Shown here: positions 1-64,000 of the stretch, one piece after another
How the letters are laid out: every line of letters begins with the position of its first letter
How positions within the stretch are numbered: position 1 is the first letter of the stretch
Source of the DNA: a virus
Length of the DNA: 64,000 nt
Reading direction: 5' to 3' (one strand)
IMG/VR virus record: IMGVR_UViG_3300050011_000542
Coordinates: 31,217-95,216 of that record
Position numbers and translations under genes: made by a program
The notes under the pieces: model-generated
Told to the model about the DNA's origin: nothing
Databases searched by the model: none
The model's input: the letters and a program-made list of their open reading frames with translations, nothing else

Positions 1-126
1 GGCGTGCTGTATGATGTCCACCAGGTAGCTCATCACCTGGCGGGGCGGTTGTCGACTCGTGAAGTTATGCCGGCGTACTGCAGACGCCCTTCTACCGTGT
101 GGTTGCGACACACAAGCAAAATCTAA
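1..126 (+). CDS. 3' end of tail assembly protein K (NlpC/P60), partial
   Basis: Frame 1 reads GVLYDVHQVAHHLAGRLSTRE...VWLRHTSKI*. The HHL-GRLS-RE..LRH pattern matches the lambda gpK C-terminus, and the gene lies upstream of I and J. Confidence 0.65.
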   Translation, partial: GVLYDVHQVAHHLAGRLSTREVMPAYCRRPSTVWLRHTSKI

Positions 127-127
127 T

Positions 128-141
128 TGCAATCAATTGCA
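128..141. repeat. 14-bp palindrome TGCAATYRATTGCA (first of ~30 dispersed copies)
   Basis: Exact copies at 128, 11523, 14566, 23501, 29768, 36994, 38825, 40269, 42687, 46580, 47699, 49156, 49716, 50557, 52743, 52894, 53221, 53740, 56617, 58031, 61486. Copies with 1-2 mismatches at 1864, 3691, 6628, 26365, 27733, 32397, 44181, 44655, 50320, 55108. Confidence 0.95.
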
Positions 142-187
142 CTGAGTTTTACGCTCGCCCAGAGGTTTCTTGTGGGAGGGCGTAGTT

Positions 188-589
188 ATGCGTAAGGTCG
201 CTATTTTAATCTGCTGTTTTGCTATTTTCAGCTCAGCGAAAGCTGCCGATAAGATCATGAGAGATCACGATGCTGATAAATTCATCACATCTGACTTCAC
301 AGTGCTGTGTGAATCGGCATTTTCACTGACTGAAGCCACTAAAGCTGCATCTAAAAGAGATAGTAATTGGCTCAAGCAGCTAAATTGTGTTAAGGCCGAC
401 GCGGGTCTAGAAGTTACATTGGTAGAACCAGTTACCTGGTTCTTAAGCGATTTAACAATTCCATGGAAAGTCCGGGCTCCCACAAAAGACGGTAAAGGAG
501 TTACGGTTTACGTCGATCATTCTGAACTTAGATGGCCTGACGGTAATTACATACACCCAAGCGCAAGCGAAGCTACTAAGCCTCAATGA
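188..589 (+). CDS. secreted hypothetical protein (moron)
   Basis: Signal peptide MRKVAILICCFAIFSSAKA; AT-richer than flanks; inserted between K and I. Confidence 0.6.
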   Translation: MRKVAILICCFAIFSSAKAADKIMRDHDADKFITSDFTVLCESAFSLTEATKAASKRDSNWLKQLNCVKADAGLEVTLVEPVTWFLSDLTIPWKVRAPTKDGKGVTVYVDHSELRWPDGNYIHPSASEATKPQ

Positions 590-596
590 AATTGAA

Positions 597-992
597 TTAA
601 ATAAGTCGATTAGAGATCACGTATTTATGGGCTATCTCGAACGAAGCCTCGTCTCCAATAATGATAAGGTTGTGTATTAGACGGGTTTCTAAATAGACAT
701 TTTTGCGAGCCTTGAAATTAAGTACGAGCATTTTCGGGGTACTGCGAACGATAGTTGCCTTAACGGCAATGCGCGGCTCAATCTTCTTTTGACGTGCCTG
801 GGGCCGCCACGGCGTATTTTCAGAACTGGCTCTCATAAGGCGCAGGCCCCGTCTATCTTCTCGGCCATCGTTATCTGTCAACCATCGCCATAGATGTACG
901 CTGTATCCGACGATAAAAACCATGGCTACTACGGCCAGGGCGTACCACGTGAAGAAGTCGTCCACAGCCTTGCCTCCCCCTGCTGTGGCCAA
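597..992 (-). CDS. membrane protein with C-terminal ~55-aa beta-rich domain shared with RuvB C-terminus and ORF 53538
   Basis: TM segment WYALAVVAMVFIVGYSV; C-terminus ATIVRSTPKMLVLNFKARKNVYLE...KYVISNRL. Confidence 0.65.
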   Translation of the reverse strand: MATAGGGKAVDDFFTWYALAVVAMVFIVGYSVHLWRWLTDNDGREDRRGLRLMRASSENTPWRPQARQKKIEPRIAVKATIVRSTPKMLVLNFKARKNVYLETRLIHNLIIIGDEASFEIAHKYVISNRLI

Positions 993-1148
993 GCCTATAG
1001 GTTGTGGTGGTAGGTTGCAAAGTGCCTTCGACGACTTTAGTAATCACATGACATGCACACAGAACACTAATGCTATAACCTAACTATACTGCTCACGTAC
1101 TCCAGATACGATCGGTTTGGTCAAAACAAACCAACTGGAGTAAGTAAG

Positions 1149-1331
1149 ATGTCTGTAGGAGAATTGATCGACAGCCTCTCCATGATCGGAGATCAGTCTT
1201 TACCAGTTTTCTTAGACAGTGGGTGTGACTGCTCTGTAGTCTTAACCGACCGGGGCGTGTTGCTGGAGGATGACAGCCCTGAATGGATGGGAGCTTGCTC
1301 CAAGTCCATGTTCTTTGCTCTTCACGCTTAG
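1149..1331 (+). CDS. hypothetical protein
   Basis: GGAG RBS; MSVGELIDSL start typical of small phage proteins. Confidence 0.5.
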   Translation: MSVGELIDSLSMIGDQSLPVFLDSGCDCSVVLTDRGVLLEDDSPEWMGACSKSMFFALHA

Positions 1332-1340
1332 GAGGGCGAT

Positions 1341-1859
1341 GTGAAAAAGCAAAAATGGATTGATCGCCTAGGCGAGCTGGTGAAGCTACAGCATCAGGTA
1401 TACCTGGACATGGGCGAAGCTCTCAAAGAGGTGAGGGCGAGAACCTCGTCTTATGAGTACGCTGAAATCCTGACTCGGTTGGGGCTCAGCTATCGGCGAG
1501 CCAGATATTTTATCATCCTGTATGAGACGGCTGAGCGGCTTGAGATCACCCGAGAGGACAGCCTGCAACTAGGCTGGACCAAGTTCTCTATCATCGCCCC
1601 GATCCTGACGGCTAGTAACAAGGATGCTTGGGTCGAGACTGCCAGGGCCACAACCGTATTAGAACTTCGAGCCTTGGTACGTAAAGCTCTCGGGGAAATC
1701 GACGGTGGTGAGATAGGCGTCTCCTTCGTGCTCACGAAAAATCAGGAAGCTCGCTTGTTTAATGCCTTGGTACAGGCCGGAGCGGTGCAGCACGGCTGCG
1801 GTCTGCTGTTCAAAGGGGAGGCTTTGGACGTTATTATCTCTGACTGGCTAGGGACGTAG
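1341..1859 (+). CDS. putative DNA-binding protein (DUF3102-like), paralog of 38906..40207
   Basis: MGEALKEV..LGLSYRRARYF..LGWTKF aligns with LGGYLTQM..LELSYRTARYM..MGWSKL. Confidence 0.65.
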   Translation: MKKQKWIDRLGELVKLQHQVYLDMGEALKEVRARTSSYEYAEILTRLGLSYRRARYFIILYETAERLEITREDSLQLGWTKFSIIAPILTASNKDAWVETARATTVLELRALVRKALGEIDGGEIGVSFVLTKNQEARLFNALVQAGAVQHGCGLLFKGEALDVIISDWLGT

Positions 1860-1880
1860 GCGTTGCACTTGATTGCAATG

Positions 1881-1904
1881 AACACGACCACGGAGGGTTG
1901 TGTT
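1881..1904 (+). promoter_or_regulatory. GGA-loop RBS hairpin (example of ~35)
   Basis: AACACGACC-ACGGAG-GGTTGTGTT: 9-bp stem, SD in the loop, GTG start of gene I in the stem. Confidence 0.8.
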
Positions 1905-2538
1905 GCGGGACGTAGTGCTCCACGGATTCCTTAAGGATAAGTACGGTGGACCGTTTCGCTTAAATGCGAATACGCCACGACAAGTTGTGTCTTTGCTGTC
2001 GGCCAATTTCCCAGAGTTCGACCAAGACATCAGGCAGGGCCACTATCGAGTGGTTCGAGGCGATTTCGACACCGGCATGGAACTGACTGTCGACTTGCTT
2101 GGTATGAGCCTGGGCAACGCTACGTTGCACCTCGAACCCATTATCGAAGGCGCGGCCTCGGGGTCAGGCAAGGGCATCGCCAAGGCTGTGATCGGCGTAG
2201 CGCTTATTGCTGCAGCGGTCTTTCAGCCAGAATTTCTCGGGTTCGGAGCAAGTGGCCTAAGTGTCTTTGGAACAGGGCTATCGATCCCAGCTGCCAGCAT
2301 CGGCATGTTTGGCCTTGCCTTGGCGGTTAGCGGCGTGGCCCAGGCCATCTCACCGACCCCGACAGGTAAGGTAGACCCCCACGCCTCATTCCTGTTTGGT
2401 TCGATCCAAAACATAACCCAGCAGGGCAGCTCAATCCCCCTGACCTACGGTCGTATCCGAGTGGGCTCTATCATGATTTCGGCTGACATCCAGACCACTG
2501 ACGACATTCAAGACACCCCTGGGTTCACCACGAAATGA
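1900..2538 (+). CDS. tail assembly protein I (lambda gpI-like)
   Basis: V-LHGFLKDKYG, P-IEGA, hydrophobic helix, QQG-SIPLTYG-IRVGS-MIS motifs. Confidence 0.9.
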   Translation: MLRDVVLHGFLKDKYGGPFRLNANTPRQVVSLLSANFPEFDQDIRQGHYRVVRGDFDTGMELTVDLLGMSLGNATLHLEPIIEGAASGSGKGIAKAVIGVALIAAAVFQPEFLGFGASGLSVFGTGLSIPAASIGMFGLALAVSGVAQAISPTPTGKVDPHASFLFGSIQNITQQGSSIPLTYGRIRVGSIMISADIQTTDDIQDTPGFTTK

Positions 2539-5500
2539 CCTCGAAAATCATCGACTTTACCGAGGTCGACGGCGTATTTGTCGAAGGCAGCAAGGGCAGC
2601 AGCAAGAGCGGCGGCGGTAATTCCCCAGGTGTGTCTTCGAGTGGCGGTATCGAAGCCCCGAATACGCTGCAGAACAATACTTTTGCTGTTTGCGTAGACC
2701 TTATCGGGGAAGGCCCTATCCTGGGCTTGTACGACTCTGTGATTACGGCCCTGGGGGGTGGTAACGGAAGCGGGGCCAAGTCGGTTTACTTTAACAATGT
2801 GCCGTTTGTATCGCCCATCGGGGATCAGAATTTCTTCGGGGCAATCTTTGGCTTTCGTAATGGCGTGCCCGGCCAGGACGTAATGCCTGGAGTGGTGACC
2901 GCCTCTAATGAGGTTTCGGTCAATACCAACGTCACTCAGACGGTCGGCCCGATTGTCAGGACGGTCACGGATAGCACCGTCACGGCGGTACGGGTTACGA
3001 TTGAAATTCCGGCGCTTTATCATTTGGTTACAGGCACTGGCGATGTCACAGGCACAGACCTAGAAATCACCGTCGAAATCCAGACCGGAGGCGGTGCCTA
3101 CGCCAACGTCATTACCGACTCGATAGTTAATCAGAAATGTACCAGTCCTTATGAGCGCAGCTATACGATCGCTCTGGGAGACGGGTCGGTAGGCAGTGGC
3201 CCTTGGAACATCAGGGTTACTCGCATCACCCCAGACAGCACCGACAGCAACCTGGTCAATGCTTTTGCCTGGGCCGGCTACACCGAAATAACTTCTGGAA
3301 ATTTCCCGTACCCTAATTGCGCTGTCATAGCCACCAGCTTTAATGCTCAGTTGTTCGGTACGCAGGTGCCTACCCGTAGTTTTGACGTGCTAGGTTTGAT
3401 CGTCGATATACCGTCCAATTATGATCCGGTTGCTCATGTCTATACGGGTGTTTGGGATGGTACATTTATTCAAGGTTGGACGAACAACCCTGTCTGGGTG
3501 CTGCTAGACCTCTTGCTGAATCCTCGCTACGGCCTGGGCCAGCGGGTGTCGCTAGACAACATCGACATCGGTAGCTTCTACTTGGCGGCGCAATACTGCG
3601 ATGTGCAAATTCCAGACGGTAAAGGTGGCCTGGAGTTTCGCTACACCTTCAATGGTCAGATCACCCAGCAGAACGACGCTTACAAAGTGCTGCAATCGGT
3701 TGCATCGAGTTTCCGGGGCATTTTGTTTTGGACCAACGGCACGGTTTACCTCAAGGCGGATATGCCGACCCTGCCAGTTGCCCTGGTCGCCCCGGCCAAT
3801 GTTATAGACGGCAAATTCACTTATAGTGGTTCGGCCCTGAAGTCGCGCCATACCGCCGCCCTGGTGACTTTCAAAGACCCGCTCAACAACTACGATGACA
3901 CGGTAGAGTTTGTCGTCGATAACCCAGGCATTCAAGAACTAGGCTATCGCCAGATTAACATCGTTGCTTTCGGTTGTACCTCGCGGGGCCAAGCTCATCG
4001 CTTCGGGGCCTGGATACTCGATACTGAAAGAACCCAGACTGAGACTGTCGTTTATCAGGCGTCTTTCGATCAGTGCTTCTTAAAGCCTGGTGATGTTGTT
4101 TACATTGCTGACCCAGCTTATTCCGGGGCGCGCTACGGCGGCCGTATCGTCAACTACGTGAATAGCGGTGGCACCGACCTAGTAACCATCGACCAGACCC
4201 TGAACCTCGACGGAAATCAGACCTATCAGCTGCAATTCGTTAAGCAGGATCAAACTATGATCCCGCTAACCACCATTCTCAATCCTGGTGGTACGTGGAA
4301 CGTAATGACGATTGCTGCCCAGGGCCTGTCGCCTCTAAAGAACGCGATGTGGATGATCACATCGTCCAATCTACAGCCCCGGCAGTTCCAGGTACAAAGC
4401 CTGCGTGAAGTTTCGCGTGGCATCATCGAAATCACGGCCCTGTTCTATGACCCTAACAAGTTTGCTCGTGTCGAAGAAGGCGTCACTGTTACTACGCCGG
4501 TTTATACGAATTTCCCGGTTACGCCTCCGGTGCCGCCTTCAAACCTCTCTGTCATAGAGTCAGACTACATCGCCAATGGCGTAGCGGTAAGCCGACTCAC
4601 TTTTGGCTGGTCGCCTTCGACAGACGTGCTGGCCTTCAAATACGGCGTGTACTACGAAGACCCGAGCCATCAGGTTGTAAACCTACCTCTGACTTCACAA
4701 TTTGCTATTTCGGTCGATCCGGCTCAGCTCGGTCCGTACACATTCAATGTGTTCTGCTTGACCACGGACGGCAGGCAGTCGATCGTCTCTGCAATCACAG
4801 TTACCTGCACGGGAAAGTCGACGGCCCCGGCCCCGCCAAGCGGTATTACGCTATTCGGAGGATCACACCAGATCACCATCAAGTGGGTGATCCCGCCTAA
4901 CCTGGATTATGCCTATACCGAAGTCTGGGCTTCCCAGACTAATGACATCGCAACTGTTACATTGATAGGACTGGCGGCTGCCGGATCGTTCATTTTCACT
5001 GGCCTGGCCAATAGTGCGACTTGGTATTTCTGGTTGAAGTCGGTTGACCAGTCCGGCAATCATAGTGCGTTTACCTCGCCGTCAGTTCATGCGACCACGG
5101 TTTACCTGATCGCCGACGATATTGCTGACGCCTTGCTAACTACGGCGGCCTTCGCCCAAAGCATTAAAGCCCCGGCAGTTGTAAACGGTCTGCCAAATCC
5201 GCTAACCTGGGGCGGTAATACCTTCGTCTACAACACCTTGGACGGTAAGCTCTATAACCTGATATCGGGGGCTTGGGTTAAGATCTACTCGGACAATAAC
5301 TCGACCACTATGACCAACCTCAATGCTGCGTTCTTCAGCTTGGGAATCAACATTCCGGCAGTGGTAACCAGCCTTCCTGTGACCGGCACTGAAGGCCAGA
5401 CAGTTACTCTGACCACAGATGGCAAGCTTTATCGCTGGCATAGCGGAGCTTGGACGGTTACCACTGACGGCGTTGATATAGCTGCCAGGTCGATCGCAGC

Positions 5501-6374
5501 AAACAAGCTTATTGTTGGCACAATCACTGCTAATGAGATTGCTGCGAACACGATTACAGCTGGCCTCATCGCAGCCAATACCATTACCGCAGGTCAGATC
5601 GCTGCCGGTGCAATCGGGGCGGCCCAGATTGCCGCCGGGTCGATTAGAGGCACAAACATAGCCTCGAATACCATCACTGGCGATTTGATAGAAGCCAATA
5701 CGATTGATTGTATCTCGCTAAAGAGTTCAACCATATCGTCGGTAGATATATTTGTAGGTAACCCTAATGGATCTGCGTATATCAAGCTACATGCCCTGGA
5801 CGACGGCAACGGCTGGGGTCCATATATGGAAGTTGTCGATGCCAATAGCATTGTAAGAGTAGCAATCGGGCGTATCGCGGGAGACTACGGTATCTTTATT
5901 GCTGACCATTTTGGTAGCCCAGTCCTCTTGGAGACTGGCGTTTTAGGAAACGACATCGTTGGTTTCGGTCAAATCATCAACGGTAACGTCAATACCAATC
6001 ATCTAGCTATCTCTACTGTTACCAATGTAGCTTCTGATGTCAGTGCTAGTGGTGTCACTACGTCGTCTTGGGTGTCTTTCTCCAGTGTAACACTGAGTTT
6101 TTCTGGGCAAAACGCCCTCGTTATGTTTTCCGCTATAAGTGATTACAACAATAATGGATCGGCAATATATCTTCTTAATGGGCGTATTGTGTTGGACGGA
6201 AGCACTGTAGTTTGGTCAGGGGTTGTTACATCCGGATCTCCTATTGTCGGGTCAGTTAGTGTGCCTGGTATTTCTGGCAGTCATACTTTCGATTTTGAAC
6301 TGCAGAACGGCTCTACAGGTATAGCTATCGTCGTACATACCGTCAGCATGATTGTTATGGATGCAAAACGATGA
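2535..6374 (+). CDS. tail tip / host specificity protein J (TipJ) with FN3 domains
   Basis: DLIGEGPI-GL, YTGVWDGTF..WTNNPVWVLLDLL, GCTSRGQAHRFG-W motifs; C-terminal ITANEIAAN repeats. Confidence 0.95.
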   Translation: MTSKIIDFTEVDGVFVEGSKGSSKSGGGNSPGVSSSGGIEAPNTLQNNTFAVCVDLIGEGPILGLYDSVITALGGGNGSGAKSVYFNNVPFVSPIGDQNFFGAIFGFRNGVPGQDVMPGVVTASNEVSVNTNVTQTVGPIVRTVTDSTVTAVRVTIEIPALYHLVTGTGDVTGTDLEITVEIQTGGGAYANVITDSIVNQKCTSPYERSYTIALGDGSVGSGPWNIRVTRITPDSTDSNLVNAFAWAGYTEITSGNFPYPNCAVIATSFNAQLFGTQVPTRSFDVLGLIVDIPSNYDPVAHVYTGVWDGTFIQGWTNNPVWVLLDLLLNPRYGLGQRVSLDNIDIGSFYLAAQYCDVQIPDGKGGLEFRYTFNGQITQQNDAYKVLQSVASSFRGILFWTNGTVYLKADMPTLPVALVAPANVIDGKFTYSGSALKSRHTAALVTFKDPLNNYDDTVEFVVDNPGIQELGYRQINIVAFGCTSRGQAHRFGAWILDTERTQTETVVYQASFDQCFLKPGDVVYIADPAYSGARYGGRIVNYVNSGGTDLVTIDQTLNLDGNQTYQLQFVKQDQTMIPLTTILNPGGTWNVMTIAAQGLSPLKNAMWMITSSNLQPRQFQVQSLREVSRGIIEITALFYDPNKFARVEEGVTVTTPVYTNFPVTPPVPPSNLSVIESDYIANGVAVSRLTFGWSPSTDVLAFKYGVYYEDPSHQVVNLPLTSQFAISVDPAQLGPYTFNVFCLTTDGRQSIVSAITVTCTGKSTAPAPPSGITLFGGSHQITIKWVIPPNLDYAYTEVWASQTNDIATVTLIGLAAAGSFIFTGLANSATWYFWLKSVDQSGNHSAFTSPSVHATTVYLIADDIADALLTTAAFAQSIKAPAVVNGLPNPLTWGGNTFVYNTLDGKLYNLISGAWVKIYSDNNSTTMTNLNAAFFSLGINIPAVVTSLPVTGTEGQTVTLTTDGKLYRWHSGAWTVTTDGVDIAARSIAANKLIVGTITANEIAANTITAGLIAANTITAGQIAAGAIGAAQIAAGSIRGTNIASNTITGDLIEANTIDCISLKSSTISSVDIFVGNPNGSAYIKLHALDDGNGWGPYMEVVDANSIVRVAIGRIAGDYGIFIADHFGSPVLLETGVLGNDIVGFGQIINGNVNTNHLAISTVTNVASDVSASGVTTSSWVSFSSVTLSFSGQNALVMFSAISDYNNNGSAIYLLNGRIVLDGSTVVWSGVVTSGSPIVGSVSVPGISGSHTFDFELQNGSTGIAIVVHTVSMIVMDAKR

Positions 6375-6586
6375 GTAATGAAATGCCACCTGTTGTTAAG
6401 CAGGTTAATTATGTGTTGGTTGACGGCTCTGGAGCAATCACTCGGGCCGGGCACTGTCTGGAAAGTAATTTAGAGCTAAAGCCTATACCAGCGGGGCTGT
6501 CTCTGATCCAGACAGACCAGATGCTGCACCCGCCGTCTTGGTCACAGTACCAGGCCGTAGACGGAGTTATCACCAAGATCGCCTAA
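6371..6586 (+). CDS. small tail-associated hypothetical protein
   Basis: ATGA coupling to J. Confidence 0.55.
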   Translation: MSNEMPPVVKQVNYVLVDGSGAITRAGHCLESNLELKPIPAGLSLIQTDQMLHPPSWSQYQAVDGVITKIA

Positions 6587-6658
6587 ATCGCCGCCGTTTT
6601 AAGGATGTGAGCACGGGATAGCCCCGTTGCAACTGATTGCAGCTCGGAGGCCCTCATC

Positions 6659-7096
6659 ATGGCGGATAACAATCCGAAGGAAGTCCCCCCGCGTTATTGG
6701 GTAGACCCCGGAGCTCCGGTAGAACACGAGCGCCCAGATCATAGAAATGAAATGAAGCGAGATTGGGTTGGTTATGTCATCCAGTCTGTAGCTATCTGTT
6801 TTACCGTCGTCGCAGCTATTTTTGTTTACTCCTGGCACATCGATGCACGGTTCGATGACCTGTCTCATAAATGGGACAACAGATTTGGCGAACACACTGG
6901 TTTGATTTCTTCTCTGCAGACGCAACAGGCCACGCTGCAGGCCCAGCAACTCGGGTTACAGCATCAGTTCGAAACTGCCGAAACCAGGCACAATAGCTTT
7001 GAAGGCGAAGTATCGCGCAAGCTTGATTCAGGCATGAACCAACTGGGTACGATTGCCACGGATCTGGCGCTTCTCCGCAAGGAGATTAAACATTGA
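6659..7096 (+). CDS. membrane-anchored coiled-coil protein (i-spanin-like)
   Basis: Single TM followed by a Gln/Leu coiled coil; overlaps the downstream lipoprotein gene. Confidence 0.5.
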   Translation: MADNNPKEVPPRYWVDPGAPVEHERPDHRNEMKRDWVGYVIQSVAICFTVVAAIFVYSWHIDARFDDLSHKWDNRFGEHTGLISSLQTQQATLQAQQLGLQHQFETAETRHNSFEGEVSRKLDSGMNQLGTIATDLALLRKEIKH

Positions 7097-7335
7097 AAAT
7101 TTTCCTAGCGCCGGTCCTTGTCGGGCTCTTGCTAGGAGCCTGCGCCGCCGACCGGCCCCGGCCTATCGAAATTAAAGGCCCTCTCGTAGATGGCCCAGTT
7201 GCCGACGCTTCACCTGCGCGCCGAACTGCCCCGTCAAATACCACCGAAACTGATTATCGAATTGATAAGCTTGAGAATTCCGTTCAGCAATTGAAAGACA
7301 CGTTGTCGGCGCCCCCAGCGCCACAAGGCCACTGA
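7093..7335 (+). CDS. Pro-rich lipoprotein (o-spanin-like)
   Basis: Lipobox LLLGAC; Pro-rich mature region. Confidence 0.55.
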   Translation: MKIFLAPVLVGLLLGACAADRPRPIEIKGPLVDGPVADASPARRTAPSNTTETDYRIDKLENSVQQLKDTLSAPPAPQGH

Positions 7336-7351
7336 CCAATGAGGGTCTACC

Positions 7352-8644
7352 TTGCGAGATTTCAAAACTGTAGCTGAAGCCGAGGCGTTTCTTCAGGTCG
7401 CCTCCGAATTCCCCTCCAAGGCTGAATTCGCCAGGCACTTAGGCAAGTCAGTCACTACCGTAAAAGACACGCTGACTAGAGCAAAGCGCCTAGTACAAAA
7501 AGGTGACGAGCCAATCAGGCCGATGCCTGAAGTGCCAGAGGAAGCCGAAGAGCCCAAAATAGACCCTGCTGAACATGAGCGCTTGCGCCGGGCCAATGTT
7601 CGCCTCGAAACCCAGCAGCGCCATCTCACCACTAGGCTGCGCGAGCTCGACCAAGACAATCTGTCGGCCGAGCATGTGCGTGAGGCCATTTTCCATCTCA
7701 AAGCCGAAAGCTCGCTGCCCCCCGATTGGCTGATCGACGACCGTCCCGGTAAGGGTGTGTCTGGAGTTCCTTGCACCATCTGGAGTGACTGGCATCTCGG
7801 GGAAGTAGTCTCTCGGGCCGAGACCAACGGCATCAACGAATTCAACCTGTCGATCGCCGACACACGAATTCGCCGCCTAGTTAGCAGGACGATCGACCTT
7901 TGTTTTAACCACATGACCGGCACTGACTATCCGGGGCTGGTTGTAAACTTGATTGGCGACATCGTTTCCGGCTCGATCCACGACGAGCTGACCCGTACCA
8001 ATGAGATTACTTCTCTGCAGGTGGTTGTCTGGGCCAGGGACCGGATCTGCTGGGCACTGTCACAAATGGCCGACAAGTTCGGCAAAGTGTTCGTGATCGG
8101 CGTCCCCGGAAACCATGGTCGTACCACCAAGCGCATCGAGTCCAAGACCTTCGTCTACCAGAACTACGACTGGCTGATCTACACGCTGTGTGAAGCCTAC
8201 TTCAAAGAGGCCGGAGACGAGCGCGTGCGCTTCTATGTGCCGGTGTCAGGTGACGCTTATTACAATGTCTACTCGCATCGCTACCTGGCGATCCACGGCC
8301 ATGATCTGGGCGTTAAAGGCGGGGACGGCATTATCGGTGCGCTAGGCCCCATCCAACGCGGGGCCATTAAGACGCAGCATAGCTCGTCTCAAGTGCAGCG
8401 TGATTTCGATACCTTGCTGCTGGGCCATTGGCATCAAGAACTATGGCTTCCCAAGGTTTTCGTGAACAATACTCTCAAGGGATTCGACGAATTTGCCCTG
8501 AAATTCCTGCGCGCCCCGGCATCTGCACCGAGCCAATCCCTGTGGTTCACTCACCCTAAGCATGGAATCACCGCCAGGTGGTCCGTTTTCCTTGAGGATC
8601 GTCAGCGCGTAGATAACCCAGAATGGGTGTCCTGGGCGTCCTGA
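7352..8644 (+). CDS. HTH + calcineurin-like metallophosphoesterase
   Basis: SDWH, GDIVSG, GNHGR, HGH and GHWH motifs; N-terminal HTH (KAEFARHLGKSVTTVKD). Confidence 0.85.
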   Translation: MRDFKTVAEAEAFLQVASEFPSKAEFARHLGKSVTTVKDTLTRAKRLVQKGDEPIRPMPEVPEEAEEPKIDPAEHERLRRANVRLETQQRHLTTRLRELDQDNLSAEHVREAIFHLKAESSLPPDWLIDDRPGKGVSGVPCTIWSDWHLGEVVSRAETNGINEFNLSIADTRIRRLVSRTIDLCFNHMTGTDYPGLVVNLIGDIVSGSIHDELTRTNEITSLQVVVWARDRICWALSQMADKFGKVFVIGVPGNHGRTTKRIESKTFVYQNYDWLIYTLCEAYFKEAGDERVRFYVPVSGDAYYNVYSHRYLAIHGHDLGVKGGDGIIGALGPIQRGAIKTQHSSSQVQRDFDTLLLGHWHQELWLPKVFVNNTLKGFDEFALKFLRAPASAPSQSLWFTHPKHGITARWSVFLEDRQRVDNPEWVSWAS

Positions 8645-8667
8645 TCTGCTGAACAGGAACGCACCCC

Positions 8668-9093
8668 ATGGCGTTAGATGTTGCCGGCACACAAGCCCAG
8701 AAATGGATGGCCGGTGACGGGACCGGGGCCAGTGTTGGCGACCCGCTTATCCAGTCGATCGAAATTAATGGCGTAACCGACCAGGACGGCCTGGCGATTA
8801 AAGCCAGCTCGATCAACATCATCGATTTCAGTTTCACTTGCAACGGCAGCTGGCAGCACATCCTGACGGCCCAGGCCACCCGCAAGTATATGAAGATCCA
8901 GAACATCGGCACGGCCCTGATTGGCTGGGCCATTAACGATCTTACCAGTGCCAAGACGCCGCCTTGCCTCAGTGCAGTGACGCTTTATCCGGGTGGCTCC
9001 GAGAACAGCGACGGCTCGTCTTTCCATCACGGCGATGTGTGGATTAAAGGGCCGAGCGGCACCCCGGTCACCGTATTTTCGGATGTCGCCTAA
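8668..9093 (+). CDS. hypothetical virion-type protein
   Basis: Beta-rich, TRKYMKIQNIG motif; coupled to the fibre gene. Confidence 0.55.
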   Translation: MALDVAGTQAQKWMAGDGTGASVGDPLIQSIEINGVTDQDGLAIKASSINIIDFSFTCNGSWQHILTAQATRKYMKIQNIGTALIGWAINDLTSAKTPPCLSAVTLYPGGSENSDGSSFHHGDVWIKGPSGTPVTVFSDVA

Positions 9094-10892
9094 TGGGGAC
9101 ATTCAATCCGTATGTGCCGTTACCTGAAACCACGGTAACCGCAACCAAAGCACTTGCTGCCGGCACGATTGGCTCGGTGTTTGTTAATAACACCTCTGGG
9201 TCTGGCATTACGATTACCTTGCCGCCGAACCCATACGACAATCTTGTCATTGATGCTTTCGATGTTGCCGGTACGGCAGGTGCTCATACGATTACCTGGG
9301 TCGGAGCTGCCGGGGCCACTATCGGCGGTTCTTCCAGCTACCTTATGTCGGTTAATTTCGCCGCCATCAAGTTTTACTATTCGACGGCGGCAGGCGGTTG
9401 GTTTGTTGATCTAACAGCTTCTACCTATGCGTCTAATGCCGCAACGTCGGCGACGGCTGCAGCATCTTCAGCTACTGCAGCGGCAGGGTCTGCAACCACG
9501 GCGACTACACAGGCAGGCAATGCCGCGACTTCGGCTACCGCTGCTGCCTCTAGCGCGACTGCTGCAGCATCGAGCGCAACAGGAGCTGCAACTTCTGCTA
9601 CCACAGCTACGACGCAAGCTACCACAGCTACGACGCAAGCCACCACAGCTACGACGCAAGCGGGTATAGCGACTACCCAGGCAGGCAATGCCGCGACTTC
9701 AGCCACAGCCGCAGCAAGTTCTGCCACGGCCGCTGCTGCAAGTGCTACCGCTGCAGCGGGGTCGGCTACGGCTGCAGCGGGGTCAGCTGCCACTGCCCTG
9801 ACAACTATAGCCGGCGCTATTAATGGCGTGTCGGTAGCCAAAACAGCAGCCTACACAGTAGCAAATTCCGATAAACGGCTTACGCTTAGTTTCGGAGGCA
9901 GCACTGGCTACACTGTTACTGTTCCTTCAGCAGCGGGCTTTGACTCCGACTTCCAGGTACGGCTCTTTAATGCAGATGCAGGTCGTGCCAAAACGATAGC
10001 TATAACCGGGTATTCTAATTTCTTTCTGTGGCCATTGCAGTCGGTAATTGTTCATAACATCGGTGGCACTTGGGAAATGTACCCACGTACCCAACGCTGG
10101 ATACTACCTGGCGGCGGCATTCCTATGTATGTAGATCCAAGTGGCGGCCCGACTAATGACGGTCTGACGCTAGGATCAGCCAAGGCTACGATATTAGATG
10201 CTTGGAATACTATTAGGGATCAAACCGATGGTCCTCTATTTATTCAGCTTACGCCAGGGGTTACTTACTCAGTTATTGCTGGGGGAGGGGCTGTTTCAGG
10301 AGAGCTAGACGGGGACACAACTTCATCGTTTGGTAGACTAATACAGATTGTCGGAGATCCTACTCTAGTAAACCCGCCTATTTTGATTTGTGGTAGTGGC
10401 CAGTCGTGCATTGTTCTTAGAGACGGTGCTTGGAGCATCATCCATGGCATTTCTTTCAAGACAGTTGGCAATAGTAGCACCGGAGTTAATATTCAACAAA
10501 AAGCTCTTGGGGATATACAAGATTGTACTTGGGATATTTTTCCGCTTGGCTATCATATAATTGTTGATGATGATGGCGATGCTAATATGGCTGGCGCTAT
10601 GAAATTTGTTGGCAGCACTTCTATGCTTGCTCACATTTATGTTGGTCATAAAGGTAAGGTACTTTCTGGAGCAAGCTTCGATGGTACGGGTCAAACCGTA
10701 GCCTTTACAGTTGGTTTTATACAGTTGGATTTACATGCGGAAGCAACCTTCAACGGCTCGTCATTCGCTAATTTTGGCTCCTTTACCGGCCCCAAATACT
10801 TTATCACACACAGCAGTTTTTTAACTCAAGGGGGCCTTACTTTTCCAGGAAATGCCTCCGGCTCGGCTGATGGCACGAGCTTGGCATTCTAG
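9093..10892 (+). CDS. tail fibre/spike protein
   Basis: Ala/Thr/Ser repeat stalk (AATSATAAASSA) followed by a beta-helix-like C-terminal domain. Confidence 0.75.
   Translation: MGTFNPYVPLPETTVTATKALAAGTIGSVFVNNTSGSGITITLPPNPYDNLVIDAFDVAGTAGAHTITWVGAAGATIGGSSSYLMSVNFAAIKFYYSTAAGGWFVDLTASTYASNAATSATAAASSATAAAGSATTATTQAGNAATSATAAASSATAAASSATGAATSATTATTQATTATTQATTATTQAGIATTQAGNAATSATAAASSATAAAASATAAAGSATAAAGSAATALTTIAGAINGVSVAKTAAYTVANSDKRLTLSFGGSTGYTVTVPSAAGFDSDFQVRLFNADAGRAKTIAITGYSNFFLWPLQSVIVHNIGGTWEMYPRTQRWILPGGGIPMYVDPSGGPTNDGLTLGSAKATILDAWNTIRDQTDGPLFIQLTPGVTYSVIAGGGAVSGELDGDTTSSFGRLIQIVGDPTLVNPPILICGSGQSCIVLRDGAWSIIHGISFKTVGNSSTGVNIQQKALGDIQDCTWDIFPLGYHIIVDDDGDANMAGAMKFVGSTSMLAHIYVGHKGKVLSGASFDGTGQTVAFTVGFIQLDLHAEATFNGSSFANFGSFTGPKYFITHSSFLTQGGLTFPGNASGSADGTSLAF
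9427..9795 (+). repeat. low-complexity 21-bp-period repeats encoding the fibre stalk
   Basis: Tandem ACCACAGCTACGACGCAAGCN copies; CAGGCAGGCAATGCCGCGACTTC occurs twice. Confidence 0.8.
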
Positions 10893-10900
10893 GTGTAACC

Positions 10901-11497
10901 ATGGATACCACCTTGACTACCATCACATTGTCTGCCCCGCCTGGAGTTACGCGAGTTCCTTACGGTAATTTCTTTATTATCGTCGAGCCGGACGGGACGA
11001 TCCAAATACCTCCTGTCGCAGTGCCCACAATGCTTGCCGAAGGCTGTTCTCTGGTTAATGGAGTAGGGGGAGTACCTTCCACGTCTGACCTGGCCGCAGC
11101 AGCTATAGTCCCTGCCAGCCATGTGGCCACTGCTTCTCAGGACGAACTTTCTTACTACCTGGGCATTCACGGAGTCGCCAGTAGTGTTCTACAGCTTATG
11201 GCGCTACCCCAGATGAGGACTCAAGCGGTCACGATTGCTGAAGCGCAGGCATTGAAAGCCCTGGTGATTAGTAAAGCCGCGTTTATCAATCTGTTTACGG
11301 ACGCAGAATTTCTCGCCATTGCCACAGCGGCCCCGACGAATCCAAGGATCAATGTCTGGCTGATTAAAGCCCAGGCCAGGGATCAAATCGATCTTACCGA
11401 CCCTCTGGCCAAGCAGGGTCTGGATGCCTTGGTAGCTGCTTCTCTCCTGTCTGGGCCGCGCGAGACCGCGATCCTCGCAAATCAGAAACCAAGCTAA
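10901..11497 (+). CDS. tail-fibre-associated protein
   Basis: C-terminal FINLFT-AE..IDL-DP...GL-ALV-A-LLS-R-AIL pattern typical of fibre-associated phage proteins. Confidence 0.6.
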   Translation: MDTTLTTITLSAPPGVTRVPYGNFFIIVEPDGTIQIPPVAVPTMLAEGCSLVNGVGGVPSTSDLAAAAIVPASHVATASQDELSYYLGIHGVASSVLQLMALPQMRTQAVTIAEAQALKALVISKAAFINLFTDAEFLAIATAAPTNPRINVWLIKAQARDQIDLTDPLAKQGLDALVAASLLSGPRETAILANQKPS

Positions 11498-11556
11498 AAA
11501 CCGTTTAGGGGATGAATGAGGCTGCAATCGATTGCAGCGCCCTGGACGAGAGCACC

Positions 11557-11919
11557 ATGAACAACAACCCAAAGATCGTTTTTGTAGCGTCCCTGTTCAC
11601 GTCCAAGATTTTCTGGGCGCAGGTCGTAGCCATTGTTGCAACCTTGGCGACCATGAGTGGCTTTCATCCGGGCTGGGCGACTGAAGCTAACCAGGCCGAG
11701 CTCGTCGGTATGATCGACATGTTTGCGACCACGGCGCTTCGTATCTGGGGATTTAGTGGCCCGGTCTCCCTGACCGCCCCGATCTCGGCCCTGGCTCCGC
11801 AAGAGCTTACTGCTGGCGTGCATACGGTAACTGTCACGCCGCCAGTGCCTGTACCGGCTCCGGTGCCCGTCCTCACCATCTCTTCGGCGCCGCTTCCGGG
11901 GCTGGCCCCGGTCGCCTAA
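11557..11919 (+). CDS. holin-like membrane protein
   Basis: SK-FWAQ motif with two TM helices ending in ALR. Confidence 0.55.
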   Translation: MNNNPKIVFVASLFTSKIFWAQVVAIVATLATMSGFHPGWATEANQAELVGMIDMFATTALRIWGFSGPVSLTAPISALAPQELTAGVHTVTVTPPVPVPAPVPVLTISSAPLPGLAPVA

Positions 11920-11946
11920 TCAAGTTCAACCACGGAGGGTTTATCT

Positions 11947-12375
11947 ATGAGTAAAAGTATCATTGCTGCACTGGGTCTCACTGTCGCTCTCGGGGCTTGT
12001 GCCCCGGTTGCACCGAACGGTGTTAACCCGGTTGCCAGTCTGGAAACCACGCTGTCTTCGCCGGCAGGGCAGGCGTTCGTAACCAACCTGGTGGGTACGG
12101 CTTTCCCGCAGCTGAACACGATCGTTGCCAAGGGCTCGGCGGCTTCGGCTGCTGACCTTCAAAAGGTTGCCTATTGGCTGCCTTGGGTTCAGGGCGCTGT
12201 CGTGCTGTTCGGCCCGACCATCATGACGCCTGACGAGGTTACCAAGGTCAGTCAGGGCATTTCGCAGGTGTCGGCGCTGGTCGCCAATCCGCCTGCTGAT
12301 GTGAGCTCGGTGATGGTTACGGTTGGCCAGCTGGTCACCACGGTGCAGGCCGACCTCAAGCCGGCCCTGAAGTAA
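11947..12375 (+). CDS. lipoprotein
   Basis: Lipobox ALGAC; hairpin RBS. Confidence 0.7.
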   Translation: MSKSIIAALGLTVALGACAPVAPNGVNPVASLETTLSSPAGQAFVTNLVGTAFPQLNTIVAKGSAASAADLQKVAYWLPWVQGAVVLFGPTIMTPDEVTKVSQGISQVSALVANPPADVSSVMVTVGQLVTTVQADLKPALK

Positions 12376-12680
12376 TGCCTATCCGTACCTGGCTTCTAGT
12401 GAGCCTAGCTTGCCTCGGGGCTTGTCAACCGCTCACTGGGAGTCAGGTTCAGGATACGGAGATTATACGACAAAGAATTGTCGGGGCTTGTCTGCTAACG
12501 CCGCTGTTTAAGCCGGTTGACACCGCCCTGACCGCTGCTATCCCAGCCGCCACTATCCCTGTCGACTTGAAGAACCTTGGTGTGGACATCGTGTGCAAGA
12601 ACCCGGCGTTCTTCGCTGCGCAAAACGCCACGACGGCTGATTGGGTAATGGCCCAGCTAAAGCCCTATTTCAGAGACTGA
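12375..12680 (+). CDS. lipoprotein
   Basis: Lipobox CLGAC; coupled to the previous gene. Confidence 0.6.
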   Translation: MPIRTWLLVSLACLGACQPLTGSQVQDTEIIRQRIVGACLLTPLFKPVDTALTAAIPAATIPVDLKNLGVDIVCKNPAFFAAQNATTADWVMAQLKPYFRD

Positions 12681-12682
12681 TC

Positions 12683-13333
12683 ATGCTCGATCTTGTAATC
12701 ATCAATACCTCGGTGAAATTCAGCAGTTCGCTTATTGCTGCGATGATCCCGGCTTTGCAGCGCCAGGTTAGCGGGGACTTTGCCCCGCTGTGGGGTATCG
12801 ACGCGACCCTGCATTTCGATACCCAAGATCCTGGCAATGTGCCGTATCGGGTGATCCTCAAAGACCAGACCGATGATCCCAAGGATCTGGGCTTCCATCT
12901 GCTCGACAACGGATGCCCCGAAGCCCGTGTTTTCTGTGACACGCTGCCAGAAAACCAGGCGGCAAGCGTTCTCGGGCACGAAATCATGGAGATGTTAGCC
13001 GACCCGCTAACCAATCGTATGGCCAAGGACGGTCGGCACATCATCGAAGTCTGCGACCCGTGTGAAGAGAATGGCTACATGATCGATGGCGAGTTTGTCA
13101 GCGATTTTGTGACGCCCAGCTATTTCGGTTTCGATTCCGGTACTCGATACGATTTCAACAGGCAGCTTGCTGGGCCGTGCCCGCTCTTGATGCCCGGTGG
13201 ATACATTATGGAGCTTGTCAACAATCAGTGGACGAGCCACTTCGGACGTCGAGCTGACGGTACTATAAACCCACGCGCGCTTGAGTCCGGTCGCAGCCAA
13301 TGGCGGGCAGCTCAGGGCATTTCGACCAAATAA
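12683..13333 (+). CDS. putative zinc metallopeptidase-like protein
   Basis: LGFH, GHEIMEMLADP, EVCDPCE and SDFVTPSYF motifs. Confidence 0.65.
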   Translation: MLDLVIINTSVKFSSSLIAAMIPALQRQVSGDFAPLWGIDATLHFDTQDPGNVPYRVILKDQTDDPKDLGFHLLDNGCPEARVFCDTLPENQAASVLGHEIMEMLADPLTNRMAKDGRHIIEVCDPCEENGYMIDGEFVSDFVTPSYFGFDSGTRYDFNRQLAGPCPLLMPGGYIMELVNNQWTSHFGRRADGTINPRALESGRSQWRAAQGISTK

Positions 13334-13360
13334 TTCTCTACCTCACCACGGATGGTGACC

Positions 13361-14041
13361 ATGCTTACCGATCTCGACCTAGTAAAGCTGCAGCTTGCTG
13401 CTTACGAATATGACGGCATGCCATTTGCCTGGGATTGGTCGGCCCAGATAAAGAGCGATAACATCGTCCTGGGCGGTATCAAGAATGTCGGTGACGATCA
13501 GGTTTTGATCTTCCCTGGCACGCGCACGCTCGACGAGTGGCGCATGAACTTTCAGGCTTTGCCAGAGAGCACGGACCACCCGGTGTTCGGGCCAGTGCAT
13601 CGGGGCTTTTTCACTGGGCTTGAGCCTTTCGTTACCATGGCCCAGACTCATCTGAATCCCAATAAGACGATCTATGTAGTCGGCCATTCTCGGGGCGCTG
13701 CAGAAGCACCACTGGCAGCTGCATTGCTGCGTATGGCCGGGCTCCTGGTCACTCGCATCGTGATGTTCGCGCCCCCCAAGACCGGCGAAGCCAAGTTCGT
13801 CGCTTTCATGGCCCCGGTCGACAAGGTACTGTATCGAAACTCAGGCCCAGACGGGCATGACTATGTTACCGATGTCCCTGCTTACATTCCTGGACTTGCC
13901 CCGTATGTGCATCTGGCAGGTCTAACCGATGTAAGAGGGGAGCCCGATCCCCTAGATGCCTGGGGGCTTTTCCGGTTCCACCACATTCAGTATTATTTAC
14001 AAGGACTTAGCAGTCTTTACGCTCTCAAAGGTGTCCAGTAA
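13361..14041 (+). CDS. class 3 lipase (alpha/beta hydrolase)
   Basis: F-GT..EW, VHRGF, GHSRG nucleophile elbow, DYVT-VP, C-terminal His. Confidence 0.85.
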   Translation: MLTDLDLVKLQLAAYEYDGMPFAWDWSAQIKSDNIVLGGIKNVGDDQVLIFPGTRTLDEWRMNFQALPESTDHPVFGPVHRGFFTGLEPFVTMAQTHLNPNKTIYVVGHSRGAAEAPLAAALLRMAGLLVTRIVMFAPPKTGEAKFVAFMAPVDKVLYRNSGPDGHDYVTDVPAYIPGLAPYVHLAGLTDVRGEPDPLDAWGLFRFHHIQYYLQGLSSLYALKGVQ

Positions 14042-14559
14042 TGGACATCTACGACCTTATGTGGCTTGTCGGCTATTTAGAAGGAGAAGGCACTTTTATC
14101 TGCTCTATTATGAAAGGAGGCAGATACGCCAGTATCCAAATATCAGGATCATCAACTGATGAGGACATAGCAGCAAGAGCCAGCGCCCTTCTTGGCAAGC
14201 CCTCAATAGGCCCTTATACAAACAAAGGATCGCTTGGTAAAAAACCTTATTGGATATTTGCCATATCAGGAGAGCGGGCAGCCAGATTAATGGTAAAATT
14301 ACCACCATTTATGGGCATTCACCGTCAAGCCCAGATAGATAAATCTTTAGCTCTCTGGGAAGCACGGCCTACGAGACATCGTGAAACTGGGCTCCCTCCT
14401 GATTGCCACCCCGATAAAGTCCACTATGCTCGGGGCCTGTGCCGGCCTTGCCATTACAAGTTCTTTCGGTACGATATCCATAAATTAAGCGAGGAAGCGA
14501 TAACTGATCGCTTAGCTCAGCGGCCAATGTCACTTTATGCAAGGGCACTAGGAGCCTAG
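14041..14559 (+). CDS. free-standing LAGLIDADG homing endonuclease with C-terminal Cys/His motif
   Basis: WLVGYLEGEGTF motif; CHPD..YARGLCRPC. Confidence 0.75.
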   Translation: MDIYDLMWLVGYLEGEGTFICSIMKGGRYASIQISGSSTDEDIAARASALLGKPSIGPYTNKGSLGKKPYWIFAISGERAARLMVKLPPFMGIHRQAQIDKSLALWEARPTRHRETGLPPDCHPDKVHYARGLCRPCHYKFFRYDIHKLSEEAITDRLAQRPMSLYARALGA

Positions 14560-14678
14560 CTGCTCTGCAATCAATTGCAGCGGTGTGTCACTGGCTCCAG
14601 TAGCTATTCAAACCTCTCGTTATGGCTTTAGTCGAGGTGTGAGCCTCGAACCAGGATGGTTTGAGAGGCTACGTTGCC

Positions 14679-15068
14679 ATGAAGAGGTTGTTGGCTCTTC
14701 TTTGTGTAGTCGCTCTGGCGGGTTTTCCGATCAGCCGGGCTTATGCTGACACGGTTGTAAACACCGGCCCCAGCGGGCTTGATCACAGCGGAAATCCTCC
14801 TTCGCTCAGCGGTCTTACTCTGCTGGCGACGATTGCCCCGAACAACAATCGCAAAGGGTACTTCGTTCAGGCCCAATGCACGGCCGGACTCACTGTTGTA
14901 TTCGATGACGCAGCGGGTTCGACCACCGCAACTGTAGTGGTACTCGGAGGAGCGGCGTCTAACGGAGCCCAGGGTGGCTCTGTAAATATGGCGGGTATGC
15001 CTCACCAGGGTCGTATCAGGATCTACTCCAGCTCGGCTGGGTGTCAGATGGCTTCGCGTGTCTGGTAA
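14679..15068 (+). CDS. exported hypothetical protein
   Basis: Sec signal MKRLLALLCVVALAG..AYA. Confidence 0.7.
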   Translation: MKRLLALLCVVALAGFPISRAYADTVVNTGPSGLDHSGNPPSLSGLTLLATIAPNNNRKGYFVQAQCTAGLTVVFDDAAGSTTATVVVLGGAASNGAQGGSVNMAGMPHQGRIRIYSSSAGCQMASRVW

Positions 15069-15313
15069 TGAAAAGTCGGACCCGTATAGCTGTAGTTGCG
15101 GCGGCCTTAATAGTTGTCGCTGCTCTCAGCTCAGTCGCAAACGCTTGTATCGACCAGACTTTTGGTAGCACCGAAAACGACCCCGGTTCCTGTTCTGGGC
15201 TAGGTATCGGATTTCCTTTTACCGCAGCAGCACCACCGTCTGGATGCTCGGCTATTCAGCTAGATCAGACGGTTTCTTGCAACGCGGCGTCATTACCAAT
15301 TTTGGGGATGTAA
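15068..15313 (+). CDS. small exported Cys-containing protein
   Basis: Signal peptide ending ANA; coupled start. Confidence 0.55.
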   Translation: MKSRTRIAVVAAALIVVAALSSVANACIDQTFGSTENDPGSCSGLGIGFPFTAAAPPSGCSAIQLDQTVSCNAASLPILGM

Positions 15314-15316
15314 ATC

Positions 15317-15616
15317 GTGAAGAAACGCTCAATCATTGTAGGTTTATTTACGCTGCTTTCAGTTAGCCCGGCGATGGCCTGGGAGCCGTCCAAGGACGCC
15401 CCGGCCTGGGCCAGAAGTTTACCAGCGGTACACGGCGCTCTGCAGGCTTGTCGTGACCTGGAAGACTCGGTCCAGACGGCAATGCTCACTGCTCGCGCAC
15501 AATTAAATGCAGCACTTGCTGAGAATTCAGATCTAAAAAGCGCGTTATCCGATGCCATGGCTGATCGCGACAAAGCAGTAGCGCGAGTAAAAGAACTAGA
15601 GTCAGGAGCTCCGTAA
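15317..15616 (+). CDS. exported coiled-coil protein
   Basis: Signal peptide ending PAMA; heptad pattern. Confidence 0.6.
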   Translation: MKKRSIIVGLFTLLSVSPAMAWEPSKDAPAWARSLPAVHGALQACRDLEDSVQTAMLTARAQLNAALAENSDLKSALSDAMADRDKAVARVKELESGAP

Positions 15617-15617
15617 C

Positions 15618-17720
15618 ATGAAAAGGCTCGTAATCGCAGCCGTTGTCGGCGCATTGCTGCATGGCCCTGCGTTTGCGGGGTCGAGCACGATCTCAGTTAA
15701 GGATGCTGGTGGATCTACGATCACTTTCGGAGCCACCACAGACGGGTCTACTAATCTTTATAGCAACTTCGCCATCGTTGACGGCTCAGCTGCCGCCAAT
15801 AAGGCGGGAGTTACGGCGCGCGGTGCGCTCCAGATCGAAGGTGTAGCGAGCGGTACTGCGATTCCGGTCAGTGCGGCTTCGCTGCCGCTTCCGACTGGAG
15901 CCTCGACCAGTGCCAAGCAGCCCGCCTTGGGGACTGCCGGCTCTGCATCAACCGACGTTCTGACCATTCAGGGCGCTGCCAGCATGACCAAGCTACTGGT
16001 CACTGCTGATCCGATCACCGGCACGGTCACGGCCAATGCAGGAACCAACCTCAATACTTCTGCGCTGGCTTTGGAGAGTGGCGGCAACCTCGCAACGATC
16101 GCAGGCAGTATTGTCTCTGGAGGTACGGCCCTTGGGTCGATTAAAAACAGCCTTACTGGTGGCTCGGTAACAACTGCTGCCCCGACCTACACCACTGGTC
16201 AGATTGATCCGCTAAGTCTCAATACATCGGGTGGCTTGCGAGTCGATGGTTCTGGGGTAACCCAGCCGGTCAGCGCGGCCTCCCTCCCGCTTCCCACGGG
16301 GGCCGCCACCTCGGCAATCCAAACTGGTGGCAGCCAGAAGACCCAGATTGTCGACGGCTCTGGCAATGTTATCGCCTCGACCAGCAACAACCTCAACGTC
16401 CAGTGTGCGAACTGTTCTGGCTCTGGGGTGAGCGCGGCGGATGAAGCCTCGTTCACCGCTGGGGCTTCGGTGTTCGCTTCTGGAGGTGGGTTCTTCCAGA
16501 CGACCGCGACCAGCAATCCCCTCACGACCGGCCAGCAGGGCGCCTTCCAGCTGACCGCCAACCGCGCGCTCTTTACCAATCTGCGCAATGCGGCCGGTAC
16601 AGAGGTGGGAACCTCCTCGACACCCCTGCAAGTGAGCCTGGCGAACACCGCAGGCAATGCGACCGCAGTTAAAGTCGATGGCTCGGCGGTGACGCAGCCG
16701 GTTTCCATCTCCGGTAATCAGGCGGTTAACGAGGCACAGATCAACGGCGTCACGCCGCTAATGGGCAACGGCGTTAGCGGCACCGGCTCTCAGCGCGTAA
16801 ACATCGCGTCTGACAACACCGCGTTTTCGGTCAATGCCAATGCTGGCACCAACCTTAATACCTCAGCCCTCGCGCTTGAGTCAGGGGGCAACCTGGCGAC
16901 GATCGCAGGCAATATCGTTTCGCAAGGGACGGCGCTAGGCGCGATAAAAAACGAGCTTATGGGTGCCTCGGTCACGACCGCATCCCCCACCTACACGACG
17001 GGACAGATCAATCCGCTCAGCATGGATACTTCGGGTTCTCTGCGGGTCAATGTCGTCACCGGAGGCACGTCAGGTACGGTAGCGCAAGGTTCGACTACTT
17101 CTGGGCAGTCGGGCATGATGATCCAGGGTGCGGTTACGACCGCAGCCCCGTCATATACTACAGCGCAGACGAGCCCGCTCAGTCTCAATACATCTGGTCA
17201 ACTGCGAGTATCGGTCGAAGCCATAACCAATTCGACGGGCGCTGCGACCGGCGCGAGCGTTCCCTCGAACGCCGGATATGCCGGGGTGCGTGCTACCACG
17301 TCGGAGCCCACGGCCGTTTCGGACGGCCAGCTAGCCGGCGTCATGGCCGATGTCCGTGGCGCCCAGGTGATGCTGCTGGGGGCGGTGCCGCAGAACTACG
17401 TCTCCGGGCTGATCAGCTCGGCCATGACCGGAACCACCAGCACCCAGCTTCTCGCCGCGCCGGCCGCGGGTTTGCGCAATTACGTGACGACCCTGGTCTG
17501 CTCAAACTCGCACGCCACGGTGAGTACGGATGTCGATATCAAGGACGGCAACGCAGGCACCTCGATTTTCACGATCCCGGCAGCCGCAGTCTACGGCGGC
17601 ACGGCGATTTCCTTCCCGGTCCCGCTCAAACAGCCGACGACTGCAACCCGCCTCGACGCCGCTGACGTGACGACCGGCGCTAACGTCCGCTGTGCCGCCG
17701 TAGGGTACAAGGGGGCCTAG
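15618..17720 (+). CDS. exported 700-aa beta-strand repeat protein
   Basis: Signal peptide ending PAFA; internal repeats ANAGTNLNTSALALESGGNLATIAG x2 and VTTA-P-YTT-Q--PLS--TSG-LRV x3. Confidence 0.8.
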   Translation: MKRLVIAAVVGALLHGPAFAGSSTISVKDAGGSTITFGATTDGSTNLYSNFAIVDGSAAANKAGVTARGALQIEGVASGTAIPVSAASLPLPTGASTSAKQPALGTAGSASTDVLTIQGAASMTKLLVTADPITGTVTANAGTNLNTSALALESGGNLATIAGSIVSGGTALGSIKNSLTGGSVTTAAPTYTTGQIDPLSLNTSGGLRVDGSGVTQPVSAASLPLPTGAATSAIQTGGSQKTQIVDGSGNVIASTSNNLNVQCANCSGSGVSAADEASFTAGASVFASGGGFFQTTATSNPLTTGQQGAFQLTANRALFTNLRNAAGTEVGTSSTPLQVSLANTAGNATAVKVDGSAVTQPVSISGNQAVNEAQINGVTPLMGNGVSGTGSQRVNIASDNTAFSVNANAGTNLNTSALALESGGNLATIAGNIVSQGTALGAIKNELMGASVTTASPTYTTGQINPLSMDTSGSLRVNVVTGGTSGTVAQGSTTSGQSGMMIQGAVTTAAPSYTTAQTSPLSLNTSGQLRVSVEAITNSTGAATGASVPSNAGYAGVRATTSEPTAVSDGQLAGVMADVRGAQVMLLGAVPQNYVSGLISSAMTGTTSTQLLAAPAAGLRNYVTTLVCSNSHATVSTDVDIKDGNAGTSIFTIPAAAVYGGTAISFPVPLKQPTTATRLDAADVTTGANVRCAAVGYKGA

Positions 17721-17723
17721 CCG

Positions 17724-18128
17724 ATGCAACGGACTTTCAAGGGTGAGTGGAGCCTCGGCGAGCTTCACGGTTATCCGTTTACGCTCGACGGGCGCGGAGC
17801 CTACACGCAGCTTCATGCCCACGATAAGGGCCATGTCATGCAGGCGACCCGGCGGGTTGGCGTCTATGCTGTGCTGCCGAGTGGTTTCGAGCACGTCGAG
17901 ACCGTGCCGCAGGGCGAGACACGTTACATCAAGGCGCACATACCGCATATCGTCTTTGCGGTCGAGGATGGGTTGACTGAATGTCAGTGCCTGTTCTCCC
18001 GCTACGGCGCTGAGGGAGAGTTTCGCGCCGATCCGAAAGAAGGATCGCGGCAACCCTACGTCGAGACTTGCGACCTCACGCAGTTGCCCGATCTTGTTCA
18101 AAAATGGCTTACCGATGAAGCGGCGTAG
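17724..18128 (+). CDS. hypothetical protein
   Basis: Fills the operon gap. Confidence 0.55.
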   Translation: MQRTFKGEWSLGELHGYPFTLDGRGAYTQLHAHDKGHVMQATRRVGVYAVLPSGFEHVETVPQGETRYIKAHIPHIVFAVEDGLTECQCLFSRYGAEGEFRADPKEGSRQPYVETCDLTQLPDLVQKWLTDEAA

Positions 18129-18567
18129 CGTCCTCCTTGCCGCGCTCGGTGCGCTATTCATTCCCGCATTTCGGCTGAAGGCTGCGGACGTGCCAAAACC
18201 AAGACTTTGCGTGTGGGCGAGCACCCGCAACACTGGGCTGCCGGGCCGACCGCAGCGCGGGGATGTGATCGACATCCTCGACACGACGCAGCACCCCGGC
18301 CGTAGCGTCTATGGACATCCCGACTTCCGCATCGTCGATGTCAACATGCAGTGCGACAATCCGAAGCGCGAGCTGGCTAAGTGGATCGCCCGCGACGATG
18401 CGCCGGAAGGTTTCCTGTCCTGGCATCGCAAGTTCACCCTCGACCTCGATGCGATTGAGCGAGCCGAACGCCGCCGCCTTGCGGTCGATGATGTGATCGT
18501 GACGCTGCCGGGCAATCTCTTGGTTAAGCCTAAGCTGATGCTGCCCGATCCGAGGATCATCGGATGA
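18115..18567 (+). CDS. hypothetical protein with twin-arginine-like leader
   Basis: MKRRSVLLAALGALFIPA. Confidence 0.6.
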   Translation: MKRRSVLLAALGALFIPAFRLKAADVPKPRLCVWASTRNTGLPGRPQRGDVIDILDTTQHPGRSVYGHPDFRIVDVNMQCDNPKRELAKWIARDDAPEGFLSWHRKFTLDLDAIERAERRRLAVDDVIVTLPGNLLVKPKLMLPDPRIIG

Positions 18568-19574
18568 CGGTCACAAAGATCATCGGGCCAAATGTGGGGG
18601 CGGATTTTGCAACGCCTGCGCTGTGGTTTGCGTCTTTCCCTTCGACATTGATCGATAACGAGGTCGGCAACTTTCAAAATGCCGAGGTGGTGGCCTCGGC
18701 TTCTCAAGCGCTGACCGGCGTGACGGCGGGATCGTTTACCGTGACGATGCAGGCTGGTGCGGGAAATAGCTTCGCCGACAATGCCGGTAAACTGACTAAC
18801 GCCCTGGCCTATAACGCGAGCAACGGTGCGGCGTTGCGGGTGACGGCGTCGAGCAGCAGTCCGGCACTCGACATCCAGTGTAGCAATTTCGCTCTGATCG
18901 GCATTCAAGTCGAGAAGACCGACGCCTACGGTTCCGTCATCAGCTTCGGCAATAGTTCGTTTAGCGGGCGATCGATCAATCAAGTTATCGCTCAGCACAC
19001 CAATAATACGACCGTTACCGGCGATGTCTGCCTTGGAGTGAATGACGCCACCGGGCCGGTCAAGAATGTGCTGTGCCTTTCAGCCCCCAGTTCTGGCGCA
19101 GGGGTCGGCGGGATCAACAACATCAACCAGAACTGCGTTTATCAGGACATCACCATCGTCAATCTCGGGACTGGCGTGGGTCGAATAGGCTTTCAGGCAC
19201 CGTATGGCGCGCCGCTGCTGAATAACGTGGTCGTTGCTGGCTTTGCCACTGACTACAGCGGCACGGCTGGTACTTGCGCCAACAATGCGACCGACAAGGG
19301 TACGTTTGGCGGGACGAACTACGGTACGTCGGGGCAGGTCTCGGTGCCGCTTTCGACGGCGACATGGCAGAATATCACGCCCGCGACCGCCGATCTTCGG
19401 GCCAAGTCGTCGGGTACGAAACTTCCAGCCAACGGCACGAACACCGGCACGCCCTCGACCGATATTGTCGGCACGACCCGCGCCAGCCCGACAACGATAG
19501 GGGCGTGGGAAGCAAGCGCTGGTGGTGGCGGTGGTGCCAAGCCGCATGGCTTGCTGTTGCGAGGGGCGGGCTGA
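18564..19574 (+). CDS. beta-helix protein
   Basis: Asn/Gly-rich beta-helix pattern; C-terminal DIVGTTR..TIGAWE motif. Confidence 0.65.
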   Translation: MTVTKIIGPNVGADFATPALWFASFPSTLIDNEVGNFQNAEVVASASQALTGVTAGSFTVTMQAGAGNSFADNAGKLTNALAYNASNGAALRVTASSSSPALDIQCSNFALIGIQVEKTDAYGSVISFGNSSFSGRSINQVIAQHTNNTTVTGDVCLGVNDATGPVKNVLCLSAPSSGAGVGGINNINQNCVYQDITIVNLGTGVGRIGFQAPYGAPLLNNVVVAGFATDYSGTAGTCANNATDKGTFGGTNYGTSGQVSVPLSTATWQNITPATADLRAKSSGTKLPANGTNTGTPSTDIVGTTRASPTTIGAWEASAGGGGGAKPHGLLLRGAG

Positions 19575-22500
19575 TGCAGCGCATAAGCCGCCGCAGCTTG
19601 CTTGCAGGGAGTACTAGCGGCATAGCCTTGATGCGAGGGTTCGGGGGCGGCTTCATTGGCATCGGTGCCGGCACCAGCAGTAGCTGCGCGATCACGTCGG
19701 TCTTGCTCAACGGCAACTCAAGCACAGGAACGGTTTTATCAGGAAGTTCCGGGGCTACTGTGGGCACACTCACCAGCACCACGACGGGAAGCTGCGGCGC
19801 GGATAGCTGGACAAAAAGCGGCACGGATGCCGCCTCGTTTACAATAACCGGCGCAGTGGTAACGGCAGCTTCGTCGCTCAGTCCGGGCACCTATAGCGTC
19901 AATTTCATTGATACGATTGCTGGGGCAACGGGTTCCGGGGCAACGCACGCATTTACGATTACGGCCGCGGCCTCCACAACCCTAGCCACGCTGACCGTGA
20001 ACAACGTCAGCGGCAGCGCCATGCCGGCCTCGGCGTTCTGGGAGTTCGGCCAGCCCTTCGGCGACGGCGATGTGCCGACTGGCAGCATCGTTACGGCGAC
20101 GCTCAACGGCACGAGCGTACCGCTTCAAGCCATCGCCAGAAGCACCCACGGCAGCGGCGCGGCTTCGTCCGGATCGCTGAAATGGGGCCTGCTCCAGGCC
20201 GATCTATCCGGCGTGGCTATTAGTGCGGGCTCAAGTCAGGCGCTTGTCCTTTCATCGACCGCGGGTTCTTGGAGTTCAACGACCGGACGCACCAATGCCG
20301 ATTGGACGGGTCTGGTGGATACGGTCGAGTTGACGAACCTGACGACGACCGGAACATCATCAAGCACGATGAACAAGGCCGGGACGTGGATCGCCGCGTT
20401 CGATAATGGCGCGAGCAATACTCTCGAAACCGTTGGCACCAGCCCGCTCGGTCTGCGGGTCAAGGTCTACGCCAATTTTGTCAACACCGGCACGACCCAC
20501 CGCTATCTGCGCGCGTATATGGAATATTGGGTGACGCAGCTTGCCGGCGGCGGTCTGGGGCCAATAGCTTCGTTCGGGCCGATGATCGACAACACCCGGA
20601 TGCTCGTCACCAGCGGCACCGATACGCCGAGCCAGTTCACCTACGATATCAATTGGAAGCGCAACGGCGCGTCGCAGCGCTCGATCACCGGCATCCCAGG
20701 CATTGCAGGGACGCTCCTGCCGTTCTGCCGGGGGGATGGACAGTACGATTGGACGGCAAGCGAGCCGGTCGTTGTCGTCACGCGTGACATCACGGAGCTG
20801 CGCAAGACCAAGAAGGTTCCGCCCTTCATCTCAGGGCTGACGACCTATTCGTTCTCGACCGAAGGGCAGATCAGCTCTCTCGGCGCGACCATGACGATGA
20901 TAAATACGGGAGTCGCCAATCCGCTGTGGGGCAGCCAGAACACGACAAACCCCGTAGCCGTGAGCTTCCGAACGACGGGCGCGTTTCCGACCGGGATAGT
21001 CTCTGGCACGACCTACTGGGCAGCGTTCCTCAGTTCGACGACGTTCTCCTTTTACGACACCCTGGCTCATGCGGTCTCGGCCGGTGCAACGGGCAAGGTG
21101 ACGCCATCGGGCGGGAGCGGAACGCTCTTTGTGCGCCTCGACACAGCGCCGACCAGCCCAGGCCCGCTGTGCCAAGGTTTGGAGGCGGCGGGCAATCGGC
21201 CGGACATCAGTATTTTCACCGAATGGGCTGTGGCACCCCTTTTCGCGGCCAGCGTCTCGGTTGCCGCCGCTCAAGCTGCCCAGCGTATGGCGCGCGCCAC
21301 GGCGATGGCGATGTCTGGCGTGCCGTATCACTACCTCGACAACACGACGAATAAGATCATCTCGCTCTTGCCGACCGCGCAAACGCCCGCAGGGATGCAG
21401 GGGGCCGCCGATTACAGCGCCGCCTACTGGACGGGGAGCCTCTACAGCAGCGTAATCAATGGCGGCTCGGGGCCAACGGGAAGTCAAAACGGCTGGGATG
21501 CTAACACCACCTACGGGAACAGCAGTCACATCCCCTCGCCGATCTATCTGACGTGGCTGCTTGAGGGCAAAATCTATTTCCGGGATTTGCTATTCAATCT
21601 CGGCAACCGGGCTATCGTTGGCGCGGGCGGAGCCTATGGTCCGCAGATGAATTATGTGGACTCAGCGGTTGGTAGTGGCACTACCTATTATAGAAACTGG
21701 ATATTGGACAGCGGCGAGTCGATCCGCGCCTGCGCATGGTCGATGCGTGATGTCGCCAATGCCGCGATGGCCGCCTCGGATGGGTCAGACGAGCGAACCT
21801 ATTTCGTGCAATCGCTGCGGGATAACCTCGATCTCTACGCGGCGTTCCGCACCTACAAGAGCACCAATTACTCCAACTTGGGGATTTTCTATTACGATAC
21901 GGGCGACTGGCCGGCATCGACGCATAACCTGGCTCCTAGCGTCGTTGAAGGGTTTATGGCGGTCTATTACGTCAACGCGGCGCAGTTCGCGGCGATGCTG
22001 CACACGGACAACGCCAGCGTCGGAACTGATCTGAATACCTGCGCCAATAACTGGGCGACGTGGCTGATAAATTTCTACAATCAGTGGGGCTTTGCTAGCA
22101 CCGGGTACTCGATCAACCCGCGCACAACGGCGATGGGGCAAGCAACAACCGGGGCGGCTTATGCCTCTGGCGTTGCCAATGTCGGACAGGGGCCGGGGTC
22201 GAATATCTTTTTCAGCTACTCGGGTACCACCATTACATGGAGCGGCGTCGATCCGTGGTGGACGCTGGCGGTGGGGGACAAGTTCCAGCCAACCAATTGG
22301 TTCTCCCTCGACACTGCCTCGGGTTCGACGCCGAGCTGCGCTGATCCTCCAGCATCGCTCACAATTGGGACGATCTATACGATCCTCACGGTCAATGTTG
22401 GGGCCAAGACCTTCACTCTAAATAACGGCAGCGGTTCGCCGATATCGTTCGCCACCTCGCCAAGCAATCTCGGTGGCTTCCTGCTCCCGAGCGGGCAGTC

Positions 22501-22711
22501 CTTCGCGTCTACCGGCTATATCAGCGACGCCAATGGTGCGGGTGGCGCTGACGGTTACGGCGCGCATGTAATATCTGGTCTGGGGATGGCGGCTGTCCGG
22601 GGCGTAAGTGGGGCATCTGCCGCCTTCACGAGCGCCAACAACCGCTATGTCCTGGGGACGCCGCTCGCCTATAACACCGAGGCGATGTGGTACATGCAGA
22701 GTTCGGTTTAG
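19574..22711 (+). CDS. Tat-exported 1045-aa protein: cadherin-like + RIFT-barrel (PcRGLX/YetA-like) + helical toroid
   Basis: SRRSLL Tat motif; GTDAASFTI cadherin-like segment; FGQPFGDGDVP..VPLQ..GSLKW; GNRPDI, HIPS-IYL-WLLEG, RACAWSMR. Confidence 0.65.
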   Translation: MQRISRRSLLAGSTSGIALMRGFGGGFIGIGAGTSSSCAITSVLLNGNSSTGTVLSGSSGATVGTLTSTTTGSCGADSWTKSGTDAASFTITGAVVTAASSLSPGTYSVNFIDTIAGATGSGATHAFTITAAASTTLATLTVNNVSGSAMPASAFWEFGQPFGDGDVPTGSIVTATLNGTSVPLQAIARSTHGSGAASSGSLKWGLLQADLSGVAISAGSSQALVLSSTAGSWSSTTGRTNADWTGLVDTVELTNLTTTGTSSSTMNKAGTWIAAFDNGASNTLETVGTSPLGLRVKVYANFVNTGTTHRYLRAYMEYWVTQLAGGGLGPIASFGPMIDNTRMLVTSGTDTPSQFTYDINWKRNGASQRSITGIPGIAGTLLPFCRGDGQYDWTASEPVVVVTRDITELRKTKKVPPFISGLTTYSFSTEGQISSLGATMTMINTGVANPLWGSQNTTNPVAVSFRTTGAFPTGIVSGTTYWAAFLSSTTFSFYDTLAHAVSAGATGKVTPSGGSGTLFVRLDTAPTSPGPLCQGLEAAGNRPDISIFTEWAVAPLFAASVSVAAAQAAQRMARATAMAMSGVPYHYLDNTTNKIISLLPTAQTPAGMQGAADYSAAYWTGSLYSSVINGGSGPTGSQNGWDANTTYGNSSHIPSPIYLTWLLEGKIYFRDLLFNLGNRAIVGAGGAYGPQMNYVDSAVGSGTTYYRNWILDSGESIRACAWSMRDVANAAMAASDGSDERTYFVQSLRDNLDLYAAFRTYKSTNYSNLGIFYYDTGDWPASTHNLAPSVVEGFMAVYYVNAAQFAAMLHTDNASVGTDLNTCANNWATWLINFYNQWGFASTGYSINPRTTAMGQATTGAAYASGVANVGQGPGSNIFFSYSGTTITWSGVDPWWTLAVGDKFQPTNWFSLDTASGSTPSCADPPASLTIGTIYTILTVNVGAKTFTLNNGSGSPISFATSPSNLGGFLLPSGQSFASTGYISDANGAGGADGYGAHVISGLGMAAVRGVSGASAAFTSANNRYVLGTPLAYNTEAMWYMQSSV

Positions 22712-23445
22712 GGTGACGCAACGGCGATAAGTACGTCGCCCCGCTCGCCATTGGAAAGATACCCGATAAGCGATGCGAGCAGCGACATTTTCCACCATCC
22801 CTCAGCGGAGGCCGTACCGGCGGAAGTCATCTTCTCCACGGCAAACCCGGTTTCAGTGAGCGCCTGATTGAGACAAGTGCTGGAGAGCGGAGTGATGTGG
22901 CCGCTTTCGGTATAGTCATTCGCGGCGAACCAGCGATAAACCCCGGATTGACAGAACATTGCCTTGGACAGCGGGCTTTCAATGTTGGGGGTCGAGAGGA
23001 TCAGGAACCCAGTCGGTTTGAGCAATAGGCGGGTTTGGCGCAGAAAGTGCCTCGGGTTTTCCAGATGCTCGATGATCTCGCTGGCGATCACGCAATCGAA
23101 GCTGCGATTAAAACGGTGGTAAAAATCCTCGTTTAGATTGGCCTCAACGAAGTCAACCCCGTCTCGGTATTGCAGTTTGTCAGGGATGAAGTCGCAGGCC
23201 GTAACCTGATATCCGGCATCCGCAAGGCGGCGCGATAGAGCGCCGGCACCGCAAGCGAGATCGAGGACGGCACCCGCCGGCAGTTTGGTTTTGAGGATGT
23301 TCAGCAACTCGGCATGAACGCCGGGAACGCCATGTACCCGCAAGCCTGCGTATTTTTCGAGGCTGTCGCTATCGACCTGATCTTCGACCCGGTATCGACC
23401 CACGATTGTCATGCGCGCGCTCGATAGCAGATTTGCGGTTTTCAC
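22708..23445 (-). CDS. class I SAM-dependent methyltransferase
   Basis: VLDLACGAG, FDCVIASEIIEHLENP, LKPTG-LILSTPN. Start may be the ATG at 23412. Confidence 0.9.
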   Translation of the reverse strand: MKTANLLSSARMTIVGRYRVEDQVDSDSLEKYAGLRVHGVPGVHAELLNILKTKLPAGAVLDLACGAGALSRRLADAGYQVTACDFIPDKLQYRDGVDFVEANLNEDFYHRFNRSFDCVIASEIIEHLENPRHFLRQTRLLLKPTGFLILSTPNIESPLSKAMFCQSGVYRWFAANDYTESGHITPLSSTCLNQALTETGFAVEKMTSAGTASAEGWWKMSLLASLIGYLSNGERGDVLIAVASP

Positions 23446-23603
23446 TCAACCCTGAGTCTCGGCAGGTCTCCGGGACGGCTCAAAGCAACAGATAGACTAC
23501 TGCAATCAATTGCAGCAACACAATCGACTTTTTCTTTACCCATAGCTGACTGGCCCATACACTCCCTTCATACCCTAATTAAACAGGGCCATGGAGGGCT
23601 GTT

Positions 23604-24779
23604 ATGTTGCAATTGGCTGCTAAAGCCAGGCTTCCCCTGATCTTTGCCAGGTCTCAGGAGAGTTCGTCTTACCTCGGGGCCGTGCTGTCCGAGACGATCG
23701 GAGAAGAAGCGCTTAAATTTACCAAAACTCCACTCGAATCCGACCGTGTGTATTACTCCCGCACGGTTAAAGATTTTCCCAGCCGGCGAGCTTTGTTCGA
23801 TTTATTCGAAGCAGCTGGGTCGTCTCTTATCACGGTCGACGCGGACGATAGCTTCCCCGGTGCTGTGGAGGTCGGGGAAGTTGCGACCCCGACAGATCTT
23901 CTGGTTAAGGCGATCGAGGAAGCCCACGGCAAGCCCGATAGCCTGCTTAGGGCCGTGAAGGGCTGCACCGTCATCGAAACCATCAACCTCTTGAAGATGA
24001 CTCAGGTGCGTGAAGGCAAGCTGGACTTCGAGGGCATATCGAAAATGCGCCGAGATCTGGTGCAGCCGACCCAGGGCCTTACGGTGATCGATACCAAGGA
24101 TGCGGTCTATGTCGCACCCAAGCGTATAGCCGAGTGGGAAGACCGTGAGAGGCACTTCTTCGGTAAGGTCGACCACAGGCTGGCCCCGCGCGGTCTGCTG
24201 CTCTACGGGCCTCCAGGCACCGGCAAAACCGCTGCCTCGAAGTGGCTGGCCCAGAAGTGGGGACTGCCCCTGTTCAGATTAGACATCGGTGGCACCAAGA
24301 ACATGTTTGTTGGTAACTCGGAGAAGTTTCTGCGCGAGGCAATCTTCCGGGTCGAGCAAGCTGCGCCCTGCATCGTGCTGCTCGACGAAATCGAGAAGAT
24401 GTTCACCGGCAGCTACCAAGACTCAACCACCATGTCGATGGCCAGCTACCTACTGTGGTGGCTGTCTGAGCATCGAGCCCAGGTGCTTACCGTAATGACC
24501 TGCAACAACAAAGACGTTCTTCGCCCCGAGCTCTACCGAGAAGGCCGCCTGGACGGTCAGATTGAATTCCCGAACCTCGAGTCCATGACGGCCGTGGTGG
24601 AGTTCGCCAAGCTGATCTTTGCCTCCTACGATATGAATACACCGCCTGATATCTTGGCCTGGGCAACTAAACTGAAGTCAGGAGCAACCGAAACCTGGTC
24701 TCATGCCAAGGTTATCGAGACGGTTAAACAGCGAGTCAAAAGCAACATGCTAAATCTCTTGACCCAGGAGGCCAATTAG
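23604..24779 (+). CDS. AAA+ ATPase (Ycf46-like)
   Basis: PRGLLLYGPPGTGKT, IVLLDEIEK, PELYREGRLD. Confidence 0.9.
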   Translation: MLQLAAKARLPLIFARSQESSSYLGAVLSETIGEEALKFTKTPLESDRVYYSRTVKDFPSRRALFDLFEAAGSSLITVDADDSFPGAVEVGEVATPTDLLVKAIEEAHGKPDSLLRAVKGCTVIETINLLKMTQVREGKLDFEGISKMRRDLVQPTQGLTVIDTKDAVYVAPKRIAEWEDRERHFFGKVDHRLAPRGLLLYGPPGTGKTAASKWLAQKWGLPLFRLDIGGTKNMFVGNSEKFLREAIFRVEQAAPCIVLLDEIEKMFTGSYQDSTTMSMASYLLWWLSEHRAQVLTVMTCNNKDVLRPELYREGRLDGQIEFPNLESMTAVVEFAKLIFASYDMNTPPDILAWATKLKSGATETWSHAKVIETVKQRVKSNMLNLLTQEAN

Positions 24780-24827
24780 GCAAAAGTTACTGTATCTTTA
24801 TTTCCCTAATCACGGAGGAACAGGGAC

Positions 24828-25439
24828 ATGTCTGAACGACAGTTTATGAGAGGCACGACAGGTAGTAGTGATTACCTGATGATCGCCAAAAACGGCGATA
24901 TCGGCCTGGGCGTTAAGCCCCTGTTCGAAAGCCATTACCTCACAATCGACGGTAAACACGGCACTGTCGGTGTGTTTGCAGTACGCCTGCGTTCGGCGCC
25001 GCTCGATCATGCCGCAGTACCTAAGCATGTTATCGTCGAGACCTGGCCAGAAATTAAGTTTAAGGCTGTAGATTCACGGAGGGCTTCGGCAATTATTGGT
25101 GGTCCAGTCTGGGGCAAGAAACGGAGCTCGGAGCTATTAGCCGGTTTCGCTCTACAGAATGTAGACGCGGCGTTGACGGCCAAAATTTTAGCGCTGCTGG
25201 GGGACCAGGTTGCCCTCGCCCCGGCCGATGAGATAAAAGCTTTCTTGCTTGAGAGCTTCATCGAGAAACTTGGCCCAGACCGCGCCGGTCCGCTCGATGG
25301 CACACCGTTAGATTTTGCTTCCTACCTCAATAAGACCCATCACTCAGTGTACGATATTGTTGCTCAGTACGATCATGTCGACGACCCGTATGACGAAGAA
25401 TTAATGGACGACGAGGAATTAGCCGACGAAGAAGACTAG
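24828..25439 (+). CDS. hypothetical protein with acidic tail
   Basis: GGAGG RBS; 203-aa ORF followed by a terminator. Confidence 0.7.
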   Translation: MSERQFMRGTTGSSDYLMIAKNGDIGLGVKPLFESHYLTIDGKHGTVGVFAVRLRSAPLDHAAVPKHVIVETWPEIKFKAVDSRRASAIIGGPVWGKKRSSELLAGFALQNVDAALTAKILALLGDQVALAPADEIKAFLLESFIEKLGPDRAGPLDGTPLDFASYLNKTHHSVYDIVAQYDHVDDPYDEELMDDEELADEED

Positions 25440-25453
25440 ACCGCTCGGTTAGC

Positions 25454-25489
25454 ACCCGGCAGGCTCGTTAGGGGCTTGCCGGGTTTTTC
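25454..25489 (+). terminator. intrinsic terminator
   Basis: ACCCGGCAGGCTC / GGGCTTGCCGGGT stem followed by a T-run. Confidence 0.8.
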
Positions 25490-25511
25490 TGTATCGACCA
25501 TGGAGGGTTCG

Positions 25512-25865
25512 GTGTATCTGGGCAAGGGGGAGCTTGTAAGAATCTCGTTCTGTCGGGGCATTACCAGGACGGTAAATGCGGGGCTGTTGCTTTTCGTAAT
25601 TTCAGAAACAATTAGGCATGACAAGAAATTGCATAAGAACTTGGGCTGGAATTCTACACCGAAATGGCTTTGGGAAGCCCTGTCAGGGTTAAGCCTGTCT
25701 CAGTTTAATCGAGCTTTCAAAGAACTCAGGGATGAGCTATGTCTCATTGAGACGGATACCAAATTAATTGGTAGTGTTAGGGCGCATTACACTCGCATTA
25801 CCGAAATAGGATGGCGACAACTTGAAATTAGACCTGACGTAGTTACTGCCCGCTTCCCGAAATAA
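25512..25865 (+). CDS. winged-helix protein, paralog of the initiator N-terminus
   Basis: SGLSLSQFNRAFKELRD-LCLIET resembles TGLSLNQYNRSLARLKALGLVET; hairpin RBS precedes GTG 25512. Confidence 0.65.
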   Translation: MYLGKGELVRISFCRGITRTVNAGLLLFVISETIRHDKKLHKNLGWNSTPKWLWEALSGLSLSQFNRAFKELRDELCLIETDTKLIGSVRAHYTRITEIGWRQLEIRPDVVTARFPK

Positions 25866-25877
25866 TCTCTTTAGACC

Positions 25878-26828
25878 ATGGAGGGTCTGTTGAGTTCCGT
25901 GTCTATTATTACGAAATGCCGTAATTTAACCAAATCGGGTGACGCGGCAATCCTATACAACAGGGTTCAGTGGTGGTGTCAGTGGTCGCTCATTAAACGC
26001 CGGGGCGTTTTTTGGTATGCGAAAACCAGAAAAGACTGGTTAGCAGATACGGGCTTGAGCCTAAATCAGTACAACCGATCGCTGGCCCGTCTTAAAGCTC
26101 TGGGTCTCGTCGAGACTCGCCAGATGAAATATCACGGCGAGTTTATCACTCATATCCGGATATGTGAAAGTGCGGCAGAATTGCCGATAACTGCCACCGA
26201 GTCTCACATTGGAGACTCCACCGAGTCTCACATTGGAGACTCGCTTATCTATATGGGAGATAAGTCTAAGGAGATAACAGCGCCCAAGAGCGCTGAACCT
26301 CTAGCGGAGGAAATTAAGGAAGACTTTTCCGGAAAAGGGAAAGAGGAAAAAGCTAGACCCGAATTGCAATTGATTGCGGGAGGGCTCACGGAGGAGTCGA
26401 TGAACGCCAAGGATTACATCCTGAAAGCTCAGGCAAAAGATAGACCCGTTCCTAAAAGCTCAGCGGAGGCGCTACGAGAGGCTTGGAGAGCCGGAGTACA
26501 CCAACACCATAAGACATTCGTTCCTGCCCTCACGGGGCAGCAGATGGGGCAATTGAAGCATTTTGAGAATAGGACTCCACCGGGGCGGGCTGTGGAGATC
26601 CTTTCCTGGGCTTTGGAACACTGGGACAGGTTCCGAAATCTCACTGAGGAAGAGGCCGGGGCCTTCAATACGCCCACGGCGCCCATGCTGGGATTTCTGC
26701 TCAAGCACGTCCAGCTGGCGATCAAGGGGGAGGCCGAGGTATCGGCCCCGGAGAATGAATACAAATCCAAGGTCAAGATTGGTGGCCCTAAGCCCAATAT
26801 GGGGCTCAAGAGCGTCGCCAATGGATAA
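25878..26828 (+). CDS. replication initiator (lambda O-like architecture)
   Basis: N-terminal wHTH, internal iterons, upstream of loader and DnaB. True start may be TTG 25890. Confidence 0.7.
   Translation: MEGLLSSVSIITKCRNLTKSGDAAILYNRVQWWCQWSLIKRRGVFWYAKTRKDWLADTGLSLNQYNRSLARLKALGLVETRQMKYHGEFITHIRICESAAELPITATESHIGDSTESHIGDSLIYMGDKSKEITAPKSAEPLAEEIKEDFSGKGKEEKARPELQLIAGGLTEESMNAKDYILKAQAKDRPVPKSSAEALREAWRAGVHQHHKTFVPALTGQQMGQLKHFENRTPPGRAVEILSWALEHWDRFRNLTEEEAGAFNTPTAPMLGFLLKHVQLAIKGEAEVSAPENEYKSKVKIGGPKPNMGLKSVANG
26194..26242. repeat. 2 x 24-bp iteron, each with an internal inverted repeat (putative ori)
   Basis: CCACCGAGTCTCACATTGGAGACT repeated in tandem; GAGTCTC-N6-GAGACTC. Confidence 0.75.
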
Positions 26829-27384
26829 GCTGCTCCCGGGCATCCTGGATGATGCGGTTCATGATCGCTTGTGGCTGGGCCGTGACGAGTTCTGCAATGA
26901 TGCCGGTATCCCGGTCGAGCATCTGCACACCAGCATGGTTGGAGTTTGCTCCGAAGCTGAATTGGCCTATTTCCTGCGCGGTTCGAAGACACTGATAACC
27001 GAAGATCACTGCTGGGGCCTCTACTACACTGGCACTGGCTATAAGCCTCCTGTAGCCCTGCGCATGTCATATCTAGCCGGCGGCTATCTCAGAAACTTTA
27101 TCCGGGCCAGGGTGATTGTGCTTAACGACCTGATGGCCCAGATCGAGGCCAACAACCCGCCTGATATCTCGGTGGTGCTGATCCCCGATTTTTACACTGG
27201 CAAAACCGACAAGAAGGCCATGCCAGCCTGGAAAGTGAGGCAGCTGTATAGCTGGCTGCTCCAGAGATGGCAGAGGTCACAGCACACGATTATCGCGGTT
27301 TCGAACCTCAAGGATTTGTCTTCGGAATGGGGGCCGCACGTTGGCGAGCATATTTCTGAGTTCTTCGCGGAGGTGACGCCGTGA
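26821..27384 (+). CDS. degenerate DnaC/IstB-like helicase loader
   Basis: AGIP, VVLIPD, LYSWLLQR, TIIAVSN motifs; Walker A not intact; lies between initiator and DnaB. Confidence 0.55.
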   Translation: MDKLLPGILDDAVHDRLWLGRDEFCNDAGIPVEHLHTSMVGVCSEAELAYFLRGSKTLITEDHCWGLYYTGTGYKPPVALRMSYLAGGYLRNFIRARVIVLNDLMAQIEANNPPDISVVLIPDFYTGKTDKKAMPAWKVRQLYSWLLQRWQRSQHTIIAVSNLKDLSSEWGPHVGEHISEFFAEVTP

Positions 27385-28622
27385 AGACCGCTGGTTTCAT
27401 GTTTATGTCGGCGCTACTTACGAGCGGCAACAAGGCCGACAACTTGTCGCATGGGGCGCTAGGCCACCTGTTTACCGAGCTCGAACAGCCGGCCTACGCA
27501 TGGGTAAACCAGTTCTCCAAGAACTACGGTGACCTGCCTACGGTCGATACCTTTGAAGACGCGACCAAAGTCGAGCTGCCGATCGCCCCGGAGCCGGTAG
27601 CCTATTACCTAGACCTGCTTCGTCAGAGATATACGCACGACAGCCTGCTGGCAGGCATGGAGTCCGCTCGTAAGATCTTGGGCGACACTCACGACCAGGA
27701 AAAAGCCCTGGCTGGCTTAACCGACCTGGTAATGCAATTGGTTGCAGAGAAACACGGAGGCGTGTTGCGAGATTTCCGCGAGGCTTATGATTTGGTGATG
27801 TCGAGTTACTTAGCCAAAAAAAGCGGCGCCGAAGCGGGTATTAAATTTGGTTGGCCTACTCTGGATAAGATGACCGGAGGTATGGTTACGGGGGATGTGG
27901 TCAGTCTGATCGGAAAACCGGCAGCGGGTAAGTCGTGGCAGCTTTGCTATAACGCTTATCACGCTTGGTCTGAGCAGGATAAAGTGCCTCTGATTGTCTC
28001 GACGGAAATGGCTATGTTGGCCATAACCCAGCGCCTTGCCTCTCTGCATGCGAAAAAGAATTTCGGACAGATTAAAGACGGCACATTGACCAGCGTGGGG
28101 GAAAAACAAGTGTCGGACCGCCTCGGTACTTTGGCCGGAGCCCCGGTGCCTCTGTGGGTGCTGGACGGAAACCTGTCGAGTTCAGTCGAAGACATTTACG
28201 CCATTGCCCGTCAGGTAAAGCCTGACTGCATCTACATTGACGGGGCCTATTTGCTTACGCACCCTAAAGAGCACGACAGGTACAAGCGCGTGGCTGAAAA
28301 CACCAGCTTGATCAAAAAAGAGCTGGCCAGTTTATGCCCCGTGGTGTGCTCCTGGCAGTTCTCCCGAGAGGCTGCCAAAAAGAAGAAGATCGAAGAGGTT
28401 GGCCTTGACGAAATTGGTTATAGCAATGCCATTGGAGAAATTTCCAGCATCGCCTTGGGGCTCTTTCAGGAAGAGAGCGTTGAGACAGTGAAGGGTAGGG
28501 TGGTAAATATCTTGAAAGGTAGAAACGGAGAGACTGGTCGGTTTACGACCAACTGGAATTTTTCCCTGATGGATTTCAGTGAGAGGGTCGAAGTGGCCTT
28601 CGAAAAAATCCAATACCCATAG
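27381..28622 (+). CDS. dnaB: replicative DNA helicase, DnaB-like
   Basis: LDKMTGG, GKPAAGKS, STEM, YIDG-YL, LKGRNG. Confidence 0.9.
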   Translation: MKTAGFMFMSALLTSGNKADNLSHGALGHLFTELEQPAYAWVNQFSKNYGDLPTVDTFEDATKVELPIAPEPVAYYLDLLRQRYTHDSLLAGMESARKILGDTHDQEKALAGLTDLVMQLVAEKHGGVLRDFREAYDLVMSSYLAKKSGAEAGIKFGWPTLDKMTGGMVTGDVVSLIGKPAAGKSWQLCYNAYHAWSEQDKVPLIVSTEMAMLAITQRLASLHAKKNFGQIKDGTLTSVGEKQVSDRLGTLAGAPVPLWVLDGNLSSSVEDIYAIARQVKPDCIYIDGAYLLTHPKEHDRYKRVAENTSLIKKELASLCPVVCSWQFSREAAKKKKIEEVGLDEIGYSNAIGEISSIALGLFQEESVETVKGRVVNILKGRNGETGRFTTNWNFSLMDFSERVEVAFEKIQYP

Positions 28623-28632
28623 CCATTTTTCC

Positions 28633-28660
28633 TTGTCTTTCGTCCGGTCACCGCTACGAT
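28633..28660 (+). promoter_or_regulatory. sigma70-like promoter with 16-bp spacer (example of ~11)
   Basis: TTGTCT-16-TACGAT preceded by a T-tract; same spacing at 23536, 30997, 38847, 41402, 42808, 43930, 45468, 47731, 49165, 60292. Confidence 0.7.
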
Positions 28661-28698
28661 ACCCTTACTCAAATTCTCTTATTCCCACGGAGGGGAAA

Positions 28699-29142
28699 AT
28701 GGCTAAATCAGCAGTCCAGATGTTAAAGGACGAGGTTAATCCGGAGACGGAGATGACCGGCCTTATCGACAGCCTGGGCGCTCGCGCAGCGGAGTTCGAG
28801 AAAGCCAAAAAGCTGGTCCGCGAGTTTCAGAACGACCAGACCCGGTTGCGTGCCCTGATCGATGAAAAGAACAAGCCAGACGAGACGGGTTCGGCTGTTG
28901 GCTCCAATTTCATCGTCGATTTCGGGGCCAAGGGCAAAGAGCGCAAGATCGTCGACATGAAGCCGATCGTAGAGCGGCTCGGCGCTAAGGTGTTTCTCAC
29001 CGTGTGCAGCTTTCCTCTGGGTCAGGTTGACGACCTGTTTACCAAGGCAGAGCGCGACAAGTTCGTGACCGAGTCTCAGAATGGTTCGCGCAGCCTGGAG
29101 TTTAAGCCGGCTCGGGTATCCCTGGCAGAAGCCGCCGAGTAG
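28699..29142 (+). CDS. hypothetical protein
   Basis: Promoter and hairpin RBS precede ATG 28699. Confidence 0.7.
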   Translation: MAKSAVQMLKDEVNPETEMTGLIDSLGARAAEFEKAKKLVREFQNDQTRLRALIDEKNKPDETGSAVGSNFIVDFGAKGKERKIVDMKPIVERLGAKVFLTVCSFPLGQVDDLFTKAERDKFVTESQNGSRSLEFKPARVSLAEAAE

Positions 29143-29171
29143 GATCAAAACACCACGGATGGTGTCGTGTC

Positions 29172-29648
29172 ATGAGCTTCACCGACAAAGAACTTTCGGA
29201 TTGTGTGCCGGGCTTGCTCCGCTACGCACGGTCTCTTACCCGTAACCCTGATAAGGCTGAAGACTTATTAAACGACACGATCTGTCGGGCTTTAAAGAAG
29301 CGACATCTTTATACCGAAGACGCCAAGCTGAAACAGTGGCTTGGTGTGATTATGCACAGCCAGTACGTGAATTATGTTCGTAGAATTGCCCGCGAAGGAA
29401 AGTCTGTAGAGGTTCGAGATACTGATCCGGCTCTGACTTATCAGGCTGATCAAGATTGTGGTCTTAGAATGCGCGATCTTGCTAGGGCTTTCGGCCAGCT
29501 TTCAGAAGATCAGCAGCAGGTTATTATGCTTATCGGCGTTGAAGGAAAACGCTACGATACAGCTGCAGAGATTGTGGGCATCCCGGTAGGCACTATCCGA
29601 AGTCGTTTAAGCCGGGGCCGAGTTAATCTGAAAGAATTAGTTGGTTAA
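29172..29648 (+). CDS. ECF RNA polymerase sigma factor
   Basis: LLRYARSLTRN--KAEDLL-D, WL--IMH, GIPVGTIRSRLSRGR. Confidence 0.9.
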   Translation: MSFTDKELSDCVPGLLRYARSLTRNPDKAEDLLNDTICRALKKRHLYTEDAKLKQWLGVIMHSQYVNYVRRIAREGKSVEVRDTDPALTYQADQDCGLRMRDLARAFGQLSEDQQQVIMLIGVEGKRYDTAAEIVGIPVGTIRSRLSRGRVNLKELVG

Positions 29649-29664
29649 ACCACGGAGGTTAACC

Positions 29665-30057
29665 TTGCCTGTACCCATCACGCCTAAGTATCTGGACGAT
29701 CTTCGGTCAGAAGCTAAAAGTCAGCAGCGTCGAGGCCGGCAGTATTTCAACAATGAACTGACGCCGCTGCAATTGATTGCACTGCTCGACGAGCTATATC
29801 GCCTTGAAGGCCGAGAGCATGACTTGCTGCAGTCGAACAATCATTATCTGGAGCGGGCGCGTGTTGCCGAAGCCCAAGTCAGGGTCGTGCAGGAGGGTGT
29901 TTTCAAGCGTATTTCAGAAATGGTGATGCACGCTGCCTCCCCGACTATCCTTGTGTACGACGGTGTTATACCGGAAGACGTAAAGAACAAGCTGTCGAGC
30001 AACTGGAAGGGTCTAGCCGATAGCTATTACGGTCAGTTCAAGAAGGCGGGTTCGTGA
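29665..30057 (+). CDS. hypothetical coiled-coil protein
   Basis: LLQSNNHYLERAR phage motif; hairpin RBS. Confidence 0.6.
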   Translation: MPVPITPKYLDDLRSEAKSQQRRGRQYFNNELTPLQLIALLDELYRLEGREHDLLQSNNHYLERARVAEAQVRVVQEGVFKRISEMVMHAASPTILVYDGVIPEDVKNKLSSNWKGLADSYYGQFKKAGS

Positions 30058-30989
30058 CAGAAGACGAAATCCGTGAGTTTGTAGGGCTGCTTGGGCAGAA
30101 GACCGGAGAGTTTCGAGCCGGATGGGTGACGTGTACTTGCGCTCTTGCCCCCTGGACACACACTCACGGTGGTAAAGACAAGTCCCCTACCTTCGGGATC
30201 AAGATCGAAGAAGGCTTGCCCTTCGTATCGTGCTTTGCCTGTGATTTCCACGGCAAGCTGTGTGATCTGATCGTCGAGCTGCATTATCTGGGCTCTGAAC
30301 TGCCGCTGGGCGCTTTGCTGGCAAAGCTGGACGGCCTCGATATCGAAATCGAGAAGCCGATCGCCAACTGGGAGGAGCAAGCCTGGCGGCATGAGGAAGC
30401 AATCTTCCCAGAGTGGCTGCGCGAAGCACTGGAGCCTGCTTGGTGTGACGGAGAGGTTCATCCATATCTGGGGGATAGAGGCGTGCCAGTGGTCACGGCC
30501 CAGGCCCTGGATATCTGTTGGGATGACTTCCGACAACGCATCGTGTTCCCGGTAAGAGATTTTAAGGGCCGTCTGCGCGGTTTACACGGCCGCTCCATCT
30601 ATCCCCACGTCGAGCCCAGATACCGCATGTACCCGTTCGAGAAGAAAACTAACCCCCATGTCTGGCTAGGTGAGCATTGGGTAGACTTCGAGAAGACGGT
30701 TGTCGTGACTGAAAGCGTGTTCGATCTCGCCAGGGTCCATCAGGTCTACGAGAACACCGTGACACCGTTGCGAGCTAGCCTGAGCGTTGAGCAGGTTAAG
30801 CGCATGCTTGGTGCTCGTAAGATAATCACCCTATTCGATAATGACAAAGCCGGGGAGAAGGCTCGCTCGAAGATGTCCCTGGTCCTACGCAGCCAAGAAA
30901 TAGTCCACTTGCTGCCTCCCGAAGAATTTGGAGATGCCGGGGCCACGCCTCTTGATCAGCTTGGTATGATTTTAGAACCGCACCTGTAA
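30054..30989 (+). CDS. DNA primase (Zn finger + TOPRIM)
   Basis: C..H..CFAC, RIVFPV, VVTES-FD, FDNDKAG. Confidence 0.9.
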   Translation: MTEDEIREFVGLLGQKTGEFRAGWVTCTCALAPWTHTHGGKDKSPTFGIKIEEGLPFVSCFACDFHGKLCDLIVELHYLGSELPLGALLAKLDGLDIEIEKPIANWEEQAWRHEEAIFPEWLREALEPAWCDGEVHPYLGDRGVPVVTAQALDICWDDFRQRIVFPVRDFKGRLRGLHGRSIYPHVEPRYRMYPFEKKTNPHVWLGEHWVDFEKTVVVTESVFDLARVHQVYENTVTPLRASLSVEQVKRMLGARKIITLFDNDKAGEKARSKMSLVLRSQEIVHLLPPEEFGDAGATPLDQLGMILEPHL

Positions 30990-31073
30990 TAGACGATTGA
31001 CTGTGTAAGTGTGGCGGCTAGACTACACGAATCACTGGATGTGATTTTCTGATCTCACGGAGGAGATTGAAAC

Positions 31074-31940
31074 ATGGGTATCAAATTTACTGGTAAAGCC
31101 GCTGCTGCGGTAGCTGCCCAGCCTGATGAAGGCACCCAAGACAATACGGGACAGGCCGGGGCGCACGGAGTTCAGCCAGCCCCTCTTAGCTTCGTAAAGC
31201 CCGGCGTTGCTATTGCAACTGCCCAGGCGGCTCCCAAGTCCACAGTAAGCTGGATGAAGAAGGGTCTCGCCCTCCAGTCAGCTCTCCAGAAAGACGAAAC
31301 TATTGCGGCCGAGCGCAAGGCCGACCGTGAGAAGCTCTGGCGCTTTCGCATGAAAGCCGGCCAGGAGCGGACAGTCACCTTTCTCGACGGCAACCTCGAC
31401 GCTAACGGCATGCTGAACGCAGTTGCTTTCCGCGAGCATCGTGTACCGTTCCAGGGCGGCTATCAGAACTACATCTGCACCGAAGACAATGAACCGTGCC
31501 CGATCTGCCAGGGCGGTGATCAGTCTTCGTTGGTGTTCGCTTTCACGATCATCGACCACACGCCCTATACGTACACCAGTGGCCAGAATGCCGGTAAGAC
31601 GGTGAGTGACCGGGTGAGATTGTTTGCCTGCAAACGAACCTCCTACCTGATGCTGCAGAAGCATGCGACGGCCCAGGGCGGTCTAGCAGGTGTCACGTTT
31701 GAGATTACCCGCACCACCGATAAGTCCCCAGGTGTTGGCGATGTTTTCGTGCCGACCATGAAGAACAGTATCGCCGATATCCAAGCCCAGCTGCCAGATG
31801 CCAAGGTAGCCAATTACGAAGAAGAATTGATCTACCGTGATGCCGCTACCCTGTCTGCTATGGGGCTGGGCAAGACGGTTACGACGATCGGCGCCAAGTC
31901 TTCGTCTGCAACCATGCAGCAGGCTGAAGATTTGTTATAG
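31074..31940 (+). CDS. single-stranded DNA-binding protein (gp32-like, Zn-binding)
   Basis: EH..YICTE..CPIC, FTIID, FEITR; replication-module context. Confidence 0.65.
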   Translation: MGIKFTGKAAAAVAAQPDEGTQDNTGQAGAHGVQPAPLSFVKPGVAIATAQAAPKSTVSWMKKGLALQSALQKDETIAAERKADREKLWRFRMKAGQERTVTFLDGNLDANGMLNAVAFREHRVPFQGGYQNYICTEDNEPCPICQGGDQSSLVFAFTIIDHTPYTYTSGQNAGKTVSDRVRLFACKRTSYLMLQKHATAQGGLAGVTFEITRTTDKSPGVGDVFVPTMKNSIADIQAQLPDAKVANYEEELIYRDAATLSAMGLGKTVTTIGAKSSSATMQQAEDLL

Positions 31941-31951
31941 GACGATCTGAG

Positions 31952-32027
31952 GCCGGGTTAGCTCAGTTGATAGAGCACCGCCTTTGTAAGGCGTGGGTCG
32001 GAGGTTTGAGTCCTTCACCCGGCACCA
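31952..32027 (+). tRNA. tRNA-Thr(TGT)
   Basis: GCCGGGT/ACCCGGC acceptor stem, loop TT-TGT-AA, T-loop TTTGAGT, encoded CCA. Confidence 0.9.
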
Positions 32028-32053
32028 GACCCCACCACGGATGGTAATCGGGC

Positions 32054-32191
32054 ATGGAAGCTTTCCATAGAATTCTGTCTGGGCAAGCCCTGACAAAGAG
32101 ACAGCTGACGTGGTGCGGTCGGGTTGTTCTCGTCTGGATGACAATGGATGTGATCCAGTTTGCTGATATGGTTGTCGGGTGGTTTAAGTGA
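32054..32191 (+). CDS. small hydrophobic protein (45 aa, not in ORF track)
   Basis: Hairpin RBS ACC-ACGGAT-GGT; GTGA coupling to the helicase. Confidence 0.5.
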   Translation: MEAFHRILSGQALTKRQLTWCGRVVLVWMTMDVIQFADMVVGWFK

Positions 32192-33531
32192 CATCTGTCG
32201 CTGACTTGCTTATGTCAGAACCACCGATGATGACCGGGGCCAGTGCTGTTTACGAATACAGCGAAGCTCTGGAAAAGCGCTTCGAGGCAGTGTCTCGCTT
32301 CGGCGATCCGTTTTCGATGTCTAAGGTAGTAGGCAAGCATCTGCATCTGCCCCGAGCGGTATGCCCTATGGGGCTGGACCTCCGGGTAGACGGCGTTGCA
32401 ATTGATTTCACTTCCAGCTTCGTGCCTAGGTCGGTAGAGCAAGCCCGTGTCGTCTCCGAGGTAGTCGCCTGTCTGAAAGCCGGCCACAGCGGGGTTTTAC
32501 AGGCCCCGACAGGATTCGGGAAAACCGCTGTTTTTTCTGAAGTAATTGCTCAGCTTGGTATTAAGCCGTTAATCATCGTTACGAAGGACGATTTACAAAA
32601 TCAATGGATAGATGCCGCCCAGAAGATGCTAGGACTAAAGCCAAAAGAAATAGGTCTTATCCGGCAAGATACATGTCAAGTAGAAGGCCGTAAATTTGTA
32701 ATTGGCATGATACATTCTCTTTCCATACCGGGGAGATATCCGCAATGGATACTTGATGAGTTCGGACTCGTATGCTGGGACGAGGTACACCATATTTCCG
32801 CAGAGAGTTTTAGCAACACTGCTCAATTGTTTCCTAGCAAGCTTCGGTGGGGGCTGTCTGCCACGGTAGACCGTGTGGACGGAAAAGAAGTTCTGATTTT
32901 CGCTAACATCGGCCCGATCAGAGTAAAAGCTCATGACCTGCCGATGACGCCCAGGATTGTCCAGGTGATGACCAACTGGATGTGTCCCCGTGTCAGGAAG
33001 ATTGACGAGGAAGGAAGGCAGAAGGTCGTAAGACTGCCGCACTCGCCAGGTAAGTGCGGCCATATCACTAAGATAATATCAAAAGATATAGGTCGTAACA
33101 CTAGATTGGCTGCTATCACGATGGCTTGTCATGCCAAGGGGCGCAGGATCGTTGTTTTCTCCGATCTACTCGAACACCTGGATCGCTTTAAGGGCATGCT
33201 GTCGGGGCTGCCCAGCAAGGATATCGGCTATTACGTCGGTGGCATGAAGCAGTCTGAGCTCGACAAGTCGAAAGCTTGTCGGATCATTCTGGCAACCTAC
33301 CACATGATGAGCGAAGGCAGTGACATCCCCTGGCTCGATACCGCTGTGCTGCTAACGCCACGATCGGATGTTAGGCAAGTGGTCGGCCGTATTCTGAGAG
33401 AGCATCCAGACAAGCAAGAGCCTTTGGTAATCGACCCTGTTGATGACGACAGCCCAGTGTATGCCGGCTATGCCAAGCGTCGTAGGCACTGGTATCGGGC
33501 TATCGGCGCCGTCGTGGCCCAGGCCAGCTAA
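32188..33531 (+). CDS. superfamily 2 DEAD/DEAH helicase (UvsW-like)
   Basis: APTGFGKT, DEVHH, GLSAT, QVVGRILR. Confidence 0.92.
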   Translation: MTSVADLLMSEPPMMTGASAVYEYSEALEKRFEAVSRFGDPFSMSKVVGKHLHLPRAVCPMGLDLRVDGVAIDFTSSFVPRSVEQARVVSEVVACLKAGHSGVLQAPTGFGKTAVFSEVIAQLGIKPLIIVTKDDLQNQWIDAAQKMLGLKPKEIGLIRQDTCQVEGRKFVIGMIHSLSIPGRYPQWILDEFGLVCWDEVHHISAESFSNTAQLFPSKLRWGLSATVDRVDGKEVLIFANIGPIRVKAHDLPMTPRIVQVMTNWMCPRVRKIDEEGRQKVVRLPHSPGKCGHITKIISKDIGRNTRLAAITMACHAKGRRIVVFSDLLEHLDRFKGMLSGLPSKDIGYYVGGMKQSELDKSKACRIILATYHMMSEGSDIPWLDTAVLLTPRSDVRQVVGRILREHPDKQEPLVIDPVDDDSPVYAGYAKRRRHWYRAIGAVVAQAS

Positions 33532-33921
33532 ATGCCCTACCGAGAGATAAATGGACAGAAAGTTAGAGTGTTTCGCGTAGGCGAGGTTGCTCGACGTTTA
33601 GGAGTCTGCCGGCGAACACTATTCAACTGGGAGCAACGCGGTTGGGTGCCTAAATTCAATGACTTCCCCAAGCATCGAGTATATACTGAGTATCAGCTAC
33701 GACTTCTCCGACAATTGAGTGTCGTGTTGAAGCGCTGGTATCGTCTGAAGCACTTGCCAATACCTGCCGCCCAAATCGATCGAAGCATTACGATTGTTAA
33801 AACCCGATGGGATCGCGTGCCTGGAGTGACCGATGCAATCGAAGACTCTAAAAGGGCAGCTATGGCTAAAGCACGAGAACAGCGCGGAAGAGTCTTTCGA
33901 GGAGGAGATCGGCATGTCTGA
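33532..33921 (+). CDS. MerR-type HTH DNA-binding protein
   Basis: FRVGEVARRLGVCRRTLFNWEQRG..HRVYT. Confidence 0.75.
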   Translation: MPYREINGQKVRVFRVGEVARRLGVCRRTLFNWEQRGWVPKFNDFPKHRVYTEYQLRLLRQLSVVLKRWYRLKHLPIPAAQIDRSITIVKTRWDRVPGVTDAIEDSKRAAMAKAREQRGRVFRGGDRHV

Positions 33922-34126
33922 GTCGACGACCGTAGGCCCTAAAGTAGCTGTCGCTGTCGAGGCCAGTATGACCTTGAACATGGGCAACTACAACTCGGGT
34001 AAGTGCGGGGTTAGCGTGTCTATCCCCTGCGAAATTCACGAGCTCGAAGATATCTATTCATTTGCCCGTGATTGGGTAGATGGTAAAATGGAAGAATTGG
34101 TCACTCGACTGCAATCGTCGAAGTAA
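33833..34126 (+). CDS. hypothetical protein
   Basis: TLNMGNYNS phage motif; start could be 33914. Confidence 0.6.
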   Translation: MQSKTLKGQLWLKHENSAEESFEEEIGMSESTTVGPKVAVAVEASMTLNMGNYNSGKCGVSVSIPCEIHELEDIYSFARDWVDGKMEELVTRLQSSK

Positions 34127-34153
34127 CCAGGGCAGGCCCACGGAGGGGCGTAT

Positions 34154-36229
34154 ATGGCAACCACAGCCGAGTTGTTTACGGGATTTTGTAAGGCTCACGG
34201 CGACGATGTAGGAAGCTTCGGGGGAACGCTTATGGAGGTGCCCCGTATCCCTACCGGGTTCTTTGCTTTCGATCTTGCTTCCGGAGGTGGTTTGCCGAAA
34301 GGTCGAGTGTCGATCATTGTAGGGCCAGAGAGCAGCTGTAAGTCCAATTTGGCCCTGCGAGCTATCGCTAATCATCAGCGCTTGTGGCCTGACCAGACGA
34401 ACGTGTTCTTTGACCTAGAGCATACGCTTGATCCGGGCTGGGCCAGGGCACTAGGGGTCGATACCGATAAGCTGTTGGTGCTTGAGCCTTCTTATGCTGA
34501 GCAGTGTGTCGACATGATCGACGGCCTATTGGAGACCGACGATATCGGCATGGTAGTTCTCGACAGCGTAGCTGCAATGGCGTCCACGGCCGAGATCGAG
34601 AAGGAAACCGAGAAATCGAATATGGGTGTTTCCGGCAACGTGATGTCGAAGCTGGTCAAGAAGTCCACGCACACGATGGGACAGGCTAGGAAGAAGGGTG
34701 GCTCAGGCACCCTGATCTATGTGAACCAGGTTAGAACCAAGCTGGGAGTGGTGTTTGGAGATCCAGAGTGTCTTCATGGTGATACGCCTATCAACTTCGT
34801 TGACGGTCGTCACCTGACGATCAGGGAAGTTGTCGAACAGAAATTAGACGGCCCAATTTGGGCGTTCGACGAAACCAACGGAAGTTTCGTGCAAGCTCGT
34901 ATCCTAAGTCACCATTACAATGGACAAGCTAAGGACGGAGAGTTTCTCACCGTTACCTCGGAGGCTCTGGACACCAAGAACGGTGTTCTATCCGCTACCG
35001 TGAGTGTAACTCATAAGTTTTTCACTGACAGCGGATGGAAACAAGCGAGAGAGCTGACGACGGAAGATAAACTTCTTACTCGATACCGTAGCGTCATAGG
35101 CGGTTCTTTGAGAAAGTTTCTGACCGGGGCTTTGTGCGGTGATACCTCCATCGAGCGTCAAGGAGATCGAGCTCGTCGAGTAGGATTGCGGTTTAGTGAC
35201 CGTAATGACCCGGACTACGCTATGTGGAAATGGAAATTACTGGCTCCGTACTTTGGAGGTAGGAGTGACGTATCAGGGCTGCGCATTCCAGCAGCAACAG
35301 AGTTGTCTTACTTTGTAGAAAACTTCGGTGGTTGTCGTCATCCGGCTCCGTTGTTCGCTGATTTTTCATGGTTAGCATTTGCAATATGGATGCTTGACGA
35401 CGGCAATTATTGTCGAGGCAGATACACGCTCGCCATCGGCAGGTTTAGAACTAAGCCGGATGTGCGCGCTTGGATATCAGCTAGACTGAATGACTTAGGT
35501 CTGAGTCACCGATGGCATCAAGATAAGAATGTGGTATTTTCCACGGCTGTTAGTGCCTATATCGCAGAGAAAATCGCTGAGTTTGTTCCGCCTTGTATGC
35601 ACCGTAAACTTCCTGAACACCTTAGAGGTGTAGGACTGACGGAATTGCAAGGGAAAGACAGTCAGGTGCCAAGTTGGGTCACGATTACGTCTATCGTTCA
35701 GTCTTCTCCTAGAAAGTACCGAGAGAGAGGCTTGTACGATATTCATGTTGAAGGGCATCACAACTACCTGGCGGGTAACGTAGACAACGGTTTCGTCGTG
35801 CATAACACCATGCCCGGAGGAATGGCCCAGAAGTTTCAAGCATCAATGATTGTTCGCCTGTACGGCAAGAACATCGTGGACCCCAAAATCCACAAGACCA
35901 TGCCAATCGCAAAGAACGTAAAGGCTGTTATCAAGAAGTGGAAGGTGCCCATCTTAGCGGTCGGGGCCGAGTTCGAAATGGTCACTTACCCGCACAAGGG
36001 CCTTGGCGTAGGCGAGACAGATGATTGGTCAGTGGTGTCCGAATACCTCAAGACCTTCGGTCAGATAGAGAAGCAGAAAGACGGATACCTGATGTTGGGT
36101 GAGTCTTATCCGACTCAGAAGGCCATGCAGGAGCGCTTCTATACCGATCACAAGTTCTCTGACGATATTCGCTCGGCTTTGATCCAGCGGCTTCTGGAAG
36201 ATCCCAATTTGGTGCTAGAGCTCAAATAA
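34154..36229 (+). CDS. recA: RecA recombinase with intein
   Basis: FDLASGGGLPKGR, GPESSCKS, DLEH-LDP, VVLDSVAA, VNQVR, FGDPE|T-PGG---KF. Confidence 0.93.
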   Translation: MATTAELFTGFCKAHGDDVGSFGGTLMEVPRIPTGFFAFDLASGGGLPKGRVSIIVGPESSCKSNLALRAIANHQRLWPDQTNVFFDLEHTLDPGWARALGVDTDKLLVLEPSYAEQCVDMIDGLLETDDIGMVVLDSVAAMASTAEIEKETEKSNMGVSGNVMSKLVKKSTHTMGQARKKGGSGTLIYVNQVRTKLGVVFGDPECLHGDTPINFVDGRHLTIREVVEQKLDGPIWAFDETNGSFVQARILSHHYNGQAKDGEFLTVTSEALDTKNGVLSATVSVTHKFFTDSGWKQARELTTEDKLLTRYRSVIGGSLRKFLTGALCGDTSIERQGDRARRVGLRFSDRNDPDYAMWKWKLLAPYFGGRSDVSGLRIPAATELSYFVENFGGCRHPAPLFADFSWLAFAIWMLDDGNYCRGRYTLAIGRFRTKPDVRAWISARLNDLGLSHRWHQDKNVVFSTAVSAYIAEKIAEFVPPCMHRKLPEHLRGVGLTELQGKDSQVPSWVTITSIVQSSPRKYRERGLYDIHVEGHHNYLAGNVDNGFVVHNTMPGGMAQKFQASMIVRLYGKNIVDPKIHKTMPIAKNVKAVIKKWKVPILAVGAEFEMVTYPHKGLGVGETDDWSVVSEYLKTFGQIEKQKDGYLMLGESYPTQKAMQERFYTDHKFSDDIRSALIQRLLEDPNLVLELK
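34769..35806 (+). mobile_element. 346-aa intein with LAGLIDADG endonuclease
   Basis: Starts CLHGDT and ends VVHN|T; LTGALCGD and IWMLDDG motifs. Confidence 0.92.
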
Positions 36230-36244
36230 CCCACGGAGGGGTGA

Positions 36245-36667
36245 ATGGATCGTATCTATTTTGCACACGCGATGTGTGACTACGACACGGCCCGAGAGGG
36301 CTTCGCCATCATGAATATCGAGCGGGCATTTCCTCGCTGCGAGATTGTAAATCCCAATACGCCTAAGTTCTCGGAAGCCTATGAGAGATCGGGGAAAGAT
36401 TTCACCTACTGGCTGAAGCTGGCCCTGTCCTGTGATCGACTGGTGTTCATGGCCATGCCCGGTAAGGGCCGGCTGATCAGCTCTGGGGTGGCCAAGGAAG
36501 CCATGCTTTTCGACGGCAATCGCAAGCCAGTGTATGAAATCGACCGCAAGACCTTCCAGCTGCTGACTACAGTAGTGCCCAGGCCGGGGCCGTGGGAAAG
36601 GGTAATGTCCGAGGAAGACACCCGTAAGATTGTCGACATGATCAATGACTGGAGAGCTGTAGCTTGA
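36245..36667 (+). CDS. nucleoside 2-deoxyribosyltransferase-like fold protein
   Basis: IYFAH, IVNP, CDRLVF, SSGVAKE. Confidence 0.55.
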   Translation: MDRIYFAHAMCDYDTAREGFAIMNIERAFPRCEIVNPNTPKFSEAYERSGKDFTYWLKLALSCDRLVFMAMPGKGRLISSGVAKEAMLFDGNRKPVYEIDRKTFQLLTTVVPRPGPWERVMSEEDTRKIVDMINDWRAVA

Positions 36668-37020
36668 ACAGGTGGATTGACCGTCAGAGTGGTATCGGCA
36701 AGGCAGGCCGGCGATCGGAGAAGCATGACGCCAAGCGCCTAGGGGCCAGACTAACGCCCGGTTCTGGCATGTTGCCCGGCGCCAAAGGGGATATGACCAA
36801 AGGCCAGTTCCTGGTCGAGTCCAAGTCGACGATTAACGGTAGCCTGGGCTTGAAGCTGGATTGGCTGCTCAAGATTGGCGGCGAAGCCAGGGCACTTGGT
36901 AAGACTCCGGCCATGCTCCTAAATTTCACGACCGGAGACGGCACTGCACGAGAGAGTTGGGCTCTGGTCCCGCTCTGGGTATTCAAAGAGTGCTGCAATC
37001 AATTGCAGGAGGAACAATGA
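36664..37020 (+). CDS. PD-(D/E)xK nuclease / Holliday junction resolvase-like
   Basis: PGSG...KGD, LVESKST. Confidence 0.7.
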   Translation: MNRWIDRQSGIGKAGRRSEKHDAKRLGARLTPGSGMLPGAKGDMTKGQFLVESKSTINGSLGLKLDWLLKIGGEARALGKTPAMLLNFTTGDGTARESWALVPLWVFKECCNQLQEEQ

Positions 37021-37910
37021 AATTCTTAAAGACCGTGCAGAAGGCCCTGCCGGAAAATTCTATTAGGTTTTTGCTTCACCGCGAGCTCACCAAGCCGGGG
37101 CAGGGGCGTAGCCATCGTGTTCTGCACGCCTCCGATATGACTCATGACGAGAAGGAGTTCTGCCCGCGTGAGTTCGCCCTGAAAGACATCTTACATGCCA
37201 CGGCTGAGACGCAGCGCGAGACCGCTGCAATGGCTATGGTCTACATGCACGGTCACATGATCCAGGCAGAGATATGCACGATCTTGTCGAAGTCAGGTCG
37301 TGGCATAGGAGATTGGCGATGCCAGAATTGCTACACCATGATCCAGTTCGCATTGTTGCCCGTGCTTTGCAACGCCTGCGGCTGCAAAAGTTTCGACTAC
37401 GAAGAAATGCGGTTCGAATCGCCCGCAACCGGGGCGAGCTGCGGGATCGACTTGCTGATCAAAACAGCGGCCCAGAAGCTACGAATTCTGGAGATAAAGT
37501 CGATTAAGGAAGACTTCTTCAAGAAGCTAGTGGCCCCGAAGGCTGAACACAGGGTACGCACAAATCTCTATATGCGCCTTGTCGAAGACAGCGGCCGGCA
37601 CGGCCTGATCAATGTTGAAGAGGCTACTGTCCTATATGTCTCCAAAGGCTATGGAGTGAAGGAAGACAGCGTAGCAGCCTGGGGTTTCAACGAAGAAGGC
37701 TGGAGCCCATTCAAGGAATACACCGTCACGCGCAATGACGCCGAGACCGAGGAATACTGGCAACGCGCCAAGATGCTCAACACCTTTCGCAAGGAAGGCA
37801 AGATGCCCTTGGGGGTGTGTCCGACCAGTTTTGGTCAGAGGGCGAAAGACTGCTCGATGGTGCATCAGTGCTTTAGTGGCAAGTACCCTGCCTGGGACGG
37901 CTGGCTTTGA
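37017..37910 (+). CDS. Cas4-like PD-(D/E)xK exonuclease
   Basis: FCPRE, GIDL, ILEIKS, C-terminal Cys cluster; extra CxxC..CxxC ribbon. Confidence 0.75.
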   Translation: MKFLKTVQKALPENSIRFLLHRELTKPGQGRSHRVLHASDMTHDEKEFCPREFALKDILHATAETQRETAAMAMVYMHGHMIQAEICTILSKSGRGIGDWRCQNCYTMIQFALLPVLCNACGCKSFDYEEMRFESPATGASCGIDLLIKTAAQKLRILEIKSIKEDFFKKLVAPKAEHRVRTNLYMRLVEDSGRHGLINVEEATVLYVSKGYGVKEDSVAAWGFNEEGWSPFKEYTVTRNDAETEEYWQRAKMLNTFRKEGKMPLGVCPTSFGQRAKDCSMVHQCFSGKYPAWDGWL

Positions 37911-37956
37911 CGCTATCTTGCCACGCCCGCAGACCTTTTGTAGTAGGAGAAGGGCG

Positions 37957-38259
37957 ATGACACAGGAAGCGGACGGCATCGCGAGAGCCTTTCGCGACGG
38001 CAAGAAATGCAGTCGCACACGGACGGAAACCGATGGTAATGAGGTCTATCTGCATGGAAGTCGGATTGCTTGGCGTGATCGCACCAATGGCACGGTCTAC
38101 ATGACCTTGGCCGGCTGGGACACGGTGATAGCTCGCGATCGGTTGAATGCTATCTGTTCGGCGTTCGGTAGGTCGTCTTGGCGGTTCCGCCGGGCGAAGA
38201 TAGGGCAGGCTTTCAACGATCACCCAATAGGCAATAGGGACGTGGTGACCCTGGGCTGA
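37957..38259 (+). CDS. hypothetical phage protein
   Basis: VYLHG-RIA..GW-T...RLNA motif. Confidence 0.65.
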   Translation: MTQEADGIARAFRDGKKCSRTRTETDGNEVYLHGSRIAWRDRTNGTVYMTLAGWDTVIARDRLNAICSAFGRSSWRFRRAKIGQAFNDHPIGNRDVVTLG

Positions 38260-38317
38260 CAGTGGCGTAAGATTCGCGAATGCCAACCAATTGAAAGCTC
38301 CACGGAGGGAGTTTCAC

Positions 38318-38833
38318 ATGATAGTAGCAGGGCTTGACCTATCGGCGACTGCTACAGGAATTGCCATCCTGCAGACTTTTGGAGACGGCAAGGTCAATAA
38401 GCTCTATGAGGAAGAGATATCGGTAAAGGGTAAGGGATTGGACCGGGCGCTGGCGATAGCCGATCGGATAGGGGATGCTCTGGATCAGTTCAAGCCCGAG
38501 AAAGTGGCCCTGGAAGGCTACGGGTTTGGCAACGCATTTACCTTGGCGATCCTGGTTGAAGTCGGTACGGTTGTACGTCTCCGGTTGAAGCTGATGGGTT
38601 TAAGTTACCTGGAAGTACCTCCGAATAGTATCAAGCTATTCGTGACCGGGGCTGGCAATGCCCAGAAGGATAAAGTGCTGCTAGAACTGTATAAGCGCTG
38701 GGGCTTAGACATGAAGACTAATAACACTGGCGATGCGGCCGGGGTTGCCCTTGTGCAGCTTGGCGTGGCCAACCAGGTCGTCCTGACCGAGTTCCAGAAA
38801 AAAGCGATCAGCAAGCTGTCTTCCTGCAATTGA
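38318..38833 (+). CDS. ruvC: RuvC-like Holliday junction resolvase
   Basis: GLDLSATATG, VALEG, K-FVTG-GNA-K, N--DA. Confidence 0.85.
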   Translation: MIVAGLDLSATATGIAILQTFGDGKVNKLYEEEISVKGKGLDRALAIADRIGDALDQFKPEKVALEGYGFGNAFTLAILVEVGTVVRLRLKLMGLSYLEVPPNSIKLFVTGAGNAQKDKVLLELYKRWGLDMKTNNTGDAAGVALVQLGVANQVVLTEFQKKAISKLSSCN

Positions 38834-38905
38834 TTGCAATTTTCTCTTGATCTTTGCAGGTAGCTAGATACACTCTGTTTTATCAAACACCGAGGAGGGT
38901 GGGAA

Positions 38906-40207
38906 ATGAGTGATAAGCCGTCAACGCTCGATCTGCTCAAGGCAGCTACCAACAAGGCCGCAGCGCCAGGACCGGAGGCGGTTCCTGTTAATGCCGAGGC
39001 CCTGTTGGAGCAAGAGGTAGCCGCAGATCCTCCCGAGGAACCTCCGTTTGATCTGGAGCCGCAAGTCGAGCATATTCAGACTGTGACTGGGGAAGTTATC
39101 ACTGTGGTGACAAACCCGGTTGCTCTTTCGGCTGAAGAGGGGACAGAGGAAGTGGCAGAGACGGCGCAGCCCACCTTTACCCCGATTAAGCTGACTGCCG
39201 GTCAGATCGACACCCTGACAGCCGCCCAGCTTAACAAGACTGCCCACGAGCATAATATCGTGATCGAGGGCTGGCCCGGCATGAAGGTCGAGGAAAAGAA
39301 GGCGACCCTCAAGAACCTGATCCACCCCGAGTATGTGGACAAGGAAACGCCGGAACAGGAAATCCTGCCGCCGGCAAAGCCGGCCGGGGCTGATAAGCCC
39401 GTCGCCAAGATCAAGAACACGACCAAGGTAGGGGTGAACACCGATCCCCTGGTCAAGATGTCGTTCGAAATCGAGAACATGGACGAAGCCCAGCTGCACA
39501 CCGCAGTTAAGAGTTGGGTACAGCGTCAGTCGCTCGATTTCTTTGCTCTGGGCGGTTATCTCACCCAGATGCAGATGAACGCCTGGTTTGGCCAATACAA
39601 GAACATGGAAGAGTTCTGCAAGGCCGAGCTGGAGCTCAGCTACCGCACCGCGCGGTACATGATGGTCTGCTATGAGGGCATCCTCGAAGCCGGCCTGACG
39701 GCTGACCAGGTTCAGCAAATGGGCTGGTCGAAGTTGAAGGACGTAGTGCCTCTGCTGAACAAGGATAACGTCGAGGATTGGGTGCAGAAGGCCCTGACCC
39801 ACAATGTGTCCGATTTCCAAGAGCTGGTGAAGGCCGAGAAGGGCGACGACAACAGCAGCGGAGCCGGCCCCGACACTGCCACCGACAAGGTTATCAAGAC
39901 AGCCAGCTTTAAGCTGCTTAATGACCAGATCGACACGGTGAAGCAAGCTCTCGATAAGGCCAAGGCCGAAGGCAACACGGAGAGTGACTCTGTGGCCCTG
40001 GAGTACCTGGCTCTATCGTATTTGAACGGGGGCGGAATCGTACAGCAAGCCGGCCCAGCAGACCTATCGACGATCGACGCTACCGAACTACCAGTAGATA
40101 AGATCATGGCCTGGATGAAGAATGCAGGCGCCCAGATCTCGCTTGAGATTATCGGGGAAGTGTTCCCTGACCTGGCGATCGAGTGTAGCGAACTGCCTAG
40201 TACATAG
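38906..40207 (+). CDS. acidic protein with DUF3102-like DNA-binding domain
   Basis: C-terminal half is paralogous to 1341..1859; own promoter and terminator. Confidence 0.75.
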   Translation: MSDKPSTLDLLKAATNKAAAPGPEAVPVNAEALLEQEVAADPPEEPPFDLEPQVEHIQTVTGEVITVVTNPVALSAEEGTEEVAETAQPTFTPIKLTAGQIDTLTAAQLNKTAHEHNIVIEGWPGMKVEEKKATLKNLIHPEYVDKETPEQEILPPAKPAGADKPVAKIKNTTKVGVNTDPLVKMSFEIENMDEAQLHTAVKSWVQRQSLDFFALGGYLTQMQMNAWFGQYKNMEEFCKAELELSYRTARYMMVCYEGILEAGLTADQVQQMGWSKLKDVVPLLNKDNVEDWVQKALTHNVSDFQELVKAEKGDDNSSGAGPDTATDKVIKTASFKLLNDQIDTVKQALDKAKAEGNTESDSVALEYLALSYLNGGGIVQQAGPADLSTIDATELPVDKIMAWMKNAGAQISLEIIGEVFPDLAIECSELPST

Positions 40208-40234
40208 GGGGTAGTCTAGGTCTAGGTAGATACG

Positions 40235-40266
40235 GAGAGCGCGTCTAAGTCGGCGCGCTTTTCTTT
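40235..40266 (+). terminator. intrinsic terminator
   Basis: AGCGCGTC/GGCGCGCT stem followed by TTTCTTT. Confidence 0.65.
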
Positions 40267-40497
40267 AGTGCAATCGATTGCACCAGGAGGGTGCTGTGTC
40301 CAAGTGCGATGTCATCGTCGACCTTATTAATGGTGTGTCTTGTGAGGCACCGGGGCGATGGCAAAGCCCGCAGCTGCCCGGCCCAGCAGGAGAACGCACA
40401 AGATGTAATGACCATAAACAGCCCGGTGATGAGCTAACCCAGGCTGAAAAAGACGCTGACATGGAAGCACTAGCAGGGTTGTACTAGGAGGGTGCGA

Positions 40498-41391
40498 ATG
40501 TCTCAGATCGACGCTAAGGTTATCGCCCACAGCATTTCAGAGGCCGGCAAGCAAGTGGCCTCCATCCAGGTGACGGCTCACAGGTTTATCTTGGCCGAAA
40601 TCAACACGCACCGAGTGTTGTCTCGCAATTACCGAAGTTCCCGAGCGGTTCCGACAGCCAAGCTGATCGACGAAGTTGCGACGGCTCCGGCGATGCCTGT
40701 TTATTGGGGCAAGAGCCAGCCAGGTATGCAGGCCGAAGAAGAGCTGACAGGCGTAGAGCTAGAAGCAATGAAAAGACAGTGGGGGTACGCTGCCTACGAA
40801 GCTGCTCTTAGAGCTCGGATAATGCTTGGTAGAAATGGTCACAAGCAAATCGTTAATCGCGTTCTCGAACCTTATTTATACGTCCACGGTATCATCACGT
40901 CGACGGAGTGGGATAACTTCTTCAAGCTGCGCCGAGATGCAACAGCCCAGCCAGAGTTTAAGGCCCTGGCCGATGCCATGTACGATGTACTGCAAGCAAG
41001 TCAGCCTAACTTCTTAAAAGAAGGGGCTTGGCACTTGCCTTATGTGTCTTCTGCTGATGCAGATCAGTTTGATGCTGAAATATGTCTTGGTGAGTATGAA
41101 GAGGTATTAGCGGGGCTACGAAAGATATCGACGGCGCGATGCGCTAGGGTGACGTACAAAGTTTTCGACGAAGATCGCCCGTCTAGGTTAGACGAAGATA
41201 TTCAGCTTCACGACAGGCTAATGGCTCAAGGTCACTGGTCGCCTTTTGAGCATGCCTGCACGCCTGACGGGGCACTCCGTAAAGAAGGCCCAGTAAAGCC
41301 ATGGTACGACTGGTATAACTCGAATGAGCACGGTAATTTTGTAGGATGGCGTCAGTACCGACGCCAAATCCCCGAAGGCTGTACGCCTTAA
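40498..41391 (+). CDS. thyX: flavin-dependent thymidylate synthase (ThyX/Thy1-like)
   Basis: EINTHRVLSRNYRSSRA, HKQIVNR-LEP, NFFKLR, AQPE, HWSPFEH. Confidence 0.85.
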   Translation: MSQIDAKVIAHSISEAGKQVASIQVTAHRFILAEINTHRVLSRNYRSSRAVPTAKLIDEVATAPAMPVYWGKSQPGMQAEEELTGVELEAMKRQWGYAAYEAALRARIMLGRNGHKQIVNRVLEPYLYVHGIITSTEWDNFFKLRRDATAQPEFKALADAMYDVLQASQPNFLKEGAWHLPYVSSADADQFDAEICLGEYEEVLAGLRKISTARCARVTYKVFDEDRPSRLDEDIQLHDRLMAQGHWSPFEHACTPDGALRKEGPVKPWYDWYNSNEHGNFVGWRQYRRQIPEGCTP

Positions 41392-41459
41392 CGCTTTTTA
41401 CTTGTCTGTAGACAGGTCTAGGCTACGGTATAGGTATATCAAAGCCCAAGGAGGGGCAG

Positions 41460-41660
41460 GTGAAGATTAGCAACACAATGTCGAAGACCGACTGGAAGCT
41501 TCTGTCTCAGCAAAAGCTGACTTTGGTCACGCTGTTGAGCATGCCTAATCGTCTCATTGACAGTGAGAAAGAACCTCTTGAAGGGTTGCTTAATTGGATC
41601 GATAGCGTCCAGGACGCCGCCGAAGAAGACGGCTTTCCAGTTGTTTGGTTGGAGGGGTAG
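41460..41660 (+). CDS. hypothetical protein
   Basis: Promoter at 41402 and hairpin RBS. Confidence 0.65.
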   Translation: MKISNTMSKTDWKLLSQQKLTLVTLLSMPNRLIDSEKEPLEGLLNWIDSVQDAAEEDGFPVVWLEG

Positions 41661-42140
41661 ATGCCCAAGTATGATGTCCACCTGTATGTTCAGGTTCGTG
41701 TGAAATTCGCCGATATAGAAGGAGAGTCGCACGAAGAAGCTGTTGAGAAGGCTCTCGTGAATTATAGCCGCACAGGCATGGACAACTTCTACGCCCCCAC
41801 GCCGGCTGCTTGGTCCGAAGGCGTTGTTGATATTGAAGACAGCGACAACGGCCCGATAGAGGCCCTGGTCGATGTTGTGGGCGACGAAGAATACGAAGAT
41901 ACCAGAAATTACTATATTCGGCACGAGTATGACGGCAGCCTGGTGTTGGTAGATATGGACAAGCGTGACTCGGAAATCGTCCAGAAACTACTAGACGAAA
42001 TGAAGCCTGGAGCTATCAAAGAGCAATCACCAGAAGCCCAGAAGCTTATCCATGAAGTAGCAGAGATTACAGAGAACATGTCCGCAGACGAGCTCGACGA
42101 GCTTGAACGGACTCACGTCGTAGGAAGGGAGAAGGGCTGA
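41661..42140 (+). CDS. acidic hypothetical protein
   Basis: GGAGG RBS; adjacent to the previous stop. Confidence 0.65.
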   Translation: MPKYDVHLYVQVRVKFADIEGESHEEAVEKALVNYSRTGMDNFYAPTPAAWSEGVVDIEDSDNGPIEALVDVVGDEEYEDTRNYYIRHEYDGSLVLVDMDKRDSEIVQKLLDEMKPGAIKEQSPEAQKLIHEVAEITENMSADELDELERTHVVGREKG

Positions 42141-42148
42141 CCGGGTGA

Positions 42149-42311
42149 GTAGCAGCATCGGGTCTTTACCAGAGTGATCTGGTCGACCTTCAACAAGCCC
42201 CGATCCCTCTTCTCCGCTAGTTCAGACTAGCTCATGCAGGGCAATCAGGGCAACTGCTACAGGGCATATAGCGAGGGTCAGCGGGGAATTAGCTACCGCG
42301 CCTCGTGCTCT
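42149..42311 (+). ncRNA. candidate structured RNA / leader upstream of RapZ-C gene
   Basis: Nested stems GTAGCAG/CTGCTAC, ATCGGG/CCCGAT, ACCAGA-GTGA-TCTGGT, GCTAGT-TCAG-ACTAGC, CGAGG/CCTCG. Confidence 0.5.
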
Positions 42312-42326
42312 GCCACGGAGGGCAAA

Positions 42327-42683
42327 ATGGCTTTGAAGAAGCTAGTTAGTTTTGGTTTTAAGCATTCTGCATCCGGGGCTGAGCCAGCCGCGCCGATAGG
42401 CTATATTGATGTTCGCCAATGGGGTCTTGCTAACCCACACAGTCACCACTTCTTGAAGAACATGACCGGCAAGGCGAAAGCTGTAGCTGAGTACATAGAG
42501 GATCACAAAGGTTTCTCGGCTGTTTGGGAGATGTATTTAGAAGTTGTTCTCGACCGAGCCCAGAAGGGCTATGAAACAGTATATGTAGGCTGTGTAGGTG
42601 GTAAGCATCGTAGTGTGTATCTAGTAGAGCGCCTGGGCAAGGAACTTGGCATCGAGGTAGAACACAGGGACATAGACAAATAG
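42327..42683 (+). CDS. stand-alone RapZ C-terminal (RNA-binding) domain protein
   Basis: SFGFKH, DVR..L-NPH, MTG, VGCVGGKHRSV, VEHRDI. Confidence 0.85.
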   Translation: MALKKLVSFGFKHSASGAEPAAPIGYIDVRQWGLANPHSHHFLKNMTGKAKAVAEYIEDHKGFSAVWEMYLEVVLDRAQKGYETVYVGCVGGKHRSVYLVERLGKELGIEVEHRDIDK

Positions 42684-42716
42684 CACTGCAATCAATTGCA
42701 TTAGGAGTATCGGGGC

Positions 42717-43036
42717 ATGGCTAAGGAGTCGTATCTGGTCGATGTTGAAGCTGAGCTCGTCCACCAGACTGAGCTTGGTCCTTAACCGTATAATTATGTA
42801 TTTTCCCTTGTCATAGTCAGGTCTTACGTTACGATCGTTCGGCGTCAACAAACACATAACCAGGATGGTTGGTGATGCCCTCGGAACTGAAGATGCAAGT
42901 GGAAGAGCTGGGCGCTTACCTGATCGACAATGGCAGCCAAAAAGTCTGGGTGCCAAAGGCAGCAGTAGAGTACGATGAATTAGACGGCGTGTTCACGTTG
43001 CCTCGGGCAATGGCCCAGGACAAAGGACTGATCTAA
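42717..43036 (+). pseudogene. small phage beta-barrel gene split by a promoter+RBS insert
   Basis: MAKESYLVDVEAELVHQTELGP* (42717-42785) and ...ELGAYLIDNGSQKVWVPK..FTLP..KGLI* (42875-43036). Confidence 0.5.
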
Positions 43037-43086
43037 TCGGTTTTACCCACGTTTAGCCGGTTGTCACACACAGGAGCTAGATATTG

Positions 43087-43509
43087 ATGGCTGAGCCAGT
43101 AAGGCGCGATTGGTGCGAAGAACATAATCGAGGCTCGCTCGCTGCGTCGGAGGGCCTTTGTCCAGAATGCCAGCAGCGGACGATTGAGCGTCTTCGCAAT
43201 GAAATTGATAGCCGCACCGAGAACGATCTCGCGACTACGCGGGTCAACACGGAGTTGATCGCCGAGCGAGACGCGCTCCAAGCACGAACGAAGGACCGCG
43301 AGGGTTTCATCCTCAACATGATCTGGAATGAGGCGGACAAGCGCGAAGCTCTTGAGAAAGAGTTGGATCAGCGCACCCGCGAGCGTGACGGAGAACGCGA
43401 GGCGCGGGAGAAGATCGAATTGGCTTACCGTAAACAAGATGCAGTGATGGGCGTCTTATTTGAGAGATTGAATAAAGCCGGCGTCGACTGCTCCGACCTG
43501 ATTTCATAG
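43087..43509 (+). CDS. Zn-finger + coiled-coil hypothetical protein
   Basis: C--H..CPEC followed by heptads. Confidence 0.6.
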   Translation: MAEPVRRDWCEEHNRGSLAASEGLCPECQQRTIERLRNEIDSRTENDLATTRVNTELIAERDALQARTKDREGFILNMIWNEADKREALEKELDQRTRERDGEREAREKIELAYRKQDAVMGVLFERLNKAGVDCSDLIS

Positions 43510-43527
43510 ATAGTAGCTGTGTGTCCT

Positions 43528-43920
43528 ATGAAAAGGCCGGATGTTAGAGCAAAGAACGCAGCCAGCCAGAGGGCTAGAGCGGCTGCTCGGGGGTATGTGC
43601 CAAAAATAGCACTGAAGAAGGGATCGCCAGAGTATCGAGCAATGATGTCAATTGCAGTTAAGGCTAGAGACCCAGAGTACCGTGTGTCGATATCGAAAGC
43701 CTTAACCGGGGTAACAAAATCCAGTAGCCACCGCGAGGCATTGAGAGATTCCTATCGGAAGCGTTCGTTTTTGTTGTTATACGGCCGCGCAGCCACACTT
43801 AACGAAATATCACAAGTGTTGAGTGTTGATAGAAAGACGATACGAGACCGTGCTAAGCGGTATGATGTGCCTTTGCAAGAGGCAGTAGATTTCTATGCGG
43901 TTCTGAAATCCGCAAATTAG
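43528..43920 (+). CDS. NUMOD3-like basic DNA-binding protein with HTH
   Basis: SPEYRAMMS / KSSSHREAL repeats; TLNEISQVLSVDRKTIRDR. Confidence 0.55.
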   Translation: MKRPDVRAKNAASQRARAAARGYVPKIALKKGSPEYRAMMSIAVKARDPEYRVSISKALTGVTKSSSHREALRDSYRKRSFLLLYGRAATLNEISQVLSVDRKTIRDRAKRYDVPLQEAVDFYAVLKSAN

Positions 43921-43996
43921 TCTTTTTATTTGCTCTTTTATCGGTGTATGTCACAATACGAAATGTCAAAACCTACTTCACCAAGAAGGCTGGGCC

Positions 43997-44179
43997 ATGA
44001 ACTTACCTGATGACGATATAGAGGTGTTGACTCTTACTATCGATCAGGCGAGGAAAGTTGACCGTGTCGGTGAACATGAATTGCTTGATCAGATTTTCGA
44101 AGCCATAGACAAGGCCCAGGCCGCTGTTTTCTCGGGAGAAAAGAAAAGGACTTATGTCCTGATCGAGATCGAAGCCTAG
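43997..44179 (+). CDS. hypothetical protein
   Basis: Promoter at 43930; palindrome follows the stop. Confidence 0.6.
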   Translation: MNLPDDDIEVLTLTIDQARKVDRVGEHELLDQIFEAIDKAQAAVFSGEKKRTYVLIEIEA

Positions 44180-44208
44180 CTGCAATCAGTTTCACCAAGG
44201 AGGGTGTT

Positions 44209-44469
44209 GTGTACCAGGTTCGAGAGCGTGTTCCAGTGCTTATGGATATGACCCAGGCCCAGTCAGAGGCAGCTTACGGTCATCCGACCCCGGCTGACAA
44301 TTGGATGAGGCCCATGAAGTGGGATCATTTCTCACTGCTGCCTTCTCTGGCTAGTCGGAGCTTTGTCGATCCGGGGCGAGCCCTGCTTGTCGAGGAAGCC
44401 CGTCAGATCAAGCGTACTCTCAAGGCCGCAGGCGTACCTGTGAAGGTAAGCCGGCGCCGGGCCGCGTGA
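44209..44469 (+). CDS. hypothetical protein
   Basis: Palindrome and hairpin RBS upstream. Confidence 0.6.
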   Translation: MYQVRERVPVLMDMTQAQSEAAYGHPTPADNWMRPMKWDHFSLLPSLASRSFVDPGRALLVEEARQIKRTLKAAGVPVKVSRRRAA

Positions 44470-44686
44470 TGGAGAGGTTCCGTACCTGGTGGAGCAGACC
44501 GTGGCGAGTAGGGTCGCTCGACAGTGGCCTCTCGTATCACGTATGGCAGGTCAACACCATTTTCCGCGACCCTGATCCTTTGCGGCCAGGGAAGAAGATC
44601 AGCTGGCGTCACTATTGCCACGGCTTTTATATCACTCCATGACGGTAGCCTAGCTGCAATCGATTTCACCAGGAGGAGAGTGTACG

Positions 44687-44992
44687 ATGGGACAAGTGCG
44701 AGACGTGCTTACGAGTGACGGCCCAGCCCTAACAGAATGGGTAGCTCGTAAGCTGCATAATCATAATCCAATGCGGCAGCGTTCTAAGGGCCGGGGCGAG
44801 GTCATGTCGACCAAGCTGGCCCTGGACATCGACAAGCAGACTGTCCACTACGTGAGTGCAGACGGGCAGGCTTTCGATATCACGGTAACTGCTCGGGGCC
44901 ATGTCGCTGAGCTGGCCCCGGCTGAACAAGAAACCCTAGAGCTACGAAAATATAAGTACGCTGACTGGGTTAATGAACGGGCTGTAGGGTAA
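44687..44992 (+). CDS. hypothetical protein
   Basis: Palindrome and AGGAGG RBS upstream. Confidence 0.55.
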   Translation: MGQVRDVLTSDGPALTEWVARKLHNHNPMRQRSKGRGEVMSTKLALDIDKQTVHYVSADGQAFDITVTARGHVAELAPAEQETLELRKYKYADWVNERAVG

Positions 44993-44994
44993 GC

Positions 44995-45138
44995 TCGAAG
45001 AGGCAGCGGGTAAACGTCCTCACCCAGCATGAGGCCCGAAAACTGCAAACGGGCGCCCGTCTTGGCGGTCGGTACGGTCGAGCAACAGTGCAAAAACGCG
45101 GGCGTGACGGTTGTAGGTGACGAGAGTGGAACCTTCGA
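44995..45138 (+). ncRNA. candidate structured intergenic RNA
   Basis: TCGAAG/CTTCGA closing stem, TCACC/GGTGA, GCCCG/CGGGC, CGCCCG/CGGGCG. Confidence 0.35.
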
Positions 45139-45156
45139 TTCACCAAGGAGGGTGAT

Positions 45157-45456
45157 TTGGCAACGTATTTGTTTCCCCTGACTAAAGATGAGTTCGGGGC
45201 TTGGCTGAGCAAGCAAGATCCCAAGGCTATTGTTGGCACCGCCTGTGACGGTGATGACTGCCCGATAGCCAAGTGCTTACAAGCCCAGGGCCATAGACAA
45301 GCCTGGATCGGCGAGAAGGTGTACTGCCTGAGCGAGCTGGGCAGTTATTCAAATAACCTTATGCTGCCTGACTGGGCCGTGAAATTCGCCGAAGACCTGG
45401 ATCTGAAGTTCATGACCAAGGACGTAACAGCGGCCCAGGCACTAGGACTGCTTTAA
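45157..45456 (+). CDS. hypothetical protein
   Basis: CPIA--L and LP-W---F motifs; hairpin RBS. Confidence 0.65.
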   Translation: MATYLFPLTKDEFGAWLSKQDPKAIVGTACDGDDCPIAKCLQAQGHRQAWIGEKVYCLSELGSYSNNLMLPDWAVKFAEDLDLKFMTKDVTAAQALGLL

Positions 45457-45530
45457 TCGTCTTTTTATTGACCTGGGCCAGTCTGTGGGTACGATCATCG
45501 CAGTTAATTCCTTTTCACCAGGAGGGTGTC

Positions 45531-46124
45531 GTGAGCTTGTTTCAGATAAAGTCACGGTTTTCAGAAGAATTGCTGTTCGAGCTTGAGTGCGGCTCTATGA
45601 AACTATGTGTGCAGGCTGCTATTGGTAAAAGCGCTAACCTGTACGGCGCTGACCTGTACGGCGCTGACCTGCGCAGCGCTGACCTGCGCGGCGCTGACCT
45701 GCGCAGCGCTGACCTGTACGGCGCTGACCTTGGCGGCGCTAACCTGCGCAGCGCTGACCTTGGCGGCGCTAACCTGCGCAGCGCTAACCTGTACGGCGCT
45801 GACCTTGGCGGCGCTAACCTGCGCAGCGCTAACCTGTACGGCGCTGACCTTGGCGGCGCTAACTTCGGTGACGGGTTCACCGTAGACGGTAAGATTGGAT
45901 TGATCTTTGCAGGTATGCCCAACAGCTATTCTGCTTTTGGGTATGTCGACGAAAAGACCAAACAACTTCGTGTGAAGGTGGGCTGTCAGCACAAATCGAT
46001 CAATGACGGTCGTGATTATTGGTCAAGTGAAAGCCACCCCGATCTAAGCAATAGGCGTGAAGTGCTTGCCGCGCTAGATTATATCGAAGCCATTGCTAAG
46101 CTGCGTGGTTGGAGAGTCGAGTAA
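45531..46124 (+). CDS. pentapeptide-repeat protein
   Basis: A(N/D)L(Y/R/G)(G/S) x16; C-terminal VKVGCQ domain. Confidence 0.9.
45631..45870 (+). repeat. 16 x 15-bp tandem repeat (GCGCTRACCTNNNNN)
   Basis: Encodes the pentapeptide repeats; no unique spacers. Confidence 0.9.
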
Positions 46125-46378
46125 TGACCCAGCTTTATACGCTTGTTCGACATTCGGCTTTTTCTCTGGGCCATCAGCAGTTTGAAAATGCTGTCGAGCC
46201 CAGGCCGATCGACTCTACCGCAGCCAAGAAAGTGGTAAAGCTAGGCGGTTACCTGTTCGATAATTTCGCCGCCGCTTATCAGCGTTCAGACGACGAGAAC
46301 GGCGATATCGAGCCACCGAAAGTGCCAGGTGCCTTTGTCAAGAAGAGCTTCGGTGATCTGTATCTGCCAGCAGCATAG
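46124..46378 (+). CDS. hypothetical protein
   Basis: Coupled TAATG start. Confidence 0.6.
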   Translation: MTQLYTLVRHSAFSLGHQQFENAVEPRPIDSTAAKKVVKLGGYLFDNFAAAYQRSDDENGDIEPPKVPGAFVKKSFGDLYLPAA

Positions 46379-46386
46379 AGAGGTTT

Positions 46387-46578
46387 TTGATGCCAGATGA
46401 ACCGGCCATGTTGTCCAGGTGGAAGCACCACAGCGGTAGAGAATACACGGTGTTGTTTCTCACCAATGAGCCAGACGGTGAGAAGTGTCCCCGGACAGTG
46501 GTGTATGAGGGCGATAACGGGAAGTTATGGTCTGGGCCGCTAAATGATTGGCATCGCAGGATGACGCTAATCGATTAG
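46387..46578 (+). CDS. DUF1653-like small protein
   Basis: WKHHSG-EYTV..VVYE..G-LW--PL. Confidence 0.65.
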   Translation: MMPDEPAMLSRWKHHSGREYTVLFLTNEPDGEKCPRTVVYEGDNGKLWSGPLNDWHRRMTLID

Positions 46579-46607
46579 TTGCAATCAATTGCACCAATGA
46601 GGGTGTT

Positions 46608-46721
46608 ATGTTTTATCTCGGAATTGTCTTTGTGGCCGCAGCTATTGTTGCCTTGAGTGTCGGTATAGGGTGGCTTATTCGCATAGCTTGCATTTTGCAC
46701 GACGAGGTGCACGGCAAGTGA
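46608..46721 (+). CDS. small membrane protein (37 aa, not in ORF track)
   Basis: Palindrome and hairpin RBS; single TM. Confidence 0.5.
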   Translation: MFYLGIVFVAAAIVALSVGIGWLIRIACILHDEVHGK

Positions 46722-46993
46722 TTAGCCCAGATATTCCTAATGCTATTTTCGAGGTAGCAGGTATCGGGGCGATTGCAGCCAACATTGCCCAGGTGCTTAA
46801 AGACAAGAAGGTACATGGTGTATCGCCCTGGGCAGTAGGCTTGTTCATGCTATGGGGTTGGTGGAATCTGTATTTCTACAGCGCCCTGGCCCAGGTATTC
46901 AGCTTTTATGTTTGCCTGTTAGGTTGTGTGTTATACGCTACCTATATCGGATTATTGCTCTATTACAGGGCTCGCCAGAACCAGGAGGGTTAA
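46718..46993 (+). CDS. PQ-loop/SemiSWEET-like membrane protein
   Basis: Three TMs; KDK-VHGVS..WG-WNLYFY. Confidence 0.55.
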   Translation: MISPDIPNAIFEVAGIGAIAANIAQVLKDKKVHGVSPWAVGLFMLWGWWNLYFYSALAQVFSFYVCLLGCVLYATYIGLLLYYRARQNQEG

Positions 46994-47211
46994 GGTGTCT
47001 ATTTCAGAAGTCAGCTTGCTCAGGGCAAGAGAGTTTCGTCGCCGGCAGCTTAGGTCGGGAGATACTGACTGGCACGAGGTCGCCCAGACCTTAGACATTG
47101 CCCAGAGAGAAGGCTACGACAGCGGGGTTAGCTGCGGATTTCAGTGGGGTGTGGTCATCGGGACTGTTGTCTGTCTGGGCGTGTATCTGCTCTATCATTT
47201 GGTGACATAGC

Positions 47212-47481
47212 ATGGCCAGGTACATGATATCGGGGCGATGGGCACACCTGCTGTTTACGCCTACCGAGAAAGACCCAGAGAGGGGCCTGGGCAGCATGTC
47301 CAAGCTATACACGGCTGACACGCCTCTGGACGCGGCCAGGCTGTTCTACGAGGATATGCAGGCCAGCTTCGAGGCCAAGACCACCAGGCTAAACCCCGGC
47401 AAGATGTTCGCAGCCATCGTAACCGAGTATGGTGTGCTGCCTCGAACCCCTGTCACGATACCGATAGCGGAGCTTGTTTAA
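47212..47481 (+). CDS. hypothetical protein
   Basis: Operon packing. Confidence 0.5.
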   Translation: MARYMISGRWAHLLFTPTEKDPERGLGSMSKLYTADTPLDAARLFYEDMQASFEAKTTRLNPGKMFAAIVTEYGVLPRTPVTIPIAELV

Positions 47482-47720
47482 TGGCAACGCTATTCAAGGT
47501 AGTCTGGGCTGATAGCAAGCTAGAAGTTTCTCACTTGCAGCTTCGTGAAATCGCCCTGAATCAGAAATGGGCTCAAGGACTATTGTACTGTGATATTGAC
47601 GGCTTCGCAGTAGATAAAGACGGCGTGCTTATGCTCTGTGACGACTGTGGCGTTGTCAGATATCCGCCAGAAGGCTTGTTCGAGATTATCTGGGCAAATG
47701 CAATCAATTGCACTGACTGA
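47481..47720 (+). CDS. hypothetical protein
   Basis: LYCDIDGFA..CDDCG motif. Confidence 0.6.
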   Translation: MATLFKVVWADSKLEVSHLQLREIALNQKWAQGLLYCDIDGFAVDKDGVLMLCDDCGVVRYPPEGLFEIIWANAINCTD

Positions 47721-47792
47721 CGCTTTTCTATTGTCACTGCCCCGGCATGATCTACGATAACCCTCGTAAACAAACCAATGAGGGTTGTAACC

Positions 47793-48950
47793 ATGACAGC
47801 ACCGAGGCCCACCTCTCTCGACACGTTCGCGGGGCAGGGCCACTTCATTCCAAACTTGCAGATCTTTGTTAAGTCTGCACGGATGCGCAAGAAAGCATTG
47901 GCGCATGTCCTATTGTCTGGGCCTCCGGGGCTGGGCAAGACCACGCTCGCAGCCATCATAGCCAATGAGCTGGGCGTGAAGATGCACAGCGTCATGGCCC
48001 CGAGCATTAAGAAGATCGATGATCTGATCTTCCAGCTGGGCAAGGTGCATGACCGTGACGTGCTGTTTATCGACGAGATCCACAGATTGCCAGCAGCTGT
48101 GTTTGAAATGCTGTTCGGGGCGATGGAGGATTTCCGGGTCGATGTAGCGCCAAGCGGCGAAGCAGGCGCCCAGGAGACCAATGTTCCACTGCCTCACTTT
48201 ACCCTGATCGGAGCTACCACGAGGTCAGGCGCCCTGCCCCAGCCAATGCGTGATCGCTTTGGCATTCAATTGCAGATGCAATTGTACGAGCTCGATGACC
48301 TGTGCAAGGTCGTGGTCCATGCAGCCCATGAAATGGGCGTGGTACTGGCCCCGGATGGTGTGGTCGAGGTAGCCCGGCGAGCTCGTGGCACGCCCCGCAT
48401 TGCCATCCAGCTTATCGATCGCCTGTTAGATTTCGCTATCGTGAAAGACTGGAAGATCGTGACCAGTGAGCATGTCGAGGAAACTACGACAGCCCTGGGC
48501 ATCGACGGCATCGGCCTCAACGCCATGGATAGGCGCTATCTGGCTTCCATGATCGAGTATTATCGGGGTGGCCCAGTCGGGCTTGAGACCATGGCCACAG
48601 TGCTCGGTGAACACAGGGATGTGGTCGAGTACACGATCGAGCCTTATCTGGTGCTGTCAGGGCTGCTAGGACGCGGCCCAGCGGGCCGACAGGTCACAGA
48701 GCATGGTTATGCTCACATGGGCCTGCAGGCCCCGGAAAACGCAACACAGCCCACAAAGACCCGGCTAGACGATCTAGTTATGCTCGAAGCCCAGGTAGTT
48801 AAGACCACAGCCAGCATGTTGGTGTTAGATTTCCCGATGAGAAAGGGTGTCTACCTGGAGAAATCCAAGCTTAAAGATCTGAAGATCGAGGGCGGCATCG
48901 CCCAGTTTGGATTAGCCAAGCAATATGTAAAGAGCAACCAGCTGCACTAG
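47793..48950 (+). CDS. ruvB: Holliday junction branch-migration helicase RuvB with extra C-terminal beta domain
   Basis: RP-SL--F-GQ, HVLLSGPPGLGKTT, LFIDEIHRL, FTLIGATTR, RGTPRIA, GGPVGL, IEPYL. Confidence 0.95.
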   Translation: MTAPRPTSLDTFAGQGHFIPNLQIFVKSARMRKKALAHVLLSGPPGLGKTTLAAIIANELGVKMHSVMAPSIKKIDDLIFQLGKVHDRDVLFIDEIHRLPAAVFEMLFGAMEDFRVDVAPSGEAGAQETNVPLPHFTLIGATTRSGALPQPMRDRFGIQLQMQLYELDDLCKVVVHAAHEMGVVLAPDGVVEVARRARGTPRIAIQLIDRLLDFAIVKDWKIVTSEHVEETTTALGIDGIGLNAMDRRYLASMIEYYRGGPVGLETMATVLGEHRDVVEYTIEPYLVLSGLLGRGPAGRQVTEHGYAHMGLQAPENATQPTKTRLDDLVMLEAQVVKTTASMLVLDFPMRKGVYLEKSKLKDLKIEGGIAQFGLAKQYVKSNQLH

Positions 48951-48957
48951 GGGGGGT

Positions 48958-49152
48958 GTGATGTCTTGGATGAGGCACCCTAAGACCACGCAAGAGCGTC
49001 GTCGATGGTATGCTGATCTGGGCTTGGCTAAGCTGCGTCGAGCCAGGAGTAGCTGTGCTCTACCGGAAGCCTGGGACGATATGTTTCGGAGAGTACAGAG
49101 GTCTTGGAAAGAACAGCGGCGCTTGAAGTGGAGACGCATTAAGAAGATGTGA
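48958..49152 (+). CDS. basic hypothetical phage protein
   Basis: LP--WDD..RSWK--R motif. Confidence 0.6.
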   Translation: MMSWMRHPKTTQERRRWYADLGLAKLRRARSSCALPEAWDDMFRRVQRSWKEQRRLKWRRIKKM

Positions 49153-49216
49153 TTTTGCAATCAATTGCAATCGCCCCGGTCTATGTTATTATAAGTAAGT
49201 AACCAAGGAGGGTGTT

Positions 49217-49333
49217 ATGAAGAACTTGTTCAAGTTAAATTCAGTATGGGTTATAGGCTTAGGTAGCCTGGGCATGTGGTATCTGATGTTTAAGGCCGGG
49301 CAAGCTGTGTTCCAGGCCATCCACGGAGGCTGA
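49217..49333 (+). CDS. small membrane protein (38 aa, not in ORF track)
   Basis: Promoter at 49165 and hairpin RBS. Confidence 0.5.
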   Translation: MKNLFKLNSVWVIGLGSLGMWYLMFKAGQAVFQAIHGG

Positions 49334-49334
49334 T

Positions 49335-49601
49335 ATGAAAGTACAATGGGACGAAAACGATGTCCTGCCTGGGCGACAGGTAAGAAAGCCAGGGACGCAC
49401 GAGGTCTGCATCATTGGTTTTAATCCGTGTGTGACCGCAGGCTCTTATCAGAAATGGGCTGTGATTAGCCTTGCTGATGGTATGATTATCCGCAACAATT
49501 GCACTAAGACTCAGCTTGTCGAGTACCTGAACGAGAATGTTTCGATGCCAGTTGAACTGCTTGATGAGAAGGGAAGGATCAAAGGCCACGAGCAGGAGTA
49601 A
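49335..49601 (+). CDS. hypothetical protein
   Basis: GGAGG RBS. Confidence 0.6.
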   Translation: MKVQWDENDVLPGRQVRKPGTHEVCIIGFNPCVTAGSYQKWAVISLADGMIIRNNCTKTQLVEYLNENVSMPVELLDEKGRIKGHEQE

Positions 49602-49606
49602 AGAAT

Positions 49607-49846
49607 ATGCCCCGATTTAATAGCCTTCAAGAAATAATAAGCCATATAGAAGGCAAGTACACTGACATGATCTATGTCGGTAAGGACTATACGATTGCTG
49701 ATCTGGTCGGGGATTTGCAATCAATTGCAGCAAAGATAGGTACACCGATTGGCCATCAGGGCATTTGGCAACGTATACGCCCGACCAAGGTAGTTCCAGT
49801 ATCAAGCCAGTCTGCATGGCCCAGGTACGTCCCCATTAAAGAATGA
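49607..49846 (+). CDS. hypothetical protein
   Basis: AGGAG RBS. Confidence 0.5.
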   Translation: MPRFNSLQEIISHIEGKYTDMIYVGKDYTIADLVGDLQSIAAKIGTPIGHQGIWQRIRPTKVVPVSSQSAWPRYVPIKE

Positions 49847-49943
49847 CAGTATGCACGTAGGGTAGTCTATTTCCCTGTCCTGGCCCCGGCTCTCTGTTAC
49901 GATCGTAACTGTTAAACAAATTCTCTCACCAAGGATGGTTGCT

Positions 49944-50318
49944 ATGACCCACACCAGCCCAGAAGATGTTGCTCGCTACCTGGAACGCGAAGTCACGGGA
50001 TTGCAAGCCCAGCTAGACAAGTGGGCAGCGGAGTTTGCCACGAACCCGGCTTATGCCCTGCGCTGGTCAGACAGCATGTTCATGATTGCGGCAGAGGTCG
50101 AGCTTAAAAGCGGCTTGGCCAAGTTTTTGAAGGGCGAAGTTGTCCCAGCCTTCAAAGGCGATCGTCTTGCTTGTGTTCGTGAAGAGCTGACCAAGGATGT
50201 CATGCGGGCTGCTCTGTATCAGAAATGGTCTTCGACATCGGTCGGGGCCAATCTCATGGAAGAATGCCAGAGAGTAGCAAAAGCCCAGCTGCTCGAACTG
50301 CTCGACCGCAAGCTTTAG
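49944..50318 (+). CDS. hypothetical protein
   Basis: Promoter-like TACGAT and hairpin RBS; SSTS--ANL motif. Confidence 0.65.
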   Translation: MTHTSPEDVARYLEREVTGLQAQLDKWAAEFATNPAYALRWSDSMFMIAAEVELKSGLAKFLKGEVVPAFKGDRLACVREELTKDVMRAALYQKWSSTSVGANLMEECQRVAKAQLLELLDRKL

Positions 50319-50348
50319 CTGCAATCAGTTTCATCAAGGAAGGCTGCC

Positions 50349-50552
50349 ATGTCTAAGAAGATGCACTACCGAGCAATGATCACCTGGTCAAATGGTCAGA
50401 AGGACATTATTGACGACAGCTGGCCGGATATGGAGTCGGCTGTCCTAGGCGTGCAGAAGTACATATCCGGCCAGGTACTGAAACTGTGCTGTACCAACCT
50501 GCAAGGAGAAATCTACACAGTGACTGGCTTAGAGGTGTTCCAGCAGGTTTAG
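50349..50552 (+). CDS. hypothetical protein flanked by palindromes
   Basis: Palindromes at 50320 and 50557. Confidence 0.6.
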   Translation: MSKKMHYRAMITWSNGQKDIIDDSWPDMESAVLGVQKYISGQVLKLCCTNLQGEIYTVTGLEVFQQV

Positions 50553-50585
50553 TTTTTGCAATCAATTGCAACGGAGTGCAGTAAG

Positions 50586-50768
50586 ATGAAATTCCTGGTC
50601 AGGGCCACTGTCGAATGTGAAATCGAGGCCGATAGCCTTGAAGCAGCTTACGACAAGATCCACGAAATGACCGTGTTCGATATGCTCGACATCAATGGTT
50701 CATATGTCTACGGCGAGCACGTCGCTGACCCAGACACAGGCAATGAGATTCCTGATCCGAAGGCGTAG
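50586..50768 (+). CDS. hypothetical protein
   Basis: EIEADSLEAA phage motif; hairpin RBS. Confidence 0.6.
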   Translation: MKFLVRATVECEIEADSLEAAYDKIHEMTVFDMLDINGSYVYGEHVADPDTGNEIPDPKA

Positions 50769-50927
50769 TCATGGACAAGCCCAGACCTAAAAAGCCCTGG
50801 CGTGGTATACAAGAAAATAACCTTGTCTATAAGCACCCTGTCAGACAAGTCGAGGATCAAGCCCAGTATGCCCGTGAGCGTATGCTCTGGGAGACTCACT
50901 GGTCTGCAATCGCCCCGAGGAAGTAAT

Positions 50928-51194
50928 ATGGCCCACGGCATTATCAAGGTTCAGAAGCAGCGATGCTCTACCTGCATATACCGCAAGGACAGCACGCTCG
51001 ACCTCGCCCAGTTAGAAGATCAAGTCAGAGACAAGCATATGGGCTTCGAAGGCTATCGCGCCTGCCACCATGCCCAAAAGGGTGATGTGTGTTGTCGAGG
51101 TTTCTGGGAAAAGCACCGTGATGAATTTGCCCTGGGCCAGATCGCCCAGAGACTGAACATGGTTGAGTTCGTAACAGTGGATGACCTGACGTGA
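50928..51194 (+). CDS. Cys/His-rich hypothetical protein
   Basis: CSTC, CHH, CCRGF. Confidence 0.65.
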   Translation: MAHGIIKVQKQRCSTCIYRKDSTLDLAQLEDQVRDKHMGFEGYRACHHAQKGDVCCRGFWEKHRDEFALGQIAQRLNMVEFVTVDDLT

Positions 51195-51379
51195 ACAACG
51201 AACGTCGTAAGCAGCTACGCGAAGCCACGCGCTTTATTGCCGAGGCCAGACAGCTACTCGAAACCGCCCAGGCAGAAGAAAGCAATGATGACGCTGTAGA
51301 CTTCCTAGAGAGAGCCATCGACTCTCTTGAAGAAGCAGTTATGTCTATCGAGGATGCCAGTAAGATCGGCCAGAAGTAG
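51191..51379 (+). CDS. hypothetical coiled-coil protein
   Basis: MNNERRKQL phage motif. Confidence 0.65.
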   Translation: MNNERRKQLREATRFIAEARQLLETAQAEESNDDAVDFLERAIDSLEEAVMSIEDASKIGQK

Positions 51380-51388
51380 AGCCCAGGC

Positions 51389-51625
51389 ATGCTGACGATG
51401 TTTCACTTTGTCGGGTTCAGAGGTGAAGAGTATTGGTCAGCTGTAAAGGTCTGGGGCTTGCCAGATTTTTATCATCGTGTCTGGGACATGCGAGCCCAGC
51501 GAGAAATCGCCGATCATGATACAGTGGTCTTTGCCAAGTATGACCCCGATAAGCCATCACGATTTAACTACGATGACAGCAATGAAGATGACGATCCAGC
51601 AGCCCAGGAAAGGCGAGCATCATGA
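51389..51625 (+). CDS. hypothetical protein
   Basis: HFVGFRG-EY-SAV-VWG-PDF-H--WD-RA motif. Confidence 0.65.
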   Translation: MLTMFHFVGFRGEEYWSAVKVWGLPDFYHRVWDMRAQREIADHDTVVFAKYDPDKPSRFNYDDSNEDDDPAAQERRAS

Positions 51626-51876
51626 ATGACGCCCAGGTTAAGAGAGCCCAGGAGATAGCTGTAAAGGTACAGCTACTGCATCTCGAACTGTTTGCTATGG
51701 GCTTGCCAGCAACAGCAAGGCGTATGGCCTTGGTCAATGAGAGACTGGGTTACGAGCTCGCTGAAAAAATGGCCCAGAGTGGTCTAGTAGGTAAGGAAGA
51801 AAAGAAACGCAGAGAGCGTCATGCCAAGTTCGACGAGCGTGAAGCCGATCGCTTAGCGGAGATAAGCAATGCCTAA
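51622..51876 (+). CDS. hypothetical protein
   Basis: ATGA coupling. Confidence 0.55.
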   Translation: MNDAQVKRAQEIAVKVQLLHLELFAMGLPATARRMALVNERLGYELAEKMAQSGLVGKEEKKRRERHAKFDEREADRLAEISNA

Positions 51877-52099
51877 GTTCACGTTTGCGGTCGGGGTTTG
51901 GCAAACACGTCACGTCACTGTGTTTGCAGCCAGCTACGAAACATCAGTGATGAATGCTCGCAGGGAGCTAGATAACCGAGCTCATAGATCGGGGCGAGAA
52001 GCTCCGGTTGCTTGGGATCTAACCCTGACTCATGTTGACGGCAAGCCCTGTACCAAGACCGAGTATCTAGCGCGTGTAGAGGACCAGCAATGCCCGTAG
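51869..52099 (+). CDS. hypothetical protein
   Basis: Overlapping start; GGAG RBS. Confidence 0.5.
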   Translation: MPKFTFAVGVWQTRHVTVFAASYETSVMNARRELDNRAHRSGREAPVAWDLTLTHVDGKPCTKTEYLARVEDQQCP

Positions 52100-52922
52100 A
52101 TAGCCCAGGCACTACCGACACCCTCCTGTCTAAACCATGTCTATGCAAGCTGTCTAAGCTGTCTATAGACGGGTTAGTTGTCCCGGCCTATATCCTTATC
52201 GGCCCAGGCCAGGGCTATGTTCATAGTTTCCTTGGCTATAAGCCTGTAATATCAGGGCGCGTAACCGTGTATCCTGACCCAGCCTAAAAAGCCCAGGTGT
52301 CCTGCCCAGCCCAGACACTATGAAACGCATGACCTGACCAGATAGAAGGCAGTAAGACGACATTAGACAAAAACCTTTTTGCAACCACTTGCACTGGCCC
52401 AGCCCAGCCCAGATTATATGAACTGATGTTATGGACCTGGCCCCGGAAGCTATCCGATCAAGAAGGGTATAAGCACCTATAAGCCCTACTTCCAGATAAG
52501 GAAGAAGGATTATGTAAGGAAGGATAGCTGCGTACTAGCTTAGTAGGGAGTAGCTGTATCCCGCTTCCTGTAGCCAAGAACCGCCCAGCCCGCCTCTTGT
52601 TATGCTGGAGCTCGCCGATTTCCCGCCGGCGCTTTAGACATAAGCCATCCAACACCCTTGTAAGCCGCAGAAGATAAGGGTTTTTCACATGTTTGAAGAC
52701 CCTGCAGATTTCTGCATGACGCATGCATGTAGGCGATCACACTGCAATTGATTGCAGCAGCTCGGTGATAGGACGCTCCTCGATCATCGTACCAGACTGA
52801 AAGCCGCTGCCGAAAGCTGCACCTATGCCTTGCAGAATTCTGCACATGACTAAACAACATGACTCTTGGTGTCGGGGCGCGCTATAGTTTTACTGCAATC
52901 AATTGCACCAAGGAGGGTGGTC

Positions 52923-53216
52923 ATGTCCAGCTTTGATAGCTTGTACGAGGTCCAGCAGAAGTTCGAAGATCAGATCGAGGTATGTCTGACCGTGACCGAG
53001 GGTATGACCAGATGGCAAGCCCATCGGGTATGTGCCTGGGTGGTTGACCATTATGGTGATCTTGATGGGAAGTTTAACCCGAAGCTCCTGGGCGCCTATG
53101 TGACAGCCTGGCGCGAGCATGACGGTTATGCCCATGCCAGACTGGCGTGCCCCGAGATCGCCCCGGTCGCCAGCATGAACAACCAAGACCCCGGAGACCA
53201 GTGGTATAGGGCGTAG
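52923..53216 (+). CDS. hypothetical protein flanked by palindromes
   Basis: Palindrome and hairpin RBS at 52894; next palindrome at 53221. Confidence 0.65.
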   Translation: MSSFDSLYEVQQKFEDQIEVCLTVTEGMTRWQAHRVCAWVVDHYGDLDGKFNPKLLGAYVTAWREHDGYAHARLACPEIAPVASMNNQDPGDQWYRA

Positions 53217-53248
53217 TTACTGCAATCAATTGCAACAAGGAGGTTGCT

Positions 53249-53422
53249 ATGAAAACCGGATGGTATGTGCTGCTCCGAGAGCAAGAAGATGACTTCACGG
53301 CCTTGTCTGGGTGCTGGTCGAGCCGTGACATGGCCAGCGAGGAGAAGCGCCAGTACGATCTCGAAAGTCGTCGCAATATGATCGTTCGACGCTGGGACGG
53401 GGCAGGCTGGGTGACTGAGTAG
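53249..53422 (+). CDS. hypothetical protein (57 aa, not in ORF track)
   Basis: Hairpin RBS GCAAC-AAGGAG-GTTGC. Confidence 0.55.
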   Translation: MKTGWYVLLREQEDDFTALSGCWSSRDMASEEKRQYDLESRRNMIVRRWDGAGWVTE

Positions 53423-53537
53423 CATGCCCAGGGCATGATCGGTTAGCATGCTCCGCATGACAAACTAACAGTTCTCTGCCCCGAGCTTTCAGGTACGATA
53501 GTAAGGGTCAAAACAAACACACACCACGGAGGGTGCT

Positions 53538-54035
53538 ATGACTGCCAACCAAGCTCAGACCAAGATGTACGCGACACAGGCCATTGCTCTGGGCCAGATG
53601 ACCAAGCTCACCAAGAAGACCGGCCTGATGCACGAAGTCGTGATGGGCACCCAGGTAGACGGAGCCAACTGGGAGGTTCGCCCCGTGTGCGAGAAAGCCC
53701 ACAACATCGGCCGAGCCCAGCTGCTTATGTCAGAGCCAGTGCAATCGATTGCACCAGCCTTCGAGTCGACAGAGCCACACCTGCAGTATGGCCCAGCCCA
53801 GCCCAGCCCAAGTCAGAGCAGCCGTGACAGGATGATCCAAGTCACCGGCACCGTGGTCAAGAACCTGACCAAAATGGTGGTTGTGGACTTCAGTGACAGA
53901 AAGGGTGTCTATCTGGAGCACCGCCTGATCGATGAGATCTGGGCGCCCTCCTGGCAGCCCAGTGAGCAGGTGTCATTCAAGCTCAAAGCTAAGTATGTCA
54001 AGTCCAATGGCCTCGTGAGCTTCCTGGCCGCATAA
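53538..54035 (+). CDS. protein carrying the shared C-terminal beta domain
   Basis: GTVVKNLTKMVVVDFSDRKGVYLE...KYVKSNGL. Confidence 0.7.
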   Translation: MTANQAQTKMYATQAIALGQMTKLTKKTGLMHEVVMGTQVDGANWEVRPVCEKAHNIGRAQLLMSEPVQSIAPAFESTEPHLQYGPAQPSPSQSSRDRMIQVTGTVVKNLTKMVVVDFSDRKGVYLEHRLIDEIWAPSWQPSEQVSFKLKAKYVKSNGLVSFLAA

Positions 54036-54314
54036 GCCCAGATAAGTCACAAGCATAAAGGCAAGGCCCAGCATGGAGGACTGGGCCATTTGCCATGTTT
54101 AGTCACCATGCTTGTTAGGCTGTTATGACACGGCCCAGAAAGCCCAGTTTGGGTCCGATCGTACACGTACGTAGTAGACCGACCAGGGCACCCTGATATA
54201 GCCTATCCACCATGTCATGTAAGTATGTCACTCATGTCATGGTAGCTATATACAGGCCCAGGCCCTCAGATAGACTCGTAACTGTCACCAATCACCCAGC
54301 CCAGGAGCCCAGCC

Positions 54315-54512
54315 ATGACCAAGAATAAAGCCCCGATCCTGACCCCGGCCCAGGCAGAAGTTATCACTTACCTGCTCAAGGTAGGCATCAACAGTGACCA
54401 GGCTTGCCTCACTCCCTGCCAGCGCCAGCTCGCCATACAAGCACTAGAGGCTGTCGAGTACGCCTCTGACAGCAAGTCCGACGCTTGGTCGCCCACCCAC
54501 TCAAGCATATAA
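54315..54512 (+). CDS. hypothetical protein
   Basis: AGGAG RBS; LTP-Q repeats. Confidence 0.45.
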   Translation: MTKNKAPILTPAQAEVITYLLKVGINSDQACLTPCQRQLAIQALEAVEYASDSKSDAWSPTHSSI

Positions 54513-54851
54513 GACGAAGACGAAAGCACATAATCATAAGTAAAGCCCAGGCACCCCGCCTACGTATAAGCCATGCAATTTCGATCACTGCCTGACGCAA
54601 GGAGATCCGCTATGTCGGGCGTACCGGCGGTTTTGTACCCGGTTTTAGACACCCCCAAAATTTTCGGATTTTTCGCCTAACTTTTTTGAAGACAATTTTT
54701 ATGCGGAGACTAATGCCTGTATTATCCGCACTATCGCGTACCTGAGATACGAGATAGTCAGGACAGCACCCACGCCATATTCGCTTTTTACTTTGTTTTA
54801 TAGCGGCCTCTGCTACCATCGCCTTATGTAAATACCCACCAGGAGGGTGTA

Positions 54852-55103
54852 GTGCCTCTATACAGCATAGACATTAAGGTAGCTGCTACGGCCTATATAA
54901 AGGCCGACAGCAAGAAAGCGGCTCTTAAAAAAGCTAAGTGGCTGCGCCTACTGGCCCTAGAGCTTAAACCAGACGATAATCAGGAAGTGCCCATTTGCGG
55001 CCTAAAGTTCGATGACCACGACCTTCCCGAAGTGTCTCTGTCTCCCGCCATGACCTTGCATGGTCCCTTTAGGGGTAGCACCATCGAGCTGGTCGAGGAC
55101 TAA
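54852..55103 (+). CDS. hypothetical protein
   Basis: Promoter and hairpin RBS; LSPAMT--GP motif. Confidence 0.65.
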   Translation: MPLYSIDIKVAATAYIKADSKKAALKKAKWLRLLALELKPDDNQEVPICGLKFDDHDLPEVSLSPAMTLHGPFRGSTIELVED

Positions 55104-55151
55104 CCGCTGCAATTCATTGCACTAAGCCGTAGCTTAACCAGGAGGGTATAG

Positions 55152-55448
55152 ATGACAACCCCAGACGCGACCCGCGCCGCACCTGACGCGAGCGACCGTG
55201 ACAAGGCGTTTTCGGTTGCTGTCGAGTTGGAGCGGTTAGGGCGGCATTATAGCGATGGTGAGGATATTTCGGTAATCGAGATTAGAATCGGACGCCTGAT
55301 AACCGTACTCGAATCCACCCTCGCCTCCGTCCGCACCACCTCCTATCGCGATGGCTACGACGCGGCGATCAAGACGCTGCGGGAGCGAGGCTGGCCGTCT
55401 GCCGCTGACTGCCTCGAAAGAAACCGCGACCACCAGGAGGGTAATTAA
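55152..55448 (+). CDS. hypothetical protein
   Basis: Hairpin RBS. Confidence 0.55.
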   Translation: MTTPDATRAAPDASDRDKAFSVAVELERLGRHYSDGEDISVIEIRIGRLITVLESTLASVRTTSYRDGYDAAIKTLRERGWPSAADCLERNRDHQEGN

Positions 55449-55449
55449 G

Positions 55450-55722
55450 ATGCTGTCAGTTTACAAATACCAAGTGCCCCTCGCAGACACTTTTTCGCTG
55501 GCCCTACCGCAGGGAGCTATCCCATTTTGCATGAAGGAGCAAAGGGGCTTGCTGATGCTGTGGTGCTTGGTAGATCCTGATATGCCAGGCTGGTGTAGAG
55601 CCTTTCGCCTTTCTGGCACTGGCCACACTATCGAGCAATCAGCCGACCAGCTAAAATACATAGACAGCGTGTCGCTGAACAATGGAGAGCTGGTGTTTCA
55701 TCTGTTCGAGATCGTAGCATGA
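55450..55722 (+). CDS. conserved small phage protein
   Basis: VYKY..LPQGA..LW-LVDP..GTGH..VFHLFE. Confidence 0.7.
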   Translation: MLSVYKYQVPLADTFSLALPQGAIPFCMKEQRGLLMLWCLVDPDMPGWCRAFRLSGTGHTIEQSADQLKYIDSVSLNNGELVFHLFEIVA

Positions 55723-55985
55723 CCGAAGTCGTGTACATCCGAGGCCCTAAGAGCAATGCCCAGTTCGATGGGTTTGCTAAAGGCTGGTACTGGCTAGATG
55801 ACGGGCATCCAACGGGGCCGTACCCCAACAAGCAAATCGCCGAAGACAAGGAGTTCTTGTACCGCAATCACTATGAGTGTAGCTGCGGCGAGACCTGGGC
55901 AGATGAGTGGTATTGTGGCTGCGACGACGAGTGCCCCGAGTGCGGCCTAGACATTTCTCCGCACCAGTCAGATAATTTGTTTTAG
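55719..55985 (+). CDS. Zn-ribbon protein
   Basis: CSCG..W..CDDECPECG. Confidence 0.65.
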   Translation: MTEVVYIRGPKSNAQFDGFAKGWYWLDDGHPTGPYPNKQIAEDKEFLYRNHYECSCGETWADEWYCGCDDECPECGLDISPHQSDNLF

Positions 55986-56060
55986 GCCCGTAGTTCAGTT
56001 GGTTAGAACTCGCCGCTCATAACGGCGCTGTCGCAGGTTCGAGTCCTGCCGGGCCTACCA
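55984..56060 (+). tRNA. tRNA with CAT anticodon, probably Ile2 (lysidine) rather than Met
   Basis: AGGCCCG/CGGGCCT acceptor with C4-G69 and C5-G68, loop CT-CAT-AA, GGTTCGAGTCC, encoded CCA. Confidence 0.9.
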
Positions 56061-56613
56061 AACCAAGGAGGGTAAAGACATGGGGGATGGACTTAAGAGA
56101 GCTTCGATAATAGCAAAGGTAATATCAAAGCTACCTGTGACGAGTGTGGCTTTACAGAGTTTTTTCACATAAGCATGTTTAATGATGTTTTTGCCACCGA
56201 TAATTTAATCGGGGCGGTTATGAATAAGTCCGGTTGGACGAACTGGACATTGAACCCTCGTGACCTATGCCCTTCCTGTAATGAAGCTACCTGGGCCAGT
56301 CCTAAACATGGCCCCTATGGTAAGTTTAAGGACACGAGTGATTTTGGTAAGCTTTATGGAGTAAGCCTAGCAGAAAGTTTTGGGTTGTTCGATGAATTTT
56401 GGAAAAGTGGTGTGTTAGACAAAGCCAAACAGGCTTGTGAGAAGAAGCTGTTCAAAACACCTTTGTCAGATCTTCTGAACAAAACAGTTAAAAAGGGGTA
56501 ATCGGTCTTTTCGATTATTCGTTGATTTATTGAGTCTTTTCAGTCGCTTGGTACGGTTTTAAGTACCATTTTGCCATTCGTGGTATGAAATTAAGACCAG
56601 AGCACAAGATGTT

Positions 56614-57309
56614 GTGTGCAATCGATTGCACCTGATGCTATGTGTTCTGGCCATGACAACGGATTGTCGTGGGCAAGAGGCCCTGATAAAGCAAATAACG
56701 GGCATGCGCCCTTATCTGGTGGTGTATGGCCGGCGTCTGACAGGTAATCATGACCGGGCCGAAGACCTGGCCCAGGATACGATGCTTCGCGGTATTCAGA
56801 AGCTGGACATGTTTGTTGAAGGCACCAACCTGAAGTCCTGGCTGGGCAAGATGATGACCAATCTGCACATCGATTATGTGCGGGCCAGGAAGAACCAACC
56901 TCATGCCGACATCGAAGAGCTATCGGAAGAGTCACTGGTCGAAGAACCCAATCAGGACAAGTCGTCTCTGGTTCGCGATATAGAGAAGGTGTTGGCTCGA
57001 CTACCGGCGTTCCACGGCAAATGCTTTCGGCTTCACGCTGAAGGCTACACGCATAGCGAAATCGCCCACATGTTGCAGGTTAGGGTATCGATCGTGCGCC
57101 AGCGTGTGCATGAGGCGGTTCTAGCGGTCCAGCACGAGCTAGGCAAGGGCAGCTTTAGCCCGAAGCCGGCTTATCATCGCCCCCAGGGCTATTTCTCTCA
57201 GAGAATGGCTATCCGTGAGCGTAAAGAGAGTTTGGGAAAACTGGTCCTGGTAAAGGTATCGGGGCAGTTTCGGCTTATGCGCGTTGCTGCTGAGAAGGTC
57301 GCCGCCTGA
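56614..57309 (+). CDS. second ECF sigma factor with basic C-terminal extension
   Basis: RLTGN-DRAEDLAQDT, F-EGTNLKSWL, GYTHSEIA. Start may be 56653. Confidence 0.85.
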   Translation: MCNRLHLMLCVLAMTTDCRGQEALIKQITGMRPYLVVYGRRLTGNHDRAEDLAQDTMLRGIQKLDMFVEGTNLKSWLGKMMTNLHIDYVRARKNQPHADIEELSEESLVEEPNQDKSSLVRDIEKVLARLPAFHGKCFRLHAEGYTHSEIAHMLQVRVSIVRQRVHEAVLAVQHELGKGSFSPKPAYHRPQGYFSQRMAIRERKESLGKLVLVKVSGQFRLMRVAAEKVAA

Positions 57310-57506
57310 TGCCTGATCTAAAAGACATGGTGTTCGATCTTATCGCCGAAGCCACAGTCGAAGTGGTCGACGAAAAACAGGTAAAGCTTACCCTCGATCT
57401 TCCTCAAGTTATTGCAATCGCCCAGGAAGCTGGAATGCCTTTAGACCAGATCGGGGCTTTGTTGGACATTGATATAGAAGTAGGGGACGACAATGGGGAA
57501 GCGTAA
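57309..57506 (+). CDS. acidic hypothetical protein
   Basis: Coupled TGATG. Confidence 0.5.
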   Translation: MPDLKDMVFDLIAEATVEVVDEKQVKLTLDLPQVIAIAQEAGMPLDQIGALLDIDIEVGDDNGEA

Positions 57507-57795
57507 ACGCGCCGAACAAGAGCAAGAGCAGGAAGAATTCCAGGGCTTCGACACCCCAGAGCCTACTAATGACGAAGTGCTCAAAGCCAAATGGGTATCT
57601 CTTCATGGAGAACTGCGCCGGTCTTACCTGTACAGCAACGGCATGCAGTTTGTTATCGAAATGCCTATTTCGATGAGCATGGTGAACGAGCACCGTATGA
57701 TTATCGTGGATGCTCGGGGCTCCAGCCATATCTTGCCGAGGCAGTATTTCCACCTGACCATTGAAACCTTGCCCGGAGTTCTAACCAGTGAGTGA
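57493..57795 (+). CDS. hypothetical protein (paralog of next gene)
   Basis: E--RSY-Y..MPI..IVDA-G--H-L. Confidence 0.6.
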   Translation: MGKRKRAEQEQEQEEFQGFDTPEPTNDEVLKAKWVSLHGELRRSYLYSNGMQFVIEMPISMSMVNEHRMIIVDARGSSHILPRQYFHLTIETLPGVLTSE

Positions 57796-58030
57796 CGACG
57801 CTCCCACAGAGGGGTTTGTCGAACAAACAACCCCCATGCAGTTTCAAGATCTGCAGGAGGAAAGTCGGGGCTACTATTACGGGGAAAACCTGGCCCAGGG
57901 CTACGTTGTGAGAATGCCTATCAAGCTCGCCAAGCACGTTACCGGGGGCCATGTCATCGTTGATGCTCTGGGGTTTGTCCACGTCTTAGAGCCTGGCTGG
58001 CGAGCGGTAAGATCCAAGCCGCTGCAGTAA
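57788..58030 (+). CDS. hypothetical protein (paralog of previous gene)
   Basis: E--RGY-Y..MPI..IVDA-G--H-L. Confidence 0.6.
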   Translation: MSDDAPTEGFVEQTTPMQFQDLQEESRGYYYGENLAQGYVVRMPIKLAKHVTGGHVIVDALGFVHVLEPGWRAVRSKPLQ

Positions 58031-58058
58031 TGCAATCGATTGCACCACGGAGGGTGTT

Positions 58059-58916
58059 ATGGAATTTCAGGGTGAAGCGCTTCGTCTCGGCCCCGATGAT
58101 ATTTCGGCTGTCGCGGCCGAGCCCGGCGTTGGCCTTGAACCTGCCCTTATCCATGCTGTGTGCGACGTAGAGTCTGGCGGCTCAGGCTTTATCGCCCCTC
58201 CGGACAACCGCCCGATCATCCTTGGCGAGTCTCATGCTTTTCATACTGATACTTACGGCAAATGGGACGGCAGTCATCCTGGTATCTCTACGTCGAGCTG
58301 GGTGCGCAATTACGGCCCCGGCGGTGCCCACCAGTACGATCGACTGTCCGAGATGGTGTCGCTAGACCGTCAGGCTGGCCTGCGCTCCTGCAGCTGGGGC
58401 CGCTTTCAGATCATGGGATCCAATTTCTATATGTGCGGCTACAACGATGTCGAAACCTTCGTTGCTGCTATGGAGGCCAGCGAGAGGGCGCACCTCGATG
58501 CCTTTATCAAGTTCTGCCAGAAGTCTGGGGCTTTGCCTCGTCTAAAGGCTCACGACTTCGCCGGCTTCGCTCGTATTTACAATGGCCCCGGTTACGCCGA
58601 AAACGGCTACGACGTAAAGCTGGCAGCAGCCTATCGCAAGTGGGTTACCCAGCCTGAAGCCCAGCCCGGTAACACGGCACCGCGCACGCTGCCAGAACAC
58701 TACCATGCAGTGTTGTTTATGGGCATGCCTGGACCGAATGCAGAAGTCGCCCAGGTCCAGACCTTCCTGCACGCCAACGACAACCGCATCGTAGTCGATG
58801 GGCTTTTCGGAGCCCAGACTCAGAGCGAAGTCGAAGCAATACAACAAGCTCACGGCCTCGGTGTAGACGGTATTATCGGCCCAGCCACCAGGCCGTTTGT
58901 TGGGCTCGCAGCCTGA
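58059..58916 (+). CDS. endolysin: N-acetylmuramidase (DUF3380-type) + peptidoglycan-binding domain
   Basis: AV-DVESGG-GF, IL-E-H-F, SWGRFQIMG-N, FARIYNGP, DG-FG--T..DGIIGP-T. Confidence 0.92.
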   Translation: MEFQGEALRLGPDDISAVAAEPGVGLEPALIHAVCDVESGGSGFIAPPDNRPIILGESHAFHTDTYGKWDGSHPGISTSSWVRNYGPGGAHQYDRLSEMVSLDRQAGLRSCSWGRFQIMGSNFYMCGYNDVETFVAAMEASERAHLDAFIKFCQKSGALPRLKAHDFAGFARIYNGPGYAENGYDVKLAAAYRKWVTQPEAQPGNTAPRTLPEHYHAVLFMGMPGPNAEVAQVQTFLHANDNRIVVDGLFGAQTQSEVEAIQQAHGLGVDGIIGPATRPFVGLAA

Positions 58917-59009
58917 TGCCAATCCTCATTATGTGGGGTGTGATTACGGCTACGGCATTTGTGCTGATGCTCGTCGTCACGGCGATGTGGCCGACCACGG
59001 AGGGGCAGA

Positions 59010-59237
59010 ATGTGGGTCATCCTGTTTACCTTTCTGGCGACGGCTTCCATTAACCCGCTCAAGTCACCGTCGTACATGTTTCAGTGCAAGACCGAACGTT
59101 GTGTGGCCCGGATGGAAGAACAGGGTATGGCAGATCCCAAGGTAATCAGGATCAGGGTGTATCCACCGAAGACGTATTGGTCTTTCCCAGAAATAGGAAC
59201 AACCACTGACCCGATCAGGGATCATTGGAAGCAGTAA
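59010..59237 (+). CDS. small exported/membrane protein
   Basis: MWVILF start, C--E-C. Confidence 0.55.
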   Translation: MWVILFTFLATASINPLKSPSYMFQCKTERCVARMEEQGMADPKVIRIRVYPPKTYWSFPEIGTTTDPIRDHWKQ

Positions 59238-59252
59238 CACCAGGAGGGTGCT

Positions 59253-59465
59253 TTGACGACCAAGGTGGTTATCAAGAACGAGGAGGGCCACGGAGAGCGG
59301 GTCCTTGTCCAGACCGAGTATCGCGGTAAAGGAGACGTAGGCTGGAGGCGGCTTTCCACTGAGAACATCCTACTGGCACCGGGGCAATCCCATGAGACTC
59401 ATGTCTGGTTTGGAAAGCGCCTCGTCGTGGTCGAAGTCTCTCCCAAGGAAGAGCATGACGGATGA
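59253..59465 (+). CDS. hypothetical protein
   Basis: Hairpin RBS. Confidence 0.6.
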   Translation: MTTKVVIKNEEGHGERVLVQTEYRGKGDVGWRRLSTENILLAPGQSHETHVWFGKRLVVVEVSPKEEHDG

Positions 59466-59701
59466 GGTACGTTGCACTCAGCCTACTCGTCCTGATGACC
59501 AGCTGCACGAGCCTGATAGCCGACCCGAGCGATGGAAGTACGATGGCGAAGTGCCACGTCGGGGCATTTGTTAGCTTTTGCAAAGTGCGCAAGGACGCTG
59601 GCGAAGAGATCGTGACTGGCACCGGAGTTGTGCCTACGGTCAATTCCAGCGCGGGTATCGTCACCGAGGGCGGTGTTCTCGGCCATGGGTTGGTGAAGTA
59701 G
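59462..59701 (+). CDS. small lipoprotein
   Basis: Lipobox MTSC. Confidence 0.5.
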   Translation: MRYVALSLLVLMTSCTSLIADPSDGSTMAKCHVGAFVSFCKVRKDAGEEIVTGTGVVPTVNSSAGIVTEGGVLGHGLVK

Positions 59702-60285
59702 TGTCGGTTCTCTACACAGGCAATGCCTCAAAGGTCGTGTATCAGCCCCGTCAGGTGATCCTTTGCGATCCGCCCTGGCGCTTTACCGTCTATAAGGAAG
59801 GCTCTCCTAAGCTGCCCCAGGCCCAGTACAAGTGCATGAGCCTAGAAGACCTGATCGAGTACCGGGGCATGTTCGAACACCTGCTCGCCGACGACTGCGT
59901 GCTGGTAATGTGGACGACCTGGCCGATGCTGGCAGCAGGGCAGGCACACAAGGTTATGGAAGGCTGGGGCTTTACTCCGAAGACAGGCGGCTCCTGGCAG
60001 AAGACGACCAAGCACGGCAAGATGGGCTTTGGCACGGGCTATATCTATCGAGGCTCGACCGAGCCTTGGTTGCTGGGCACACGGGGCCACCCCAAGGTAA
60101 AGTCCAAGTCGGTACGCAATGGCATTATTGCCCCGTTGCGAGAGCATTCGCGCAAACCCGACCAGATGCACCAAGATCTTGAGAAGTTGTTTGCTGGGCC
60201 GTTTATGGAGCTATTTGCTAGATCGTACAGGCCGGGGTGGCTTTGTATAGGTGACGAAGTGGGTAAATTCCCCATGGCAGCTTAA
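59701..60285 (+). CDS. MT-A70 family adenine methyltransferase
   Basis: DPPW, MW-T-P, WGF, G-GY--R--TE, REHSRKP, ELFAR. Confidence 0.92.
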   Translation: MSVLYTGNASKVVYQPRQVILCDPPWRFTVYKEGSPKLPQAQYKCMSLEDLIEYRGMFEHLLADDCVLVMWTTWPMLAAGQAHKVMEGWGFTPKTGGSWQKTTKHGKMGFGTGYIYRGSTEPWLLGTRGHPKVKSKSVRNGIIAPLREHSRKPDQMHQDLEKLFAGPFMELFARSYRPGWLCIGDEVGKFPMAA

Positions 60286-60346
60286 TTCTCTTTGACCAAG
60301 CTTCGGCCTATCTTATTATTCACCCACGAACCACGGATGGTCGACT

Positions 60347-60532
60347 ATGGATATGATTGAAGCTTATGACGGACGCAGAATCACCATAGGTGCTGCTCGT
60401 CCTTCCGGTGAAATCGAACTCGTCATCGAAGGTGTGTTGGAGAAGTCCAACAGCATTATTTCGCGCGAAAGCGCCGAGAAGATGTTCAATGCCCTGGCCG
60501 ATCGCCTCGGCTACGAAATCGAAAAGCAGTAG
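60347..60532 (+). CDS. hypothetical protein
   Basis: Promoter at 60292 and hairpin RBS. Confidence 0.55.
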   Translation: MDMIEAYDGRRITIGAARPSGEIELVIEGVLEKSNSIISRESAEKMFNALADRLGYEIEKQ

Positions 60533-60536
60533 ACCA

Positions 60537-61001
60537 ATGATCTGGGTGTGGCTCTCGCTTGCTTTTATAGCAGGCGCTATCAGCTTGTTGGCTATCGCCG
60601 CTGTCTTCTCTCCGAAGAAGGCCGCTGTACCGGCAGCATTGATAGAGCCAACCGCACCAGTATCAGCCGAGCTAAATTGCCTGGGCTGTAATTACGCCAA
60701 GCCCGGCGAGAGCACGCCCGGTTTTCCGGAAGCTGCCCAGGCTTGCTATTTTTGTGTTCGTAACAAAGACAGAGAGAACTGGCAGGGCTGGGCACTACGA
60801 GCCAACGGCGACCGCTTGTTGAGCTGGGGTAACGGCGCCCCGGCTGTCAGCTATCCGATGGACGCCTATCACTCAGTAGACATGGCCAAGCAGTATGCCC
60901 AGGAGCTTGACTGGGATCGGGGCTATTTCAACGAGCGCATCACGCGGCTGTCCAACGCCCTGCGTATCGCCAAAGCCACAGGGTATCGTCGCTACTTCTG
61001 A
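60537..61001 (+). CDS. membrane-anchored Cys-containing protein
   Basis: N-terminal TM; CLGC..CYFC. Confidence 0.6.
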   Translation: MIWVWLSLAFIAGAISLLAIAAVFSPKKAAVPAALIEPTAPVSAELNCLGCNYAKPGESTPGFPEAAQACYFCVRNKDRENWQGWALRANGDRLLSWGNGAPAVSYPMDAYHSVDMAKQYAQELDWDRGYFNERITRLSNALRIAKATGYRRYF

Positions 61002-61015
61002 CCATGGAGGGTCTG

Positions 61016-61513
61016 ATGACAGGTTTTGCCAACCATCCCGAGTTCGAGCTCAAGATCTTAGATCCGCGTGTCGGCCGCGAGTGGAGCTTCGATTTCCAGA
61101 CCAAAGGAGCTGCCGGTATAGACCTGTTGGCTTGTCTCGATACCGAAATGATCATGTGGCCCAAGGAGCGCTACAAGTTCGACGCCGGCATTGCCCTGCA
61201 CATGAAAAACTCAGACTACGCCATGGTGATCTTGCCCAGATCGAGCATGGGTACGAAAGGATTGGTGCTACAGCACACGCTCGGTCTGGTCGACTCTGAC
61301 TATCAAGGCCAGATCATAATGCCGATGATGAATATCGGCGACGAGGCCATCGGCATTAGGCCGGGCGACCGCATTGCCCAGGCTATTTTTATCCCCGTCA
61401 TTCATCCTATCTTTCGGGTTGTGGGTAACTTCTCTGAGCAGTCGGAAAGAGGCGAGGGTGGCCGTGGCTCGACTGGCACAAATGCTGCAATCGATTGCAG
61501 GAAGCGCGCATGA
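61016..61513 (+). CDS. dut: dUTPase (trimeric)
   Basis: AAGIDL, PRSS, G-VDSDYQG, GDRIAQ, RGEGG-GSTG. Confidence 0.95.
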   Translation: MTGFANHPEFELKILDPRVGREWSFDFQTKGAAGIDLLACLDTEMIMWPKERYKFDAGIALHMKNSDYAMVILPRSSMGTKGLVLQHTLGLVDSDYQGQIIMPMMNIGDEAIGIRPGDRIAQAIFIPVIHPIFRVVGNFSEQSERGEGGRGSTGTNAAIDCRKRA

Positions 61514-61983
61514 GCGAGCGCTGGGACCGCCACTACCTGGAGCGGGCGTTGAAGTGTTCGGAGATGTCCAAAGACCCGAACACCAGGGTAGGAGCTGTCA
61601 TCATCGCGCCAGGGCGAGAGCCGGTCTCTGATGGCTTTAACGGACTGCCGCGAGGCATTGCAGACACACCAGAGCGTCTCAATGACTGGGAACTAAAGCT
61701 CCAGCTGATAGTTCACGCCGAGGTTAATGCTGTCATTAACGCTTCACGCATGGGCCGTGGAGTGATGGGTTGTACGCTCTATCTGGCAGCTACCGACGAC
61801 ACAGGGCTGGTATGGGGAGGTTGCCCTTGCACCCGCTGTACGGCCACGTTAATTCAAGCCGGCATCGCAGAGATTGTCGCCTACTCCCCTAAGCCTAACT
61901 GGAGCAAACGGCATGAAGATCTAGAGTTTGCGCGGAGGTTGGTAAACGAAGCTCATATCCTATATCGTGAGTTGTGTCCTTGA
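61510..61983 (+). CDS. dCMP deaminase
   Basis: SKDP-T-VGA, GFNG-PRG, HAEVNA, PCTRC. Confidence 0.92.
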   Translation: MSERWDRHYLERALKCSEMSKDPNTRVGAVIIAPGREPVSDGFNGLPRGIADTPERLNDWELKLQLIVHAEVNAVINASRMGRGVMGCTLYLAATDDTGLVWGGCPCTRCTATLIQAGIAEIVAYSPKPNWSKRHEDLEFARRLVNEAHILYRELCP

Positions 61984-62195
61984 CCGGACGGAGAATGTCT
62001 GTCTTAGTTAATTAATCTTGACTATCTCCCGTATTATCCTTTCCTCACTAAGACATACCTGTTACACACGGCCTCTATTCTAAGTACCTTGTAAGTATCT
62101 TGGAAAGTGGACGAGTAATGTAACTGGCAATGCCCAGAATTGTAGGGATACCCCTCATAGTATCTGCCTTACAATTTTTGTTTTAGAGGCATCTA

Positions 62196-62432
62196 ATGTT
62201 TGAGGTTATGGATATGCTCCCCCTTGATGAAGCTCATCAAGAGACGATTGCTCTCGAAGAATCTGCTGCAGCAGTGTTGAGGGCTATCCAACGCGGTGTT
62301 AGTCGGACGCATATCATGCCTTCGGCTCTGATCATGATCGGTCTCCATCTGATGGAGTCTGTCGTATCTCGACGTAGTATTGGTATTTGGTTGAGGGAAC
62401 TGTCTGACCGATATTTGCAGTTAGGTCACTAG
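62196..62432 (+). CDS. hypothetical protein
   Basis: GAGG RBS; 78-aa ORF. Confidence 0.45.
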   Translation: MFEVMDMLPLDEAHQETIALEESAAAVLRAIQRGVSRTHIMPSALIMIGLHLMESVVSRRSIGIWLRELSDRYLQLGH

Positions 62433-62558
62433 TTTTTACTCCACTTTTCCGTATGATTTTTCACTAAAACATAATCATAAAATAGTTGTTGCAATCACCT
62501 AAGCAGGTGCTAAATATCTGACTCTGGGAGTCAGCGCATACAGAAAGAAGGTACTAGA

Positions 62559-63128
62559 GTGTACCGTATAAATCGGTACGGCTTGACAGTCGTATTGTCG
62601 TCTGTTGCCGGATTGAATGAAGTTTGGCTAATCGCGCCAGCAGGTCATTTCCTAATATGTCTTCGCCATATACCTCTTTTTTTAACATTATTCTTAATGT
62701 CGTCGGGCATTATCTTTGTCACTGTAGACGCAGCCTATGAGGCTATATTTTCGGAAGACCGAAAAATACAATCGGTTTCCAGTGTTTCTAAGCCCAAGCC
62801 AAAGATAACTGTTCCGCCCAAGGAGTGGCTGACACTGCGAGAGGTGGCAGAGCTCATGCAGTGTTCAGAACGCATGATGCAGGCCCTGGCCCAGGACGGT
62901 AAATTCCCCGCAAAGAAGGTCGGAAAACGGATGTGGCGTGTGCTAACGTCCGACTTTGATCGATACACGAGGGGCGAATGGAACGCGGAGCCGTCTACAG
63001 CCGCCTCGACACTATCAAGCTCTGGTGCTGGTACTACGACGAAAACGGAAAGCGAGTACGCTGCTCTACTGGCCAAGAAACCGAGAGGGAAGCCAAAGCT
63101 TTCCTTGCCAGTAAGCTCGCAAACGTAG
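62559..63128 (+). CDS. excisionase-like HTH protein (true start probably downstream)
   Basis: WLTLREVAELM-CS..G-FPA-KVG--WRV. Confidence 0.75.
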   Translation: MYRINRYGLTVVLSSVAGLNEVWLIAPAGHFLICLRHIPLFLTLFLMSSGIIFVTVDAAYEAIFSEDRKIQSVSSVSKPKPKITVPPKEWLTLREVAELMQCSERMMQALAQDGKFPAKKVGKRMWRVLTSDFDRYTRGEWNAEPSTAASTLSSSGAGTTTKTESEYAALLAKKPRGKPKLSLPVSSQT

Positions 63129-64000
63129 CCAGGATCGTCGCTAACCCGAACCGTATTTCTTACAAAGAAGCCTCGGTCGAGTTCCTCAATCATATTGGTG
63201 TGCCAAACACCAAGAAGATGTACCGCACGGCTGCCCGCACGCTAGACGCTTACATGTCCAAGCTCTATCTCGATGAAGAAGAGGACGTGCTCACAGCCCT
63301 GAGAAAGTATGTCAGGGACAGGAGATTAGAAGGTGTTACCGACTACACGATCATGTGTTACCTGGCGTATATCGCTTCTCTCTATAAGCACTTCGGGATA
63401 GACCTAAATCCTGTAAAGCGTCTGCAGAAAGTGCAGCAGCTGAATGCTAGGTCGCCAGGTGTGATGCGGATCTTGACCGTGAAGAACGAGGAACAGCTGC
63501 TGAGCCGCATGACCGACCCGGTGCTGCGATCGATGGTGGTCTTCGCCGTCGAGACGGGTCTGCGCCTGAGAGAGCAGCTTTTGTTGATGCCCGACCAGGT
63601 GGACCTTGACCGCAACGAGATTGTGTTGCGGCAGCATCAGACCAAAACCCAGCGCGGCCGAGTGGTGCCCCTCAGTCGTCGAGCCCTGGAAGCCTACACG
63701 GGTATCAGAGAGGCCAGGCCCTCCGACGCCTGGTGCTTTCCGCAGCGCAACGGTAAGCCCTATGTCGATTGCCCCACCGAGTGGGAGAAGGTGCGTGCCA
63801 CTCTCTCATTGCGGCCCCGGTGGCACGATTTGCGACATACCTTTGCCACGAGGTTTCTGACCGCGACCGGGGACATCTACGCGCTCTCCCGTTTGCTTGG
63901 TCATTCGCAAATCACTATGACGACGCGCTACTTGCATCTGGTGACCGGAGACCTCCACGCCCGCATGGAGCAGTTCTCTTTGGCGAGTTACCGATCATGA
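62978..64000 (+). CDS. int: tyrosine integrase/recombinase
   Basis: TGLRL-E, TKT-R-R-VPL, HDLRHTFA, LLGHS-I-MT-RY. Confidence 0.95.
   Translation: MERGAVYSRLDTIKLWCWYYDENGKRVRCSTGQETEREAKAFLASKLANVARIVANPNRISYKEASVEFLNHIGVPNTKKMYRTAARTLDAYMSKLYLDEEEDVLTALRKYVRDRRLEGVTDYTIMCYLAYIASLYKHFGIDLNPVKRLQKVQQLNARSPGVMRILTVKNEEQLLSRMTDPVLRSMVVFAVETGLRLREQLLLMPDQVDLDRNEIVLRQHQTKTQRGRVVPLSRRALEAYTGIREARPSDAWCFPQRNGKPYVDCPTEWEKVRATLSLRPRWHDLRHTFATRFLTATGDIYALSRLLGHSQITMTTRYLHLVTGDLHARMEQFSLASYRS

Follow-up and report, generated by a model that had tools for sequence, protein, structure and literature searches.

Closest Described Systems

CsrA/Rsm proteins are global regulators in bacteria. In phage T4, RegA is a single small phage protein that binds the ribosome binding sites (RBSs) of dozens of phage mRNAs; its targets are AU-rich single-stranded sites, and not GGA hairpins. 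In the high-affinity consensus of CsrA/RsmE, an ANGGAX hexaloop sits immediately on top of a stem closed by a C-G pair, and next below, at the penultimate 5′ position, comes U-A or a purine (Duss 2014, PMC4005645); the primary motifs of CsrA are AAGGA, ACGGA, ATGGA, and AGGA (PMC4066749). Mobile elements also carry genes of the CsrA family, including phages of hosts without chromosomal csrA (Sobrero & Valverde 2020, PMC7366521; plasmid RsmQ, PMC9928087). Phage csrA alleles have been catalogued with no function assigned (PMC7366521), and no phage-internal Csr regulon is described in the literature we found on phage and plasmid csrA. The catalogued mobile alleles encode canonical CsrAs of unassigned or host-directed function, whereas the protein of the phage studied here is divergent.

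We analysed a stretch of 64,000 nt (the window) that is part of a phage genome of about 95 kb. Like the GGA hairpins bound by CsrA/RsmE (hcnA RBS, RsmZ stem-loops; PDB 2JPP, 2MF0), the sites of this phage have an ANGGAX or A-GGA-X loop, a stem closed by C-G, and overlap with the Shine-Dalgarno sequence (SD). They differ from CsrA/RsmE targets in that they lie on about 40% of the phage's own genes, usually with one hairpin per RBS; no sponge sRNA was noticed in an unsystematic inspection. The sites in the window are RBS hairpins unless stated otherwise (stems in capitals, loops in lower case):

1325..1338 (+): CGCT-taggag-GGCG, start GTG 1341
1881..1904 (+): AACACGACC-acggag-GGTTGTGTT, 9 bp, dG −11.1, start GTG 1900 within the 3′ arm
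11928..11941 (+): AACC-acggag-GGTT, start 11947
13343..13358 (+): TCACC-acggat-GGTGA, start 13361, lipase-like gene
23587..23600 (+): GGCC-atggag-GGCT, start 23604, AAA ATPase
25496..25509 (+): GACC-atggag-GGTT, start GTG 25512, 117-aa ORF, preceded by a terminator-like hairpin
25872..25889 (+): TAGACC-atggag-GGTCTG, start TTG 25890
26383..26398 (+): hairpin GGCTC-acggag-GAGTC before the in-frame internal ATG 26400 of ORF 25878-26828, palindrome upstream
28682..28697 (+): TTCCC-acggag-GGGAA, start 28699
29150..29165 (+): ACACC-acggat-GGTGT, start 29172, ECF-type sigma factor
29646..29662 (+): TTAACC-acgga-GGTTAA, start TTG 29665
31029-31047: second GGA hairpin GAATCAC-tggat-GTGATTT, directly upstream of the next
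31050..31069 (+): TGATCTC-acggag-GAGATTG, start 31074
33895..33908 (+): weak, TTTC-gaggag-GAGA, start 33914
34136..34149 (+): GCCC-acggag-GGGC, start 34154, RecA with intein
36229..36242 (+): ACCC-acggag-GGGT, start 36245
38295..38314 (+): AAGCTCC-acggag-GGAGTTT, start 38318, RuvC-like
38888..38901 (+): CACC-gaggag-GGTG, start 38906
40280..40294 (+): GCACC-aggag-GGTGC, start GTG 40296, 63 aa, palindrome adjoins
40479..40497 (+): TTGTACT-aggag-GGTGCGA, start 40498, ThyX
41444..41457 (+): GCCC-aaggag-GGGC, start 41460
42311..42324 (+): TGCC-acggag-GGCA, start 42327, RapZ C-terminal domain protein
42857..42871 (+): TAACC-aggat-GGTTG, start 42875
44193..44206 (+): CACC-aaggag-GGTG, start 44209
45140..45155 (+): TCACC-aaggag-GGTGA, start 45157
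45516..45528 (+): CACC-aggag-GGTG, start 45531
46979..46991 (+): AACC-aggag-GGTT, start GTG 46995, 71 aa
50565..50582 (+): ATTGCA-acggag-TGCAGT, start 50586, 5′ arm common to a palindrome
52906..52919 (+): CACC-aaggag-GGTG, start 52923
53232..53247 (+): GCAAC-aaggag-GTTGC, start 53249
53522..53535 (+): CACC-acggag-GGTG, start 53538
54837..54849 (+): CACC-aggag-GGTG, start 54852
58042..58057 (+): GCACC-acggag-GGTGT, start 58059, palindrome adjoins
59238..59250 (+): CACC-aggag-GGTG, start TTG 59253
61000..61013 (+): GACC-atggag-GGTC, start 61016

Hairpins Are Enriched at the RBSs of the Phage

In the whole 95-kb phage, a gene caller that is blind to hairpins gave 120 genes, 117 of them on the plus strand; the SD contains GGA at 85 of the starts. 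With a stem of at least 4 bp around an NNGGAN or NGGAN loop as criterion, the GGA of 35 of these 85 starts (about 40%) lies in a hairpin loop, either a hexaloop A-N-GGA-G/T or a pentaloop A-GGA-G. The window holds 29 of the 35, and about five further window sites lie at starts that the caller overlooked, which agrees with the "about 35" hairpin starts reported for the window in an earlier note; all 12 hairpins quoted there were recovered at the positions given. When the 5′ arms were dealt among the genes, 8.3 ± 2.4 hairpins were obtained (maximum 18 in 500 permutations; z = 11.1 for the observed 35), and the hexaloop register alone gave 29 observed versus 5.8 permuted (maximum 15 in 2000). Minimum free energy folding by RNAfold placed the GGA in a hairpin loop at 41 of the 85 SD sites, compared to 13.4 ± 3.0 when the loop was kept and the flanks were shuffled (z = 9.2).

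No such stem was present at any of 49 RBS-like sites of the minus strand, and this strand specificity of the excess implies that the hairpins are read as RNA. An excess was also missing from 31 unrelated viral loci (13 of 242 sites, 5.4%, z = 1.3) and from 400 kb of the chromosome of Reyranella, an alphaproteobacterium (9 of 215, 4.2%, z = 0.5). The hairpins are not a habit of the host, since the Reyranella chromosome shows no excess and only 29 of the 151 Alphaproteobacteria genomes sampled have canonical CsrA (Pfam), a count that fits the presumed scarcity of CsrA in this class.

To follow covariation we used 42 sites picked solely for A-N-GGA-[GT]. In these, 74.8% of cells were paired versus 54.7 ± 2.5% in shuffles, and the covariation score was 0.482 versus 0.160, values reached by none of 500 shuffles; slid registers paired at 31–55%. 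The view that the stems vary in sequence and stay paired is upheld by these values. The most frequent loops were acggag (11), aaggag (6), atggag (5), and aggag (5), besides others. Of 29 hexaloops, 26 begin with A, compared to an A at 12 of 41 hairpin-free starts; the second base is C, T, or A. C-G closes 31 of the 35 hairpins. The GGA ends 7–9 nt ahead of the start in 27 of 35 cases, and the 3′ arm ends 1–4 nt ahead of it in 28 of 35. By its sequence, the phage motif matches the published high-affinity CsrA/RsmE site, in line with the structural reading given earlier (SD in a hairpin loop, ANGGAN, closed by C-G), except that C-G rather than U-A predominates at the penultimate pair (31 of 42). 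The A at the first loop position and the C-G closing pair are features beyond what SD pairing needs.

A Divergent CsrA-Like Protein Is Encoded Upstream of the Window

An ORF of 103 aa lies 22.3 kb upstream of the window, at genome positions 8644-8952 (L139:8644-8952). As judged from sequence comparison, its product is a divergent CsrA-family member with an insertion of about 40 aa. The earlier note had considered a phage CsrA outside the window, and this gene bears out that idea. Pfam CsrA (PF02599) matches the protein in two stretches (E = 8.5e-6), but the 26.1 bits are below the gathering threshold of 27, and a six-frame scan of the genome with this model at E ≤ 0.001 did not pick up the ORF. 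The family of the protein comprises 481 cluster representatives of about 90–100 aa, and Pfam CsrA matches 44 of 60 members at E ≤ 0.01. All 11 matches of the family profile in the PDB are CsrA, RsmE, RsmN, or RsmF chains (E down to 1e-3), hhalign against canonical CsrA gave 85.8% (E = 5e-6), and the neighbours in the ESM Atlas are CsrA clusters, the nearest being 73% viral. HMMER and hhalign located the β1 motif L-I-L-T..GE (PLILTLKQGE in P0002) and the β4-β5 motif R-[IV]-x-I-x-A-P-x-x-[IV]-x-[IV]-x-R (ARVCIEAPLDMKIHRR in P0002). The equivalent of Arg44, which is critical in CsrA, is Arg in the phage of the window, as in roughly three of four family members. Other members have Thr, Ser, or Lys at this position. 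Both G003 and Reyranella have Thr there, yet the hairpins of G003 are very strong.

Canonical CsrA has 60–70 aa, five strands and a C-terminal helix, and forms an interlocked homodimer. The predicted structure of the 103-aa protein does not match this architecture: it has nine strands, no C-terminal helix, and is a confident monomer model (pLDDT 88). RsmN/RsmF of Pseudomonas aeruginosa (PDB 4KJI/4K59) likewise has a CsrA-family core broken by an insertion. It is the top PDB sequence match of a three-sequence profile and a partial structural match to the phage protein (Foldseek: RsmF, E = 0.13, prob 0.98; VIA-align: RsmN, Z 4.5, rmsd 1.9 Å over 47 residues, 38% identity, ranking below generic beta-sandwich matches). 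RsmN has one inserted helix and is still a dimer, whereas in the monomer model of the phage protein about 40 residues form four predicted extra strands.

The gene belongs to a conserved cassette that also encodes a truncated PPDK-like dikinase and two PTP-type phosphatases. The RBS of the regulator gene itself has no good hairpin in most relatives.

Co-Occurrence of Gene and Hairpins in Related Phages

The CsrA-like gene and its cassette are present in 12 phages (G000-G007, G014, RcZahn, RHph_TM16, and RHph_Y1_11). In 10 of the 12, including the cultured Rhizobium and Rhodobacter phages, the hairpins reach z ≥ 4, while z is ≤ 0.9 in three of four phages that share the palindrome and have no cassette. 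All carriers of the cassette probably belong to a single clade, which leaves few independent events behind this co-occurrence. Of the cultured carriers, RcZahn infects Rhodobacter capsulatus, and RHph_TM16 and RHph_Y1_11 infect Rhizobium.

In RsmE, Thr5 is in contact with the G of the C-G pair that closes the stem (PMC4005645). The aligned residue is T in G000, T in G003, and S in RcZahn, and C-G closes 31/35, 25/25, and 12/14 of their hairpins, respectively. It is Gly in eight phages with at least four hairpins, and there the closing pairs are A-T or mixed. From these alignments, the residue at the Thr5 position appears to track the closing pair of the RNA, as in a specificity code.

Proposed Mechanism and Alternatives

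We consider the chances about even that the hairpins are RNA-level binding sites of the phage-encoded, divergent CsrA-family protein as their putative reader; the phage probably controls its own translation through a borrowed bacterial Csr-type regulator, the predicted binder. At each site the SD forms a hexaloop (A-N-GGA-G/T) or a pentaloop (A-GGA-G) directly above a C-G-closed stem of 4–9 bp. A protein sitting on the loop and the upper stem would cover the SD and keep the stem from opening, and the 30S subunit would then be unable to pair with GGAGG or to thread the mRNA. Because of this occlusion, coordinated repression of translation initiation at some 35–50 phage genes would be the most likely effect. 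We infer the binding, repression (rather than protection or activation), the timing, and the roles of the cassette enzymes. The dikinase and the PTP-type phosphatases may set the activity of the CsrA-like protein. To a bolder version we give little credence: the cassette could be a writer-eraser-effector switch, in which phosphorylation toggles a single-chain CsrA-derived binder and translation from most of the phage's genes is turned on or off via the SD hairpins, or phage mRNAs are marked as "self" during host translation shut-off.

Alternatively, and with a smaller though still appreciable probability, no dedicated protein is involved and the hairpins work in cis, as an RBS design of this lineage that exposes GGAG in a loop. 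Such a design could shield the SD from nearby structure when the mRNA is long and polycistronic, tune the rate of initiation via stem stability, or protect the RBS from RNases, and the CsrA-like protein would work elsewhere, e.g., on host mRNAs. Most stand-alone RBSs carry hairpins, structural genes included, which fits a general RBS "dialect" as well as a regulon. The earlier note had assigned the hairpins to replication, recombination, and early genes; a limitation to such genes does not hold, as the same motif occurs at the DNA polymerase gene and, with 3-bp stems, at the portal and major capsid genes. Its statement that hairpins are missing at 15.1–23.4 kb does hold, as all six genes there lack them. 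Further points for action in cis come from other phages. G009 (complete, no cassette) has hairpins at 12 of 94 sites; their pattern is NNNA-atggag-TNNN, and z is 3.6 when arms are permuted and 1.6 with RNAfold. Even a --max search found no homologue in it. G007 and G014 have the gene and lack long stems, with just the conserved 10-mers CAATGGAGTG and CATGGAGGG. Five phages with canonical csrA show no excess of RBS hairpins; a phage CsrA, then, does not have to act on the RBSs of its phage. The stems have modest energies (−3 to −7 kcal/mol), compatible with melting by the ribosome. However, mere display needs no conserved A at loop position −2, free N at −1, or conserved closing pair, and does not account for a closing pair that tracks a protein residue or for the absence of the design from the alphaproteobacterial chromosome and from unrelated phages. 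In addition, a stem 1–4 nt before the AUG must melt for initiation, which would cost translation unless the stem has another use.

Another trans-acting reader seems unlikely. Candidates would be the RapZ C-terminal-domain protein (window 42327-42683), a RegB-like phage nuclease cutting GGAG loops, or a host protein. The RapZ_C protein has homologues in RcZahn, TM16, Y1_11, and G005, and many phage ORFs belong to no known family. RapZ_C is absent, however, from the hairpin-bearing G003 (an incomplete record, about 74%), G001, G002, G004, and G006; homologues of T4 RegA (PF01818) or RegB (PF10715) were not found in the phage at E ≤ 1, and loop and closing pair agree with the consensus of CsrA, a family of which the phage has a gene. 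It is very improbable that the inverted repeats function at the DNA level, as operators, promoters, or recombination sites, and overlap the SD by chance: a 14-bp DNA palindrome, TGCAATCRATTGCA, adjoins 6 of the 35 hairpins, but the arm sequences vary from site to site with complementarity alone kept, G-U pairs are present, the loop is asymmetric, and the sites occur only in sense orientation at a fixed distance to start codons.

Implications

The proposed CsrA-like repressor would be a functional analogue of T4 RegA on a CsrA scaffold, with no sequence relationship to RegA. A lineage of Alphaproteobacteria phages of about 100 kb carries Csr-like high-affinity sites on many of its own RBSs together with a divergent CsrA-family gene. 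If our reading of the hairpins as sites of this protein is true, the phage governs its own translation genome-wide via a Csr-type protein, which would be the first such case known to us and a RegA-like strategy arrived at from a different scaffold. The protein would then stand for a new CsrA subfamily, with its 481 cluster representatives and a nearest ESM Atlas cluster that is 73% viral.

Ribosome-binding-site hairpins exceed all controls

The window covers positions 31217–95216 of a 95,216-bp IMG/VR virus record, which is labelled 'provirus' and is 99% complete. A simple codon-usage gene caller applied to the whole genome gave 120 genes, 117 of them on the plus strand. An earlier note had described small stem-loops that hold the GGA of the Shine-Dalgarno sequence (SD) in their loop at many translation starts, and all 12 hairpins quoted there were found in the sequence. 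Starts were picked solely by open reading frame and SD core, blind to hairpins. A stem of at least 4 bp around an NNGGAN or NGGAN loop was present at 35 of 85 SD-led starts genome-wide (29 within the window), and about five further window hairpins lie at starts that the gene caller overlooked. The stems are 4–9 bp long (dG −1 to −11 kcal/mol), and in 28 of the 35 hairpins only 1–4 nt separate the end of the 3′ arm from the start codon. The loops are acggag (11), aaggag (6), atggag (5), aggag (5), acggat (2) and others (6). The first base is A in 26 of 29 hexaloops versus 12 of 41 hairpin-less starts, the second base, after the A, is variable, and a C-G pair closes the stem in 31 of the 35 hairpins.

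Dealing the 5′ arms among genes, a control that retains position-specific composition, resulted in 8.3 ± 2.4 hairpins (maximum 18 in 500 permutations) versus the 35 observed; in the hexaloop register only, 29 were seen versus 5.8 expected. RNAfold placed GGA in a hairpin loop at 41 sites, versus 13.4 ± 3.0 when each flank was shuffled and the six loop bases were kept fixed. For 42 sites chosen only for A-N-GGA-[GT], 74.8% of the cells of a 5-pair helix were paired versus 54.7 ± 2.5, slid registers reached 31–55%, and the covariation score was 0.482 versus 0.160 (0 of 500 shuffles); pairs three and four use AU, CG, GC and UA freely. No such stem was seen at 49 RBS-like sites of the minus strand, and there was no excess in unrelated viral loci (5.4% hairpins, z = 1.3) or in 400 kb sampled from a Reyranella chromosome (4.2%, z = 0.5). 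The hairpins described earlier are thus confirmed above both the arm-dealing and the flank-shuffle control, and their stems co-vary. Extended SD pairing (GGTGA with the 16S tail) as the sole origin of the 3′ arm was ruled out, because arms of unrelated sequence remain paired.

Distribution along the genome

Hairpins reach their highest density, 25 of 50 SD sites, between window positions 23.5 and 64 kb. Upstream of the window, the terminase-to-polymerase block also carries them, at 5 of the 12 SD sites of that bin, with an additional one at the DNA polymerase start, and they are rare at translationally coupled genes (tail genes). As described previously, the GC-rich island at 15–23.5 kb is devoid of hairpins (0 of 6 genes). 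The set is not strictly one of early genes (the earlier note had named replication, recombination and early genes), since DNA polymerase has a hairpin and stems of 3 bp occur at the portal and capsid genes. Other features of the window are:

25455–25492, terminator-like hairpin with T-run, 3′ of the gene at 24828–25439
29172–29648 and about 56650–57306, two ECF-type sigma factor genes
31952–32027, tRNA-Thr(tgt) gene; 55984–56060, tRNA-Met(cat) gene
34154–36229, RecA gene split by an intein with LAGLIDADG endonuclease domain (691 aa)
42327–42683, stand-alone RapZ C-terminal (RNA-binding) domain protein, with homologues in the phages RcZahn, RHph_TM16, RHph_Y1_11 and G005

A 14-bp palindrome, TGCAATCRATTGCA, occurs in about 30 copies at ≤1 mismatch, within and between genes, from 128 to 61499 of the window (e.g., 40269, 52894, 58031) and genome-wide; 6 of the 35 hairpins lie ≤45 nt from a copy. 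Palindromes at 14566 and 23501 flank the island (15100–23500, GC 0.61), which contains five ORFs with no Pfam match, the two largest also with no PHROG match, and a methyltransferase on the minus strand (22708–23412). The island is possibly a recent acquisition. Within ORF 25878–26828, a palindrome and an ACGGAG hairpin accompany an in-frame ATG at 26400 (26365–26402), which may be an internal start yielding a 142-aa C-terminal product. An 8-bp hairpin with ACGGAT loop (56653–56676), directly preceded by a palindrome, contains the ATG of the second sigma factor gene in its 5′ arm. A sponge sRNA at the GGA hairpin cluster at 25.4–26.5 kb was dropped as a candidate; the region is coding and the surplus hairpins look like chance.

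The hairpins resemble CsrA/RsmE sites

High-affinity CsrA/RsmE sites are ANGGAX hexaloops placed directly on a C-G-closed stem, and five-base A-GGA-X loops are bound too (Duss et al., PMC4005645); primary CsrA sites comprise AAGGA, ACGGA, ATGGA, AGGGA and AGGA (Kulkarni et al., PMC4066749). The phage hairpins agree with this consensus in the loop-initial A, the free next base and the C-G closing pair. A C or T before GGAG adds no pairing with the usual 16S tail, so SD strength does not account for these conserved positions.

A divergent CsrA-like protein is encoded upstream of the window

A first whole-genome Pfam CsrA scan gave no match, which was a false negative because an insertion splits the domain: a 103-aa protein matches Pfam CsrA (E = 8.5e-6, 26.1 bits, cut-off 27) in two stretches with about 40 residues between them. 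Its ORF, at genome positions 8644–8952, provides the phage-encoded CsrA that the earlier note had suggested outside the window, in divergent form. Run against 1.84 billion representatives, a profile retrieved 481 relatives of about 90–100 aa; 44 of 60 sampled family members individually match Pfam CsrA, and all 11 PDB chains matched by the family profile are CsrA, RsmE, RsmN or RsmF. Comparison of the family with six canonical CsrAs by hhalign gave 85.8% and E = 5e-6, aligning ARvxIeAPRxixIlRG to the beta4-beta5 segment with the family Arg on Arg44; this residue is not conserved in the protein of the related phage G003. In the ESM Atlas, the protein is surrounded by CsrA clusters, of which the closest is 73% viral. 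The AF2 model is a confident nine-strand monomer (pLDDT 88). In fold searches with this model, Foldseek matched RsmF at E = 0.13, and in VIA-align RsmN overlaid at 1.9 Å over 47 residues with 38% identity but ranked below generic beta-sandwich structures. We file the protein as a divergent CsrA-family member, not a canonical CsrA.

Autoregulation of its gene was dropped, as the hairpin at its own RBS is inconsistent across relatives. Three Reyranella genomes (L207, L208, L209) have chromosomal homologues that are themselves led by an RBS hairpin (GCCC-AGGGAG-GGGC or CCC-AAGGAG-GGG); canonical CsrA was not found in these genomes.

Hairpins and the CsrA-like cassette in related phages

Protein similarity and synteny group the phage with the Rhizobium phages RHph_Y1_11 and RHph_TM16 and the Rhodobacter phage RcZahn, siphoviruses of ~100 kb. 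The hosts of its relatives are Alphaproteobacteria. Megablast of 20 kb of sequence gave no cultured-phage match, the 433-aa protein and RecA as queries gave no related loci in viral or genome contigs, and the joint pattern of palindrome and hairpin had no match in viral contigs. Relatives were gathered via the palindrome alone (viral contigs) and via tblastn. The palindrome is common to ~95–105-kb IMG/VR phages (12–47 copies), some lacking the CsrA-like cassette; in RHph_Y1_11, RHph_TM16 and RcZahn it hardly occurs (0–5 copies).

The CsrA-like gene is part of a cassette that is conserved and syntenic in 12 related phages:

Genome 6415–11597 (locus L139, upstream of the window), genes for a dikinase-like protein (truncated PPDK-like, PPDK_N plus PEP-utilizers mobile domain), the CsrA-like protein, a hypothetical protein, a PTP phosphatase, a 361-aa hypothetical protein and a second PTP phosphatase

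Hairpin z scores in phages with and without the cassette (G000, phage of the window; other G numbers, related phages)
With cassette: G000 11.1; RHph_TM16 11.0; G003 9.4; G005 7.0; RHph_Y1_11 6.5; RcZahn 5.8; G006 5.7; G004 5.5; G001 4.5; G002 4.0; G007 1.7; G014 −1.1
Without cassette: G009 3.6; three others 0.9, 0.1, −0.9

G007 and G014 have no long stems and keep the conserved RBS 10-mers CAATGGAGTG and CATGGAGGG; G009, with its z of 3.6, is a counter-example to the co-occurrence. In RsmE, Thr5 forms a hydrogen bond with the G of the C-G closing pair (PMC4005645). The aligned residue is Thr in G000 and G003 and Ser in RcZahn, where 31/35, 25/25 and 12/14 closing pairs are C-G, and Gly in RHph_TM16, RHph_Y1_11, G001, G002 and G004–G007, whose stems are closed by A-T or a mixture of pairs. 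The cassette phages probably form one clade, so few independent events stand behind both the co-occurrence and the residue-pair correlation. Among RHph_TM16/RHph_Y1_11 orthologues (~50% aa identity), 11 pairs have a hairpin in at least one of the two phages, and 5 of these have it in both; the 11 pairs show 8 compensatory changes (e.g., GATAA/TTATC versus GATTA/TAATC) and 19 broken pairs. Extension to phages with canonical csrA was dropped, with no hairpin excess in five (Vibrio, Providencia and Bacillus phages).

Putative mechanism

The main rival explanation, an RBS design independent of any protein, could accommodate the hairpins of the cassette-less G009; set against the Csr-type loop and closing positions and the correlated protein residue, we regard it as rather unlikely. 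A RegB- or RegA-type reader was dropped, as the phage has no homologues. The interpretation in the earlier note, a single RNA-binding protein that could act on dozens of replication, recombination and early genes, is supported in part: the Csr-type motif and the CsrA-family gene outside the window stand, and a strict early-gene set does not.

A 2020 catalogue of phage csrA alleles gave them no function (PMC7366521). Neither the hairpins nor the CsrA-like gene comes up in the RcZahn genome paper, and the literature searched contained no account of a Csr regulon internal to a phage. With roughly even odds of being correct, the likeliest mechanism is CsrA-type occlusion, in which the phage's own divergent CsrA-like protein would bind and cover the SD hairpins.
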